A stretch of 57,011 nt of DNA from Kiritimatiellia bacterium. Lineage in GTDB: Bacteria > Verrucomicrobiota > Kiritimatiellia > CAIQIC01 > Lenti-01. This document shows positions 1-57,011 of this stretch, piece by piece (position 1 is the stretch's first letter; every line of letters starts with the position of its first letter). A model generated the notes under the pieces. That model did not search any database, was not told where the DNA came from, and saw only the letters and a program-made list of their open reading frames with translations. The stretch is from NCBI GenBank assembly GCA_045627965.1, contig JAZQOP010000315.1, positions 1-57,011 of the forward strand, given 5' to 3'. A program made the translations under genes and the position numbers.

Positions 1-3000
1 TGTCCGGTGTTGTTCCTTTTCCTTTCTTTTTTTTATCTTTCCTGGTGTCTTTTCCCCATGTCGACCTCCCACCCCCGCTACTCCCATACGCTCCCCCTGT
101 TCCGCCAATTCCCCCAGATCCTCCGCCGCCGACGCCAGACAAAGATGCAATAACGCCGCCCAAAGCAGTCGGATGATTGGTATCACAAGCCACTTTAATA
201 CTGAATGTTATATGTGAAAGTGCCCACTGGACATTTCCGTCTTTACAGACTGCGCAATACTTGCACAACGACGTTTCGATATCCTTGCAGACTTCATAGG
301 GGTCATCTGGGGGATCATCATCTGGCGGGCAATTATCTTTTGCCACTAATTTCCATTTTGGACACCCCCTTTCATCCTCCCCATTAGGCACCCATGATGC
401 GCACTGGGGATTAGGTTCAGGTTTTTCCTCGTCGTGGCACTCTTCAATACGTTCACAGTTATACTTTTCCCTTTCGTCATCCCATTTCAGTTCCTCGCAA
501 CATCTGCATTTTCCCGCATCGTCTTGCGGATCAAATGGATTTTTTTCTTCGTTTGTCCCTTTTGACTTGTACTCCTCTCCATCTTCCATGCCACCACCAT
601 CTGTGTCAGGATCCATTGGATTTGTTGATGTATAGGAATCCAATGGCGATGGCAATCCGTAATCGCCATCTCCCCCTTCGTATTTGTATTCCTCTCCGTT
701 TGTCATATCGTCATGGTCTGCATCGTCATCGGCATCCGCCTTCCACGGATTAAGGCCCTTGTAATTTTTACCCTTTGGCGGCACCATGTACATTACTTCG
801 AAGCCGTCAGGCATTTTATCCCCATCGATATCTGCCTCTAGCGGATGCGTACCAGCCAAGAATTCTTGCAAATTCGTTAGTCCGTCATCATCAAAGTCTT
901 GGTCAGCATCCGATGGATCCAGAGGATTCAAACCAGGTTTTCCTTCCTCCGCGACCGCATGGTATAAAGCTTCCCACATATTCGGCATGCCGTCGCCATC
1001 AAAATCCTGGTTGAGTATCACAGCCGTAAACTTCAAATGCTTGTTCGCTGCGTTAATGTAGCGCAGTCGAATGCCCACCTCACCCTGGTAGATGCCAGGC
1101 CCTGGATATTCATGTTGCAGCAGACGATTCAATTCAAAGCGGATATCAAATACCGTTGTTTTCCCCGACAGATCCAGCGTATACGGCTCATCCCCGTCGC
1201 CCCAGTCTAAGTAAAGTTCCATTGGCAGGTTTAGCCACTCATTGCCCAAGCCTGTCCAGGAGGGCAATGAAGCCTTGCGATTAGGCAGTACGATCCGTCG
1301 CAATGCTGGCTTAAAGGGAAGCGAAAATTGCGGCAGGCAAATTACAGGGGCCTCAAAGTCAAACCCTTCCAACTCGGGGAAATGGAAATTGATCCCTAGC
1401 CTCGTAAAATTAAGCTTCAGATTCGCCATATTTGCAAAAATTTGTGGCAGGCTCAGCCCCATGCTGAAATCTAGATTGGGGAACTTTAGACCCGCCAAAT
1501 CCAGATTAAATTCCCAGTCGGACCAGTCCTCAATGGCCGAAAAATCAAATGAAGGGAAGGTTAGTGGCCACGTACCACTAGGCCAGTTGAACTTCGGGAA
1601 CGATGGCGGCTCCCATCCTGAAAAGTCTGGCGGAAAACCTGGCCAACTGAATTTCGGGACCCAACCGAAAAGCGAACCCAAGTTGATATTTAGATCTGGG
1701 ATCAGCGGCTTGGGCCATCCAAATGCACCTTCCGCGCTTCCAAACGGCCATGAGAGTTTTGGCCACTCGAACGGTTTATCGCCGATCAACGGGCATTTCC
1801 ATGCCGTCCATTTAACTCCAAAAATTGAATCCAATATTGTTCCTTCAAAAGAAAGGAAATTTAATTCAGCCCCATAGTCTGTCCCCCATTCGAAATCGAA
1901 GTTCATCGTATCGATATTGGCATTAATCTTTGCAACTGCCTCAAACCAAGCCTTCCCATTCATTATATCTAATAGATTGATTTTTCCAGCAATAGCTTTT
2001 GCCTGAAAGGCCAATTTAGCTTCTGTACGGATTTTTGTGCTCCCTGTCACTCCCCCAGATAGTTCCCATTTATTCTTTCCGTCCCTAAAGCCGAGTTTTG
2101 GAGCATCAGGCCCGCTAACATGCCATCCGCCATCTATGTACTCGCCATAGCCAGGGTCTCGCCACACACGGACACGAGGCTCCCAGCGAAGTTCGGGATA
2201 ACTGTCCACTTCCGTCCCGACATTCCATGTCAAATCAACATCTAATTCATTTTCGATGGATGCGGTAAACCAAACGCCAACCACACTACAGTCCGCAATT
2301 GGCCAGGAAACATCTTTGCTCCCAAGCCCTATTTCCTTGTGAGCTGTTCCTGTTGCATTGGTGTGAACCTGAATATGCAACCCGAAAATGAAACTACGCT
2401 TCCACATTAATTCAAAGTGAATCCCTTGCTTCACCTCACTATAGAAAAGCATGGGGTGAAAGGTCCCTTCGGAAGTGTCAAAGGATACGTCTATAGTCGC
2501 ATTTTTATCCTTGGATTTCCAGACATTGACCTCAATGCCATCCCCAGCCCTAGACGATGCTCTATGCTGTAAGCCTGGCTCCTCTCCATCTGGAGAAAGG
2601 ATGTCCCCAGTAGGAACCAGCTGGAATGAAGAAAAGACATCTTTGACGTCCGTCACTTCCACTGTTTCCAATTGCCAGATATCTTCGGACCTTGAGCTCG
2701 AAACGACTTTTACAAGTGGAGGCCCCTGGTTAATTTCATTGTCAATGATAAACACTGTTCCTAGGGCAATCGGCTGCGACGGATTATCCAGCAACTGTCG
2801 CACAAGCAACTCCTGATTGGAGGCACCAGCGACCAAACTCACATACTCATAGTCCGTATTAGTGGGGCCTAAGATAATGACGTTGTCTCGCATAACCGGT
2901 GCGACAGGCTCAATAACCTCCACTCCATTGTTCAAGCGATATACGTTTGTTGTTCCATCTGACAATGTTGCCTTTAGCTCTATATCGTAGACGCCATTTG

Positions 3001-6000
3001 TCTCATATGTGTAGCGCGCATTCCGGTTTGTGCCGTCAACAACACCGTCTCCATTGAAATCCCATTCCCATTTCTCTACATCGCTTGGAATCCGGGTTTC
3101 ATCGAGATAGTCGATTTCGACGCGCAGCGGATAGGCTCCGAAATATGGCCAGGCAGCAAAGAAACAGCCTTCTTCAAACTCCAATTCCACTGTTTGTTCT
3201 GATCCACTTGCCACAACGACGGGGGCATTCGAAGTTGCCAATCTCCATTTTACATCTTCCGAATCAAAAAGGTACGTTCCCGCAGGCAAACCTTTGAATT
3301 CCAGGTGACCATCTTCATCACTCATCGCTCGATCCGGCATCAAGCCATGTTCCATATCATATGCTACGACCCATATCCCCGCAATAGGGGCTTCCGTCAG
3401 GGCCATTTTTGCCGTCGCATGCACAATGCCACCATGTGGCATTTCTAATGCCACCTCTGTATCGGATAGCAGCTCCACCTCTGTCGTGGGACTCTTGGCA
3501 AAACCTTGGTGGGCTAAAGCCTGTACTTCATATTCGCCCTCTCGCAAATTAGGAAAAGACCAGCGCCCTGCCGCGTCAGTTTCGGTTTTATCCCATCTAG
3601 ATGCCGATTTTAGTTGTACCGTCACCCCCGCCAACGGCATCCCCTCTCCTGTCACTTGCCCACTCAGGCAATAGTACAGTTCTTCCACATGGACGATACA
3701 ACCTGACAAGATCGGATTGCTCATGTCTTCAAAACAAACTTCATCTGCCGATTCTAGGCCAACTTCATCCGAATTGAATAAAAACGTACTCCCAACAGGA
3801 AGCCCCTCAAAGACAAAACTTCCATCAGGTCCCGTTATCGCCGTCCCAAACTTCTCCCATCGCATCACCCCCGCTGTTGTACTCTGACCACGGGTCCCTC
3901 GAATAACCAACTTTTTACCCGCAACCGGAGTCTCTGTCCCTGTCATCAACAAATATCCTTCTATTCTTCCCGACATCATTTCCGGATTACCAATTGGTAT
4001 ATTTTCGTTCTTTAATGCAAAAGCTCTTTCCGCCTGCTCATATGACTGGCGTTTGGCATCATCTTGGGCCGTTTGCATGTTTTGATAGGCAATAGCAGAA
4101 CGCTCATCCCTTGTTGTTACACGGACATTCACCCCTTGCATCGCTTGGAAGAAGAACGACAGCTGGCCCCTCTCTCCAGCTTTTAGCACGCACTCGGGCT
4201 CTGTCGGCGAAAAACCGCGCAAGAGGAGAGTTGACGAGACGAACGGCCCATCTGGTGACAACGACAGTACGGTTCCCCCCTCGTCCCCCGCACTCACGAC
4301 GAATTCCGGCAGCCACATGTCAGCATCCCCCTCGTTGGCATAAATTACAATACCTTCATATGTCACCCCCGCATGAAATTGCACGGGCATCATTGTCACC
4401 GTTCGTAGCACAGCCCCCGTCTCCGGCACACTGACAGAAATGGTTCCTTCCATCCACGCGGTTGTCAAGCCGTCGCTGATTCCAAATCGATATGTCCCAG
4501 CCATTGCCTCATGCAGATCAAAAATCGCATGTCGCCGCACAGGTCCTACCCCCCCGAGGACAGCTTCATATCGTTCATTCGTTCCTTCCCGCTGTAAAAC
4601 ACCTGCCACCCCGGTGGCCAAACCAATTCCATCCACTGTTATCGACGTATTTGTCGAAAGTGTTATTTCCTGCCGATCTGTCCCAAAAATCTGCATTCCG
4701 GCCCCCATTCCCTGCAACAATAAATTCGCATTTTCGTTCCCTGTATTTTTCAGTACCAAATACGCTTCTGTAGCGCTTGCTGACTTAGGCATCCACAGCC
4801 AAATAGCTCCATCTTCGCCCCGAATATTCTCCCAGGAATACGCCTCTGTCGGGATTCCGTGATATGCTCCCGTTGCGGTCCAATTCACGCCCACCCCGCT
4901 AACTTTCAAAGCCTGTTCATCTGTCCCCACTCCCGTCACAGCGTACACAAGAGCTTCATCAGCAGGGATTTCCACAGCCAATGAGCTCGCTACATCCCAA
5001 ACATCAGCCTTTGTTGTTAGGGTTTTGCCGCTTAGATTTTCATTTGGCTCCACTGCATCCAGTTTTTCCAATACACCTCCGTCAGCATTGGCCACAACTT
5101 TCACTTCCCATATCCGATCAGCGACAGGAGGCACAACAACCGTTGCCGAACATAGCATCTCTTCACCACCCCCGATTGTACCCGTATGTTCTACCTCGCC
5201 CAATGATACAGCTGCCCCATATGTTGGCACCAAACTCAAAGCATCCCGCCATGTTCCAGAAAATGCATCGCTGCCCGCATTCACCAGAGTCCACGTTACC
5301 GTCAGAGCATCTCCTGTCTTTGCTTCCGCAGGCTCCATCTGGATATCCCATACAAATATATCCACATCCGCTTCTGTGTACGTGGGCTGCCATTCATGCA
5401 AGCCAATGTCTGGGTAGATTCCCAAAGAATCCGCCGTTCCCGTCGGTGTGACATGCGGAGCATTGGTGCGTCCATTTTCGAACGCATCTACTGTTGCCCC
5501 AGCGACTGCATCCCCCGCATCAATCAACCCACTATACTTCGCAAGGCGAAAATCATAGTTTTCAGGATCAATAAAACACGGAGCCACTTCCAACTTCCTA
5601 TTCGCCTCCAACGGACTTGCGGAAACCATAATTCCTCGTTGTGAATAGAAATTGCATCGTTCAAATGTAACCATGCCGTCAAGATAAGTCGCGCCATACG
5701 TCCGGTAGTCACTGATGTCACAATTATAGAAGACACCATCCCCGCCACCTTGGTATACGCCCAACTCGCAGCAATCGATTACACAGTGTGTAAATTGGGC
5801 ATGGGATGCTCCTTTGACACCTGGCTCATCCAGATATACAGCCGCAATCTCTGTGTCGTATATCGCGCTGTTTGTCATCCATAGTTCACCATTATTCCAA
5901 ATGCCGATACCCGTTGAATGAGCCAGCAAGCTTCGGTCCATGTGTACAACACCTCCGCTACAGACAGTCAATAATCCTTGAGTATCCGTCCCGCCATATA

Positions 6001-6397
6001 GCAATTCTGCGTGGTGAAAATTCGCGGTCCCCGCTACGCTCACCCCTTCCCATGTTCCCGTTACAGCATCTTCCCCAATGGTCCGATATGTATATGATGC
6101 CGTGAATTTCACGGGGGCCGTTGCTGTCCCGTTCACCTCTAGCGTCCCCCCTCCCTGGACATACAAAGACGCACCATCTTCCAGCTTTACAACTGTCCCC
6201 GCAGCAATTGTCAAACTCGTTCCATTTCCAACAGTCACAGGCCCCGTTACAACAACAATCGATCCCGCGGGCCAGGTTCCCTCCACAAAATCAGGGTTTC
6301 CACCGCCGTTGCCGACACGGATGATTTCATCCGCCATTGCTAAGCAGGCGATAGTGCAGGCGCAGATCCAAATCGTCAGCTGTTTCATCGTTTTCAT
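1..6397 (-). CDS. Large secreted multidomain surface protein, 3' end cut by the window edge (2,132 codons visible). Order: signal peptide, right-handed beta-helix, CARDB-like domain, three carboxypeptidase-regulatory-like domains, PKD-like domain, Trp/Phe/Pro-rich region, acidic TSP3-like repeats, Cys-rich and Gly/Lys-rich tail.
   Basis: Not in the supplied ORF track because it has no in-window stop. I hand-translated the minus frame that shares phase with the giant ORF. It starts at ATG 6397..6395 (MKTMKQLTIWICACTIACLAMA/DEII), with GGAG 9 nt upstream. I checked codon by codon at 2-310, 482-1081, 1562-1621, 4082-4141, 5642-5701 and 6300-6397 and found no stops. A quicker read of the remainder was also open. 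No listed minus-strand ORF uses this phase between 1 and 6412. Confidence 0.8.
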   Translation of the reverse strand, partial: MKTMKQLTIWICACTIACLAMADEIIRVGNGGGNPDFVEGTWPAGSIVVVTGPVTVGNGTSLTIAAGTVVKLEDGASLYVQGGGTLEVNGTATAPVKFTASYTYRTIGEDAVTGTWEGVSVAGTANFHHAELLYGGTDTQGLLTVCSGGVVHMDRSLLAHSTGIGIWNNGELWMTNSAIYDTEIAAVYLDEPGVKGASHAQFTHCVIDCCELGVYQGGGDGVFYNCDISDYRTYGATYLDGMVTFERCNFYSQRGIMVSASPLEANRKLEVAPCFIDPENYDFRLAKYSGLIDAGDAVAGATVDAFENGRTNAPHVTPTGTADSLGIYPDIGLHEWQPTYTEADVDIFVWDIQMEPAEAKTGDALTVTWTLVNAGSDAFSGTWRDALSLVPTYGAAVSLGEVEHTGTIGGGEEMLCSATVVVPPVADRIWEVKVVANADGGVLEKLDAVEPNENLSGKTLTTKADVWDVASSLAVEIPADEALVYAVTGVGTDEQALKVSGVGVNWTATGAYHGIPTEAYSWENIRGEDGAIWLWMPKSASATEAYLVLKNTGNENANLLLQGMGAGMQIFGTDRQEITLSTNTSITVDGIGLATGVAGVLQREGTNERYEAVLGGVGPVRRHAIFDLHEAMAGTYRFGISDGLTTAWMEGTISVSVPETGAVLRTVTMMPVQFHAGVTYEGIVIYANEGDADMWLPEFVVSAGDEGGTVLSLSPDGPFVSSTLLLRGFSPTEPECVLKAGERGQLSFFFQAMQGVNVRVTTRDERSAIAYQNMQTAQDDAKRQSYEQAERAFALKNENIPIGNPEMMSGRIEGYLLMTGTETPVAGKKLVIRGTRGQSTTAGVMRWEKFGTAITGPDGSFVFEGLPVGSTFLFNSDEVGLESADEVCFEDMSNPILSGCIVHVEELYYCLSGQVTGEGMPLAGVTVQLKSASRWDKTETDAAGRWSFPNLREGEYEVQALAHQGFAKSPTTEVELLSDTEVALEMPHGGIVHATAKMALTEAPIAGIWVVAYDMEHGLMPDRAMSDEDGHLEFKGLPAGTYLFDSEDVKWRLATSNAPVVVASGSEQTVELEFEEGCFFAAWPYFGAYPLRVEIDYLDETRIPSDVEKWEWDFNGDGVVDGTNRNARYTYETNGVYDIELKATLSDGTTNVYRLNNGVEVIEPVAPVMRDNVIILGPTNTDYEYVSLVAGASNQELLVRQLLDNPSQPIALGTVFIIDNEINQGPPLVKVVSSSRSEDIWQLETVEVTDVKDVFSSFQLVPTGDILSPDGEEPGLQHRASSRAGDGIEVNVWKSKDKNATIDVSFDTSEGTFHPMLFYSEVKQGIHFELMWKRSFIFGLHIQVHTNATGTAHKEIGLGSKDVSWPIADCSVVGVWFTASIENELDVDLTWNVGTEVDSYPELRWEPRVRVWRDPGYGEYIDGGWHVSGPDAPKLGFRDGKNKWELSGGVTGSTKIRTEAKLAFQAKAIAGKINLLDIMNGKAWFEAVAKINANIDTMNFDFEWGTDYGAELNFLSFEGTILDSIFGVKWTAWKCPLIGDKPFEWPKLSWPFGSAEGAFGWPKPLIPDLNINLGSLFGWVPKFSWPGFPPDFSGWEPPSFPKFNWPSGTWPLTFPSFDFSAIEDWSDWEFNLDLAGLKFPNLDFSMGLSLPQIFANMANLKLNFTRLGINFHFPELEGFDFEAPVICLPQFSLPFKPALRRIVLPNRKASLPSWTGLGNEWLNLPMELYLDWGDGDEPYTLDLSGKTTVFDIRFELNRLLQHEYPGPGIYQGEVGIRLRYINAANKHLKFTAVILNQDFDGDGMPNMWEALYHAVAEEGKPGLNPLDPSDADQDFDDDGLTNLQEFLAGTHPLEADIDGDKMPDGFEVMYMVPPKGKNYKGLNPWKADADDDADHDDMTNGEEYKYEGGDGDYGLPSPLDSYTSTNPMDPDTDGGGMEDGEEYKSKGTNEEKNPFDPQDDAGKCRCCEELKWDDEREKYNCERIEECHDEEKPEPNPQCASWVPNGEDERGCPKWKLVAKDNCPPDDDPPDDPYEVCKDIETSLCKYCAVCKDGNVQWALSHITFSIKVACDTNHPTALGGVIASLSGVGGGGSGGIGGTGGAYGSSGGGRSTWGKDTRKDKKKKGKGTTPD
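540..1010 (-). repeat. Acidic D-x-D-x-D-G / thrombospondin-type-3-like putative calcium-binding repeats inside CDS 1..6397
   Basis: Hand translation gives DFDGDGMPNMWE, GLNPLDPSDADQDFDDDGLTNLQEFLAGTHPLEADIDGDKMPDGFE, NPWKADADDDADHDDMTNGEEY, NPMDPDTDGGGMEDGEEY and NPFDPQDD. Confidence 0.6.
1240..1800 (-). other. Trp/Phe/Pro-rich low-complexity segment with no family I recognise
   Basis: Translation reads FEWPKLSWPFGSAEGAFGWPKPLIPDLNINLGSLFGWVPKFSWPGFPPDFSGWEPPSFPKFNWPSGTWPLTFPSFDFSAIEDWSDWEF. Part of it (1562-1621) was verified codon by codon. Confidence 0.5.
2900..3100 (-). other. PKD-like domain inside CDS 1..6397
   Basis: WEWDFNGDGVVDGTNRNARYTYETNGVYDIELKATLSDG fits the WDFGDG...Y.Y...G.Y.V.L.V.D pattern of PKD domains. 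Confidence 0.55.
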
Positions 6398-6412
6398 CGT
6401 TGCATTCTCCGA

Positions 6413-9400
6413 TTAGTATCCAATCCTCGTCACTCGGAACGGCACTGTAACCGCCTCCTTCGCCTCGATTTGCGAAGGCGGCGCTCGCATCAGTTCATAG
6501 TGGAACTGGGTGCTGTTCTCCGGCATGGCCAAACTCACCTCATCCGCCCGCACCAAACCATGGTTTTCCAAGCGGAATTCACCATAATAGGTTTCGCCGA
6601 TCTTCATGTCCGGCAGTTCAATCAATGTCGGCGTCACCGTTACCACAGGGAATGGCACGTCTGTCTTGAATGTCATCTCGACGTTGATCATATATTCGTC
6701 AGTAAGGGTTGTTTCCGTGACGATAAAATCGACCTCGACGAGATTCAGGTTCAGGTGGACGCTTTGGACCTGCGTGGCGCCCGGCTGGATCCAGATGCGG
6801 CCGGTGGACTGCTCGTGGTCCGAGGCCTGGACCGTGTAGCGATAGGAGCCTTCGGGCAGGTCGCGGAAGAAGGCTTCGCCCTGGGCATCCGACGTCAAAT
6901 TGGTCGTCAGGTAGGAATCTTCGCGCTGCAGACGGATCAATGCGCCCGCCAAGCCTTCCGTAATCGTCCCGCCCAGGCCGATCGTCCCCGTATAAAGGTC
7001 AGTGACCTTGAACTGGGCGGCGCCGGTCGATGCCGTGCTGACATGGACGAACACGCGCACCTGGCGATCCGTATGGTTATCCGCCGTGAACGCCAGATGG
7101 AACTCGTAGGTTCCCTCCGCGACTTCGACCGATGGCGCGAAGCTGACGAGGACCTGGCGGCGTTCGTCAGGCTCCAGATCGCCCAGCGTCGTCGACGTAA
7201 GCATGCCCGCCCATGCCGGTGCGGCCGAGCCATCTGCGGCAGTCAGCGCCACCTGCGTCCCGCGCAGCGTCGTAAAGCCGCTGTTCCAAAATTCCAGCGA
7301 CGCCTGGACCGAACCACCGACTGTCACGCCGACCTCCGGCGTGGAAGGAGTCCAATTCATGGACGCCTCCGCATTCACGAAGCGGCACGTCACCGGCACC
7401 GTTCCCCAACCATCGGCCGGCCCGTTTTCACTGATGACCCGCAAGATGATCGTCCCTGTTTCGGGCGCATTCATGCCCGGCGTCACCGTGAACGGCAGGG
7501 AGCCGCTTGCGTTGGCCGCCACGCGGGCCAGGACCATATCGCTACGAACCGAGACGTTTTCCATCAGGGCACCGCCCGGCTGATCTTCGGCAAGGATGGC
7601 CAGCGCCGCGTTCGTCAAGGCGAAGTCCGGCCCCACCTTCACGCTTGCCTTTAGTTCGCGCGACTGGCCCCGTCGTTCCGTCAGCGAGAAGAACGCCGGC
7701 GAGACGTCAGCCGTTGCCACTTGGAACTGCAACTGTTCGGGACGCGCGGTCACGCTCGGATGAATGGCAGAAACCGAATAGATGCCCCCGGCCCCCGGCA
7801 GATATTCCATCGACCAGGCGCCGTGGACATCCGTCATGACGGTCTGCTCGGACTCAAAGCCATTCAGCATGACCACGACCTTTACGGGTACGTTCCCCTG
7901 GCCGGCACCGGTGTTGCGGTTAAAGGCCATCCCGCGAATCGTAAAATTCGTCGGTCCGAAGGAGAACTCCGGCGCCACCTCTGTTGCCTCGACGCGATAG
8001 ATTGTTTCATGCAAGGTCACCTCCTTGCTCGCGGAAAGACCTGCCATGTCGGCTTCGTCCGCCCAGCCCAGGTGATAATGGATCTGCCCGATTTCCACGA
8101 CCAGCCACACCTTGTCCGGCGAACCGGCGGGCACCGACAGCGGGATGTTCGCCGACTGGAAGGTGTTGCCGGACGGAACGCGGGCGACCGTCCGCCCATC
8201 CGAGAGGGTGCTCACGTTGCTCCCCGTGCGTTCCTGGCACCATGCGCGGGCCAGGACCATCCCATCCTCGTTCTCCAGCCGCACCTCAATCTCGCCGGCC
8301 GTTCCATTAGCCCCGGCCGTAACGATTTCGACCTCTTCCGCACTCGTGTTCCGCAGACGGAAACGAACCGACGATTCACCGCCGCGCAACAGTTCGGCGT
8401 TCAGGACCTCAAGCGATAGCTGGGCCGCGCCGAGGCTGATTTCATCCGAGGATTCGATCTCCATTTCACCGGCCCCCATGGTTCCGGTCAGGCGGTTCGT
8501 CAAGACGGTGACGAGCACATTCGTGCCCTCCTCGTGTCCGCCGACCATGACGGACACCTCGGTACTTCCTCCTGCCGGTACGACGAACATGGAGCTTTCC
8601 AATGTTTCGCCGTTTGCCGCCACATTCAGCTTCAGGCCGCTCACGTCCTGCGTTCCCGTATTTGTCACGTCATACCACAAGCGATTCATGACGCCGCTGT
8701 ACCAGGTCTGGTTTGTCCGCAACGTGGCCGACACCGCCGGCAGCCACATCTCACGCGCGACGCTTTCATTCCCGTTCCCCGGATCGATTGCCGTCACGCT
8801 GTATGTCCGCTCGCCCTGCGCCGCCGTGTAGCCCACATCCGTGAACGACGTGGTCATGGTGTCCAGCGTGGCCAGCAAGGCCTCCACATCGCCGCTGCCG
8901 CCGTAGACGTTGAAGCCACCGATGTTGCCCGGTTCCGAATGCGTCCAGGACAGGACCGGGGCGTTTGTCCCGACCACCTGCGCCTTCAGGCTGCTAACAG
9001 GCAGGAGAGCCAGGTTCGTGTAGGCGCAGGGCGACAATCCGCTCACGTTCCCTACCGAGTCGCGAGCCCTGACCTGGTAGTAGACCGGCCCCTGCGGTGG
9101 ATTCTTGTCCACCGCCGCCGGCAACGTCGCACGCGTCTCGATGGCCACAAGCGACGAGATATCCTCGGCACAGGCCTCGCCGCGATAGATTTCATAATAG
9201 AGCGCATCGACGGGCGCCCAGGCCATGTAGAGGCCGCTGCCCGTCAGGATCAGCTCGGGCGCTTCGGGGACATCGGGCGGCGTCGCATCGCTGACCACGC
9301 GCACCACGTTCCCGACCGCGCCTGTGGAAACCTGGCCATTTGCCGTCCGCAGGCTTGCCACCGCATAGTAGTTCGTCGCATCGCCAGCCATCTCCTCCCA

Positions 9401-12400
9401 GCCCGTCGTCGGGGAAACAGCAATCGGCTCCAGTGCGCCAGCGTTCGGACCGCGGAAGACGGCATAGCCGGAGGCCCCGGCGACATCGCGCCAGGCCAGG
9501 CTGACCCGTCCCCCTTCGCCGGCTGTCCACTCCAAGCCGCCCGGCGCGTCCAGTCCAGGCAGCTCGCCTTGATAGACCAGGAACTGGCTTTCGCCGCCGA
9601 TCGTCGTGCCCAAGTTGCCCAGCTCATCACGCCCTTCGTAGGAGAAGCGCAGCAATTCCGACGGTTGTCCCGCCGTCGAGGGCAGGTCGAACGATCCGAT
9701 CCACGTCCCAGACTGTCCGCCCTGGGCCAGCGCCACAGGCGTCCATTCAGGACTCGTTTCGGTCAACATCCATCGCAGGGTGGGTGTGTCGGAAGGCAGG
9801 TCGTCTTCCGCAAATGTCATGGTCACGGTTATGCGTCCGGGGCTGTCCGGATTATTTTCCACCGGTGCCGAAGGCAGGAGGGCCAGCGCAGCGAGACGAG
9901 GCCCCGCCGAGTCAAGTTCGATGGCCGTTCCGCCCAGGATGACCGTTCCACGGTTACCCGCAACGTCACGGCCCGAGAAACTGGCCACGGCCGTCCCTGT
10001 GGGCGTTGCATCGCCCACCTCGATGATTCCGGAGTATTCGCATTCGTTCGTTGCACTTTGGCGCAATGTCGGCGTAATCGGCGTGTTCCCTGCCACCGTC
10101 AGGCTCACAAACGGGATGGCTTGCAGCTTTTCGCTCACCGTCACTGTCACCGTTACCAAGCCGCGGCCGTAGGTCTCGCCGACCTTCGTCCCCGCTGTAC
10201 GGAAGGACAAGATTGCCGTCGGCGGTGTCCGGTCGCAGGTGGCCGAAGCGATTTCGCTCAAATCGCTTCCCGTGCCGGCGTTATTGACCGCCATGACGCG
10301 GTAGTAGTATGTCGTGTCAAGCGGCGTCTCGTCCGTGTAGGTTGTCGCCGTCAGCAGCTTCGAGTTGACACGGGTCGCCGAAAGGTGGCTGTCGAACGGC
10401 GTGCGCGAGCGATAGATCCAGTAGCCCTTCGCATCGAGCGCACCCGCCCATGTCAACTTCACGGTGCCGCCTTCCTGCGCGGTCGCCTTCAGAGTCGTCG
10501 GAGCTTCCGGCACGCTCGAATCAACGATGACGCGTACCGGGGTGCTAAACACCCCTTGGCCGGCGCGGTTCTGGCCGGCGGCCTTCAGACGGTTCACGCC
10601 GTCGCCCAGCGTCACATATCCGGCGAAAGCGCCATCCGAAGCCGGGGCCCACTGCGCCGCCAGCACATCGTTCACATACACATTCACCATGTCCGCGTTC
10701 TTCGCCCCCGTTCCCGTCACGCTCAAGCGGGTCTTGCTGAGCATCTTCTCCGTGGCGGGGCTTGTGATGGTCGGCGCACCGGGGAGAGCCAGTTGCACCA
10801 TCAAGTTCGTCGTCAAGATACTCTCGTTGCCCTTCGTGTCGAGCGCACGGATTTCCAGCTCATACGGGCCATCGGCTTCCGTCGTCGAGACCTTCCAGGA
10901 TGCCGTCGCGTTCGTCGAGGCGCTACTGCTCCCCAAAAGGCGTCCGTCGATGCGCACCTCGATCCGCGCCACGCCGGCACGATCCGTCGCCGAAACGGCC
11001 AAGGTCCCGTCCGCGCGAAGCGCCGTTCCCGACGTCAGAGGAATTCCGTCCCAACGCAGATTCCCAATGGATGGACCTTCCGTATCGGGGCGAGGCACCG
11101 CCGCCGAAGCGACCACCGCAGGGTCCATTCCACCGGCGATATTCTCGGCCGCCACGGCGAACCAGTAGGTCTGGCCATTGACCAGGTTGGCCACCTGGTT
11201 TGTAAGCGCCTTCGTCCAGACGAGCGCTTCCATTCCCTCGACACTGGCAAATTCCTGGGTCGACACAAAGACGGCATAGCGGCGCACCAGGTTTGTAGGT
11301 TCGGCCGCTGTCCATGCCAAATCTACCGTCTGCTCATAGACATCTGCAATATCGGCGACCGGGTTGGCCAGCCATGTCGCGCCCGTGGCCGTCTTGCCCG
11401 AGCTCATGTTGCCATCGCGGTCGTAGGCGCGAATCCGGACCGGATATGCCGTCGCTCCGAGGAGATGGTCGCGGCGGACAGCCAATTCGGCATTCGTCGC
11501 CGGCACCATTTCACCATCGCCGGCATCGGCGTCAAACTTCACGACATAACCATCCAGGTCGCCGTCTCCGTTCGCCGCCGGCATCCAATGCACCACGAGG
11601 TTGCTCGCGCCGCAATCGAACCAGATGTTCGTCGTGTCGGCAGGCGCCACTACGTCCATCGTCGTCGCCGGGACGCTCACGACGCGGCGGCGTTCGTTCC
11701 CCGCGGTATCCCGCGCGGCGACCGCGAACCAATAGGTTGTGTTCCGCGACAGGTTGTCTACCGTGTACCTCTTCGTTCCCGAGGACACGCTTGCCCGGAA
11801 CGTCGCCAGCATGCTGTTCGTGAAGGCCCCGTCCGTCGACATGTAGATCCGATACGACGCGATATCGTTGCCATTCTCGTATTCGTTGTAGTTCGTCCAG
11901 GCCAGCTTCACCTGGGTCCCGTTCCCCTGGCCATCCGCCGTGATCGTGACCGCGCCGGGCGCATTGTCTTCATAGTAGATGGCCACAATCGTCTCGCTGC
12001 TCCGATTTCCGGCCGCGTCTTGGGCAAACAGGACGATTTCGTTGTCTCCGCCCTCCAAGGAGACGGTGTACGACCAGTTCGTCGCTCCTTGCGATCCGCT
12101 TGCCTGCCGACCATTCACCCAGACTGTCGAACCGGCTTCCTTCCAACCGTGCAGCGTCTGGCTCGAAATGGTCGTCGGCGACAGCACGCCTTCCGCCACC
12201 GGCACAGCCGGAGGCATCGTATCCACCGTGAAAGTGGTCTGCTGCTCTCGCGAGTTCCCCATCAAGTCCGTCAAGGTGATCTTCACCGTGTAGGCTCCGT
12301 CAGGCAACGTTCCAGCGAACACGAACTCGGCGCGGTTCGTGCCGACCGACGGCGTTCCCGGCGCCCCCTCGACAGGTGTGTCGCCGCGACGGACCTCCAG

Positions 12401-15400
12401 GGCGCAACGTGCGGCATCCACCCCCGTCGTCGCGTCCCGATAGGTCACCACCACGTTGCTCGGGCTGGTGGCCAATGTCGCCCCGTTGCCCGGGGTCACC
12501 GAATCCACCGTCGGGGCCACATTGTCCACCCAGAAGCGATATTCGACCTCGTCGCTCTCGTTCCCGGCCTGGTCGCGAGCCTTCAACCGAAGGGTGTTCA
12601 GGCCTTGGGACAGGCTGGTCGACCAACTCCACTCGCCGTCCGCTTCAGCCGCGCGGAGGGTGCCGTTCACCCAAATGCTTTCCACCTCGGGACGCATCCC
12701 TCCGATCGTAATGGACGTCACGCGCAGGTCGTTCGTCGCGGGGGCCATCGTCCAACCATCCAGCACTGGCGGCACCGGAGCCGTCCAGTCCAGGCGCATC
12801 CAGTTCGTATAGGCCTCCAGCATCTCCATGCCGGAAACGCTAACCAGCGTCGGGGCCAATGTCAGCGAATAGTCGCCTTCCGCTGTCGCACCACCATCCA
12901 GCCATGCCACCCAGACGCTTCCCGCCAAGCCGGAAGCCGCAACCTGCTCGACATTCGTCACCTCAACGACGCCGGCCGGTCCGACGACCGTCAACGCGTC
13001 CGTGCCAAACGTCCCCTCGCGCACCTGGGTCGAGAACTCGAAGCGGATGCATTCCACCGCCGTCGTCACCAAGCCTTCCGGCGACATGCCCAGCACGCGG
13101 ACAGGGACACGTTCGCCGATCCACACCGTGCCATCCTCGGCAGCCGCTTCGCTCAAGCCGCTTGTCCCGGCCGCGCTGGAGAGGTGTTCGGCGTCGAATT
13201 CCGTCATGTCGCTGTAGTACACGGCGATGCGCCCGCCACCGCCACCGACCTGGCCGTTGCCCGAGCCGCCACCGCCGCGGGCCATCATCCAACCCGCGCC
13301 CTTGAGCGTCGTCGCCTCGACATACACGCTGCCTCCGGCGCCGCCCGCCGAGTTGCCATTCGGAGGATTCGCGCCGTCCGCCAGGATGTTCCCTTCCAGG
13401 TCCAGCGTGCCCGCCACGATACGGACCACGCCACCGCCAGCGCTCCCCGTGTTCGCCGTCCCGGAGCCGCCGCCCGGCCAGATCGGGCTATACATGTCGC
13501 CGTACGTTGCCCCAGGCGTCCCGTCATAGGCGCCGCCCAGTCCGCCATGGCTGCCGCCGGACCGTCCCGTGCTCGCCCCTGCGGTCGCATTTTGATACGT
13601 CCGCCCCGGACGGTAGCCCTTGCCGCGGACGTCGATGGAGCTGTCCGCCGAAACCGACAGCGTATCCGCCACCTGCAGGTTCACGGCATACGTCATATTC
13701 GTCGTCGCCACAGGATGCGTCAACGTCGCGCCGTTCGTCAGCGACAACGCCCGCAACGCCAAAGGCTCCTGCACTTCCAGGTGCGCCTGGTTTTCCAGGC
13801 GCACCTCGGCATTTGTCAGCGCCGACAGCCCGGACTTCGCACGCACCACGACGCCGCTGCCCGACACGACCGCCAGGCCGTCATACGGCTCCGCATCTTC
13901 CGGCAAGAACAGGGCGGCAACACCGCCGGCGGCGCTGCTCCCACGCAGGATCTTCACCACCGGCTCCTCGCCGGCCGGCGCCACGTACAACGTCCCGGAT
14001 CCCGCCGCCGGCGACCCATAGCGGGCGCCGCCGCTCACGTTCACATGCTCCTCCAGCACAAAACCTTCCGTAAGCGCCTGGTAGGCCACCGATACACGAC
14101 CGCCACCGCCGGCGCCGTAGTATTGCGAAGCGCCGCCGGCTGCCGAAACATTCCCGATGCCGCCCAGGACGCCGGCATCCAGGCGAACGCTGCCACCAGC
14201 GCCTGAGCCGTACGAATTCTCCGCGCCGGCCGCGGTCACCGTTCCGTCGACGATGATCCGAGGAGCCGCCAAGGCAATCACGCCACCGCCGTTGCCGTTG
14301 CCGCCACCGGAACCCGGCAAGGCAGGATGGCGGAAATCGTCATACACTTCACCGGTCGTCCCGCTGGAAACACCACCATAGCCGCCATGGCTGCCGCCGG
14401 CATATCCTGTCGCTCCACCAACCGTCGTGTTGTTCGGCGCCGTACGTTTTGCCCCATACCCCTTCCCGGTCGCGTCGATGCGGCTCCCGGACTCCACCCA
14501 GATTTCCCCGTCAGCCGTCACATCCATGTACCCCGTCCAGTTCGTCGTCGACACATCATGCGTCACCTGGCCCCCGTTCACCACCCACAGGTTTGCCAGG
14601 TGATGCGTTCCATTCAGTGTCAGCGTCGTCCCGTTCACCAGCACGCTCTTCCCTTCAAGCGCCGTCCCGTTCGTTGCGACCGTCGTGGAACTCGTCAGTT
14701 CCGTGTCATACGGCAGATCCGTCACGGTGAAACGCCACGTGACCGTTTCACCCGTATTGCCCGCGCGATCCTTCGGTGTCACCGACACCTGCCACGTTCC
14801 AATCCCGAACGGCACGGCCGGGGTAAACGCCGCATTGGTGCTCCCGTGCGTCCAAGTCCCCTCCACGACGGCTCCGTCCTTGGCCAGCGACAACGTCGTC
14901 TGATCCCAGTCCATTCCGCTCCCCATTTCCCAGAAACGGACATCCACCTGGGCCGGCGGAGCCTCCGAGGGGAAGTACGCCTTGTCCTGCGGGCTCTTCT
15001 GGGTGACATACGGGCTGTTGTAGTCCACGAAGATGTGATACGTGTTCGTCTCCGAATGGTTCCCCGCCAGGTCCACGCACCAGAAGCGCATGTCGCGTTC
15101 CCCGTTCGAATACGATGAATACCAAGACCATTCCCCGTTCCCCTCGGCCACCTTCTGGTAGTCGTCCACCCAGAGCGCCGTCCCGTCCGTTCGCGTCCCC
15201 GTGATCGTCAGCCACGAATTACGCACCCAGTTCGTGACGCCGGCCCCCGCCATCCAGCCGTTCACCGTCGGCATTTCCGGCGTTTCCGAAAGAACGACCA
15301 CGCTCCCGCCTTCCGCTGCGGACATCTGCGCGCCGAACAAGCCGCCCTGCACAGCCGGCCCAATCATCAGATTGTGCTGGCCCTGCTCCGTCGTCGTCGG

Positions 15401-18400
15401 GAAAATGACCTTGTACGTCCGCTCATCCAGACGCATCAGGCGGCTCGCCGTCACCGCCCCGCTCGGCCCCTCCATCGTGGCGTCGGAGACGTCGAACGTC
15501 GCGGCATCCACGTCCTGGTTGAACTGAACCGTCCACGTTCCCAGCCACTGGGCCCAGCCGGACGGCTCTGCCTTGTCGACCCGCAAAGGAGCAGGGCCCG
15601 TCATCATGTAGATCGTCCCCGGGTCGCCTAGGTAATAGCCATTCTGCTTGCGCCCCTCCGACACGCTCATCTGCGACTCCACCTCAAAGCCCAGGTTCGT
15701 TGCGGCCCAGATGGCCACGCGGCCGCCGCCGCCAGTGTAGGCATAGCTCGACGACGTCGTAGTCGCCGCGCCGCCCTCGGCCATCACGAAACCATTGCCC
15801 GACAACACTCCCGTATCCAGCCAAATGCTCCCGCCTGCACCCGTAGACTGCGTATTGGTCGCCCCGTTGGCCATCACCGTCCCGTCCAGGACCATCTCGC
15901 GTGCCTGGATTCGGATGACACCGCCGCCGGCACTCTGCGCGCCGCCGCTGCCCGGCTCATGGGGATTCGTCTGGTCGCCATACGGCTGGAGACTGCTGCT
16001 CCCGCCCTTGCCGCCGTGCGAACCGCCCGCCGAAATGCTGTTCGTTCCCGTCATCCCGCCCACCCCCGTCGGCCAGCCCTTCCCGGTCACATCCACGGAA
16101 CTGTCGGCCCCCACCCACAGCATCTTGTCCAGCACCAGGTCGACCGAATGCACCACGCCTGTCTCGCAGGCGGGATGGGTCACTACGGCACCATTCGTCA
16201 AAATCAAGCCCTTCAGGCGATGCACGCCGTCAAACTCGATGGTTGCGCCATCCGCGAGCAAAAGCTTCCCTTCATAGATGTCGTCCCCGGCCGCCACGCT
16301 GACCTGGCCAGTCAAAACAAGCGCGTCAAGGCCTTCGAAGCGACCCGTTTCGGAATTTGTCCATTCACCGGCGGCATTCCCCGCGCGGACCGCCCACTCA
16401 TACGTTCCATCTTCTCCGAACGCCCAATTCCAGCACGTTTCCGTCGTCGTCCCCAGAACCGCCAATTCACCGCCTTCGTGTCCAGCCAGCACCTCGTAGA
16501 TCACCGCGCAGTCGCTACCGGCCCACGTCAGCAAGGCTTCATTGACCGCATAGCCGCCATCCTGCGGCCGCGACAGGATCGGTGCCTGCAACGGATACGC
16601 ATCCGTCATCACGAAGTCCGTCTCCTGGGCATCCGCCACCACTTCTTCAAAGGCCACTTCCGCCGGCTCAAATGTACCGCAGCCCCATTCCGCCGCAACA
16701 CGGCCGATCCAGCCATCCGGCACGGCAATCGCCCACCAGCCCGTTCCAGCCTCGGTCTCGACCTCGGCCAGCAACGTCTCGGCGCCGCCTTCTTCCGATG
16801 CCGCCGTCCAGGCGCGCACGATCGCACCATCCACCGGACGCCCATCCAGCCCCAGGACCACACCGGCAAGCGTCGGCGTTTCCTCCATTGAGCGCACCAC
16901 CCACGTCACCTTTACGTCCTCCGACACATTCGCCAACGTCAACGACGTCCCGCGTCCGGCAAAAGCCCCGTTCGTCAGCCAATACGACGTCGTGCATTCC
17001 GTCGAGCCCTCCAGCGTCAGCTCCGAGCCAGGGGCCACGAACTCGCGCTGAGGCTCCACGTTGCCGCTCCCACGGCATTCCGCCGTCACCCACCAACCTT
17101 CCACGGCCCCTTCGATGGCCCCCATATCCACCGCCTCGCCTTGCACGCGCGGATTCCCCTCCAAATCCAATGCCTCTTGCGGCAACGACGAATCGCCCGC
17201 ATCCACGCACGCCGATCCGGACCGCAAGCGATAATCCCCGCGCGCCGCATCCACGAAGATGTCATCCAGCGCATCGCCCATCCACGAATGCACCAGCACA
17301 TTCCCCATTCCCTCTTCCTCAATGCTTCCTGCCACAATACTGTTCGCCAACCGGGAGGCCTGCGTGCCGACACATCCCGTCAGCGTGCAGTTGACGGCCG
17401 TCGCCGAGCGCAACAAGCCATCCACCAGGCAGCTTTCCAGCTCGCTCCGTTCCACGGCCCCCGCCACGCGGCAACGCTCCAACCGTCCACCCGATGTCCC
17501 AGTCCTGGGGCCAAATTCAAACGCCCCCATGTCTGGTGCAGCTCCATAAATCCGTTCATTTCCAGCCAAATCCGTCGGCGAATTTGTCGCAAAGTTCGCG
17601 TATCCGGCATCAATGCAAGGCGACCCGTCTCGCAGTGCATAATTCCCGCATGCCGCATCCACGAAAAGCGGATCCCCTGTGACCGTTGCCTCGCTGTCCT
17701 GCAAGCAAGAGGCCAAAATCGAACCATAGGTACCGCTCACGCCATTCCCCCACACGATGCTGTTCCTCAAAGATGCTCCGTTCACGCCCCACCCACTGTT
17801 ACCGGCAATTGTGCAATTCGCGGCCAATCCGCCCAAAACCCCGTTGCCCACATTGTCAGCCACCAGGCAACTGTCCAGCTGAGCATTATTCACCACTTGG
17901 CATATGGCGGTATTCCCCACCATTTGGCTCCGAACGGCTGTTGCGTCGCCTACGACAACGTTTCCTGTGCACCGAATAATCGAACAGTCCTCCAGGCGGC
18001 TGGACGACACCACAGCAGAAGCAGATTGGCAGTCCTGAATTACGCAGTCTTTTAGGAGACCGCTCGTCAGCACAGCCACTTCACCGGTCGTTCCCCCGTT
18101 CTGGAGTGTGAAGCCCTCAAACACCATGTTGGTAGAAGCTCCTCCACCAGCAGCCGAAATTAAGGCTTCCCAACCTGCCCCCGTCACAGAACTGTCCGAA
18201 TAGAAACCAAACGACAACACACCGCTGTCCGTTGTATAGTTCCAGTTGACGAACGAACCCAACGTTTGACGGCTCACTTGAGTGCTCCCGTTGGAGACGG
18301 CCAAGTAATCGCAACACGATTCCCCTCCTGCAGTCACAAATGTTAGGGCCAATGCCCCCCCTGTAGCATTTCGGAACGTATACGTCAACCGTTCCGAATT

Positions 18401-21400
18401 CCCATAATTGCCGTTTGCTCCGCCACTGTCATAGAACCGATAGGTCTCTCCCGGATTGATAGATGTCGTCCCGCCATTCGACGACCCGTTCAAGGTTACA
18501 CTTCCGACCACGTTCTCCACATTGAATGAATCTCCACCATCCTGGATGCTTATGCACGGGGCATTCCCTCCACCATCAATGATGGTTTGCGATGCCCCCG
18601 ACGTCCCCACGACTTGCAAGCGCTTGTTTGATGTCTCGACAGACGAGTAGATGCCCGGTCCAACCAGGACAGTATCACCATCGCTCGCTCGATTTACCGC
18701 CGCTTGAATAGACCGGAACGGGCTAGCAGGACTTCCAGCGTTGCCATCATCCCCAGCGGCGGCCACGTACCATCTGTTCCCCGACAACGTGACGAAAACG
18801 GCAGTCAATGCGACATTTTCCGTCCCCGCCGTCCAAATATAGGTTGAATTTGTCCCCACTGTTTGCCCCTTAAGTTCCCAACGCAAGAATGTCACACCAG
18901 ATGCCGGCATCGCCGTAAACGCCACCTGTGCGCCTGTCTCGGCCGTCGCACGCACTGGCGAAACCGTTCCGTCCCCCTGCACCTCCACCGTCGCCGTCGG
19001 ATGATCTGTCGATAAATCCTGGTTCTCCCAGGTCCCCAGGGTAAACCCGGCCAGTACGGCACCCTGCGCCAAAGTCGCACTTCCGGAGGCGCCACCGCTC
19101 AATGTGGTCAACGCATAACCATCCGTACTTTCGATTCGGACAGCCTTGTCGACCGCCACCGCATCATACGTTCCGGGACGCACATGGATGACATCGTTGA
19201 CCCATGCCGCCGCAACCGCCTCACCGATCGTTGCAAACGGCAACTCTTCGCTCCCGTCGCACAGATCCGAACCGTTTGCGGCATCCACCCACAGCTCGCC
19301 AATCGCCCATTTCGCCGTCACGACAACGTTCGATGCGACCCCTGTCAGCTTCAGCAGACGGCTTGTGCCCACCTGCGTATCGCCCATCCACCACCCGGCG
19401 AAAGCATGACGCTCATCGCCCCAGCTCGCCACCAGTTCCGCCGTTCCGCCAGCAGCCACCAGCTGGACCTCGGGGCTCACCGTCCCCGCGCCGTCCGCCA
19501 GTGCCCGGACCTGCCAATAGCCTGCAGGCGTTTCGACGGCAAACGCTCCCTCGTAGGCACCCAGATCCACTCCGCCCCCTTGGACACGCGCCGTGCCAGC
19601 CAGGTCAAATGCACCCAGATCTGTGTCGTCCGATGTTCCGGCATCCACATACGGGCTCCCATCCGCCAGACGATAATCGCCCTCCGCCGCATTTACGAAG
19701 CACGGATCTGCCGCCCACAGGCCATCCCATGCGCCACCATAACCACCCTCCACACAAGTGTGCGACAGCATGGCTACATTCCTGGCGTTTTCATTCATCG
19801 AATGGAATGACGACTGATTCCCCCAAATCAGGCAATTCCAATATTCCCCATAATCCACACCACCGGCGTATCCGGCCGTATTGTTCACGACCGTGCAACC
19901 AACGACTTTGGAAGACCCGTAGCCGTTTCCATAGATTCCGCCACCCGTGGACGTCACATTTGTGCAGACATTGCTGACGAACAAGCTATTCCTCGCGACA
20001 AGGGGGCTCCAGCTGCCAGCACCGCTGCTGCCGGCCAGGTTCCTCTGAACCACGCACCGTTCCAACGTCCCGCCATATGTCCCGCCGCCAGAACACCCAT
20101 AACGCGCATCATTTTCCTCGACCAGGCAGTCCGTCAGCTGGCATTGGAACGTTCCAGCCCCGCCGTACCCGCCACTGCTCATCGAGTTGTGGCGAATGAC
20201 GCAATTCTCCAGCACGGCGAGCGCCGCGCCGCCGCCGCCGCCGTATGCCTGGTTTTCTTCCAATACGCAATTCCGCACCGTTCCGCCGCATACGCCGCCG
20301 CCAAGCGCCCTATTGTAGTTGTCCGCCCAGCCATGCCGCAACGTAAAACCTTCCAGGATGCTGTTCGTCTCCGTCACCATCTCAGACATGCTGTAGTTCG
20401 GATTTCGCGACATCAAAAGTGCACACCGGTTCGTCACGCCATTCGCCAAATCCAGCGCAGCGTCAATAATGGTTGATTCCGCGCCTGCCACGCCAATGAT
20501 CCGCACGGCCAAGCCGCCCGTCTTGATTGGCGCATACGTCCCCGGGAGCACCCGGATCTCATCGCCGGCCGATGCCGCATCGATCGCCGCCTGGATGCTC
20601 GCCTTGGGAGCCGCCTCCGTCCCCGGATTCGCGTTATCGCCCATTGCTGCGTCGACCCACAGCACCCCCGGTGCGAAGACAGCCGTCAAGGTCAAGGATT
20701 CGGACACATCCTGCCACGTCAGCTCCAGTTCCGTGCCGATGGTCGATCCGTATGCACGCCATTCCACGAACGGATGCATCCCGTCTTCCACGGCTCGCAC
20801 CGTCACGTCTTCCCCGGCCGAAACCAGCGCACCAGCCGGCTCGACACGTCCGGAACCGATCACCTCCGTCTGCAGACGGACCATCCCGCTCAACTCACCT
20901 TCGCACGGCCCCATATCCACCACGTGATTCTGAATACGTGGCGCCCCCAGCAAATCGACAGAATTGACCACATATCCGTTGTCGCCGGCATCCACACCCG
21001 GCGAGCCCGCCATCAGGCGGTAGTCCCCGATCGCCGCATTCGCGAACTGGACTTCCGCGACCAGTCCCGTCGTGAAGCTTCCATAGACATAGGCGTTGGT
21101 CGACGGCACACAGCAGTGGTCCATCGTGACGCTATATCCGCCAGCACCAGATGCCAGGCAATTCTTCCATGTGCAGTAGTAGCCTTCAGGCCCCTGCCCA
21201 TCCGCCTGGTTCCCCGTAATCAAACAATTCACATACATTCCGTTGTACGTTCCGCCACCCCCATATTCAGCATAGTTCCCTTCGACCAGGCAGTCGTATG
21301 CTGTGCAACCTTCCAATCCACCACCGTAGGAATTCGCTCCTTCAGCCCGGTTCCCGCGCACGATGCAGGCATGCAGTGTACTATAGTCCGCTCCGCCGCC

Positions 21401-24400
21401 ACACGAATAGTTAGCGTTGACGACATTTCCTTCAAGCACGCAATTCCACAACGTTGCTCCGTACGTGCCACCGCCATACGCAGAACCTGTATTGCCACGA
21501 ACGACATTGCTCACCAAGTTGCAGTTGCGCAATGTTCCGTAGTAGGCACCGCCGCCATCATAGCCCGCCATGTTCCCGCGATAGGTGCATCCTTCCGCTG
21601 TTCCATAGTAAGTGCCTCCACCGTACGTGTATGGATCGCCGTTCCAAGCAAACCCGCCGTTCTCTTCCAATACGCAATCCAACAGCGTTGAATAGTATGC
21701 ACCACCGCCATCTCGCGCCTGGTTGCGCGTCAGAACGCAGTCCGTCAGCTGGCAATAAGAGACAGCACCGCCATTATAATTGGCTGTATTATCCGCCAAC
21801 TCGCAGTTCGTCAGCTCGCTGAGTACAGCCGCGCCCCCCTCGCCAGCGCTGTTGTTTGTAAAGATGCAATCGACTGCCGCACCATTCATCAAACCGCCAG
21901 CGTATGTCGTGTACGGATTGTTCTGCGCATTCCCGTTCCGAATCGTGAATCCCTTCAAAGTGTTCCCCGATTTGTTCGTTTCGCCCCAAGAGTAATTCCC
22001 GACGTTTCCGTGCCAGAACGCCACGCACCGATTGGTCCCGCCGCCGTCGATAATAGTCGTTTGCGCTCCGTCCGTGCTCTCGAGCAGAAGATTCGTCGTC
22101 ACGGTTTCGAAGGGCCCGTACACGCCGGGATGTACCATGATGACATCTCCTGAATCCGCCAGCGAAACCGCCTGGCGAATGCTTGCCAGAGGGGCATCTG
22201 CCGTCCCTGCGTTGCCATCATTGCCTGCCGCCGCATCCACCCACCATGTGGCAGGCGCGAAAACAGCCTCCAAGATGCCATTCCCTTGAATATTCGCCCA
22301 AACATATGTGGTTTCCGTTCCCACCGACTCACCCTCGATCCTCCATTCAACGAATGGATGGACTCCATCGGGCAATGCAGTAAAGGTCACATCCTCGCCA
22401 CCTGTCACCCAGTGGAGCATAGGCTCGACGTTTCCATGACCAATGACTTTCACGCGAATGCGTTCAGCCTCCACGACGCCTTCACACGGGCCGATATCCA
22501 CAACGTCGTTCAGGATACGATCCATCCCAACAAGGTCCACTTGGTTACTCACATAGCCATTCCACCCCGCATCCACCGCTGGTGACCCCATCATCATTCG
22601 ATAATCCCCGCCCTCAAGGCTCGCAAATTCAACCTGTCCAACCACGCCTGTCGTAAAGCTTCCATAGCGGAATGCATTTGTCGAAGGCACGCAGCAATGG
22701 TCCATGCGGATGTAATCTCCGCCGGCCGCCGACGCTAGGCAATTCAACCAAGTCGAATCATAGCCTTCAGCAGCATAACTCGCGGTATTCCCGTAGATCA
22801 AACAATTAACGAACGTCCCATAATAGGTCCCGCCTGCATACGAGCTAGCTTCATTTTCAACAAATACACTATCCTGTGCATAACCGTAGTATGCCCCAGC
22901 ACCGCAATAGGCCCCGGCGTTTCTACGAACCACGCAGGCAGTTAGATGGCAATCATACGTGCCAGCGCCATAATATCCTGAACCGACACGATTTTCCTCG
23001 ACAACGCAACGAAGCAGCTCAGATTGATACGATCCGCCACCATGCTGTCCTGCCTGATTTCGCACAAAAGTGCAATCCATTGCAACACCCGCACAGCTTC
23101 CTCCGCCAGAATATTGGGCTTGATTACTCTGAACTGTGCAGACCCTCAAGTCGCATTGGCACACACCGCCACCTGCAGATGTCGCAAGGTTTCCAATTAC
23201 ATCGCAACGGATCAAATCGCTCGCGTAGGCCCCGCCGCCATTATATGCAACGTTATTCTTCAGAACGCAATCCTCCGCAACACCTCGGATCAGCCCCCCC
23301 CCGATTGAGTCCCCCACATTTCCGTTTTGCAACGTAAAGCCGATCAGCACATTCCCTGAACGATTCGTCGAACCTGTGTTCCCTTCATATCGGTCCCAGA
23401 AGCTAACACACCGATCTGTCCCGCCGCCGTCGATAATGGTCGCCTCGGCCCCCTCCGTGCTCTCAATGTGCAGATTCGTATTCGTCGTCGAAATCGGCTC
23501 ATATACGCCCGGACACACCCAGATGGTTTCACCCGAATACGCCAGTTCTACCGCCCGTTGGATCGTCGCCAACGGAGCATTGCTTGTTCCGGTATTCGCA
23601 TCATCGCCGATTGCCGAATCCACCCACCAACATTCCGGCCGCGACAAGTCAAGAAAAACGGCCACGATCTCGGTTGCACCCTGTACATTGTCCACCACAA
23701 GCGTTGTGTTCGTCCCCGCCGTCTCGCCATCGCGCCGCCATTCAGCGAACGACCACCCCTCAGTTGGCGTAGCCGTCAAGACAATGTTCTCGCCTTCATC
23801 CAGCCACGCGCCCATCGGTGAAACCGTTCCATTTCCGCTTGCCGACACGTCCACCCGCATCAAATCGACAAATACTGCCGTTACTGTCATCGCAGCCTGA
23901 ACGTTCTCCATTGTCAACGTCAGATTCGTTCCCGCCGACACTCCGTCCTGCTGCCACTCCACAAATTTGGTACCTTCGTGTGCTGTGGCTGTCAGGGATA
24001 CGCTTCCGCCTTCCTCCACCCAGGCCCCCATCGGCGACACCATCCCGTTGCCATTCACCGCCACGGACACCCGCAGCATCCCCGTCATATCCGTGGCTCC
24101 CTCGTAGGCGCCAAGATCCACAATGTTGTCCTGCACGCGCGCATTCCCCGCCAAGTCCAGTTCGCTCAACCAGTCCGCCACTGTTCCAGCGTTCAGGCAC
24201 GGCGACCCCGCCAGCAAACGATAATCGCCATTCTCGGCATCCACAAACAGAGGATTGTCCAACACAAGCCCCTCTCCTGCCGAGGCATCCACTCCCTCTA
24301 CGCAGGAGTACGCCAGTGTCCCAGCGTCCATGTACACCGTATTCTCCCCTGCCCCCCACAGGATGCTGTTGATGATCGTCGCCCCGTATGCATCTGCACC

Positions 24401-27400
24401 ACCTTCATAGGTCGCGGAATTCCCCGAGATCGTGCAGTTGACTGCCTGCCCGATAAAAATGCCACCGGCATAATCCGCCGTGTTCCCTGTCACTAGACAG
24501 CTCTCCAGGCAGCTTCCCGCCGCGCCACCGCCTGCATATGCCGAACACCCAGTCACAACACACCGCAACAGCACACCGCCCAGCGCGCCACCGCCATACG
24601 TATACCCTTGATAATACTGCCCAACCCCGTTCCGCAGCGTGAATCCTTCCAGCACGCTGTTCGTCATCGGTTCATCGCTGTAAATTCCCTGCAAATCACC
24701 CAGCATTGCACAGCATGACGCGCCACCGCCGTCGATAATCGTTAACGAAGGCCCCGCCGTACCGACGATTCGCAATGTTTTGCTCTCTGTATTGATCGGC
24801 CCATAGATTCCCGGCCCCACCAAAATGACATCTCCATCCCCGCTCCGCAACACCGCGGACTGAATACTTTGCAACGGATGTTCTTCGCGCCCGTCGTTTT
24901 CGTCATTCCCCGTCGTCGCATCCACCCACAGCGCGGCCGTTTCGAAAACAGCTCGGAGCTCAACAAGACCCGTTCCCGCAATCCAGTCGTACGTCGGCGA
25001 CGTGCCAACCGTCTCCCCTGCGATTTCCCAGCGCAAGAACGATGCTCCGTTCAGCCCTGTCGCCGCGAACAGCACATGCTCTCCAGTAGCCGCCGAGGCA
25101 CTCGTGGGTTCAACGTATCCGCTGCCAACAGCCCACGCGCACGCCGATGCATACGATTCAAAGACAGCCGTCAGCGCCACATCTTCCGTTCCTGCTATCC
25201 ATTCATATGTGGTCGACGTCCCTACTGTTACCCCGCCAATCTCCCAACGGAGGAAGGATGCACCGTTTTCGCCTGTCGCAGAGAAGACAACGCTTTGGCC
25301 GAACACCGCCGTCACGTTTGTCGGAGAAACAGAGCCCGTACCCGTCACCGCAACAGTTGCCGTCACGGCCCCCTGATTTTCGTATGCACCCATGTCTGGG
25401 CGGCTCCCGTATCTCCGAGCATTGCCAGCCAAATCCAACGGCGTACTCGATGAATAGGATGCACTTCCCGTATCGATGCAAGGCGACCCCAGCTGCAATG
25501 CGTAGTTTCCTGCTCCCACATCCACAAGCATTGGATCACTGCTGATGCATCCTGTTCCCGATCCACCTCCCTGCAAGCAGGAATAATAGCATGAGCCGTA
25601 ATAACTGCTGTATTGGTAGCCGTTATTCCACACAATACAGTTTCGAAGCGTCGGTTTATTGTAGACGCCACACTCCGAATTATTCACAATCGTGCAATGC
25701 GTCGCCGTTCCCCCATACACACCAGTATAGCTGTTTCGGGCAACCAAACAATTCTCCAACTGGCAATCTTGCGCAGCCCCGCGCAGACCCACATCATTGT
25801 CCGTCAACTGGCATCGAACAAGAGTACATTGCCATGCCATGCCATACCCGGAATTGTTCCCCGTCATAAGGCAATCTTCCAGGCATGTTCCCCTCGTCAC
25901 TCCATAGCTGTTTGTATTCCCCGTCACTACACAGTGTTCCAACTTTCCGTAAAGCGCAGCTCCACCCGTTTCCGATCCACCATTCCGCAATGTAAAGCCA
26001 GCCACAACGCTGTTCGTCCCTGTCGTCCCCAAATCTGCGCAACGTGCAACAGCTCCTCCATCAATAATCGTCACAGCCGCTCCGTCTGTACTTTCAATGC
26101 GAATGCTCCTCCCCCCTGTCACAATAGGCCCATATGTTCCCGGCTTCACTTTTACAATCATGCCAGTTGTTGCCGCATCCACAGCCGCCTGGATTGTCGC
26201 CTTGGGCGAATTCCGACCACCAGGCCAGCTGTCATCGCCATGTTCCGCATCCACCCACATCGTCGGGTCAAATTTCGCCGTCAGCGTGCTCCCGGCCCCC
26301 GTCACGGGGCCCCACGTCCACGTGCGGTCCATACTCAGAAGCACACCATTTTGCCACCATCCTAGGAAGTCATCACCTTCTGCCGTAAACACGACCATGC
26401 CGTTATTCGTCGTCACTCCTCCCGCAGGAATTACCCGACCGGCCCCCTCAACAACCACCGGCATGCCCCACCAAACGGTTCCGTCGCTTTCATAGGCCCC
26501 CATGTCAGGAGCACCACCCTGAACACGCGTCTTCCCCTCTACGTCCATTGCCGAATTCGTTGCAAACGACGCATCGCCCGCATTCATGCACGGCGAATCG
26601 GCCTGCAGGAAACATAACCCAGCCGTGAGGTTTACAAGCCGTGGATTCGATGTAATGCACCCATTCGTGGCGCCGCCCCCCTCCACGCAGGAAAACGCAT
26701 TGCTCCCGTATGTGCTTGCAATTGCGTTGCCCCAAACGATGCAGTTCCGCAATGTCGTGCAGTTCACCACTCCAGCACCACCGTTCCCCGCAATGGTACA
26801 ATGCGTCGCCGTCCCGCCATATACGCCGTTGCTGCTGTTCCCCACAATCAGGCAGTTGTCCAGCTGGCACCTTTCCGCGGCCCCCCAGATATATGTCTGC
26901 ACATTGTCTCGGATGACACAACGGATCATCGTACAGTCGTAAGCGGTTCCTGGTCCCGAGTTCCCATACAGCTCGCAGTCCTCCAGCCAAGTCCTTACTG
27001 CCGCATATCCATCCATATTGCCCGTGAGAATGCAATGTTCCAAGTGCCCGCACTCCACAGCGCTGGGGCTATTCGTTCCATTTGTCAACGTGAAGCCCAC
27101 CAGCACACTGTTCGTATCTTCCGAACCGCCGCCCAAATCCGCGCACCGTGCCGTCCCGCCGCCATCGATGATCGTTTCGACCGCCCCGGCCACGCTTTCC
27201 ATCCGCAATGTCTTTCCGAATGTCTTGACGGATCCATATGTCCCAGGCAGAACTTTCACGAGTCCGCCCTCAGGAACTTTCATTACCGCAGCGTTCAATG
27301 TCTTCAGCGGGGACTCCTCCGTACCAGGGTTGCCGTCATCGCCATTTTCGGCATCAACCCAAATGCAGCCCTCAAATACAGCCGTCAAACCCCCGCACTT

Positions 27401-30400
27401 CGGCTCCGTTTCCCATGCGAAGGCCTTGCCTGTCCCCACCCACTCGCCATTCACCTTCCACCCCAGGAACGGATACCCGGTCTCCTGCGCCAGGAAGACC
27501 GCATCCGAATCCGATGTCGTGTCCAAAGCCATCGGATCGACCCGTCCGATGCCTTCGATTTCCACTCGGATAATCGAAGCCGCACCCTCCAGGGCTCCCA
27601 TGTCCACCCTGCCATCCTGGATGCGCGCCCGGCCCTGCAGGTCCATTTCGCCACAAGCATAGGCATTATCCCCGGAATCCACGCCCGGCGAACCCATCAT
27701 CAGGCGGAAGTCGTCCGCCGCCGAATCAACGAACAACGGCATAGCCGTCACGCAATTGTTCGCCGTCGTGCCGCCCTCGATGCAACAATTCCACGGCGTA
27801 GCGCCCCACACGACATTTGTCCCGCTCCACGCCTGGTTGCTCCAAATGATCGTGTTGTAGAGCGCATTCGGGCTGTATACCGTGTTGCTCCCGCTATTTC
27901 CCCAGATGGTGCAGCCGTACAGATACGCCCAAGCCACCGCACCACCGTCTCTCATGCTCGTGTTTCCCGTCAGCAGGCAGTTTTTCAACACACTGTCGGC
28001 CGCCGCGGCTCCGTAGCAGCTCCCGTTGTAGGTGTTGCTCACGCTGTTCCCCGTCAGGATGCAGCGGTCCAGCGATCCGTAATACGCGCCCCCGCCCGAA
28101 TTGTCGTTCCAGCCGTTCCGCAGCGTGAAGCCTGTCATTTGCGTGTTCGTCGTCGAACCGAAGTCCGCGCAGCGGTTCGTTCCGCCGCCATCGATGATCG
28201 TCCGCTCAGGACCGGCCACGCTCTTCAAATGGATCAGCCGGTTCGACGTCGCCACTGGGGCATACACGCCCGGCGCGACCAGGATTGTGTCGCCCTGGCG
28301 GGTCAACGCCACACCGCGCTGGAGCGTCGCCACCGGATGCTCCGCGCTCCCGTCATTCGCATCATCGGCGGCGGCTCCGCCCACATGCACATCTGCGCCA
28401 CGGAACCGTGCCGTCAAGACACCGCCCTCCGTTACGCCGTTCAAGGACAGCGTGAGATTCGTCCCTACGCACCGTCCCTGCCACCACCACCCGTCAAAGG
28501 CATGGCGCCCGTCTTCCGTCGCCGTAAAGCGTGCAAGGCCATACATCGGCACATCGACGGACATCGGCGAGACGCTGCCCACGCCATCCACATACACCGA
28601 CACGCGGATCGCGGCCTCTTGCGTCACGGCGCCTTCATACGCCCCCAAATCCGACGCCCGGCCCTGCGTGCGCGCCGCGCCGGCCAAATCCGTCGTGGTG
28701 TAGACATAGCCCGCATAGCCGGCATCGATGCACGGCGACCCTGCCAGCAAACGGAAATCCCCATCCGCCACATTCGCAAACATCGGATCGGAATAGAGGT
28801 TGCAATACTCGTAGCTCGGTGTCCGTTCCCCCACGATGCAGCTATAGTAGACGGAGGTGTTGTCGACCTGGATCGAGTCTTCTCCGCCATTGCCACCGCA
28901 GATGCTGTTGAACATTGCACCGCCATACATTCCGGCCCCTTGCGGCGCGCGGTTGCCCCAGATCGTGCACTGGTAGACAGAGCCATAGCACATCCCGCCG
29001 CCTCGGCTAATCGCTTCGTTTTCCACCAGCAAGCAGTCATAAGCATTTCCGCCGTAAATGCCGCCGCCGTAATTCGCACGGTTCTCGATGAGGCGACAAC
29101 GGTGCAAAATACTGTAATATGATCCGCCACCATAGGACGAAGCATAATTGCCTTCCAGCACGCAGTCTTCCAACTGTCCGCACAACGCGCCACCACCGTA
29201 ACCGCCCATGTTTTCGCCGTTGCTAGTCGTTCTCCCGTTCCGCAAGGTGAATCCAACCAGGATCGTATTCGTATCGGAAGAACTGTAGCTCGTTTGCATT
29301 GTCAAGCGTGCGCAGCGCCCCGTCCCGCCGCCGTCCACGATCGTCACCGCTGCCCCGTCCGTGCTTTCAATCCGCACCTTCCGGTTCGTGCTGCAGAACG
29401 GAGCATACGTCCCCGGATGCACCCAAATGACCTCAATCGGCTCAGGCCATTCCACGGCGCGCTGGATCGACGCCAGCGGATGCTCCAGGCTCCCGTCGTT
29501 CGAATCGTCCGCCCCCTCTCCGCCCACATGAAGGCCCCAGTCGCCGAACACCGCCGTCAACTGCCCTGCCGCCGTCACCTCGCCCCATTCATACGTCAAG
29601 CCGGTCCCCACCACCGTCCCGTCGATCTCCCAGCGGACGAATGGATGATGTTCATCGGCCGGCACCGCCGTAAAGACCACGCTTTCCCCGAGCAAGGCGC
29701 TCATCGGGGTCACGCGGCCCGTTCCGACAATGCTTACGCCCACACCGACAACCGTCCCTTCATACGCCCCCATATCCGGACCGGCGCCTTGCACGCGGGG
29801 GGCCCCCGCAATATCCGTCCCGGCGGCATCCGCATATTGGGCGCTTCCCGCATCCGCGCAGGGAGACCCATCCAACAGACGGAAATCCCCGCTGGCGACA
29901 CTCACCAGGAGAGGATCCTCCAGGATGCACCCCGTTCCGCCGCCCCCTTGGTCCACGCAGCTGTAGAACATGTTCACGGAATCATAGTTTTCAAGCCCGT
30001 TCCCCCAGACGATGCTGTTCCTGATGGTCGGGTAATACACCCCCCACCCCGTATTCCCGACGATCGTGGAGTGCGTCACTGTCCCATATCGCACGCCGTT
30101 CCCTACGTTGTTGGCGACCACGCAGTTGTCCAGCGTCACATTTTCCGTCGTCCCGTATCCCGCATTCGTATTTGCCAGGTAGAGCGTCCGCGTCGCCTGA
30201 CCGCCATAGTGCAGCCCGTCGTTCGACACCAGCACGCGGTTCCCGACGACCTCGCAGTCCGTCAATGCCGCCCCGTTGCAGATAATGCTGTTCGTCCCTT
30301 CGTTCCACTCGAAGCGGCAACGGGCATGCGTCCCGCCGTTCACGCCGGCGCCATAACGGCTCCGGTTCCCAACCACGTTGCAATTCGACAACGTCGCGTA

Positions 30401-33400
30401 ATAGGCGCCGCCGCCATTCCCGTTGTTCGTCGCCTGGTTCCAGCTGATTTCCGCCCCGGCGACCGTCCCGTTGTAGCAGCCGCCACCGGAATAGTTCGCG
30501 ACGTTGCTGCAAATGGTTCCGCCTTCGATCGCCGTCCCATAGGTCCCGCCGCCATAGTTGGCCGTGTTTTCACGGACGTCGCAGTCTGCCAGCATTCCGT
30601 AATAGATCCCGCCGCCAGAATACACCGCCACATTCCCTTCCAACACGCAATTCCGCAGAACGCTGTAATAGGCACCGCCACCATAGCTTGCCGTGTTTCC
30701 GCGAATGACGCAATCCTCCAGCGTCCCGAAGTTTGCACCGCCACCGGAATTGCTACTTCCCAAATCCGCCCCCGTCAGCGTCAGGCCGCGTAAGACCGTA
30801 TTCGTATGGTAGGAGTTGTTCCCCAACGTCGCGCATCGCATTCCGCTGCTGCCGACCACGACCGTCTCCGATGCGCCGGCCGTCCCCACGACGACGATGA
30901 GCTTGTTCGCCGTCGAGAACGGCGCATACGTCCCCGGAGCCACCCGGACCTCATCCGTGCTTCCGGCCAGGTCGACACCGCGCTGGATTGTCGCCACCGG
31001 ATGCTCCGCGCTACCGTCGTTCGCATCATTCCCGGCCGTCGCGTCCACATACACGCAGAGCGAACCGAAACGGGCGGTCAGCAGGCCCGCCTCTCCGTTA
31101 TTGGGCCAGACATACGTCGCCTCGGTCCCGACCACTTCCCCGTCGATTTCCCAGCCCAGGAACGGGCGTCCTTCCAAGCCTTCCGCCGTGAACACGATTT
31201 CCGTCCCGGCGCCTTCCAGGGCCGCCGCAGGGGGCGTTACCGTTCCCAAGCCGACGATTTCGACCCGAACGGCCCGAACACCGCCTTCGCACGCCCCCAT
31301 ATCCGGCGCAAGGCCCTGCAGGCGAGCCGCCCCGAGGAGGTCCGTCCCCGCACCATCCGCATACGCCGGATCCCCCGCATCCACGCACGGCGACGCATCC
31401 AGCAGGCGCCAATCGCCTCCCTGGACCGCCAAAATAAGCGGGTTGTTCGTGATGCACCCCTCGCCGCCCTGACCGCCTTGCAGGCAACTGTAGGTTACAT
31501 TCCCCGTGTTGAAGTAGTTCGTCGCATTGCCCCAAACAATGCTGTTCCGCATCGTCGGATAGTTCACTCCCTGTTCGCTGTTGCCCACAACCGTGCAATG
31601 CGTCAACGTGCCGCCGCTCACGCCGTTCCCCTCGTTGTTCGCCACCACGCAGTTGTCCAGCGTCATCGAGCTCACCGCCCAGCCGCCGTTCTGCATCCGA
31701 TTTCCCACGATCCGGCAGCGCGTCGCCGAATTGCCATACATCAAGCTGTTCGTCACGGCATTGTTTTCCACCACGCAATCGTACAACGTCGAGTAATAGG
31801 TCACATAGGAGTTTGCCTCGTTCCCCGAAATCACGCAGTTGGACAGCGTCCCGTAGCCGACAACATAGCCCTGGGCCCGATTATTACGGATTTCGCATCC
31901 GGTCAGCACCCCATTATCGCTTGCGCCATACTGGTAGAGGGCCACATTCCCCTCCAGCACGCAATTCGTCGCGTTGGCGGAATTGAGCCCGCCGGCATAA
32001 TTCGCCGTATTGCCGCGCACTTCACATTCGTCCAGCGAACCGCAATACGCGCCGCCGCCCCAGTTCCGCGCCACGTTCCCTTCCAGCACGCAATTCCGCA
32101 GGACGCTATAATAGGCGCCCCCGCCATAGTTGGCCGTATTCCCGTGAATGACGCAATCTTCCAGCGTTCCGTAGATCGCCCCGCCGCCATCGGCGCTGGT
32201 GCCCAGGTCCGCCCCCGTCAGCGTCAGGCCACGGACGAGCGTATTCGTGTCGCCGTAGGAGCCGCCCAGCGTTGCACAACGCACGCCGGCGCGCCCCAGC
32301 ACGACCGTGTTCGACGCCCCCGCAGTCCCTTCAACCACAATGGCCTTGTTCGCCGTCGAAAACGCCTCGTAGGACCCCGGCGCCACGGCCACGCGATCGC
32401 CGGCGAGCGCCAGCTCGACGCCCCGCTGGATCGTCGCGACGGGAGCCGTGCTCGTCCCGTCGTTCGCATCGTTCCCCGTTGCGGCATCCACATACACCGT
32501 CCCCGACCCGAACATCGCCGTCAACACGCCGGAAGCCCCGGTGTTCGACCACACATAGGTCGCATTCGTCCCGACCAGCTCGCCGTCCACCTTCCAGCCC
32601 AGGAACTCCCGCTCCCCGCCCGCCGTGAATGTCAGCTCGTCGCCCGCATCCTCCAGCAGCGCCGTCGACGGAGTGACCGTTCCGCGGCCTTCCATCACCA
32701 CGCACACGGCGCGAATGCCGCCTTCGAAGGCCCCCATATCCGGCCCCTCACCCTGAATGCGAGCACCCCCGGCCAAGTCAACGGCCAGCGCCGTCGCATA
32801 CACCATGCTCCCGGCATCCACGCACGGCGAAATATCCAGCAACCGCCAATCTCCGGCCGCCGAATCCACGAAAAGCGGATGGGCCGTCACGCCCTGCACC
32901 CCGCCATTCCCCGTATCGGCGCAGCTGAAGAGCAGATCCGAAGTATTGTACAGGTTCGTCAAGCTCCCCCAGATGATGCTGTTGCGCACCGTTGGATAAT
33001 ACACGCCCCAACCCGAGTTCCCCACAATGGTGCAGTGCGTCGCCGTCCCATACTGGACACCGCCGCCCGAATTGTTCGCCACCAGGCAGTTGGACAAGGT
33101 CGACGAATAGGTCGCACCGCCCTGGTTCAGGGAAACATTGTCGCGGATCGACACCCCCGTCAACGTCCCGCCATAGCATCCGGCGCCGTAATTCGCCCGG
33201 TTTCCAACGATTTCGCCGCCTTCGATCGTTCCGTTACAAGTCCCGCCGCCATCGTTCCGCGCCACATTGCCCCGGATCACGCAATTCGTCATGCTTACGT
33301 TCATCGTCGCACCGCCACTTCCGCCCGATTCATTCCCCTCGACCGTGCAATCGCGCATGAAACCGCAATTCATCGCACCGCCGTCCCCCCCGGCCGTGTT

Positions 33401-36400
33401 TCCCCTGACCTCCACCCCTTCCAGGTAGCCCTCGAAAGCGGCAGCGCCCCAGCCTCGCGACGTGTTCGTCGAAACCGACCCGCCGCGAACCCGCGCATAG
33501 GACGTGCCGCCGCCGTCCTGGGCGCTGTTCCCCGTGACCACGCAATTCTCGAGTTCCCCGTAATAGGCGCCGCCGCCACGATTCGTCGCCGCATTCCCCG
33601 ACAAGACGCAATCCCGCAGCACGCTGAAATAGGTGCCGCCGCCATAGCTGGCCGTGTTCCCGCTCACAACGCAATCCTCCAAGGTTCCGTAGCAGGCGCC
33701 GCCGCCGTTGCCGCTTGTGCCGAGCAAGCCGTTCATCAGCGTCAAGCCGCGCACCAGGGTGTTCGTCTGTCCGCTGGCGCTCCCCAGGGTCGCGCACCGC
33801 GTGCCGTTGCCACCGGCGACAAACGTCACGGACGCGCCGTCCGTGCCGTCGATCACGATGGCCTTGTCCGCCGTCGAGAACGACGCATATGTTCCCGGCG
33901 CGACAGCCACGCGATCGCCCGCCAGCGCCAAATCCACGCCTTTCTGGATCGTCGCGACCGGTGCGGCGCTTGTTCCCGGATTCGCATCATCCCCCGTTGC
34001 GGCGTCCACATACACCGTCCCCGAGCCGAACAGCGCCGTCAAGACGCCCGACACACCCATGTTTGCCCAGACGTATGTCGTCTCCGTCCCCACCAGTTCC
34101 CCGTCCACCTGCCAGCCCAGGAATTCCCGTTCGCCCGCACCGTTGGACGTCACGGCAAAGGTCACCGACTCCGTTCCGGCCGCCAGCGTCGCCCGCATCG
34201 GCTCCACCGTCCCGGCCCCCTCCACGACGACCTTCACGCCAGCCACGCAGCCTTCGTAGGCCCCCATGTCCGGAGCAGTTCCCTGCACACGGGGCGCCCC
34301 GCGCACATCCGTCGCCGAACCTGTCGCGTAATCCGCAGATCCGGCATCCACGCACGGAGAGACGCCCAGCAGCTGGTAGTCGCCATTTGCCGAATCCACA
34401 AACAACGGATCGCTCACGCCATACTGCCCCTGGATCCAGGAGCTACTCCACGACGAGCAATTCCCGTTCGATCCATTTCCCCAAACGATGCTGTTCCGCA
34501 GCTGGGCACCATCCACGCCCCACCCCGAGTTGTCCACGACCGTGCAGGACGTCGCCGTGCCGCCCCGGACCCCGTTCCCCGTATTTTTCGCCACCACGCA
34601 GTTGTCCAGTTCGACGGCCGCCGCCACCACGCCACCGCCATCCACATTGCGCCAGTATTCGCACCGAAGCGCCGCACCGCCGTCATGAATGGCCCCCGCC
34701 TCCAGGACAGCGTTTTCCGTCACGGAGCAATCCTTCAAGGTCGCGTTTTGCAAGACGCTGTTCGTTCCCGTATTGCCGAAGACCTGGCAGCCGTCCAAGG
34801 ACGCTTCGACAGCGGCGGCGCCATTCTGGGCCCGGTTCCCCGTCACGGCGCTCCACGACAGCGTCCCGCCGCACGTGCCGCCACCATCCGCAGACGCCGT
34901 ATTCCCGACCACCTGGCAATGATCCAGCCGAGCGTGCCAGGCACCGCCGCCCATCTCCGCCGTATTGCCCGTCACCAGGCACCAGCGCAAGTTGCCGCCC
35001 AACGCGCCACCGCCGACATCAGCCGCCGCAACACCATTCGTCAACGTCCAGCCCGCCAACAGGGTCGCCGACTCGGAAACGGGCTGGTTTGTCTCCGTCA
35101 CGTCCAGCAGCGTGGCGCAACGGCCCGCCCCCTGTCCATCCATGATACAGCTTTCTGCGCCATCCCACCCGATTACGGCCACGGAGCGCCCCGCCGTTGC
35201 CACCGCGCCATACGTCCCCGCCAGCGCCAGGACGGCCCCGCCGTCCGCCGCCGCATCGACCGCCGCCTGCAATGTCGCCTTTGGGGCGTCGCGCGTGCCT
35301 GCGTTCTCGTCGTCCGCCCCTTCGCCGCCGACCCAGATAGCCCCGAAATAAGCCTCCATGCGGCCACGGTGACCCGGCACGGCGCCGAACGACCATGTCA
35401 CCGTCTCATTTGTTTCGCTTATCCCCAGCTGGCCCGTCCATCCCTCGAACAGCGCAATACCGTCCGTATCTGCCGCAAAAGTCGCCGTCTGCCCCGCCCC
35501 GACCACCGCCCAGCGCGGCGTCACGGCCCCTTCGCCCCAAACGAGCGCCTCCACCACATCCAAAGGGGCCCCTTCAAAGGCCCCTTCCCCGATCATTTCC
35601 ACCCCGGTCCCCAGCACAACGTTCGTCAAGCCCGTGCACCCCGCAAACGCGCCGGCACCAATGACCGTCACCCCGTCGCCGAGGATCAAATCGGTCAAAT
35701 TCGGGCAATTGGCGCATACGCCATCCGCGATGCCCGTCACCGCCAGGCCTTCCACCTGCGACGGCACCGTCGCCGAACCGGCCGACATGGGCAGCAAGCC
35801 AGTCAAGAGCGCACCACCGTTCCCGTCGGGCACGAACGTCCACGCCACCCCCTCCGCTTCCAGCAACATATCCGCCCCCTCGCGGACGACCAGCCACTCC
35901 TTCGCACCGGCCGTCACACGCAAATCCTCCGCCGTCAGCGTCGAACCCGCTGCCAGGTGGATAATTCCGCCATGCGTGCACCCCGCAAAAGCGTCGCGCC
36001 CCACTTCCGTCACGCTGGCCGGCAACCAGATGCCCTCCAGGCCCGAGCATCCCTTGAAAGCCTGTTCTCCGAGGCTCTCCACACCGTCCGGCACGCGCAA
36101 TTCCGCCAGTGCAGAACAGCCGGCGAACGAACCATACCCAATCTTCGCAAGTCCGGTCCCCCAATCGATTCCCGTCAAATTCAAGCACCCGGAAAATGCG
36201 CTGCTGTCGATATTCGTCACGCTATCCGGCAACGCCAGCCGCTCAAGCCCCGTCGCCGCAAACGCCGACTGGTCGATTACCCGGATGCCATCGTGCAAGT
36301 CGACGGCCACCAGCTTCCGCATACCGCTGAAGGCCCCGCAGCCCACATGTTCCAGGCTGCCGCCCACCACCACATGCTCCAGATTGGTGCAACCGCTGAA

Positions 36401-39400
36401 AATGCCTTGGCAAAGGTCCGTCACGCCCTCCCCGATGACGGCGTTCGTCAGGCCCGAGCAACCGGAAAACGCTCCGCCCAGCAAATTCGTCACGCTGTCC
36501 GGAATCACGACATCCGTCAACCCCGTGCACCCCGTAAAGGCTGAATTCTGGACCGTCCCGATTCCTGCCCCCCAAACGATTTTCGTCAAATTGCTGCAAT
36601 AGGCGAAGGCATTCTCGCCCACATAGGTCACGCTGTCCGGCAGCACCAGCCGCTCAAGCGCCGTCCCTTGGAAGGCATAGTAGGAAATTCGCTGAAGCCC
36701 TTCTTGCAGCACCACCTCCGACAGCTTGCCCATTCCGTTGAACTCGCTGTTGCCCAGCGACGCGATCCCCGCGCCCACCACCACGCGCTCCAAATTCGTG
36801 CACCCGCTGAAAATCCCCTGGCTGATGTTCGGGACGCCGTCGCCGATCACCGCGTTCGTCAACCCCGAACACCCGGAAAATGCGCCGCCCTCCAGGGCCT
36901 CGACGCCGTCCGGGATTTCGACGCTGGACAATCCCGTGCACCCCGAAAAGGCGCCGCTACCGATCTTCTTGAGGCCTGCGCCCCAGACGATGTTCGTCAG
37001 GCCCTTGCACCCCGAAAACGCCCCGCCATCCAGCAGCGTCACGCTATCCGGGAGGACGAGCTGCTGGATGGCCGTTCCCGAAAACGCACTTTCCCAGATG
37101 GTTTCCAAGCCTTCCTTCAGCTCCACGTCGCTCAACTGCGTGCAACCGGAGAAGATGCTGCAACCCAGCTGCTTCATGTTGCCGCCGACCGCCACATGCC
37201 GCAGGCTCGACAAGCCGCTCAAGGCCCCGCAGATGCCCGTCAAGCCCTCGCCAATCACCAGATTGGTCACAGATGCACAACCGGAAAAGGCGGAACAACA
37301 AAGATTCGTTACGCTATCCGGAATGACCAGCTCCTCCAAGGACGCGCAACTCGAAAATGCGCCGTTCATGATGTCCGTCAGGCCCTCGGGCAGGTCGACT
37401 TTCTTTAGCGAAGAGCAGCCGGCGAACGCGCTGTTCGACAGGACTTTCAAAGTGGCCGGCAAGCTCACCCGTTCCAGTTTCGCATACCCCGAAAACGCAC
37501 CATCCGTGATGGACAGCACCCCGTCGTGGATATCCAATTCGCGAAGATTCGGGAAGGAGAACGGCGTGCTTGTCAAATTCGTGACGCCGCCGCCCACCAC
37601 CAGGCTGACCACGCCCGTCAGGCCGCAGGTGAACACGCCGTTCGTCAAATACTCGACCCCGTCGCCGATGACCAGCCGTTCAATCTGCCCATCCCCGCAG
37701 AACACACAACTTCCGATATGCGTCACGCTGTTCGGGATCACCACTTCCTTTAGCGGATAAGTTGAACAAAAAGCGGAATCGCCAATGTTCGTCACCTGGT
37801 TCCCGATGACCAGATGCTGCAAGTTGGTCAGCCCGTAGCACCAGCTGTTTTCGATGTTTTTCACCCCGTCGCCGACAACCAGGTTCGTCACCGCGTAGCA
37901 TCCCGAGAACGGATTGCCGTCCACGTTCGTCACCGAGTTCGGGAGCACGACTTCCCTCAGCTGGGAAGCCCCTGAAAATGCGCCGTTGCGCACATCCCGG
38001 ATGCCATTTCCCCAAACGATTTCCGTCAGGTTGCTGCAGCCCCCGAAAGCGCTCTCTCCGACATATCTCATCGAATCCGGCAGGACCAGCCTCTCGATCG
38101 GACAGCCGGAGAACGAACTGTCGGTAATCTTTTCCAGCCCTTCGGACAGGACCAGTTCCTTCAGCGCTCGCAGATTGTTGAAGGCCCCGCACTGGATGTT
38201 GCGCACGCCGCCCCCGATGACCAGGCGCTCGATATTCGTGCTACCGGAGAACCAGTACCCGCGGCACATGTCCCGGACGCCGTCGCCGACCACGACGTTC
38301 GTCAATCCAACGCAATTGTCGAACGGACCGCCGTCGATGTTCGTCACGCTGTTCGGGATGACCACCTCCGCCAGCCTCGGGCAATATGAAAAGGCGCCAT
38401 TCTTCACCTCCCGGATGCCATCCCCCCAGACGATCTCCATCAAATTGGAACAACCGCTGAACGCGCTATAGTCAACGACCGCGACACTATCGGGCAATAC
38501 GAGGCGTTCGATTCCTGCCCCGTAAAACGCGCTATTTTGTATCACTTCGATTCCTTCGTGCAACTCGATTGCACGAAGCTTTGAGCATCCCGAGAATGCC
38601 CCGCTGGTCAGATTCGTCACGCCACCGCCGACAACCACCCGTTCCAGATTCGTGCACCCGCTGAAAACGGAGGTCGACAAATCCTGAACGCCCTCACCGA
38701 TCACAATGTTTGTCAGGCCAATGCATCCCGAGAACGCGCCGCCGTAGAGGTTGGTCACGGTAGCGGGGATCACCAAGTCCGTCAATCCATGGCAGCCCGA
38801 AAAGGCGCCGATTTTCACCTCTTGAAGCCCCGCCCCCCACACAATTTCCTTCAGGTTTGTGCAACCGGCAAAAGCGCTGCTGTCCAAGCATTTCAGGCTA
38901 TCAGGCAAGACCAGCCGCTCAATTGCACACCCGCCGAAAGAGCCATCGGTGATCTTCTCCAGCCCTTCGGACAGGACCAGTTCCTTGAGCGCGCGCAGAT
39001 TGCTGAATGCGCCACACTTGATTTCCTTGACTCCAGAGCCGATGACCAGGCGCTCGATGTTTGTGCAATCCATGAACCAGGAGCCGCGGCACATGTCCAG
39101 CACGCCGTCGCCGACCACGACGTTCGTCAGTCCGTAACAGCAGTCGAACGGTCCGCCGTAAATGTTCGTCACGCTATCTGGGATGATGACTTCCGTCAGC
39201 CCCGAACAATACGAGAACGCGCCATTGATCAGATCCGTCAGGCCGCCCCCCCAGGTAATTTCCGTCAAGTTGCAGCAACCGGAAAAAGCGCTGTCCTGGA
39301 CGCATTTTACGCTGTCCGGAATGGCCAGGCGCTCAATTCCGCACCCCTGAAACGCGCTGTCCGAGATTGTTTCCAAGCCCTCGGAAAGCTCAACCGTCCG

Positions 39401-39979
39401 CAAGGCCGCGCACCCCGAGAACACGCCGCCCTGCAGCGTCTCGACACCGCGTCCAATTTTCACATGCACCAAATTCGAGCAGGCGCCGAATGCCTTTTCC
39501 CCTAAAACGGTCACGCTGTCGGGGATGACGGCCTCTTCCAGCTTCGAACACCCCTCAAACGCCCCTTCGCCGAGTTCTTCCAGGCCCTCGGGAAAATCGG
39601 CCTGCACCAGGTTGGCGCAACCGGCAAACGCATAGGCCCCCAGCGACCTCAAACCGGCCGCAAGCGTCACGTTTGTCAGCCCGCTCAAGGCAAAAGCGCT
39701 CGTCCCGATATTCGTCACGGTGGAAGGCAAAACCACATCCGTCACGCCAGCGCGCGCGTAAAAAGCACCTTCCGCGAGCTCCGCCACGGGCAATCCGTCC
39801 AGGCTCGCCGGGACCGACACGGGGCCATCGCCACCGGAATAGCCGACAATCCGGGCGCCGCCATCCCATTCCTCATATTCGAAGTCGCCGCATACGGCAG
39901 CTGGGGCAGACGCTCCCCAGCCGAAGAGTCCGAGCACGCCCGCCAACCATGCGCTGGTCCAGTTTTTCATCGTCTTCAT
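6413..39979 (-). CDS. Giant secreted multidomain protein, 11,188 aa, a putative surface adhesin or fibre. Order: signal peptide, BspA-type LRRs, 14 beta-helix/InlB-B-repeat-like modules, CUB-like insert, three Gly-rich beta-helix modules, FN3/Ig-like stalk.
   Basis: A single uninterrupted ORF in the track. The N-terminus MKTMKNWTSAWLAGVLGLFGWGASAPAA looks like a Sec signal peptide. AGGAG abuts the first ATG and lies 9 nt from the second ATG at 39970, so the true start may be 39970. Recognisable domain motifs run along the whole length (see sub-features). Confidence 0.93.
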   Translation of the reverse strand: MKTMKNWTSAWLAGVLGLFGWGASAPAAVCGDFEYEEWDGGARIVGYSGGDGPVSVPASLDGLPVAELAEGAFYARAGVTDVVLPSTVTNIGTSAFALSGLTNVTLAAGLRSLGAYAFAGCANLVQADFPEGLEELGEGAFEGCSKLEEAVIPDSVTVLGEKAFGACSNLVHVKIGRGVETLQGGVFSGCAALRTVELSEGLETISDSAFQGCGIERLAIPDSVKCVQDSAFSGCCNLTEITWGGGLTDLINGAFSYCSGLTEVIIPDSVTNIYGGPFDCCYGLTNVVVGDGVLDMCRGSWFMDCTNIERLVIGSGVKEIKCGAFSNLRALKELVLSEGLEKITDGSFGGCAIERLVLPDSLKCLDSSAFAGCTNLKEIVWGAGLQEVKIGAFSGCHGLTDLVIPATVTNLYGGAFSGCIGLTNIVIGEGVQDLSTSVFSGCTNLERVVVGGGVTNLTSGAFSGCSKLRAIELHEGIEVIQNSAFYGAGIERLVLPDSVAVVDYSAFSGCSNLMEIVWGDGIREVKNGAFSYCPRLAEVVIPNSVTNIDGGPFDNCVGLTNVVVGDGVRDMCRGYWFSGSTNIERLVIGGGVRNIQCGAFNNLRALKELVLSEGLEKITDSSFSGCPIERLVLPDSMRYVGESAFGGCSNLTEIVWGNGIRDVRNGAFSGASQLREVVLPNSVTNVDGNPFSGCYAVTNLVVGDGVKNIENSWCYGLTNLQHLVIGNQVTNIGDSAFCSTYPLKEVVIPNSVTHIGSCVFCGDGQIERLVIGDGVEYLTNGVFTCGLTGVVSLVVGGGVTNLTSTPFSFPNLRELDIHDGVLSITDGAFSGYAKLERVSLPATLKVLSNSAFAGCSSLKKVDLPEGLTDIMNGAFSSCASLEELVIPDSVTNLCCSAFSGCASVTNLVIGEGLTGICGALSGLSSLRHVAVGGNMKQLGCSIFSGCTQLSDVELKEGLETIWESAFSGTAIQQLVLPDSVTLLDGGAFSGCKGLTNIVWGAGLKKIGSGAFSGCTGLSSVEIPDGVEALEGGAFSGCSGLTNAVIGDGVPNISQGIFSGCTNLERVVVGAGIASLGNSEFNGMGKLSEVVLQEGLQRISYYAFQGTALERLVLPDSVTYVGENAFAYCSNLTKIVWGAGIGTVQNSAFTGCTGLTDVVIPDSVTNLLGGAFSGCSGLTNAVIGEGVTDLCQGIFSGCTNLEHVVVGGSLEHVGCGAFSGMRKLVAVDLHDGIRVIDQSAFAATGLERLALPDSVTNIDSSAFSGCLNLTGIDWGTGLAKIGYGSFAGCSALAELRVPDGVESLGEQAFKGCSGLEGIWLPASVTEVGRDAFAGCTHGGIIHLAAGSTLTAEDLRVTAGAKEWLVVREGADMLLEAEGVAWTFVPDGNGGALLTGLLPMSAGSATVPSQVEGLAVTGIADGVCANCPNLTDLILGDGVTVIGAGAFAGCTGLTNVVLGTGVEMIGEGAFEGAPLDVVEALVWGEGAVTPRWAVVGAGQTATFAADTDGIALFEGWTGQLGISETNETVTWSFGAVPGHRGRMEAYFGAIWVGGEGADDENAGTRDAPKATLQAAVDAAADGGAVLALAGTYGAVATAGRSVAVIGWDGAESCIMDGQGAGRCATLLDVTETNQPVSESATLLAGWTLTNGVAAADVGGGALGGNLRWCLVTGNTAEMGGGAWHARLDHCQVVGNTASADGGGTCGGTLSWSAVTGNRAQNGAAAVEASLDGCQVFGNTGTNSVLQNATLKDCSVTENAVLEAGAIHDGGAALRCEYWRNVDGGGVVAAAVELDNCVVAKNTGNGVRGGTATSCTVVDNSGWGVDGAQLRNSIVWGNGSNGNCSSWSSSWIQGQYGVSDPLFVDSANGDYQLLGVSPCVDAGSADYATGSATDVRGAPRVQGTAPDMGAYEGCVAGVKVVVEGAGTVEPMRATLAAGTESVTFAVTSNGAGEREFLGWQVDGELVGTETTYVWANMGVSGVLTALFGSGTVYVDAATGDDANPGTSAAPVATIQKGVDLALAGDRVAVAPGTYASFSTADKAIVIDGTDGASVTFVAGGNGTRCATLGSASGQTNTLVRGLTLMNGLLGTSGNGGGACYGTLEDCVVSGNTASYGGGTYFSVLRDCVLSGNAATNRGGGAYYGELENCVVTGNSAQDGGGTSYARVRGGSVSTNTSRGWGAAAFEGYLEGVEVRGNTAGGDGGAMNCGFMRDCTVEGNESGGSGGATMNVSMTNCVIRGNVARNDGGGTCNGTIEGGEIVGNRANYGAGCYGGTLTGVSIRDNVSLNQGGATYSSTLSNCLVANNSGGGVQYGTATHCTIVGNSGWGVYYPTVRNSIIWGSLTNLYNTSDLLFSCADTGNGGVQGVTAHPLFVDSAAGDWRLLDISPCVDAGSMVYATALAVDLAGGARIQGEGPDMGAFEGGIRAVCVVMEGRGTVTPSTALLEDAGDELTFTAGGEREFLGWKVDGELVGTNATYVWSNTGASGVLTAMFGSGTVYVDAATGNDANDGTSTAPVATIQRGVELALAGDRVAVAPGSYEAFSTANKAIVVEGTAGASNTVVLGRAGVRCATLGGSYGDTNTLVRGLTLTGADLGTSADGGGAIYGTLEDCVIHGNTANYGGGAYYSVLRNCVLEGNVARNWGGGAYCGSLDECEVRGNTANYAGGLNSANATNCVLEGNVALYQYGASDNGVLTGCEIRNNRAQGYVVGYGTLSNCVISGNEANSYVTYYSTLYDCVVENNAVTNSLMYGNSATRCRIVGNRMQNGGWAVSSMTLDNCVVANNEGNGVSGGTLTHCTVVGNSEQGVNYPTMRNSIVWGNATNYFNTGNVTYSCLQGGQGGEGCITNNPLILAVQGGDWRLLDASPCVDAGDPAYADGAGTDLLGAARLQGLAPDMGACEGGVRAVRVEIVGLGTVTPPAAALEGAGTEIVFTAEGLEGRPFLGWEIDGEVVGTEATYVWPNNGEAGLLTARFGSLCVYVDATAGNDANDGSAEHPVATIQRGVDLAGSTDEVRVAPGTYAPFSTANKLIVVVGTAGASETVVVGSSGMRCATLGNNSYHTNTVLRGLTLTGADLGSSNSGGGANFGTLEDCVIRGNTASYGGGAYYSVLRNCVLEGNVAVYSGGGIYYGMLADCDVRENTANYGGGTYGTAIEGGTICSNVANYSGGGCYNGTVAGAEISWNQATNNGNGGGAYYATLSNCNVVGNRSRYGAGVNGGTHARCRFEWNEGTNSIICNGAALTDCEVVGNRVLVSNDGLHYGGQATRTLYLANTNAGYGTTENVTLDNCVVANNVGNGVRYGTVTHSTIVGNTGWGVYYPTIRNSIVWGNGLENYDSVNMFYSCVDQGGGGTGCILEDPLLVSVASGDFRLLDGSPCADAGSAQYADAAGTDIAGAPRVQGAGPDMGAYEGTVVGVGVSIVGTGRVTPMSALLGESVVFTAVPADEHHPFVRWEIDGTVVGTGLTYEWGEVTAAGQLTAVFGDWGLHVGGEGADDSNDGSLEHPLASIQRAVEWPEPIEVIWVHPGTYAPFCSTNRKVRIESTDGAAVTIVDGGGTGRCARLTMQTSYSSSDTNTILVGFTLRNGRTTSNGENMGGYGGGALCGQLEDCVLEGNYASSYGGGSYYSILHRCRLIENRANYGGGIYGGNAYDCLLVENEAISRGGGMCYGSVYQCTIWGNRAPQGAGMYGGAMFNSICGGNGGEDSIQVDNTSVYYSCIVGERTPSYEYCNLYSDPMFANVADGDFRLLAGSPCIDAGYAGYVYTTTDLAGAARTQGRASDLGAYEGAVTQEAAIRVSVYVDGVGSVSPMSVDVPMYGLARFTATEDGRHAFDGWWWQGRCVGTNLTLSLNGVTEGGVLTARFRGADVHVGGAAADDANDGSAEHPVATLQRGVALTRQGDTILVAPGVYAPVATSNRLIHLKSVAGPERTIIDGGGTNRCADFGSTTNTQMTGFTLRNGWNDNSGGGAYYGSLDRCILTGNSVSNTYNGSCYGAAAADSVLKNCLLTGNTSMRDGGAVAWAYLYGCTIWGNSGSNTVYSPNALYNTIIWSNQAWSGTNVVWGATPWNCCIEGGTTANNCVTAMPLFVDSAADDFRLMMGSPGVDSGDNAYACGEMDLQGRARIQDGRVDMGALEGAASIIRVEIEGIGRVDPMALDTTSDSDAVFLAQETGYPFLGWKVNGEWVGTGKAFAWETEPKCGGLTAVFEGCIWVDAENGDDGNPGTEESPLKTLNAAVMKVPEGGLVKVLPGTYGSVKTFGKTLRMESVAGAVETIIDGGGTARCADLGGGSEDTNSVLVGFTLTNGTNSPSAVECGHLEHCILTGNMDGYAAVRTWLEDCELYGNSGPGTAYDCTMIRCVIRDNVQTYIWGAAERCQLDNCLIVGNSSNGVYGGTATHCTIAGNGGAGVVNCTTLRNCIVWGNAIASTYGSNAFSCVEGGGATNGCITSNPRLVNLTAGLCFLQADSPCMNAGDASFATNSAMDVEGKTRVQGGAPDMGAYESDGTVWWGMPVVVEGAGRVIPAGGVTTNNGMVVFTAEGDDFLGWWQNGVLLSMDRTWTWGPVTGAGSTLTAKFDPTMWVDAEHGDDSWPGGRNSPKATIQAAVDAATTGMIVKVKPGTYGPIVTGGRSIRIESTDGAAVTIIDGGAVARCADLGTTGTNSVVAGFTLRNGGSETGGAALYGKLEHCVVTGNTNSYGVTRGTCLEDCLMTGNNSGYGMAWQCTLVRCQLTDNDVGLRGAAQDCQLENCLVARNSYTGVYGGTATHCTIVNNSECGVYNKPTLRNCIVWNNGYQYSSYYGSCYYSCLQGGGSGTGCISSDPMLVDVGAGNYALQLGSPCIDTGSASYSSSTPLDLAGNARRYGSRPDMGAYENQGAVTATVAVTGTGSVSPTNVTAVFGQSVVFSATGENGASFLRWEIGGVTVGTSTTYEWIAGTEDVALTAVFESYASACAWAVGSGYVEPTSASAATGEHVLFAATGLNGASFLRWEIAGETVGTSPTYDWIAGTGLVELRAVFETAALWVDATTGNDENDGREEHPLQSIQSAVLRSGDGDVILVGPGIYGPINTESKTLRIVGTAGPSLTIIDGGGASCCAMLGDLQGIYSDEPMTNSVLEGFTLRNGVGQYYQGYTYGGGALGGVLLRCVVTGCSAYAGGGAAGSCLESCLVTGNTADYAGGIFIGQAVNCTISGNSATYEGGADAYGATIINSILWGAGENTVYMDAGTLAYSCVEGVDASAGEGLVLDNPLFVDAENGDYRLLAGSPCLNAGTVADWLSELDLAGNARVQDNIVDLGAYEGATDMTGMLRVSVAVNGNGMVSPMGAWVEEGGSVSLTATAHEGTKFVEWQQDGVSAGTNLTLTMENVQAAMTVTAVFVDLMRVDVSASGNGTVSPMGAWLDEGENIVLTATPTEGWSFAEWRRDGETAGTNTTLVVDNVQGATEIVAVFLDLSRPECWWVDSAIGDDANTGTSNAPLATIQRAVELAYSGETIWVCPGVYEPISTTNTNLHIESTEGAEATIIDGGGTDRCVSFWDRYEGNTGSTNRSGNVLIGFTLQNGNVGDSIGGGLIRGVAEDCVLKNNVAYNGGGAYASDLIRCDVIGNLATSAGGGVCQCDLRVCTVQSNQAQYSGGGSCAGVAMDCTFVRNQAGQHGGGSYQSELLRCVVEENRVGSGYYGAGTYDCHLTACVVRRNAGAYCGAGAYYGYAQDSVFVENEASSYAGGTYYGTFVNCLIYGNTASYAAEGYDSTWLNCLASAAGGDYIRMDHCCVPSTNAFRYGSFTTGVVGQVEFASLEGGDYRMMMGSPAVDAGWNGYVSNQVDLVGMDRILNDVVDIGPCEGVVEAERIRVKVIGHGNVEPMLHWVTGGEDVTFTALPDGVHPFVEWRIEGESVGTETTYVWANIQGNGILEAVFAPATWWVDAAAGNDGNAGTADAPLASIRQAVSLADSGDVIMVHPGVYGPFETVTTNLLLESTDGAQTTIIDGGGTNRCVAFWHGNVGNYSWGETNKSGNTLKGFTIRNGNAQNNPYTTYAGGLMNGAAVDCIFTNNSAGEGGAAVLSELTNCELADNTANYNGGAVSYCQLTDCVLTRNQARDGGGAYYSTLLDCVLEENGGFAWNGDPYTYGGGTYYGTAEGCTYRGNMAGYDGGGAYYGTLRNCNLVSNVVRGNTGSAYGGGTYGATLWNCVLEGNVVNANYSCGGGADYSTLHACIVRGNRAEGANSYGGGLEGCTAYDCLVEGNYAEYGGGGTYNGMYVNCLITGNQADGQGPEGYYCTWKNCLASGAGGYSVTMDHCCVPSTNAYVYGSFTTGLVAEVQFANAAIGDYRLMAGSPGVDAGDNGYVVNSVDLLGAPRIQNHVVDMGPCEGELSGMVRLQTEVIGSGRVEPAGALVSAGEDVTVRAVEDGMHPFVEWRAYGSTIGTELELTWQDVSESLTLTAVFAPGVLWVDAAMGDNANPGTEAAPKASIQAAIDAASAGDEIRVLPGTYAPIKTGGLAVRIIGVAGAESTIIDAALDLANGVTNRCALLMSRNPNYSMSEMVTETNSILEGFTLRHGWADNYNRALGGGVCGGTVRNCVLEENQAYGGGGGAALAVLENCVIRHNSMSSGGYGGAGTFQCQLTDCLVEENDARYGCSGGGTYGGTLERCVVQRNLAGSSGAGSWSPLVARNSLFVSNVCTNVTSTGGGIYGNGYGSSKVVGCTVVNNTAGYAGGVDYGEYWNCLIWGNQSSFHSMNENARNVAMLSHTCVEGGYGGAWDGLWAADPCFVNAAEGDYRLADGSPYVDAGTSDDTDLGAFDLAGTARVQGGGVDLGAYEGAFAVETPAGYWQVRALADGAGTVSPEVQLVAAGGTAELVASWGDERHAFAGWWMGDTQVGTSRLLKLTGVASNVVVTAKWAIGELWVDAANGSDLCDGSEELPFATIGEAVAAAWVNDVIHVRPGTYDAVAVDKAVRIESTDGYALTTLSGGASGSATLAQGAVLAGFTLGTWENQDLSTDHPTATVEVQGDGTVSPVRATAETGAQVAFTAMPASGVTFLRWELKGQTVGTNSTYIWTAGTENVALTAVFVTLSGNRWYVAAAGDDGNAGSPASPFRSIQAAVNRASDGDTVLVGPGIYSSVETSNKRLQVVGTSGASQTIIDGGGNAPCISIQDGGDSFNVENVVGSVTLNGSSNGGTTSINPGETYRFYDSGGANGNYGNSERLTYTFRNATGGALALTFVTAGGESCCDYLAVSNGSTQVSRQTLGSFVNWNYTTDSGVLSFGFYSDSSVTGAGWEALISAAGGGASTNMVFEGFTLQNGGTTGEVAVLTSGLLKDCVIQDCQSASAVVSSSRLEDCSIIRCTGNVVVGDATAVRSQMVGNTAICQVVNNAQLDSCLVADNVGNGVLGGLAANCTIAGNSGWGVNGASLRNSIVWGNGVSGTYGSILASCLQDSEATVTGDPLFVDAACGNYALRDGSPCIDAGYANFATNSPTDLAGNERIYGAAPDMGAFEFGPRTGTSGGRLERCRVAGAVERSELESCLVDGLLRSATAVNCTLTGCVGTQASRLANSIVAGSIEEEGMGNVLVHSWMGDALDDIFVDAARGDYRLRSGSACVDAGDSSLPQEALDLEGNPRVQGEAVDMGAIEGAVEGWWVTAECRGSGNVEPQREFVAPGSELTLEGSTECTTSYWLTNGAFAGRGTSLTLANVSEDVKVTWVVRSMEETPTLAGVVLGLDGRPVDGAIVRAWTAASEEGGAETLLAEVETEAGTGWWAIAVPDGWIGRVAAEWGCGTFEPAEVAFEEVVADAQETDFVMTDAYPLQAPILSRPQDGGYAVNEALLTWAGSDCAVIYEVLAGHEGGELAVLGTTTETCWNWAFGEDGTYEWAVRAGNAAGEWTNSETGRFEGLDALVLTGQVSVAAGDDIYEGKLLLADGATIEFDGVHRLKGLILTNGAVVTHPACETGVVHSVDLVLDKMLWVGADSSVDVTGKGWPTGVGGMTGTNSISAGGSHGGKGGSSSLQPYGDQTNPHEPGSGGAQSAGGGVIRIQAREMVLDGTVMANGATNTQSTGAGGSIWLDTGVLSGNGFVMAEGGAATTTSSSYAYTGGGGRVAIWAATNLGFEVESQMSVSEGRKQNGYYLGDPGTIYMMTGPAPLRVDKAEPSGWAQWLGTWTVQFNQDVDAATFDVSDATMEGPSGAVTASRLMRLDERTYKVIFPTTTEQGQHNLMIGPAVQGGLFGAQMSAAEGGSVVVLSETPEMPTVNGWMAGAGVTNWVRNSWLTITGTRTDGTALWVDDYQKVAEGNGEWSWYSSYSNGERDMRFWCVDLAGNHSETNTYHIFVDYNSPYVTQKSPQDKAYFPSEAPPAQVDVRFWEMGSGMDWDQTTLSLAKDGAVVEGTWTHGSTNAAFTPAVPFGIGTWQVSVTPKDRAGNTGETVTWRFTVTDLPYDTELTSSTTVATNGTALEGKSVLVNGTTLTLNGTHHLANLWVVNGGQVTHDVSTTNWTGYMDVTADGEIWVESGSRIDATGKGYGAKRTAPNNTTVGGATGYAGGSHGGYGGVSSGTTGEVYDDFRHPALPGSGGGNGNGGGVIALAAPRIIVDGTVTAAGAENSYGSGAGGSVRLDAGVLGGIGNVSAAGGASQYYGAGGGGRVSVAYQALTEGFVLEEHVNVSGGARYGSPAAGSGTLYVAPAGEEPVVKILRGSSAAGGVAALFLPEDAEPYDGLAVVSGSGVVVRAKSGLSALTNAEVRLENQAHLEVQEPLALRALSLTNGATLTHPVATTNMTYAVNLQVADTLSVSADSSIDVRGKGYRPGRTYQNATAGASTGRSGGSHGGLGGAYDGTPGATYGDMYSPIWPGGGSGTANTGSAGGGVVRIVAGTLDLEGNILADGANPPNGNSAGGAGGSVYVEATTLKGAGWMMARGGGGSGNGQVGGGGGRIAVYYSDMTEFDAEHLSSAAGTSGLSEAAAEDGTVWIGERVPVRVLGMSPEGLVTTAVECIRFEFSTQVREGTFGTDALTVVGPAGVVEVTNVEQVAASGLAGSVWVAWLDGGATAEGDYSLTLAPTLVSVSGMEMLEAYTNWMRLDWTAPVPPVLDGWTMAPATNDLRVTSITIGGMRPEVESIWVNGTLRAAEADGEWSWSTSLSQGLNTLRLKARDQAGNESDEVEYRFWVDNVAPTVDSVTPGNGATLATSPSNVVVTYRDATTGVDAARCALEVRRGDTPVEGAPGTPSVGTNRAEFVFAGTLPDGAYTVKITLTDLMGNSREQQTTFTVDTMPPAVPVAEGVLSPTTISSQTLHGWKEAGSTVWVNGRQASGSQGATNWSYTVSLEGGDNEIVLFAQDAAGNRSSETIVAIYYEDNAPGAVTITADGQGNGTQVKLAWTNYNEYENGNDIASYRIYMSTDGAFTNSMLATFRASVSSGTKRYTVDNLSRNTTYWFAVAARDTAGNERRRVVSVPATTMDVVAPADTTNIWFDCGASNLVVHWMPAANGDGDLDGYVVKFDADAGDGEMVPATNAELAVRRDHLLGATAYPVRIRAYDRDGNMSSGKTATGATWLANPVADIADVYEQTVDLAWTAAEPTNLVRRYAVFVSTQEFASVEGMEALVWTKALTNQVANLVNGQTYWFAVAAENIAGGMDPAVVASAAVPRPDTEGPSIGNLRWDGIPLTSGTALRADGTLAVSATDRAGVARIEVRIDGRLLGSSSASTNATASWKVSTTEADGPYELEIRALDTKGNESILTTNLMVQLALPGAPTITSPATEKMLSKTRLSVTGTGAKNADMVNVYVNDVLAAQWAPASDGAFAGYVTLGDGVNRLKAAGQNRAGQGVFSTPVRVIVDSSVPEAPTTLKATAQEGGTVKLTWAGALDAKGYWIYRSRTPFDSHLSATRVNSKLLTATTYTDETPLDTTYYYRVMAVNNAGTGSDLSEIASATCDRTPPTAILSFRTAGTKVGETYGRGLVTVTVTVSEKLQAIPFVSLTVAGNTPITPTLRQSATNECEYSGIIEVGDATPTGTAVASFSGRDVAGNRGTVILGGTAIELDSAGPRLAALALLPSAPVENNPDSPGRITVTMTFAEDDLPSDTPTLRWMLTETSPEWTPVALAQGGQSGTWIGSFDLPSTAGQPSELLRFSYEGRDELGNLGTTIGGESQFLVYQGELPGLDAPGGLEWTAGEGGRVSLAWRDVAGASGYAVFRGPNAGALEPIAVSPTTGWEEMAGDATNYYAVASLRTANGQVSTGAVGNVVRVVSDATPPDVPEAPELILTGSGLYMAWAPVDALYYEIYRGEACAEDISSLVAIETRATLPAAVDKNPPQGPVYYQVRARDSVGNVSGLSPCAYTNLALLPVSSLKAQVVGTNAPVLSWTHSEPGNIGGFNVYGGSGDVEALLATLDTMTTSFTDVGYTAAQGERTYSVTAIDPGNGNESVAREMWLPAVSATLRTNQTWYSGVMNRLWYDVTNTGTQDVSGLKLNVAANGETLESSMFVVPAGGSTEVSVMVGGHEEGTNVLVTVLTNRLTGTMGAGEMEIESSDEISLGAAQLSLEVLNAELLRGGESSVRFRLRNTSAEEVEIVTAGANGTAGEIEVRLENEDGMVLARAWCQERTGSNVSTLSDGRTVARVPSGNTFQSANIPLSVPAGSPDKVWLVVEIGQIHYHLGWADEADMAGLSASKEVTLHETIYRVEATEVAPEFSFGPTNFTIRGMAFNRNTGAGQGNVPVKVVVMLNGFESEQTVMTDVHGAWSMEYLPGAGGIYSVSAIHPSVTARPEQLQFQVATADVSPAFFSLTERRGQSRELKASVKVGPDFALTNAALAILAEDQPGGALMENVSVRSDMVLARVAANASGSLPFTVTPGMNAPETGTIILRVISENGPADGWGTVPVTCRFVNAEASMNWTPSTPEVGVTVGGSVQASLEFWNSGFTTLRGTQVALTAADGSAAPAWAGMLTSTTLGDLEPDERRQVLVSFAPSVEVAEGTYEFHLAFTADNHTDRQVRVFVHVSTASTGAAQFKVTDLYTGTIGLGGTITEGLAGALIRLQREDSYLTTNLTSDAQGEAFFRDLPEGSYRYTVQASDHEQSTGRIWIQPGATQVQSVHLNLNLVEVDFIVTETTLTDEYMINVEMTFKTDVPFPVVTVTPTLIELPDMKIGETYYGEFRLENHGLVRADEVSLAMPENSTQFHYELMRAPPSQIEAKEAVTVPFRVTRIGY
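8760..12000 (-). repeat. FN3-like domains (at least seven), mixed with Ig-like domains, in the C-terminal stalk
   Basis: Hallmark strand motifs are present: YRIYMSTDGAF...TYWFAVAARDTAGNE, GYVVKFDAD...YPVRIRAYDRDGNMS, RYAVFVSTQEF...TYWFAVAAENIAGG, GYWIYRSRTPF...YYYRVMAVNNAGTGS, GYAVFRGPNAG...NYYAVASL, YYEIYRGE...VYYQVRARDSVGNVS and FNVYGGSG...RTYSVTAIDPGNGNES. Confidence 0.7.
13100..16310 (-). repeat. Three glycine-rich beta-helix modules (about 15600-16310, 13980-14690 and 13100-13830), each followed by Ig-like domains
   Basis: All three share this pattern: SxIDxTGKGYxxG...GGSHGGxGG...(Y/V)(G/D)Dxxxxxx[1-2]PGSGGG...GGGV(I/V)(R/A)(I/L)xA...(L/V)DGx(I/V)xAxGA...xGAGGS(I/V)x(L/V)(D/E)...LxGxGxxxAxGG...GGGGR(I/V)(A/S)(I/V). 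Confidence 0.6.
16890..35345 (-). repeat. Tandem array of 14 modules. Each is a DUF1565-like cap, PbH1-type right-handed beta-helix repeats, and a closing motif that resembles the choice-of-anchor-Q domain. The 14 closing motifs are followed by zero, one or two InlB-B-repeat-like beta-sandwiches.
   Basis: Each cap reads VYVDAxxGxDxNxGxxxxPxATIQxxV...GDxIxVxPGxY. Each end reads NSI(V/I)WGN...PLFVDxxxGDYRLxxxSPCxDAG...DLxGxxR...D(M/L/I)G(A/P)xE. The 14 end motifs lie near 34.26, 32.74, 31.29, 29.77, 28.64, 27.60, 26.50, 25.39, 24.11, 22.49, 20.91, 19.56, 17.53 and 17.12 kb. The sandwiches match GxGxVxP...FxAxxxxxxxF(L/V)xWxxxGxxVGTxxxYxW...LTAxF. Confidence 0.75.
18140..18520 (-). other. CUB-like domain inserted into the 13th beta-helix module
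   Basis: Sequence: GSVTLNGSSNGGTTSINPGETYRFYDSGGANGNYGNSERLTYTFRNATGGALALTFVTAGGESCCDYLAVSNGSTQVSRQTLGSFVNWNYTTDSGVLSFGFYSDSSVTGAGWEALIS. It fits the CUB pattern (Y.n...C/T.w.i.....i.L.F..f..E..CCDYl.v.dG...lg.f.....s.g..l.v.F.SD.sv...GF.a). It sits where the other modules have only RCAxLG...TNTxLxGFTLxNG. Confidence 0.5.
35560..39815 (-). repeat. BspA-like leucine-rich repeats (LRR_5 type), unit ~23 aa. I estimate about 60 units. They include an 825-nt (275-aa) higher-order repeat.
   Basis: The pattern IPDSVTxIGxxAFSGCxxLTxVxIGxGV recurs throughout. The string ELVLSEGLEKITD(G/S)SF(G/S)GC(A/P)IERLVLPDS recurs exactly 275 aa later. The corresponding DNA near 38.13 kb and 38.96 kb is nearly identical. 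Confidence 0.8.
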
Positions 39980-39990
39980 CTCCTGGCTTC

Positions 39991-48710: not shown

Positions 48711-49550
48711 CTAATGCGTCCCGTAGGCCTTGCGCGCCTTGAAACCGCCCGGCTTGCGGCCGAACCCGCCGGAAGGGCCGCCAGCCTTTGCGCCAAAGCC
48801 GCCCTTTTTCCCGAATGGCTTCTTCCCGCCGAATCCTGGCTTCCCGAAGGGCTTCTTGCCGCCAAAACCGGGCTTCCCGAAAGGCTTCTTGGCAAAGGGC
48901 TTCTTGCCGAACGGCTTGCGGCCGAAGGGCTTATGGGCGAACGAACCGCCCTCCTCCTCGGCGCCATCGAACCCCTCGCCATCGCGGAACGGACGTTCGA
49001 ATTTCCGCCCGAAGGGCTTCTTGGCGCCGAAACCGGGCTTCCCAAAAGGCTTCTTCCCGAACGGCTTGGGGCCGAAGGGCTTCTTGCCGAACGGCTTGCG
49101 TCCGAAGGTCTTGCGGGCGAAGGAGGCCTCCTCCTGGAGCTCCATCCCGTCCTCGGCGGGCAGGTCCTGGCCGACGCTCTCCAGAAGCTGGCCCTCCTGG
49201 TCGGGCGCCGCGTCTTCCGCCTCACAGGGCTTGCGGCGGAAGGGCTTCCGGGCGCTGAAGGGCTTCTTCCCGAACGGCTTGCGTCCAAAGGGCTTCTTCC
49301 CGAACGGCTTGCGAGCGAAGCCTTCGCCCTCGGCGCGGGCGCCGTCGAAGGCCCCCTCTCCCTCGCCGTCGAAGTCGCGAGGACGCTTGAACCCGGGCTT
49401 GGGGCCGAAAGGCTTCCGGTCGCCGAACGGCTTGCGCCCGAACGGCTTCTTGCCCGCCTTTTCGTGAACGGCCGGGCGCGCAAATTTCTTCCGGGGGCGC
49501 CCAAAGGACTGGAACCCTGTTTCGCTGGAACTGTCGTCGTGGAAGCTCAT
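48711..49550 (-). CDS. Highly basic low-complexity protein with KPFG repeats (279 aa), function unknown
   Basis: The ORF starts with ATG and has an AAAGG motif 8 nt upstream (10 nt from its AGG core). It is co-directional with every neighbour. I count 16 exact KPFG motifs plus variants (KPGFG, KPFS, KTFG), arranged in four basic blocks separated by three acidic patches. All six frames are open here, so the strand call rests on context (see the finding). Confidence 0.55.
   Translation of the reverse strand: MSFHDDSSSETGFQSFGRPRKKFARPAVHEKAGKKPFGRKPFGDRKPFGPKPGFKRPRDFDGEGEGAFDGARAEGEGFARKPFGKKPFGRKPFGKKPFSARKPFRRKPCEAEDAAPDQEGQLLESVGQDLPAEDGMELQEEASFARKTFGRKPFGKKPFGPKPFGKKPFGKPGFGAKKPFGRKFERPFRDGEGFDGAEEEGGSFAHKPFGRKPFGKKPFAKKPFGKPGFGGKKPFGKPGFGGKKPFGKKGGFGAKAGGPSGGFGRKPGGFKARKAYGTH
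48730..49470 (-). repeat. Degenerate tandem DNA repeat with an approximately 15-21-nt period, underlying the KPFG repeats
   Basis: Strings such as gaagggcttcttgccgaacggcttgcg recur across the interval. They are reflected in five overlapping repetitive ORFs in the track. Confidence 0.7.
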
Positions 49551-49743
49551 GTCAAAAACCTTTCATTTTCCGCCCGTCCGGTCCGGGCGCGGGAACATTG
49601 CACCAGCGATGCCCCAAAAGCAAGCCCAATAACGCCGTCGGGACACATTCCGCACGTGGCAGCGAGGACAGGCACCGGAAGGGAAGGCGGCGAGCAGGCG
49701 GGAACGTCCCGCCCGCCCCTCCCCGGAGGTGGGCCCCCCGGGC

Positions 49744-52470
49744 CTATCGCGCGGCGCGGAAGGTGACGCGGGAGAGGATGCGGAGCTGGTAGAGCGTAAA
49801 GCCGACCAGGAGCGTCGCCAGCATCCAGGCGGCGGCGGTCGCAGGGCCGAACCGCAGGAACAGGAACGCCTTGTAGAAGATATGGAGGCCGGCCACCTCG
49901 GTGCCGGCCCCGCCGCCGGTCATCGCCAGGACGTTCGCCTCGGCTTGCCACGCAGCGATGAAGACGCCGACGAACTGGATCAGGATCAGCGGGCGCAGGA
50001 TGGGCACCACGACGAAGAGGACCTTGTCGGTGAACGTCGCGCCGTCCATGTCGGCCGCCTCGTAGAGCTCGTCCGGGACGCCCTTGAGGGCCGCCAGGTA
50101 GATCAGGCATCCTGGCCCCATGCCGGCCCAGAGCATCGGAAGGACGCAGGCGAACAGGGCCGTCTGCGAGGAATCGAGCCAGCGGACCGGCTCCGGGAGC
50201 GTGGCGGCGAGCCATCCCCAGGCACCGGAGCCGGCGGGCACGGCGGCCCAGATGTCGCCCAGCGGCGCCCAGGCGCCCGCAGCCGCCAGGGCCGCCGCGG
50301 CCAGCGTCGCCGCCGCCGTCCAGCGACGGCCGTGGCGCACGATGCGCAACGCCAGATGGAGGCCGGCCGCCAGCGCCGCGCCGCCCAGCGCCATCCACAC
50401 CCAGGCGGGAGCCGCCAACACGATGCGGTTGACGATGCCGGCCTCGGACGGCTCGTAGAACGTCTTCCACAGCAGGATGACGACCAGGCCCGTGATGGCG
50501 GCGGGCAGATAGAAGAGCAGGCGGAACAGAACCTTCCCGTGCGGCACCTCCTGCAGCAGGACGGCCAGCAGGACGGGTGGGACAAACGTCAGGCCGATGA
50601 CCCATCCGGCATAGCGCGCGCTGGTCCAGAGCGCCTGCCACCAGCCGGCATCCCAGAGCAGGTTCGCAAAATTGTCTAGCCAGGTGAAGGTCGAGGCGCC
50701 AAAGATCCGGTAGTCGTAGAACGCCATCGCCGACCCGCGGACAAGCGGGATGTAGGCCCAAATCAAGATCGTCAGCGCCGCCGGCGCCAGCAGCAATGCC
50801 GCCCCCCACGGGAAGCGGCGCTTGCGCCGAGGAGCCGGCGACAGCCCGCCGGCCGGCTTCGGCCCCGCCTTTTTCTCCGCCTTAGCCGGCCAAAAGATAC
50901 GCGCCATCTGCCGCGCCGCCGCCACGATGCCGGCCAGGATGCACAGCAGCAAAACACCGGCGGCCAGGCGGCGCTTCCGCATTTCGCCGGGCAGGACGCG
51001 GCCCAGCAGCTCGGCGTCGGCCTGGACCTTGGCGTCCCCGAGCAGGCCGAGGAGGACCGCACGGCGCTCCGCCGCATCCGCAGGGAGGCGTCCCGACAGC
51101 GAAAGCTCCTCGGCGCGCCGGATCGGCACCGTCAAGATGTCGTAGAGGGCATTGGCGTTCTGGCCGTAGGGCTCGGGCTGGGCCTCGTCGAGGGCGATCC
51201 GCATGATTTCGCGCCAGCCGTCCGGCAGCTCGTCCGCGACATGGGCATAGCCCAGCGACTCCAGGACGTCGGCGTCGAGGAAGCGCCCCATGCCGCCCTC
51301 GACCAGGAAGCGCGTGCGGATGGCCGTTGCCTCGGGGCTGTTCTGGAAGGCCATGTATTCCCAGGCCGCGTCGCGCACCCAGGCGTTGGTCGTCCCGGCG
51401 AAAAGGCCCATCATCCGCGAATTGATCTCCGTCCCGCGGCAGGCGGGGCCGATCGGCATGGGCGCCAGGCCTGTCAGGTCGGGGTTCAGGTTGGCAAAGA
51501 GGGCCGGATCGATGTAGGCGAAGCGCATCCCCAGCTGCCCGTTGCGCCACTTCTGCGACGATTCCGACGTATCCTTGACCACGTAGCCGCGCCGCCGCCG
51601 CCCCTGCGCATCGGTCCACGCCTCGGTCGTCAGCGCGACGTAGAAGTCCAGCGCCTCGGCCCCCGCCTCCGTCGCAAACGCCGCCGTCCATTGCCTTTCC
51701 TGTGCATCCCAGGCCAGCGCGTCGCCGCCCGCCCCCCACAGGAACGGCAGCCAGAGGTAGGACTCGTCCTTTCCGCGCGACAGCCCCACCCCGTAGACCC
51801 CGTTCGCCGGGTCGCAGATCGCCTGGCACGTCGCCTTGAAATCGGCCCACGTCCAGTCCGGCGCCGGCGCCGCCACCCCCGCCCGCTCGAACAGGTCCTT
51901 CCGCCACAGGACGACGCGGCCGAGCGGCGGGCTGCTCGGGATTGCCCAGAAATGCATCCGGCCGTCGGCCCCCTCGCGCTCGACGACGGGGCGGATCTTC
52001 GGGTGCACGCGCCGCGCCAGCTCCTCCGGCGGGAATTCCGCAAAATAGCCGTCCAGCGGGGCCAGGAAGCCCTGGCGGATGTAGGTGTCCGACTGCCGGA
52101 AGTTGACATAGAGGACGTCGGGCGCGACATTGCCCGCGATGGCCAGCAGGGTCGATTCGACCCCCTCGACCTGGATCCCGGAAAACCGGTGCAGCGCCAC
52201 CCGGACGCCCCGGCCGTCCGGCAGCCCCTCGTCGCGCGCCGCCGCCCGTGCCGCCAGCCGAGCCCCCGCCCCCTCCTCGAAAGCCTTCAGGACGGCCAGT
52301 TCGCCGCGCGTAGCCGGGTCGGTGCGCGAGGCGTCCGGCAGGTCGAAGACCGTCAGGTGGACGATCCGCTCCGTCGGCGCATCCTCCACCCAGCCGGCCT
52401 GCGCCGCCGCCGCCATCGACAGCAGCGCGACGGCCATCCGCGCCAGGGCGGCTTTCCAGCACCGCGCCAT
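49744..52470 (-). CDS. Fusion of an ABC-transporter periplasmic solute-binding domain (family 1, sugar type) with a MalF/UgpA-type permease domain
   Basis: 908 aa. It starts with a signal peptide (MARCWKAALARMAVALLSMAAAAQA). About 480 aa then look like a solute-binding protein. A linker TM helix follows (RRLAAGVLLLCILAGIVAAARQMARIFW), then a basic cytoplasmic segment. The C-terminal part is a polytopic permease with the EAA loop (ELYEAADMDGATFTDKVLFVVVPILRP). Confidence 0.8.
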   Translation of the reverse strand: MARCWKAALARMAVALLSMAAAAQAGWVEDAPTERIVHLTVFDLPDASRTDPATRGELAVLKAFEEGAGARLAARAAARDEGLPDGRGVRVALHRFSGIQVEGVESTLLAIAGNVAPDVLYVNFRQSDTYIRQGFLAPLDGYFAEFPPEELARRVHPKIRPVVEREGADGRMHFWAIPSSPPLGRVVLWRKDLFERAGVAAPAPDWTWADFKATCQAICDPANGVYGVGLSRGKDESYLWLPFLWGAGGDALAWDAQERQWTAAFATEAGAEALDFYVALTTEAWTDAQGRRRRGYVVKDTSESSQKWRNGQLGMRFAYIDPALFANLNPDLTGLAPMPIGPACRGTEINSRMMGLFAGTTNAWVRDAAWEYMAFQNSPEATAIRTRFLVEGGMGRFLDADVLESLGYAHVADELPDGWREIMRIALDEAQPEPYGQNANALYDILTVPIRRAEELSLSGRLPADAAERRAVLLGLLGDAKVQADAELLGRVLPGEMRKRRLAAGVLLLCILAGIVAAARQMARIFWPAKAEKKAGPKPAGGLSPAPRRKRRFPWGAALLLAPAALTILIWAYIPLVRGSAMAFYDYRIFGASTFTWLDNFANLLWDAGWWQALWTSARYAGWVIGLTFVPPVLLAVLLQEVPHGKVLFRLLFYLPAAITGLVVILLWKTFYEPSEAGIVNRIVLAAPAWVWMALGGAALAAGLHLALRIVRHGRRWTAAATLAAAALAAAGAWAPLGDIWAAVPAGSGAWGWLAATLPEPVRWLDSSQTALFACVLPMLWAGMGPGCLIYLAALKGVPDELYEAADMDGATFTDKVLFVVVPILRPLILIQFVGVFIAAWQAEANVLAMTGGGAGTEVAGLHIFYKAFLFLRFGPATAAAWMLATLLVGFTLYQLRILSRVTFRAAR

Positions 52471-52483
52471 CCGGCCCGCCCGC

Positions 52484-53908
52484 CTACGCCAGCCCCGCCG
52501 CGACCTTCCGCACCTGGTCGGCCGTCGCCGCGACCGTCCCCGTGTCCAGCGTCTCGTTCAGCGAGTGCGGATGCTCGACCGTCGGGCCGATCGACACCAT
52601 CGGGAGTCCTGGCATCTTCCGCCAAAACGCAGAGCATTCCAGCCCGACGTGCGCCTTGACCGCCCGGCATCCCGTGCCCGCCGCCACGGCCTTGTCCACC
52701 CAGGCCGACGGGGCCGGATTCCACGGGGCCGCCCCTTCCGGCGGCGTGCACTCGAACCCCAGCTCCGCCCCCAGCCGCCGATAGGCCTCGCACCACTCCG
52801 CCAAGGCCTCGTCGCTGTGCGCGCGGACCGTCACGACCACCCGTGCCGGCGCATTCGGGACTGCGTGCATCAGCGAGGCGATCCCGATGTTCGCCGACAC
52901 CTCGGGACACCCCCCCTCCCCCGCCTTCAGGACGCCCGACGGGCACCGGCCCAGCAACTCCAGGAACTCCGCCGAATCCTCCGCCGAGAGGCAGTAGACG
53001 CTCGCCTTCGCCTCCGTCCCCAGCGCCCCGACGGGGATCGACGCCCCGGCCGGCGCCCCCGCCAGCAGCACGCCCCGCAACGTCGTCAGGTCATGCGGCG
53101 TCCCGGGATGGTTCGACGTAAACGTCAAGATCGCGTTCTGCGGGATCGCGTTCCCGGCCGAGCCGCCCACGAACGCATGGATGCGCGGCCGCAGCGTCGA
53201 CAGCCCCAGCGCCATCGACTTCGCCAGCACCAGGATCGGGTTCGGCACCCCGCGCCCGATGTCCATCCCCGAATGCCCCCCGGGGAAATCCCGCAGCGCC
53301 ACCGTATAGGCATGGGCCGCCGGCGCCGGTTCCCAGCTCCCGAACTTGCGGCTCAGCGTCAGGATCTTGCAGCCCGCCGACGCCACGCACGCCTCGCCCG
53401 CGCGCTCCCAGTCCACATTCAACAGCCCCTGCGCCCCCTCCAGCCACGACACGTCCAGGTTCTCCGCCCCCACCATCGTCGTCTCCTCCTCCACCGTAAA
53501 GATCGCCCGGAGCGCCGGATGGCTCGCCGGCGGGTCGGCCAGGACGGACAGGATGATGGCGATCCCGATGCCGTCGTCCGCCCCCAGCGTCGAGCGTTCC
53601 GCCCGCAGCGTCCGACCATCCGCGGCCAGCACGGGGACGGGCGTCCCGTCGGGATCCGGCGCCGCCACCATGTCCAGGTGCGCCTGCAGGATGACCGCCC
53701 CCTCCCCCTCGCGCCCGGCCGTCGCCGGCAGGTCCAGGCGCACATTCCCCGCCGTGTCGCGGCGCCCTTCCAGCCCGCGCGCCTTCGCCCAGCCGAGCAC
53801 GAACTCCGCCACCGCGCCTTCGCGGCCCGACGGGCGCGGGATCTTCGCAATCTCCAAAAACAAGTCCACGATGCCCGGCACGCGGCCGTCCGACACCTGA
53901 ATATCCAT
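52484..53908 (-). CDS. pepD: Aminoacyl-histidine (Xaa-His) dipeptidase, M20C family
   Basis: I chose the internal start MDIQVSDGRVPGIVDLFLEIAKIPRPSG at 53908 (474 aa), with AAGAGG 8 nt upstream. The sequence aligns by eye with E. coli PepD: WAK..G, VILQAHLDMV, TLGADDGIG, GGHSG, HxGLEC and MVSIGPTxxxPHSxxE. Confidence 0.85.
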   Translation of the reverse strand: MDIQVSDGRVPGIVDLFLEIAKIPRPSGREGAVAEFVLGWAKARGLEGRRDTAGNVRLDLPATAGREGEGAVILQAHLDMVAAPDPDGTPVPVLAADGRTLRAERSTLGADDGIGIAIILSVLADPPASHPALRAIFTVEEETTMVGAENLDVSWLEGAQGLLNVDWERAGEACVASAGCKILTLSRKFGSWEPAPAAHAYTVALRDFPGGHSGMDIGRGVPNPILVLAKSMALGLSTLRPRIHAFVGGSAGNAIPQNAILTFTSNHPGTPHDLTTLRGVLLAGAPAGASIPVGALGTEAKASVYCLSAEDSAEFLELLGRCPSGVLKAGEGGCPEVSANIGIASLMHAVPNAPARVVVTVRAHSDEALAEWCEAYRRLGAELGFECTPPEGAAPWNPAPSAWVDKAVAAGTGCRAVKAHVGLECSAFWRKMPGLPMVSIGPTVEHPHSLNETLDTGTVAATADQVRKVAAGLA

Positions 53909-54025
53909 GGCAAAACCTCTTTCCCGGCGCACACTTCCGCGCCGTCCCCCCATCCTACCGCCCCGCCCCCCCGTCCGCAAGCCCGACGTTGGCGGCAGGC
54001 CCGGCGGATTGCGGCAGGAGCGCGC

Positions 54026-57011
54026 TCAGGGCATGCCGGGCCAGGTCACCTTGATCAGGTAGAACACGGGCGAGGAGGGCGGTGCCTGGGTGATCGACGT
54101 CTGGCTGGCGGGCAGGCCGCCCTGGACCTCGGCGAACGGCTGCAGCAGGTTCGTCGTCGACCAGAGGCTGTAGACGCGGCCGGGGGCCGTCGGCCAGGCC
54201 AGCGCAACCGTCCCGTCCGCGGCGTCCGCGACGACGCAATGCTCGATGGCCAGGTAGGATGTCGCATCGGCGGCCAGGGTCCCCGCAACATATTCCGACC
54301 AGTTGTCCACCCCGTCGCCGTCGCTATCGGCCGTCCTGGACACGTTGGTCACGCAGCCGAACTGCTCGATTTCCCACTCGTCGGGGAAGCCGTTGGCGTT
54401 GCTGTCGACGGACGCCAGGGTGATGGACTGCACCGCCGACCATCCCGAGGCGACGTCCCCGCCGTAGTCCGTCCTGACCCGCACATAGTAGGGCGTGTCC
54501 GGCGAGAGCCCCGCAAAGGCATAGGACGTCCCCGCCGTCGTCGTGTCGACCAGCACGCCCGAAAGGTCGCGGAACGTGACGCCGATGTCGTCGACGTAGC
54601 GCTCCGCCGTCCCGGAGGCCCGTCCGTCGCGGAACCGGACGCGCACGCTCGGCCAGCGCGACAGGTCCTGCGTGCAGCGGACGATCGCGGTAGAGCTGCC
54701 CGTCAGCGTGTTCGTCGCCACGGGCGTCCAGGAATCCGGCGCGGACGGCACGGCCACCTCGAGCACCAGCGGCCATTCCGCCGTGTTGCCCGTCTTGCGG
54801 ATGCCGTAGGTCAGCGTCGACGGATTTTCCAGCCACGGCGAAACCAGCGTTTTGCCCGCCGCCTTGAACACGGCGACGCCGCTCCCCGTCGTGGACGTCC
54901 CCGACATCGAATAGCTCGCCTTGTTCGTCGCGACAACCGCCGTCCCCGACCAGCCCGCCGGGTAGTTCGTCGTTCCCTCGAAGTCGACCGCGATCGGGGC
55001 CTGCCCGCCGCCCGACGAGGAAAAGTCCGCCGTGGCCGCCAGCTGGAGGCGGTAGCCGGCCGCCGCCGCCACGGCGCCCCAGCTCGCCTGGAATCCGCTC
55101 CCCGTCGCCGCCCCCAGCGCCAGTGTCGGCGCCGTCGCCGTGGCCGTCAGGGAGAACGTGCGGCTTGCCGTCCCATAGGCGTTGCTGGCAATGACGGTCA
55201 CCGTCCGCGTCCCGAGGTCCGCCGCCGCCGGCGTAAACCGGAGGGTCGCCGTCGCCGACGAGCCCGATGACGACGCCCCCGAAAGCGTCACCGTCCCGGC
55301 GGCCGTCGTCGAGGCGACGGAAAGCGACGGCGCGGGCGAGCCCGACGCGCTGACCGTCCGCGTGACCTCGACGCCGATGGGGGTGGACGGGGTCGAGGAC
55401 CATGCCGACAGCGTCGGGGCCGTCCCGCCGGCCGTCGTCGTGGCCGACGTGGCCGTCCAGATGCCCTTGACCGGCGTGTTCGAGACCGCCTGGATGCGGA
55501 AATAATACGTCGTCGACGCCGCCAGGTCCGTCAGCGCCATCTTCTTCGCCGTGGTGCTTTTCGGGAAGCCGGGCACGCGCGCCGCGTCCGAGTAGCGCCC
55601 TGCGCCCCCCATCGTGACGCGCAAATTCTTGATGCCGGCACCGCGCAACGACCCCGACGTCGAATCCGCATGGCGCTCCGCGTTCGGCGCCACGATGCGG
55701 AACACGATGGACGTCCCGTCGAGCGCCGCCGCCCCCAGCGTCGCCGAAAACGCCTTCCAGCCCGTCGTGTCGCCCGTATCGGACGCCGTCTGCGTCCCCA
55801 GCGTGTTCCACGCGCCACCGTCGAGCTTGTAATCCACGCGGATCCGCGTGCATTCCAGCCCGACGGTCGCATTGGCCGCGTTCCAGGCCCCGTTGCTGAA
55901 CGCCAACGTCACCGACGTCGCCCCGTCGAGCGACAGCGGCGCCGACTGGATGGCCTGCCCGGGATAGCCGACCAGGTAGTGCCCCGCGTAGATGGGCGAA
56001 AACGAGTAGCCCGGCCCCGCCGCAAGGTTCGTCGACGTCGTCACCGTGCGCACCGTCCCCGTATAGCACCACGACTGCCCCGGCAGGAACGCGTTCGTGC
56101 CCAGCGGCGCCGCCGGGCAGGCCGTCGTCGTCGCCGGATAGGCCGCCGTCGTCGCGTCGACCCGGTAGCCCGTCGCCCCCTGGACCGCCGGCCAGGCGAA
56201 TGTCGCCCCCGAGGCCGTAAGGTTCGACACGCTCAGCGGCGACACCTCCATCCCCGCGCGGAACGGCAGCGTCGCCGACCACGCCGTCGCCGCAACCGGA
56301 CGGACGCGCGCATAGTAGAGGCGCCCCGCCGTCAGCCCCGCCAGCGCCAGCGAGTGCCCTGGGACGCTGCCGCCGGACGTCGTCCCTCGGATGTCCAGCC
56401 CATGCACCAGCACCGTCGGCCCCGCGGACGACGTGCATTGGATCCTGAGCCGCACCCCCGACGCCCCCGCCAGCCCCGCCGGAATGTTGTAGACGTTCGT
56501 CGTGATGGCCGAATTGCTGGGCGCCGGCGCATCGAACAGCCGCGTGAACGTGCCCCCGCCGTCGGTCGAGGCGGAAACCGTCGCCTTGCGATACTCCGTG
56601 TTGCTCGTCCCCGCGGCGCGCGTCCGGACGACGATTTGCGTCACCGTCCCGTCGAACGGCGGCGTCACGATGTAGGAATTGCTCACCGTGAGGTAGACGT
56701 AGCCCGTATCGCCATAGGTCGTCAGCCCCGGCCGCACCTGCACGTTGTAGAGCGTCCATGGCCGCCCCGCCACGCTGACGCCCGTCGCCGATGTGCCGAC
56801 GTTGTTCGTCACCCACCCGTCCGTCGCCGAAAAATCGCTCCTCGATTCCGCCGCCACCGTCGTCGCGTAGTGGAACGCCGTGAAGTCGGCATCCGTCGCC
56901 ACCTGCAGCGAATAGCCGCCCGTCGCCCCCGCCGTCTCCGTCCAGCGCAGCAGCGCCGTCGAGGCCGCGACGCCGTGCACGGAAAGCTTCGACGTATTGT
57001 TCGTCGTCCCG
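54026..57011 (-). CDS. Large secreted protein of FN3-like repeats, 5' end outside the window. It ends with a TSP3-like motif and a terminal beta-sandwich.
   Basis: The track ORF begins at GTG 56980. The same frame stays open to 57011 (upstream codons read GTTNNTSKLS). FN3-like signatures recur: GY(S/R)LQ(V/L)A(T/-)xADF..., YYARVRP, YYFRIQAV and YYVRVRT. The C-terminus reads DSDGDGVDNWSEYVAGT...VALAWPTAPGRVYSLWSTTNLLQPFAEV...PVFYLIKV. Confidence 0.8.
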   Translation of the reverse strand, partial: GTTNNTSKLSVHGVAASTALLRWTETAGATGGYSLQVATDADFTAFHYATTVAAESRSDFSATDGWVTNNVGTSATGVSVAGRPWTLYNVQVRPGLTTYGDTGYVYLTVSNSYIVTPPFDGTVTQIVVRTRAAGTSNTEYRKATVSASTDGGGTFTRLFDAPAPSNSAITTNVYNIPAGLAGASGVRLRIQCTSSAGPTVLVHGLDIRGTTSGGSVPGHSLALAGLTAGRLYYARVRPVAATAWSATLPFRAGMEVSPLSVSNLTASGATFAWPAVQGATGYRVDATTAAYPATTTACPAAPLGTNAFLPGQSWCYTGTVRTVTTSTNLAAGPGYSFSPIYAGHYLVGYPGQAIQSAPLSLDGATSVTLAFSNGAWNAANATVGLECTRIRVDYKLDGGAWNTLGTQTASDTGDTTGWKAFSATLGAAALDGTSIVFRIVAPNAERHADSTSGSLRGAGIKNLRVTMGGAGRYSDAARVPGFPKSTTAKKMALTDLAASTTYYFRIQAVSNTPVKGIWTATSATTTAGGTAPTLSAWSSTPSTPIGVEVTRTVSASGSPAPSLSVASTTAAGTVTLSGASSSGSSATATLRFTPAAADLGTRTVTVIASNAYGTASRTFSLTATATAPTLALGAATGSGFQASWGAVAAAAGYRLQLAATADFSSSGGGQAPIAVDFEGTTNYPAGWSGTAVVATNKASYSMSGTSTTGSGVAVFKAAGKTLVSPWLENPSTLTYGIRKTGNTAEWPLVLEVAVPSAPDSWTPVATNTLTGSSTAIVRCTQDLSRWPSVRVRFRDGRASGTAERYVDDIGVTFRDLSGVLVDTTTAGTSYAFAGLSPDTPYYVRVRTDYGGDVASGWSAVQSITLASVDSNANGFPDEWEIEQFGCVTNVSRTADSDGDGVDNWSEYVAGTLAADATSYLAIEHCVVADAADGTVALAWPTAPGRVYSLWSTTNLLQPFAEVQGGLPASQTSITQAPPSSPVFYLIKVTWPGMP

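What the first reader, a model, noticed from the sequence alone, without database searches (positions are those of the whole stretch)
1..6850. Sharp compositional break that begins inside the last ~130 codons of the giant ORF
I counted G+C in single 60-nt lines. On the left: 24/60 at 1-60, 29/60 at 3001-3060, 25/60 at 6661-6720 and 32/60 at 6601-6660. Further right in the giant gene: 44/60 at 13441-13500 and 38/60 at both 33001-33060 and 34021-34080. Codon choice also flips, from GC3-rich to AAA/GAT/TTT-type codons. The shift starts near 6.8 kb, inside the giant gene's terminal Ig-like domain. It does not start at the gene boundary, and it continues through the entire downstream gene. This fits a recently acquired 3' cassette (terminal domain plus partner gene) recombined onto a resident gene. 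It also fits a chimeric contig end.
Basis: seen in the sequence. Interest (0 to 1): 0.62.

Follow-up and report, generated by a model that had tools for sequence, protein, structure and literature searches.

The report
Strain-variable AT-rich cassette in RHS gene
The sudden drop in G+C at the left end of this contig is real and is not an assembly error: it marks the fast-evolving front two-thirds of an RHS-type secreted protein gene that sits behind a giant surface-protein gene and is swapped as a block between strains of one gut bacterial species.

Summary
The G+C step is real. G+C is 0.494 at 1-6400 and 0.631 at 6401-12800, among the top ~1% of such steps in the MAG. At synonymous sites the break lies at the gene boundary (6265-6490), not at 6.8 kb. 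The dip at 6.4-6.75 kb is mostly amino-acid composition: a terminal domain with GC2 0.32-0.39 in every homologue.

The downstream ORF is the first 2,132 codons of a ~3,480-aa RHS-shell protein with a Sec signal peptide. Its remaining codons start contig C193.

Three independent SRA assemblies show the same order, giant gene then RHS gene, two of them with the same 15-nt spacer. A chimera is very unlikely.

A conspecific strain is 99.3-99.7% identical in the flanks. It carries a deeply divergent allele of a ~10.3-kb block (window 8950..1 plus C193 146..1522). The shoulders are 70-78% identical at nucleotide level. The 6.3-kb core is 32% identical at protein level, and that core is the low-G+C tract.

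GC3 tracks protein conservation along the gene in all four alleles found.

So a swapped cassette exists, but with other limits than proposed. The composition break is not its recombination scar. Why the core is AT-rich is unresolved.

The parts
6413..39979 (-). Giant ORF of 11,188 aa. Domains in order: BspA-type LRRs, DUF1565 beta-helix modules, InlB-B repeats, Big_13/fn3/Glucodextran_B, CarboxypepD_reg. GC3 is about 0.73 overall.
6416..8950 (-). 'Shoulder': the last 845 codons of the giant ORF. Against the conspecific strain L018 it is 70-78% identical in nucleotides and 78-89% in amino acids, ungapped, with dS about 2 and dN 0.07-0.135. The stretch 16393-8951 just upstream is 99.3% identical (dS 0.01-0.03). 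The recombination breakpoint lies between 9269 and 8950. GC3 here stays at 0.77-0.81.
6416..6742 (-). Terminal ~109-aa domain of the giant protein (LVEVDFIVTETTLTDEYMINVEM...PFRVTRIGY). Its low GC2 (0.35) produces the apparent onset of the G+C drop near 6.75 kb. It is 41% identical to the homologous domain of G033 and has the same low GC2 in L018, L017, L102 and G033.
6398..6412 (-). 15-nt spacer (TCGGAGAATGCAACG) with a Shine-Dalgarno-like GGAG 8 nt before the ATG. L018 and L019 also have a 15-nt spacer, and its sequence is conserved.
6332..6397 (-). Start codon and Sec-type signal peptide (MKTMKQLTIWICACTIACLAMA) of the RHS-family gene. Still 74-86% identical to L018 at nucleotide level. The GC3 and codon-usage change-points fall in 6265-6490.
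2..6397 (-). First 2,132 codons of a ~3,480-aa RHS/YD-shell protein. Domains: beta-helix, CarboxypepD_reg x2, PKD, a W/F/P-rich region, TSP3-like repeats, a Cys-rich stretch, a Gly-rich linker. GC3 is 0.476. This is the hypervariable core: 32%, 37% and 35% amino-acid identity to the alleles in L018, L017 and L100.
1..6255 (-). Stretch that cannot be aligned with the conspecific allele at nucleotide level. The blastn alignment to L018 ends at 6255. This is the core of the variable block.
1..115 (-). Contig end inside the Gly-rich/Lys-rich linker. It overlaps C193:145-31 at 86% identity. C193:145-4197 carries the RHS shell and the C-terminal domain.

Best explanation
**The two genes.** The window's left end holds two co-oriented genes, apparently one operon, of a gut bacterium of the Kiritimatiellia/PVC group. 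The first is an 11,188-aa surface-protein gene. Fifteen nucleotides later comes a ~3,480-aa RHS-shell protein gene with a Sec signal peptide. Its first 2,132 codons fill window 6397..2 and its last 1,351 codons open contig C193.

**What the step marks.** The G+C step marks the border between the GC3-rich end of the giant gene and the AT3-rich, hypervariable N-terminal two-thirds of the RHS gene. It sits at the gene boundary. The earlier onset seen in raw G+C is the amino-acid composition of a conserved terminal domain.

**The variable block (shown).** The AT-rich tract is the core of a ~10.3-kb block: window 8950..1 plus C193 ~146..1522. This block exists as deeply divergent, collinear alleles in strains that are otherwise 99.3-99.7% identical. 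Whole alleles have therefore been exchanged by homologous recombination, with crossovers in the giant gene and in the RHS shell.

**Why the core is AT-rich (inferred).** Recent SNPs in the flanks run GC to AT 39:8. High GC3 in this genome must then be actively maintained.
- My preferred reading, about 0.5, is that a segment evolving fast, and too divergent between alleles to recombine or undergo biased gene conversion, drifts towards AT.
- The alternative, about 0.4, is that the window and L018 cores descend from lower-G+C relatives among which such cassettes circulate.

**Function (inferred).** The variable part is the exposed, specificity- or antigen-determining part of a giant-fibre plus RHS-cargo system. 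The shell and the C-terminal payload stay constant between the two strains.
For: - **Step and its position:**
- **RHS identity of the downstream gene:** full-length homologues of 3,452-3,530 aa carry RHS_repeat and TEN_YD-shell. C193:145-4197 has 8 RHS_repeat stretches and is 92% identical in amino acids to L018 residues 2180-3530. The next two genes are 99.2% identical.
- **Synteny in independent assemblies:** SRR21150884, SRR21150979 and SRR12177551; the SRR29514863 contig starts just upstream of its RHS gene.
- **Abrupt identity breaks:** no mismatch between 9268 and 8951, dense mismatches from 8950 on. dS rises from 0.01-0.03 to about 2. On the other side, the last dense mismatch is at C193:1522, then 24 mismatches in 8,500 nt.
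- **Core divergence:** 32% amino-acid identity, against 94.5% for the last 3,326 aa of the giant protein.
- **The L018 allele is absent from this MAG**.
- **All four alleles share the pattern:** residues ~450-2100 are 15-50% identical in every pair. GC3 correlates with conservation along the gene, rho 0.72, 0.74, 0.74 and 0.49.
- **L018 has the same dip:** GC3 0.48-0.58 in codons 1-2200, recovering to 0.65-0.81 in the shell.
- **GC3 recovers in this genome too:** 0.75-0.81 from C193:208.
- **Polarised SNPs:** GC to AT 39, AT to GC 8.
- **Functional link of the giant module with RHS:** in G025 and G033 the homologous 1,500-aa C-terminal module is fused in frame to RHS repeats. G033 ends in a Tle1-like phospholipase domain.
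Against: - Contiguity of this particular allele therefore rests on one assembly plus synteny in relatives.
- C315 and C193 overlap imperfectly (86%). They might come from two co-existing strains.
- The tetranucleotide signature of 1-6400 is the most atypical in the MAG (r 0.26). Its best partner is the L018 core (r 0.56). This fits a foreign, lower-G+C origin at least as well as in-situ decay.
- The cores of L017 and L100 are only mildly depleted, and paralogous regions in relatives are G+C-rich. Low G+C is therefore not intrinsic to the protein family.
- SNP polarisation used an outgroup ~25% divergent and G+C-rich. That biases the count towards GC to AT.
- No function was tested.
Confidence: 0.75

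Rival explanations
1. Recent horizontal acquisition from an unrelated, lower-G+C donor. In this reading a 3' cassette, made of the giant gene's terminal domain plus the whole partner gene, starts at ~6.8 kb.
For: Window 1-6400 has a G+C of 0.49 against a genome average of 0.66. It also has the lowest tetranucleotide correlation in the MAG. GC3 of 0.48 is about the 2nd percentile of long ORFs. GC3 in the last 109 codons of the giant ORF is mildly lowered, to 0.67.
Against: The synonymous-site break is at 6265-6490, not 6.8 kb. The terminal domain is 89% identical in amino acids to the conspecific allele and 41% to G033, with the same low GC2 everywhere. The slot is occupied by a collinear orthologue in four related assemblies. 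The best hits of both sides come from the same clade. No protein above 36% identity exists among 5.8 billion. The block lies entirely inside two ORFs, with no room for mobility genes.
Confidence: 0.12
2. Assembly or binning chimera. The last 6.4-6.8 kb of the contig belongs to another organism, or to another strain, joined at the gene junction.
For: The tract lies at a contig end of a 368-contig MAG. The overlap with C193 is imperfect at 86%, which hints at more than one strain in the sample. Read evidence could not be obtained.
Against: The junction sequence is conserved in L018 and L019: the ...PFRVTRIG motif, stop, a 15-nt GGAG spacer, then ATGAAA and a signal peptide. Shoulder-type homology to L018 (74-86% in nucleotides) runs ~150 nt past the start codon into the low-G+C gene. 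The gene's continuation and its 99%-identical neighbours are in the same MAG. Shoulders of equal depth (dS about 2) flank the core on both sides, as expected for one imported haplotype. Another run holds 91% of sampled words across 5400-7800, but it is probably the source sample.
Confidence: 0.03
3. No exchange at all. The gene pair diverged in place, and the AT-rich tract only reflects weak codon bias in a poorly expressed, fast-evolving gene.
For: GC3 correlates with protein conservation in all four alleles. Other giant genes of the MAG also carry low-GC3 blocks within the gene. The SNP spectrum is AT-biased.
Against: Flanks with dS of 0.01-0.03 abut sequence with dS of about 2 within a few hundred bases on both sides. 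This cannot arise by in-place divergence between two strains. In the shoulder, the window and L018 are as far apart as either is from the different species L017.
Confidence: 0.05

Closest known systems
Rhs/YD-repeat polymorphic toxin genes of Enterobacteriaceae, with C-terminal displacement (Jackson et al. 2009, PMC2935791)
   Same: Both have an RHS-repeat shell protein and a sharp composition break inside or next to the gene. In both, one part is replaced by recombination while the shell is conserved. E. coli rhs has a G+C-rich core and an A+T-rich divergent extension.
   Different: The polarity is reversed. Here the shell and the ~240-aa C-terminal domain are 99-100% identical between the two strains, with GC3 of 0.71-0.82. 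The swapped, AT-rich part is the ~2,100-aa N-terminal region, together with the last 845 codons of the preceding gene. The protein has a Sec signal peptide and no PAAR/VgrG-type N-terminus was detected. The canonical C-terminal DPxG motif is altered (…LSPTPG…). An immunity gene was not identified.
Variable receptor-binding regions of CdiA contact-dependent inhibition proteins (own knowledge; not tested here)
   Same: Both are very long exported proteins in which an internal or N-proximal segment occurs in discrete, deeply divergent classes between strains of one species. Both are flanked by conserved sequence that allows homologous exchange.
   Different: No homology to CdiA/TpsA was found, and no CdiB partner. 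The variable block here crosses a gene boundary.
Hypervariable low-G+C surface loci kept polymorphic within species, such as O-antigen/capsule clusters and the flagellin central domain (own knowledge)
   Same: Nearly identical flanks, abrupt breakpoints, alleles as divergent as between species, and a lower G+C than the genome.
   Different: Here the alleles are collinear versions of one protein-coding segment. They are not sets of different biosynthetic genes.
Tc-type A + BC toxin complexes and teneurin YD shells (own knowledge; named only, nothing fetched)
   Same: A very large first protein is followed by an RHS/YD cocoon protein. In relatives the two are fused.
   Different: No TcA-like domains were detected in the giant protein. 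No evidence for a complex was obtained.

Membership tests
RHS/YD-repeat protein (Pfam PF05593 RHS_repeat, PF25023 TEN_YD-shell) | Multiple RHS/YD repeats forming the shell | tested here: met
   The repeats are not inside the window. They are on the continuation C193:145-4197, with 8 RHS_repeat stretches at E 8e-40. Full-length homologues P0005-P0007 carry PF05593 and PF25023.
RHS/YD-repeat protein (Pfam PF05593 RHS_repeat, PF25023 TEN_YD-shell) | Conserved shell-closing motif (…YDPxxGRxxxxDPxG…) followed by a C-terminal payload | tested here: inconclusive
   C193 reads …GRLYDPTTGRWLSPTPGTLEAG…, followed by ~240 aa with no Pfam match. G025 and G033 have the canonical …RDPIGE… and …RDPIEE…. PF03527 is found in G025 only.
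Polymorphic toxin system with C-terminal displacement | Strain-variable, A+T-rich C-terminal tip with an adjacent immunity gene | tested here: not met
   The tip is 99-100% identical to L018, with GC3 of 0.71-0.72. The next gene (856 aa) has no family match and is 99.2% identical. The relative G025 does show a low-G+C 3' tip, 0.39-0.44.
Horizontally acquired genomic island | Atypical composition | tested here: met
Horizontally acquired genomic island | Absent from the same site in close relatives; flanked by mobility genes, a tRNA or direct repeats | tested here: not met
   The site is occupied by a collinear orthologue in L018, L019, L017 and L100. The block lies wholly inside two ORFs. No tRNA or repeat scan was run.
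Allelic replacement at a hypervariable locus (homologous recombination in conserved flanks) | Near-identical flanks, abrupt breakpoints, collinear but deeply divergent alleles within one species | tested here: met
   Flanks are 99.3% and 99.7% identical. Breakpoints are at window ~8950 and C193 ~1522. Shoulders have dS of about 2, and the core is 32% identical in amino acids over 98% of its length.
Assembly chimera | A junction not found in independent assemblies or reads | tested here: not met
   The junction architecture is present in independent assemblies.

The most novel reading that the evidence does not exclude
Gut Kiritimatiellia carry a two-part surface weapon or adhesin: a >11,000-aa fibre plus a separately exported RHS cocoon protein. 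Its specificity determinant is not the toxin tip. It is a co-adapted pair of segments, the last ~845 aa of the fibre and the first ~2,100 aa of the RHS protein. These are inherited and exchanged between strains as one ~10-kb 'serotype-like' allele. The allele's core becomes AT-rich because, being too divergent to recombine, it escapes the GC-biased force that holds the rest of the genome at GC3 of about 0.9.
Probability: 0.3. Interest if true: 0.65.

Novelty: new variant of a known kind. Interest (0 to 1): 0.5.

Why it matters
- It turns an unexplained composition anomaly at a contig end into a defined population-genetic object: a strain-variable allele block with mapped breakpoints in an uncultured gut lineage.
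- RHS-type loci can be polymorphic at the N-terminal, presumably targeting or exposed, end while the shell and payload stay fixed. This is the reverse of the textbook rhs pattern.
- It links an 11,188-aa orphan surface protein to RHS cargo, through operon structure here and in-frame fusion in relatives.
- It offers a natural test of whether GC3 in G+C-rich bacteria is maintained by recombination. The same gene carries recombining (GC3 about 0.8) and non-recombining (about 0.5) parts side by side.
- It is a practical warning for binning. The most 'foreign-looking' 6.4 kb of this MAG is native.

Tried and rejected
- **Read evidence.** Only succeeded. It found one run holding 91% of sampled words, and horse and mouse-gut runs holding 24-42%.
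- **A misreading of my own.** My first nucleotide comparison covered only window 8000-5400. It led me to think the whole giant tail was ~75% identical with saturated dS. blastn over 10 kb corrected this: the tail is 99% identical down to 8951 and only then divergent.
- **Exact 41-nt junction pattern in JGI metagenomes.** No match.
- **Protein-guided scan of metagenome contigs with the giant's last 400 aa.** One locus was found (L102). There a different, unrelated TSP3-containing gene follows the giant gene.
- **Orthologues of the giant gene's internal low-GC3 tract.** The search returned only 31-38% relatives, and the 11,278-aa orthologue was not retrieved. The L018 record is not held for whole-record search. 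Whether that tract is also strain-variable stays open.
- **Gene conversion from paralogues in the same genome.** Rejected. C13 and C191 are only 28-29% identical.
- **Low G+C as a property of the protein family.** Rejected. The homologous regions of paralogues in relatives have a G+C of 0.63-0.76.
- **ORF picking.** My first greedy longest-ORF gene list picked wrong frames in this G+C-rich genome. I filtered it by GC1 and GC2.


Full report
**1. Setting.** The window is the whole of contig C315, the longest of 368 contigs in a 2.33-Mb MAG with 66.4% G+C. Position 1 is therefore a contig end.

All real genes on the contig lie on the minus strand. At 41-57 kb lie RNase G, RodA, PBP2, MreC, MreB and others, with GC3 of 0.90-0.93. 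A small gene sits upstream of the giant ORF. The giant ORF is 6413..39979 (11,188 aa). An ORF at 2..6397 runs off the end.

The best MreB matches are Kiritimatiellae/Kiritimatiellia and Victivallales MAGs at 78-80% identity. The only run search that worked found the stretch in gut, horse and mouse-gut metagenomes.

**2. The observation.**
- G+C is 0.494 for 1-6400, 0.631 for 6401-12800 and 0.695 for the housekeeping part. Only about 1% of comparable 6-kb steps in the MAG are as large.
- By tetranucleotide z-scores, 1-6400 is the most atypical of 191 windows (r 0.26; next lowest 0.49; median 0.81). The giant gene is also in the lowest 3-9%.

**3. Where the break is.** In raw G+C the fall begins near 6.75 kb. 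Split by codon position, that first part is a fall in GC2 to 0.17-0.37, with GC3 still at 0.60-0.77.
- A one-break likelihood model on GC3 puts the break at 6305-6356. The 2-lnL interval is 6265-6452, and GC3 goes from 0.769 to 0.476.
- A log-likelihood ratio of synonymous codon choice, conditional on the amino acid, puts it at 6451 with support 6427-6490.
- The last 115 codons of the giant ORF still use AAG and TTC. The AAA share is 0.00 and the TTT share 0.17, against 0.62 and 0.61 in the downstream gene.
- The terminal 109-aa domain has GC2 of 0.35 here. It has GC2 of 0.39, 0.36, 0.36 and 0.32 in L018, L017, L102 and G033, where GC3 ranges from 0.70 to 0.94. It aligns with G033 at 41% identity, E 3e-26.

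The onset inside the last ~130 codons is therefore mainly a conserved amino-acid-composition effect. A modest local GC3 dip (0.83 to 0.67) accompanies it. The codon-usage flip belongs to the next gene.

**4. What the downstream gene is.** It starts 15 nt after the giant's stop, behind a GGAG, and has a Sec-type signal peptide. Pfam finds a beta-helix, two CarboxypepD_reg domains and a PKD domain. The sequence continues with TSP3-like repeats, a Cys-rich stretch and a Gly-rich linker at the contig end.
- The only proteins that match it end to end among 5.8 billion are three of 3,452-3,530 aa at 32-36% identity. All three carry RHS_repeat and TEN_YD-shell.
- The missing part is on contig C193. 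C315 nt 1-115 overlap C193 nt 145-31 at 86% identity, inside the Gly/Lys-rich linker. C193's first ~100 nt are a poly-G-rich, probably poor-quality end.
- C193:145-4197 encodes 1,351 aa with 8 RHS-repeat stretches and a ~240-aa C-terminal domain without family match.

The complete protein is about 3,480 aa.

**5. Not a chimera.** Logan assemblies of other SRA runs carry the same arrangement.
- SRR21150884 (66-kb contig) and SRR21150979 have a giant gene (11,278 aa), a 15-nt spacer, a 3,530-aa RHS gene, an 856-aa gene and a 387-aa DUF1573/rhodanese gene.
- SRR12177551 has the same order with a 260-nt spacer.
- The contig from SRR29514863 begins just upstream of its RHS gene.

The junction itself is conserved: …PFRVTRIG[Y/R]*, TAAT.GGAG.ATGC…, then ATGAAA. 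C193 continues with the same two neighbours at 99.2% amino-acid identity. The low-G+C tract is thus bracketed on both sides by DNA of the same species.

**6. A strain-variable block.** I compared the window with L018.
- It is 99.3% identical from 16393 to 8951 (dS 0.01-0.03). There is no mismatch between 9268 and 8951.
- From 8950 leftwards mismatches are dense. Nucleotide identity is 70-78% and amino-acid identity 78-89%, ungapped, with dS of about 2 and dN of 0.07-0.135.
- This 'shoulder' continues through the stop, the spacer and the signal peptide to 6255. Beyond that the sequences no longer align as DNA, and the proteins are 32% identical over 98% of their length.
- On C193 a second shoulder (68-89% in nucleotides) runs to nt 1522. 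Then only 24 mismatches follow in 8,500 nt.

The block is therefore about 10.3 kb with a 6.3-kb core. The L018 allele is absent from this MAG. In the shoulder, the window and L018 are as far apart (0.76-0.84 in amino acids) as either is from L017 (0.68-0.81), which is a different species at ~75% nucleotide identity throughout.

Such a contrast over a few hundred bases requires allele replacement by homologous recombination. Which strain is the recombinant is open. L018's shoulders have lower GC3 (0.62-0.70) than its flanks (0.72-0.83). The window's shoulders (0.75-0.81) match their flanks. By composition, the L018 allele looks the more recently imported.

**7. The composition break is not that event's scar.** In the window allele GC3 is about 0.8 on both shoulders and about 0.48 only in the core. 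It returns to 0.75-0.81 from C193:208.

The same shape is seen in L018, with a core of 0.48-0.58. It is weaker in L017 and L100, with dips to 0.64-0.79 against 0.82-0.91.

Across the four alleles, residues ~450-2100 are 15-50% identical in every pair, while the shell is 68-100% identical. GC3 correlates with conservation along the gene: rho 0.72, 0.74, 0.74 and 0.49. The AT-rich tract is therefore the hypervariable core, in every lineage.

**8. Why the core is AT-rich (inference).** SNPs between the window and L018 in the 99% flanks, polarised with L017, are 39 GC to AT against 8 AT to GC. Per site this is about 2.6-fold. The distant G+C-rich outgroup inflates the figure.

High GC3 must therefore be maintained by selection or by biased gene conversion. 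A fast-evolving segment whose alleles are too divergent to recombine would drift to AT.

Against this, the window core has the most foreign tetranucleotide signature in the MAG, and it resembles the L018 core most (r 0.56). Paralogous regions in relatives are G+C-rich. Descent of these two cores from lower-G+C relatives is thus nearly as likely. No donor was found.

**9. Wider context.**
- The 1,500-aa C-terminal module of the giant protein is 36% identical, end to end, to modules in G033 (a 9,429-aa ORF with two copies) and G025 (4,079 aa).
- There the reading frame continues into a Cys/Gly-rich linker, RHS repeats and a C-terminal domain. That domain is a Tle1-like phospholipase in G033.
- In G025 the 3' tip and what follows drop to 0.39-0.44 G+C.

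Giant fibre and RHS cargo are therefore one functional unit in this order, split into two genes in the window's lineage.

In one JGI contig (L102) an unrelated TSP3-containing gene follows the giant gene instead. Other giant genes of this MAG (C13, C83, C167, C191) and the middle of this one (17.2-27.7 kb, with GC3 down to 0.46) also carry low-GC3 blocks within the gene. This suggests the phenomenon is general here.

**10. Comparison with known systems.** E. coli rhs genes have a G+C-rich conserved core and an A+T-rich, displaced C-terminal extension (PMC2935791). Here the polarity is reversed. The tip and shell are constant between strains, and the N-terminal region is the variable, AT-rich part. 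The block also crosses into the preceding gene.

In behaviour it resembles hypervariable surface loci and the variable receptor-binding segments of other long exported toxins (own knowledge). Membership in the RHS family is met for the repeats, inconclusive for the closing motif, and not met for the variable AT-rich tip.

**11. Verdict.** The chimera reading is very unlikely. I class this as a new variant of a known kind, of moderate interest.

Noticed in passing
window 17200-27700 (giant ORF aa ~4100-7500): This is an internal low-GC3 tract inside the giant ORF (GC3 0.46-0.70; minimum at 22.6-23.2 kb). It has the same AAA/TTT/GTT-rich codon style as the downstream gene. It may be a second variable cassette. 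The conspecific contig I could read stops at 16.4 kb, so this could not be tested.
   Followed up: partly
G000 contigs C13:13325-27895, C83:3177-27899, C167:308-11782, C191:1608-11981: Other giant ORFs of the MAG (3,458-8,241 aa) also contain sharply bounded blocks of GC3 0.47-0.63 inside frames with GC3 of 0.8-0.97. Mosaic composition within a gene seems a general trait of this genome's giant surface-protein genes.
   Followed up: partly
L014/L015 (G033:C21) and L016 (G025:C46): In two genomes of other families of the same order, the homologue of the giant's C-terminal 1,500-aa module is fused in frame to RHS repeats and a toxin-like tip. The tip is Tle1-like phospholipase in G033. G033 has the module twice in one 9,429-aa ORF. 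G025's 3' tip and downstream DNA drop to 0.39-0.44 G+C.
   Followed up: partly
L102 (JAEEGJ010081025.1) 2302-4884: A relative's giant gene ends with the same terminal domain (85% in nucleotides to L017). It is followed by an unrelated TSP3-containing gene of more than 860 aa with a signal peptide, instead of the RHS gene.
   Followed up: partly
C193 (L101) nt 1-145 and window 1-115: The contig break falls in a Gly-rich linker. C193 begins with a long poly-G-rich run containing an in-frame TAG, which looks like a sequencing or assembly artefact. The 70 clean overlapping bases differ at several positions, which hints at two strains in the sample.
   Followed up: no
C193 (L101) 3400-4197: The shell-closing motif of this RHS protein reads …YDPTTGRWLSPTPG… instead of the canonical …DPxG… seen in G025 and G033. 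The following ~240-aa, apparently helical C-terminal domain has no Pfam match. The next gene (856 aa) also has none.
   Followed up: no
window 2400-1300 (downstream protein aa ~1330-1700): This is an unusual W/F/P-rich stretch with many FxWP/FSWP-like motifs (…GWPKPLIPDLNINLGSLFGWVPKFSWPGFPPDFSGWEPPSFPKFNWPSGTWPLTFPSFDF…). It has no family match and lies in the most divergent part of the cassette.
   Followed up: no

What the first reader, a model, noticed from the sequence alone, without database searches (positions are those of the whole stretch)
6413..39979. Uninterrupted 11,188-codon ORF encoding a modular giant surface protein
A single 33.6-kb reading frame is rare in bacteria. Its combination of parts matches no characterised giant adhesin family that I know. 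It is not RTX/Bap-like, not Rhs/YD, and not an autotransporter. The parts, in order, are a Sec signal peptide, about 1,400 aa of Cys-containing BspA-type LRRs, 14 beta-helix modules with DUF1565-like caps, each followed by zero to two InlB-B-repeat-like sandwiches, a CUB-like insert, three Gly-rich helices, and a long FN3/Ig stalk. The beta-helix modules might be catalytic (polysaccharide lyase or hydrolase fold) or purely structural. Fourteen in series would then be either an enzyme array or a rigid fibre.
Basis: partly seen in the sequence, partly recalled or inferred. Interest (0 to 1): 0.78.

Follow-up and report, generated by a model that had tools for sequence, protein, structure and literature searches.

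The report
Giant modular surface protein gene
A rumen Kiritimatiellae bacterium carries a real, uninterrupted 33.6-kb gene for an 11,188-residue exported protein that looks like a huge non-enzymatic adhesion fibre; such giants are known in this bacterial group, but this one sits on a gene island recently swapped between diverged lineages.

Summary
The ORF is real: window 6413..39979, minus strand, 11,188 codons, ATG to TAA, chance about 1e-170. Three other assemblies call it uninterrupted at 11,244-11,298 aa. Its internal repeats are too diverged at DNA level to mis-assemble, and pN/pS is about 0.3.

- Signal peptide and about 1,450 aa of BspA-type LRRs.
- 14 capped right-handed beta-helix modules, with 17 InlB-B-like sandwiches between them.
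- A sub-threshold CUB-like insert.
- Three copies of a Gly-rich all-beta domain that has no database model.
- A stalk of mixed Ig/FN3-type domains.

It is less unusual than claimed. The module family is huge, tandem arrays in proteins of 1,000-7,749 aa are common in Kiritimatiellota and Verrucomicrobiota, and proteins of 10,000 aa or more are already reported in PVC bacteria. The conserved module residues are structural, which favours a fibre or adhesin over an enzyme array.

New findings:
- The gene and its neighbours form a lineage-specific, low-GC3 island right after rng. The island is nearly identical (pS 0.006-0.013) between lineages whose flanking genes differ at pS 0.15-0.41.
- Alleles differ by in-frame indels, one nonsense allele and a replaced module block.

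No anchor was found and function is untested. Verdict: a new variant of a known kind, of moderate interest.

The parts
6413..39979 (-). Giant ORF, 11,188 codons plus TAA stop
   Evidence: Three other assemblies call it uninterrupted.
39899..39979 (-). Sec-type signal peptide (aa 1-27): MKTMKNWTSAWLAGVLGLFGWGASAPA, then AV
   Evidence: Read by eye from the sequence: basic n-region, hydrophobic core, A-x-A site. No predictor was run. There is no other TM-like segment in the protein.
35561..39898 (-). BspA-type, Cys-containing leucine-rich repeats (aa 28 to about 1473); proposed binding head
   Evidence: Pfam LRR_5 E=2e-205 and 1.6e-86, with the last hit at aa 1417-1473. NCBIfam partial hits to adhesin HupY/LrrG and Gli349.
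17108..35335 (-). Array of capped right-handed beta-helix modules (aa 1549-7624). Twelve are complete: M1 34250-35335, M2 32720-34012, M3 31283-32494, M4 29756-31051, M5 28631-29530, M6 27584-28387, M7 26486-27361, M8 25376-26257, M9 24098-24928, M10 22478-23626, M11 20897-22243, M12 19547-20659. There is also a lone N-cap at 19088-19291, a CUB-split module at 17513-18772 and a capless mini-helix at 17108-17482. InlB-B-like sandwiches of about 67 aa lie between modules.
   Evidence: HMM census from the protein's own copies: 14 N-caps, 14 C-caps, 17 sandwiches. Pfam DUF1565 and Flg_new_2. NCBIfam choice_anch_Q and LIC10774. AF2 model of aa 4943-5372 has pLDDT 91.2. Foldseek hits beta-helix proteins.
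18158..18478 (-). CUB-like insert (aa 7168-7274) between the N-cap and the body of the last capped module
   Evidence: Pfam CUB_M02D8_5_3rd E=1.6e-5, 25.2 bits, below the cut-off of 32. Tentative.
15575..16273 (-). Gly-rich all-beta domain, copy 1 (aa 7903-8135)
   Evidence: HMM E=1.9e-104. Alignment A3 has 23 invariant columns.
13946..14656 (-). Gly-rich all-beta domain, copy 2 (aa 8442-8678)
   Evidence: AF2 pLDDT 77, pTM 0.82, all beta. No significant PDB fold or sequence match. No Pfam or NCBIfam model.
13091..13813 (-). Gly-rich all-beta domain, copy 3 (aa 8723-8963)
6416..13090 (-). Stalk of mixed Ig/FN3-type domains (aa 8964-11188): Big_13, fn3, Glucodextran_B, Big_7, CARDB, CarboxypepD_reg (aa 11008-11076). 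It ends ...VPFRVTRIGY with no recognised sorting signal.
   Evidence: Pfam. NCBIfam finds no family in the last 1,188 aa. No LPXTG, PEP-CTERM or TM segment. No internal BLASTP self-similarity.
17480..27979 (-). Low-GC3 block inside the gene (aa 4001-7500; GC3 0.55-0.69 against 0.72-0.82 elsewhere in the gene). The ENA allele diverges to about 68% identity from aa ~4220 onward.
34982..34984 (-). Codon 1666: TGG (Trp) here, TGA in the ENA allele
   Evidence: P0132 and P0278 both start at M1676.
39991..40737 (-). g1: a 248-aa secreted orphan protein directly upstream, 11 nt before the giant's ATG. It ends ...VRLYRLKVLDE.
   Evidence: No Pfam or NCBIfam hit. Its only database match is its own cluster.
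2..6397 (-). Downstream gene, at least 2,132 aa, cut by the contig end. It has its own signal peptide, a beta-helix, CarboxypepD_reg domains, a PKD domain, Asp-rich TSP3-like repeats and a Cys-rich tail. GC is 48% and GC3 is 0.56.
41221..41245 (-). Intrinsic terminator after rng. It marks the end of the housekeeping operon and the approximate edge of the island.
   Evidence: 10-bp stem, 9 G:C pairs, then a T-run. Synteny with relatives and the strain-identity switch both end here.

Best explanation
This is a genuine gene for a giant, Sec-exported, non-enzymatic surface fibre of the 'fibrillar adhesin-like' kind, in a rumen Kiritimatiellae bacterium.

Proposed working (inferred, not shown). After export, the N-terminal block of about 1,450 aa of BspA-type LRRs acts as the distal binding head. 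The roughly 6,000-aa series of capped right-handed beta-helix modules, jointed by small Ig-like sandwiches, forms a long semi-rigid rod, and its flat faces may also bind glycans. The three Gly-rich beta-solenoid-like units and the stalk of mixed Ig/FN3-type domains form the cell-proximal part. That part would be held at the surface non-covalently, possibly through the co-transcribed secreted proteins g1 and the downstream protein of at least 2,132 aa.

Shown here: the gene, g1 and the downstream gene form a separate transcription unit on a lineage-specific island of atypical composition. That island has recently moved between diverged lineages and varies between strains, as expected for an exposed, strain-specific surface structure.
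For: Reality of the gene:
- Searches show the ORF, with a chance probability of about 1e-170.
- Three other assemblies call it uninterrupted.
- There are no near-identical internal DNA repeats.
- Two strain comparisons indicate purifying selection. The first shows 22 synonymous against 13 non-synonymous codon differences. The second gives pN/pS of about 0.3 over 3,326 codons.

Export and adhesin-type head:
- The N-terminal signal peptide is read from the sequence.
- LRR_5 scores E=2e-205, with partial matches to the adhesins HupY/LrrG and Gli349.

Structural rather than catalytic modules:
- In the 12-module alignment the invariant residues lie in the caps and in a per-rung Cys/Asn ladder (L-x-x-C-x-V-x-G-N-x-A).
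- Every invariant charged residue lies in the C-cap.
- Modules differ by insertion or deletion of whole rungs, from 267 to 446 aa.
- The same pattern holds when 45 external homologues are added.
- Sequence models of lyase and hydrolase families align only to the N-cap.
- A close structural neighbour, RbtA, is a cell-surface beta-helix protein with no stated enzymatic role (PMC12643943).

Stalk: Ig/FN3-type domains.

Island and variability:
- Synteny with 80 relatives ends at the rng stop codon.
- GC3 is 0.73 in the giant and 0.56 in the downstream gene, against about 0.91 in the flank.
- pS is 0.006-0.013 in g1 and the giant, against 0.15-0.41 in mreB through rng.
- A terminator follows rng.
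- Alleles measure 11,188, 11,244, 11,278 and 11,298 aa. There is also a W1666* allele and a replaced module block.

Literature:
- Huge bacterial proteins are enriched in PVC phyla and are mostly surface or attachment proteins (PMC11573180).
- About half of fibrillar-adhesin-like proteins have no known anchor (PMC8286594).
Against: - No binding, localisation or expression data exist.
- No anchor or outer-membrane translocation signal was found, so the protein could be released rather than retained on the cell.
- The orientation (LRR distal, C-terminus proximal) is an assumption borrowed from other adhesins.
- The top structural matches of the module are mostly enzymes (GH136, PL9, PL6, CE8), and Kiritimatiellae are polysaccharide degraders, so individual modules could still be catalytic.
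- The conservation argument only excludes an active site shared by all modules.
- A nonsense allele shows that the gene is dispensable in at least some cells.
Confidence: 0.6

Rival explanations
1. The protein is a tethered multi-enzyme array. Some or all of the beta-helix modules are polysaccharide lyases, hydrolases or esterases. The protein presents many glycan-degrading active sites on one chain, and the LRR and Ig parts serve targeting.
For: Foldseek's best PDB matches are GH136 lacto-N-biosidases, Pel9A, PL6 alginate lyase, pectin methylesterases and rhamnogalacturonan lyase, at E about 1e-5. There are weak Pfam and NCBIfam hits to Pel9A-like_beta_helix, PelN and NosD. By background knowledge, Kiritimatiellae are specialised polysaccharide degraders.
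Against: The enzyme-family matches cover only the N-terminal cap: profile positions 12-53 of 370 and 31-109 of 437, and 5-80 in the PDB search. No acidic or basic residue in the helix body is conserved across the 12 modules or across 45 external homologues. Modules gain and lose whole rungs, which would disrupt a fixed active-site groove. TM-scores are low, 0.24-0.38. Most solved beta-helices are enzymes, so the hit list is biased toward them.
Confidence: 0.17
2. The protein is a secreted matrix, sheath or cell-cell cohesion protein that is not anchored. It is released and builds an extracellular network, for example by binding particles or partner microbes, rather than standing on the cell as a fibre.
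For: No anchor, TM segment or sorting signal was detected. It is co-transcribed with two further secreted proteins. Many relatives end in a C-terminal ...FYRVxV motif that this protein lacks.
Against: Nothing argues directly against it. The tools used here cannot separate it from the anchored-fibre model. An unrecognised PVC retention mechanism remains possible, since about half of known fibrillar-adhesin-like proteins also lack a known anchor (PMC8286594).
Confidence: 0.15
3. The ORF is an assembly artefact or a decaying pseudogene, kept open by chance or produced by collapsed or mis-joined repeats.
For: All assemblies seen are short-read metagenome assemblies. An ENA contig has a premature TGA at codon 1666, a second stop at aa 4617, and a divergent tail. 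Allele lengths differ by 56-112 codons.
Against: The chance of such an open frame is about 1e-170. Four assemblies keep the frame open over more than 11,000 codons. The internal repeats are at most 81% identical over 79 nt, and the longest exact repeat is 29 nt. pN/pS is about 0.3. The 15.9 kb shared with SRR21150887 has no gaps.
Confidence: 0.04
4. The protein is a contact-dependent weapon or predation device, like the giant proteins proposed for Omnitrophota or the Rhs/CDI toxins.
For: It is giant, exported, sits on a mobile island and varies between strains. The giant genes of Omnitrophota have been linked to attack on other cells (bioRxiv 10.1101/2023.11.21.568195).
Against: No toxin, peptidoglycan-hydrolase, Rhs/YD, TPS or SecA-like domain was found anywhere in the protein. 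The C-terminus is a plain beta-sandwich. No immunity-like small gene follows it; the next gene is another large secreted protein.
Confidence: 0.04

Closest known systems
Multi-module 'choice-of-anchor Q' / DUF1565 beta-helix proteins of Kiritimatiellota and Verrucomicrobiota MAGs (e.g. MCL1921591.1 = P0127, 2,734 aa, 11 matched stretches; NCC49951.1 = P0131, 4,583 aa; P0152, 7,749 aa)
   Same: They share the same capped beta-helix module at 35-53% identity, arranged in tandem arrays within large secreted proteins.
   Different: All are uncharacterised and shorter. None of the 150 best hits shares giant aa 7751-11188, and only P0211 and P0215 share the LRR head. Many end in a ...FYRVxV motif that the giant lacks.
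L088 (JAEEGL011216333.1), a 3,784-aa open frame cut at both contig ends, from a 70%-GC organism
   Same: Its residues 2528-3777 are 65% identical and collinear with giant aa 7631-8873 (sandwich, Gly-rich units, Ig domains). Another stretch is 53% identical to module M9 plus its sandwiches.
   Different: The module order differs: it has only two beta-helix modules, and Gly-rich units lie both before and after them. Its N- and C-termini are unknown.
BspA-type LRR surface proteins (Pfam LRR_5; Tannerella forsythia BspA, streptococcal HupY/LrrG)
   Same: The N-terminal 1,450 aa are the same repeat type, with the F-x-G-C-x-x-L signature. In those proteins the repeats mediate adhesion (background knowledge).
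   Different: Those proteins are about 1,000 aa and lack the beta-helix array. The NCBIfam equivalog thresholds are far from met (208 bits against 1,250).
Fibrillar adhesins (Monzon et al. 2021, PMC8286594), e.g. SiiE, LapA and the RTX adhesins
   Same: The logic is the same: one very long chain with a putative adhesive domain at one end and a long stalk of beta-rich domains. They are strain-variable and often lack a recognisable anchor.
   Different: This protein has a Sec signal rather than T1SS signals, and no RTX repeats. Most of its stalk is capped beta-helices and sandwiches rather than tandem identical Ig repeats, and its Ig stalk is non-repetitive.
Rhombotarget A (RbtA) of Acinetobacter baumannii, PDB 9CDU/9CDV
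   Same: It is a cell-surface protein whose N-terminal domain is a right-handed beta-helix, and it is among the top structural matches (E 1.5e-5, TM 0.37-0.38; PMC12643943).
   Different: It has a single 617-aa chain and is a rhombosortase (GlyGly-CTERM) substrate, and no such signal occurs here. Sequence identity is 14-16%, and its function is also unknown.
Giant proteins of Omnitrophota and other PVC bacteria (bioRxiv 10.1101/2023.11.21.568195)
   Same: They come from the same superphylum, are in the size class of 10,000 aa or more, and are predicted to be extracellular, beta-rich and adhesion-related.
   Different: Those proteins feature dockerin, SecA-like and novel antiparallel beta-helix tubules. 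None of these was detected here.

Membership tests
BspA-type LRR proteins (Pfam PF13306 LRR_5) | Matches to the LRR_5 model above its gathering score (27.7 bits) | tested here: met
   671 bits (E=2e-205) for aa 1-1000 with 9 stretches, and 287 bits for aa 1001-2000. The last unit is at aa 1417-1473.
Choice-of-anchor Q domain-containing proteins (NCBIfam NF041518) | Match to the 58-position domain model above its cut-off of 25 bits | tested here: met
   42.9-93.1 bits in seven of the ten 1,000-aa chunks, those covering aa 1001-8000. The protein's own HMM finds 14 copies.
Choice-of-anchor Q domain-containing proteins (NCBIfam NF041518) | A C-terminal sorting or anchoring signal of some type. The family name refers to variable anchors; this is my recollection of the naming convention, not a tested fact. 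| tested here: not met
   No NCBIfam family hits the last 1,188 aa. There is no LPXTG, PEP-CTERM or TM segment.
Fibrillar adhesin-like proteins (PMC8286594) | A stalk of multiple beta-rich stalk domains | tested here: met
   17 Flg_new_2-like sandwiches, plus Big_13, fn3, Glucodextran_B, Big_7, CARDB and CarboxypepD_reg domains.
Fibrillar adhesin-like proteins (PMC8286594) | An adhesive domain at one end | tested here: inconclusive
   The N-terminal LRR_5 block is of an adhesin-associated type. Binding itself cannot be tested here.
Fibrillar adhesin-like proteins (PMC8286594) | A cell-surface anchor | tested here: not met
   None was detected. The source paper reports that nearly half of such proteins also lack a known anchor.
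Catalytic beta-helix carbohydrate-active enzymes (PL9 Pel9A-like, PL6, GH136, CE8) | Right-handed parallel beta-helix fold | tested here: met
   The AF2 model has pLDDT 91.2. Foldseek gives probability 1.0 to 7v6i, 1ru4, 7dmk, 5olq and 1xg2.
Catalytic beta-helix carbohydrate-active enzymes (PL9 Pel9A-like, PL6, GH136, CE8) | A family-level sequence match across the catalytic helix body | tested here: not met
   Pel9A-like_beta_helix matches only profile positions 12-53 of 370, and PelN only 31-109 of 437. The PDB profile hits cover only the N-cap.
Catalytic beta-helix carbohydrate-active enzymes (PL9 Pel9A-like, PL6, GH136, CE8) | A conserved catalytic acid/base or Ca-binding constellation in the groove | tested here: not met
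   All invariant charged residues of the 12 modules lie in the C-cap. The helix body conserves only Cys, Asn, Gly and Leu ladder positions, plus a near-invariant Arg beside the first Cys. Sites specific to single modules are not excluded.
RTX / Bap-type giant adhesins (T1SS) | RTX nonapeptide repeats with a C-terminal T1SS signal, and no Sec signal | tested here: not met
   No HemolysinCabind or RTX model hit. An N-terminal Sec-type signal is present. Ca_tandemer scores 40 bits, below its cut-off of 50.
Autotransporters / two-partner secretion (T5SS) | A C-terminal beta-barrel translocator or an N-terminal TPS domain | tested here: not met
   There are no such Pfam or NCBIfam hits. The last 1,188 aa carry only beta-sandwich domains.
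Rhs/YD-repeat toxins | YD repeats and a C-terminal toxin domain | tested here: not met
   No hits in any chunk.

The most novel reading that the evidence does not exclude
The g1-giant-downstream block may be a self-contained, horizontally mobile 'surface-fibre cassette' of PVC bacteria, using a secretion and retention route not yet described. In this reading, partner proteins carry an unrecognised C-terminal ...FYRVxV tag, as g1 and many relatives do, and dock the anchorless giant at the cell surface. The unannotated Gly-rich beta-solenoid domain, found almost only in very large proteins, would be a new structural or adhesive element. The central low-GC3 block of beta-helix modules would be swapped by recombination to change binding specificity between strains.
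Probability: 0.15. Interest if true: 0.65.

Novelty: new variant of a known kind. Interest (0 to 1): 0.42.

Why it matters
Kiritimatiellae are common but uncultured rumen and gut bacteria, and how they attach to feed particles, host mucus or partner microbes is unknown. A gene that takes up about 34 kb, is kept under purifying selection, and has recently moved between lineages whose housekeeping genes differ by about 13% is likely to be ecologically important for them. It is a concrete target for metaproteomics and for expressing single modules.

The work also flags two reusable items. One is a widespread Gly-rich all-beta domain with no Pfam or NCBIfam model and no solved relative. It marks very large secreted proteins in many environments. 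The other is a recurrent extreme C-terminal motif in PVC secreted proteins, which could be an undescribed sorting tag.

By size and general type, however, the protein fits a class already described for PVC bacteria.

Tried and rejected
- **Oversized queries.** Searching the whole protein or 5,000-aa pieces against the 5.8-billion-protein index failed on length or time limits.
- **Blind spot of the word-index search.** It returned only proteins of 832 aa or less, and not the query's own near-identical 11,298-aa copy. It therefore cannot show whether giant homologues exist, so I used the exhaustive representative search instead.
- **Representative library.** It does not hold the full-length giant either, only fragments (P0132). 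Absence of full-length homologues there is weak evidence.
- **Genome scan.** Giant aa 7880-8960 found no relative in 185,579 species-representative genomes. That mode reaches close relatives only.
- **First metagenome scan.** A narrower alignment, A4, worked.
- **In-frame continuation after the stop.** I considered that the open frame at 2..6412 meant readthrough, recoding or a broken longer ORF. I rejected this because the next gene has its own RBS, ATG and signal peptide, and the other alleles end at comparable lengths.
- **TGG->TGA at codon 1666.** I considered that TGA might be decoded as Trp. I rejected it as unlikely because the host's other genes use standard stops. A G->A transition at a Trp codon is also a very common way to make a stop codon (background knowledge). 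It was not tested directly.
- **RNA genes.** Rfam and tRNA scans of the window found nothing.
- **Partner g1.** It has no homologues outside its own cluster, so no conserved 'g1 + giant' gene pair could be established.
- **Gly-rich domain fold.** Fold and profile searches gave no significant solved relative. 'Beta-solenoid' rests on the AF2 secondary structure and the nature of the weak hits only.
Full report
**1.

The ORF finder lists 6413..39979 on the minus strand: 11,188 aa with an ATG start. Translation gives one terminal stop, TAA. From the coding-strand base composition a stop is expected every 29 codons, so the probability of 11,188 open codons is about 1e-170. The other five frames carry 41-443 stops. 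The long plus-strand ORFs inside the region are shadow frames typical of high-GC DNA. GC by codon position (0.60/0.52/0.73) is that of a coding sequence.

An open frame of 2,137 codons continues in the same frame after the stop. It is a separate gene: 15 nt downstream there is a GGAG, an ATG at 6397 and a new signal peptide, MKTMKQLTIWICACTIACLAMA.

**2. It is not an assembly artefact**

The window is a whole NCBI contig of 57,011 nt. The same locus occurs in independent assemblies.

- Logan SRR21150887 (42,948-nt contig) is 99.71% identical, without gaps, over the 15.9 kb I could read. Its giant gene is called at 11,298 aa.
- SRR21150960 (66,207-nt contig) calls it at 11,278 aa, and SRR21150981 at 11,244 aa from a later start.

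Inside the gene the longest exact DNA repeat is 29 nt. The best off-diagonal self-match is 81% over 79 nt, and the longer repeats are 72% identical or less. Short reads would therefore not collapse or mis-join the modules.

Substitutions between strains are biased toward synonymous changes: 22 synonymous against 13 non-synonymous codons in one comparison, and pN/pS about 0.3 over 3,326 codons in another.

One ENA assembly (ERZ27276720) is about 99.8% identical with no indels up to aa ~4200, but it has TGG->TGA at codon 1666. After aa ~4220 it diverges to about 68% identity, and it has a second stop at aa 4617. A second ENA fragment starts at the same Met1676. So an interrupted allele exists alongside the intact ones.

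**3. Anatomy** (aa coordinates; window coordinates are given in the parts list)

- **Signal peptide, aa 1-27:** Sec-type, read by eye.
- **LRR head, aa 28 to about 1473:** BspA-type LRRs with 3-4% Cys. LRR_5 scores E=2e-205.
- **Beta-helix array, aa 1549-7624:** HMMs built from the protein's own copies find 14 N-caps, 14 C-caps and 17 sandwiches.
  - The N-caps match Pfam DUF1565 and NCBIfam LIC10774.
  - The C-caps match NCBIfam choice-of-anchor Q (NF041518) and read DPLFVD..GDYRL..GSPCVDAG...DLxGxxRxxG..DMGAYEG.
  - The sandwiches are about 67 aa and match Flg_new_2, the 'divergent InlB B-repeat'.
  - The caps pair into 12 complete modules of 267-446 aa. The remainder are a lone N-cap (aa 6897-6964), one module interrupted by a sub-threshold CUB-like insert (aa 7168-7274; 25.2 bits against a cut-off of 32), and a capless mini-helix (aa 7500-7624).
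- **Gly-rich units:** three copies of one conserved domain at aa 7903-8135, 8442-8678 and 8723-8963. It has 23 invariant columns and the motif GGSHGG..GG...PGSGG...GGGVIxI...GAGGSxxL...GGGGRxA. Ig-like domains lie around and between the copies.
- **Stalk, aa 8964-11188:** Big_13, fn3, Glucodextran_B, Big_7, CARDB and CarboxypepD_reg domains with no internal self-similarity.
- **C-terminus:** it ends ...VPFRVTRIGY. No NCBIfam family hits the last 1,188 aa, and the whole protein has no LPXTG, PEP-CTERM or TM segment.
- **Absent families:** no RTX, Rhs/YD, autotransporter or toxin model hit any part.

**4. What the modules are**

AlphaFold2 on a sandwich-module-sandwich unit (aa 4943-5372, 56-sequence alignment) gave pLDDT 91.2. 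Foldseek against the PDB returns right-handed parallel beta-helices, all at E about 1e-5 with TM 0.24-0.38:

- GH136 lacto-N-biosidases;
- Rhombotarget A (9CDU/9CDV);
- Pel9A;
- a PL6 alginate lyase;
- pectin methylesterases;
- a phage tail fibre.

The viral library returns generic capped beta-helix, tail-fibre and DUF1565 proteins.

Sequence profiles of solved structures and of enzyme families align only to the N-cap. In the 12-module alignment the invariant positions are the caps and a per-rung ladder, L-x-x-C-x-V-x-G-N-x-A...GGG. All invariant charged residues (D, R, D, E) lie in the C-cap, and modules differ by whole-rung insertions and deletions. Adding 45 external homologues gives the same picture. 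There is therefore no active site shared by the modules. The simplest reading is a structural or lectin-like rod element. RbtA, a close structural neighbour, is itself a cell-surface protein with no assigned enzymatic function (PMC12643943).

**5. The Gly-rich domain**

No Pfam or NCBIfam model matches it. AF2 predicts an all-beta domain (pLDDT 77, pTM 0.82). Foldseek finds no significant PDB match: the best E is 0.22, and the weak hits are beta-solenoid adhesins, lyases and ice-binding proteins. A profile search of PDB sequences finds nothing.

A single-pattern scan of JGI metagenomes found 79 loci from varied environments. The open frames that carry the domain run from 1,000 to more than 6,859 aa, hold 1-7 copies, and are often cut by contig ends. 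It is thus a real, widespread, unannotated domain of very large secreted proteins.

**6. How unusual the protein is**

A profile of the 12 modules, searched against 1.84 billion representative proteins, matched 141,395 of them at E<=1e-3 and 19,146 at E<=1e-30. The 150 best are proteins of 1,000-7,749 aa with 4-25 matched stretches. The named ones are hypothetical, 'FN3' or 'PKD domain-containing' proteins of Kiritimatiellota and Spartobacteria MAGs. Tandem arrays of this module are therefore common.

Among those 150, only P0211 (3,213 aa) and P0215 share the LRR head, and none shares aa 7751-11188. The metagenome fragment L088 (3,784 aa, open at both ends, 70% GC) is 65% identical and collinear with aa 7631-8873 and 53% identical to the M9 unit. 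It has only two beta-helix modules, with Gly-rich units on both sides. That makes it a related giant with shuffled module order.

The literature already states that proteins of 10,000 aa or more are 'frequently detected' in PVC phyla (bioRxiv 10.1101/2023.11.21.568195). It also states that huge bacterial proteins are enriched in PVC bacteria and are mostly NRPS/PKS or surface and attachment proteins (PMC11573180).

One caveat applies. Neither large protein library returned the full-length giant itself, so they may under-report very long proteins.

**7. Genomic context**

All genes in the window are on the minus strand. Upstream lies a housekeeping operon, mreB-mreC-mreD-PBP2-rodA-rng, with GC3 about 0.91. 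It ends in a strong intrinsic terminator at 41245-41221. Three genes follow:

- g1, a 248-aa secreted orphan;
- the giant gene, 11 nt after g1;
- 15 nt further on, a secreted protein of at least 2,132 aa, with a beta-helix, CarboxypepD_reg and PKD domains, Asp-rich repeats and a Cys-rich tail, truncated by the contig end.

GC3 falls from 0.91 in the flank to 0.73 in g1 and the giant, and to 0.56 in the downstream gene. Within the giant, aa 4001-7500 has GC3 of 0.55-0.69, against 0.72-0.82 elsewhere. The ENA allele starts to diverge at the beginning of that block.

RNase G places the organism among rumen Kiritimatiellae. The closest species representative is goat-rumen MAG RGIG3636 at 91% aa identity, followed by RUG11196 and sheep-rumen RGIG6649 at 82%. 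In all 80 related genomes synteny stops at the rng stop codon, and none has g1, the giant or the downstream gene within 10 kb.

**8. Recent exchange of the island**

I compared the window with the SRR21150960 strain gene by gene.

| Gene | pS |
|---|---|
| mreB | 0.15 |
| mreC | 0.41 |
| PBP2 | 0.41 |
| rodA | 0.34 |
| rng | 0.31 |
| g1 | 0.006 |
| giant, first 3,326 codons | 0.013 |

DNA identity switches from 82-91% to 98.4-100% at the 3' end of rng. Three assemblies show the same structure, which argues against a chimeric contig. The island has therefore moved recently between lineages about 13% diverged in flanking DNA, or it swept through them by recombination.

Together with the in-frame length differences, the nonsense allele and the replaced module block, this matches the behaviour of strain-specific exposed surface structures. 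[quoted passage not shown]

**9. Interpretation**

- **Best explanation (about 0.6):** an exported, non-enzymatic giant fibre of the fibrillar-adhesin type. The LRR block is the binding head, the beta-helix and sandwich series is a rod that may bind glycans, and the Gly-rich and Ig part is cell-proximal. Retention would work through something not yet recognised, perhaps involving the two co-transcribed secreted proteins.
- **Shown:** the gene is real and under selection; the domain identities and folds; the absence of a shared catalytic constellation; the absence of known anchors; and the island's nature, recent transfer and allelic variation.
- **Inferred:** export, orientation, adhesion, and any role for the partner proteins.
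- **Rivals:** an enzyme array (about 0.17), a released matrix protein (about 0.15), an artefact or pseudogene (about 0.04) and a contact weapon (about 0.04).

**10. Verdict**

The claim that the protein matches nothing known holds only in the sense that no characterised protein has this exact order of parts. By size, taxon, module family and general logic it belongs to an already recognised class of giant PVC surface proteins. I rate it a new variant of a known kind, with interest 0.42. The more interesting results are the secondary ones:

- the 30-fold drop in synonymous divergence across the island boundary;
- the unannotated Gly-rich domain family;
- the recurrent C-terminal ...FYRVxV motif.

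Noticed in passing
window 39991-40737 (g1); proteins P0002, P0005, P0007, P0013, P0018, P0131, P0161, P0211: Many relatives of the beta-helix module, both single-module and giant, end in a shared extreme C-terminal motif ...G(P)[FY][FY]R[VI]x[VL]xx. The orphan secreted protein g1 ends the same way (...GPGPVRLYRLKVLDE), but the giant does not. No Pfam or NCBIfam model covers the motif. It could be the last strand of a common C-terminal domain or an unrecognised PVC sorting tag.
   Followed up: partly
window 2-6397, minus strand: A second very large secreted protein (at least 2,132 aa, cut by the contig end) starts 15 nt after the giant's stop, in the same frame. It begins with the same pentapeptide, MKTMK. 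Its GC is only 48% (GC3 0.56) in a genome of about 70% GC. It contains a beta-helix, CarboxypepD_reg and PKD domains, a Trp/Phe/Pro-rich segment, Asp-rich TSP3-like repeats, a Cys-rich region and a Gly-rich/Lys-rich tail.
   Followed up: partly
window 41,000-41,400 and locus L085: Between the window strain and the SRR21150960 strain, synonymous divergence drops from 0.15-0.41 (mreB through rng) to 0.006-0.013 (g1 and the giant). The identity switch lies at the 3' end of rng. This points to recent horizontal exchange or a gene-specific sweep of the island.
   Followed up: yes
window 34982-34984 (codon 1666); locus L004: The ENA assembly ERZ27276720 carries TGG->TGA at codon 1666. From aa ~4220 it carries a module block only about 68% identical to the window's, and it has a second stop at aa 4617. 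Another ENA fragment (P0132) starts at the same Met1676. Whether this is a true pseudogene allele, a strain mixture or an error is unresolved.
   Followed up: partly
window 17480-27979 (aa 4001-7500 of the giant): The central third of the gene has markedly lower GC3 (0.55-0.69) than its two ends (0.72-0.82). The start of this block coincides with the point where the ENA allele diverges. This suggests a mosaic origin or cassette-like replacement of modules.
   Followed up: partly
window 13091-16273; loci L088-L166: The Gly-rich all-beta domain has no Pfam or NCBIfam model and no solved relative. It occurs in 79 metagenome loci, almost always inside open frames of 1,000 to more than 6,859 aa, with 1-7 copies each. 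It is a candidate new domain family.
   Followed up: partly
window 41221-41245, minus strand: A strong intrinsic terminator (10-bp stem, 9 G:C pairs, then a T-run) lies directly after rng. It is followed by an AT-rich stretch of about 480 nt before g1. The island is therefore transcribed separately from the mreB-rng operon.
   Followed up: yes
window 48711-49550 and 49744-52470, minus strand: Upstream of mreB lies a 279-aa low-complexity protein with only weak, far sub-threshold hits to extensin-like and histone-H1-like models. Beyond it is a 908-aa protein that appears to fuse an extracellular solute-binding domain with an ABC permease domain.
   Followed up: no
window 54026-56980, minus strand: A 984-aa protein with fn3 and purple-acid-phosphatase-N-like beta-sandwich hits sits at the right end of the contig. 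Its open frame extends to the contig end.
   Followed up: no
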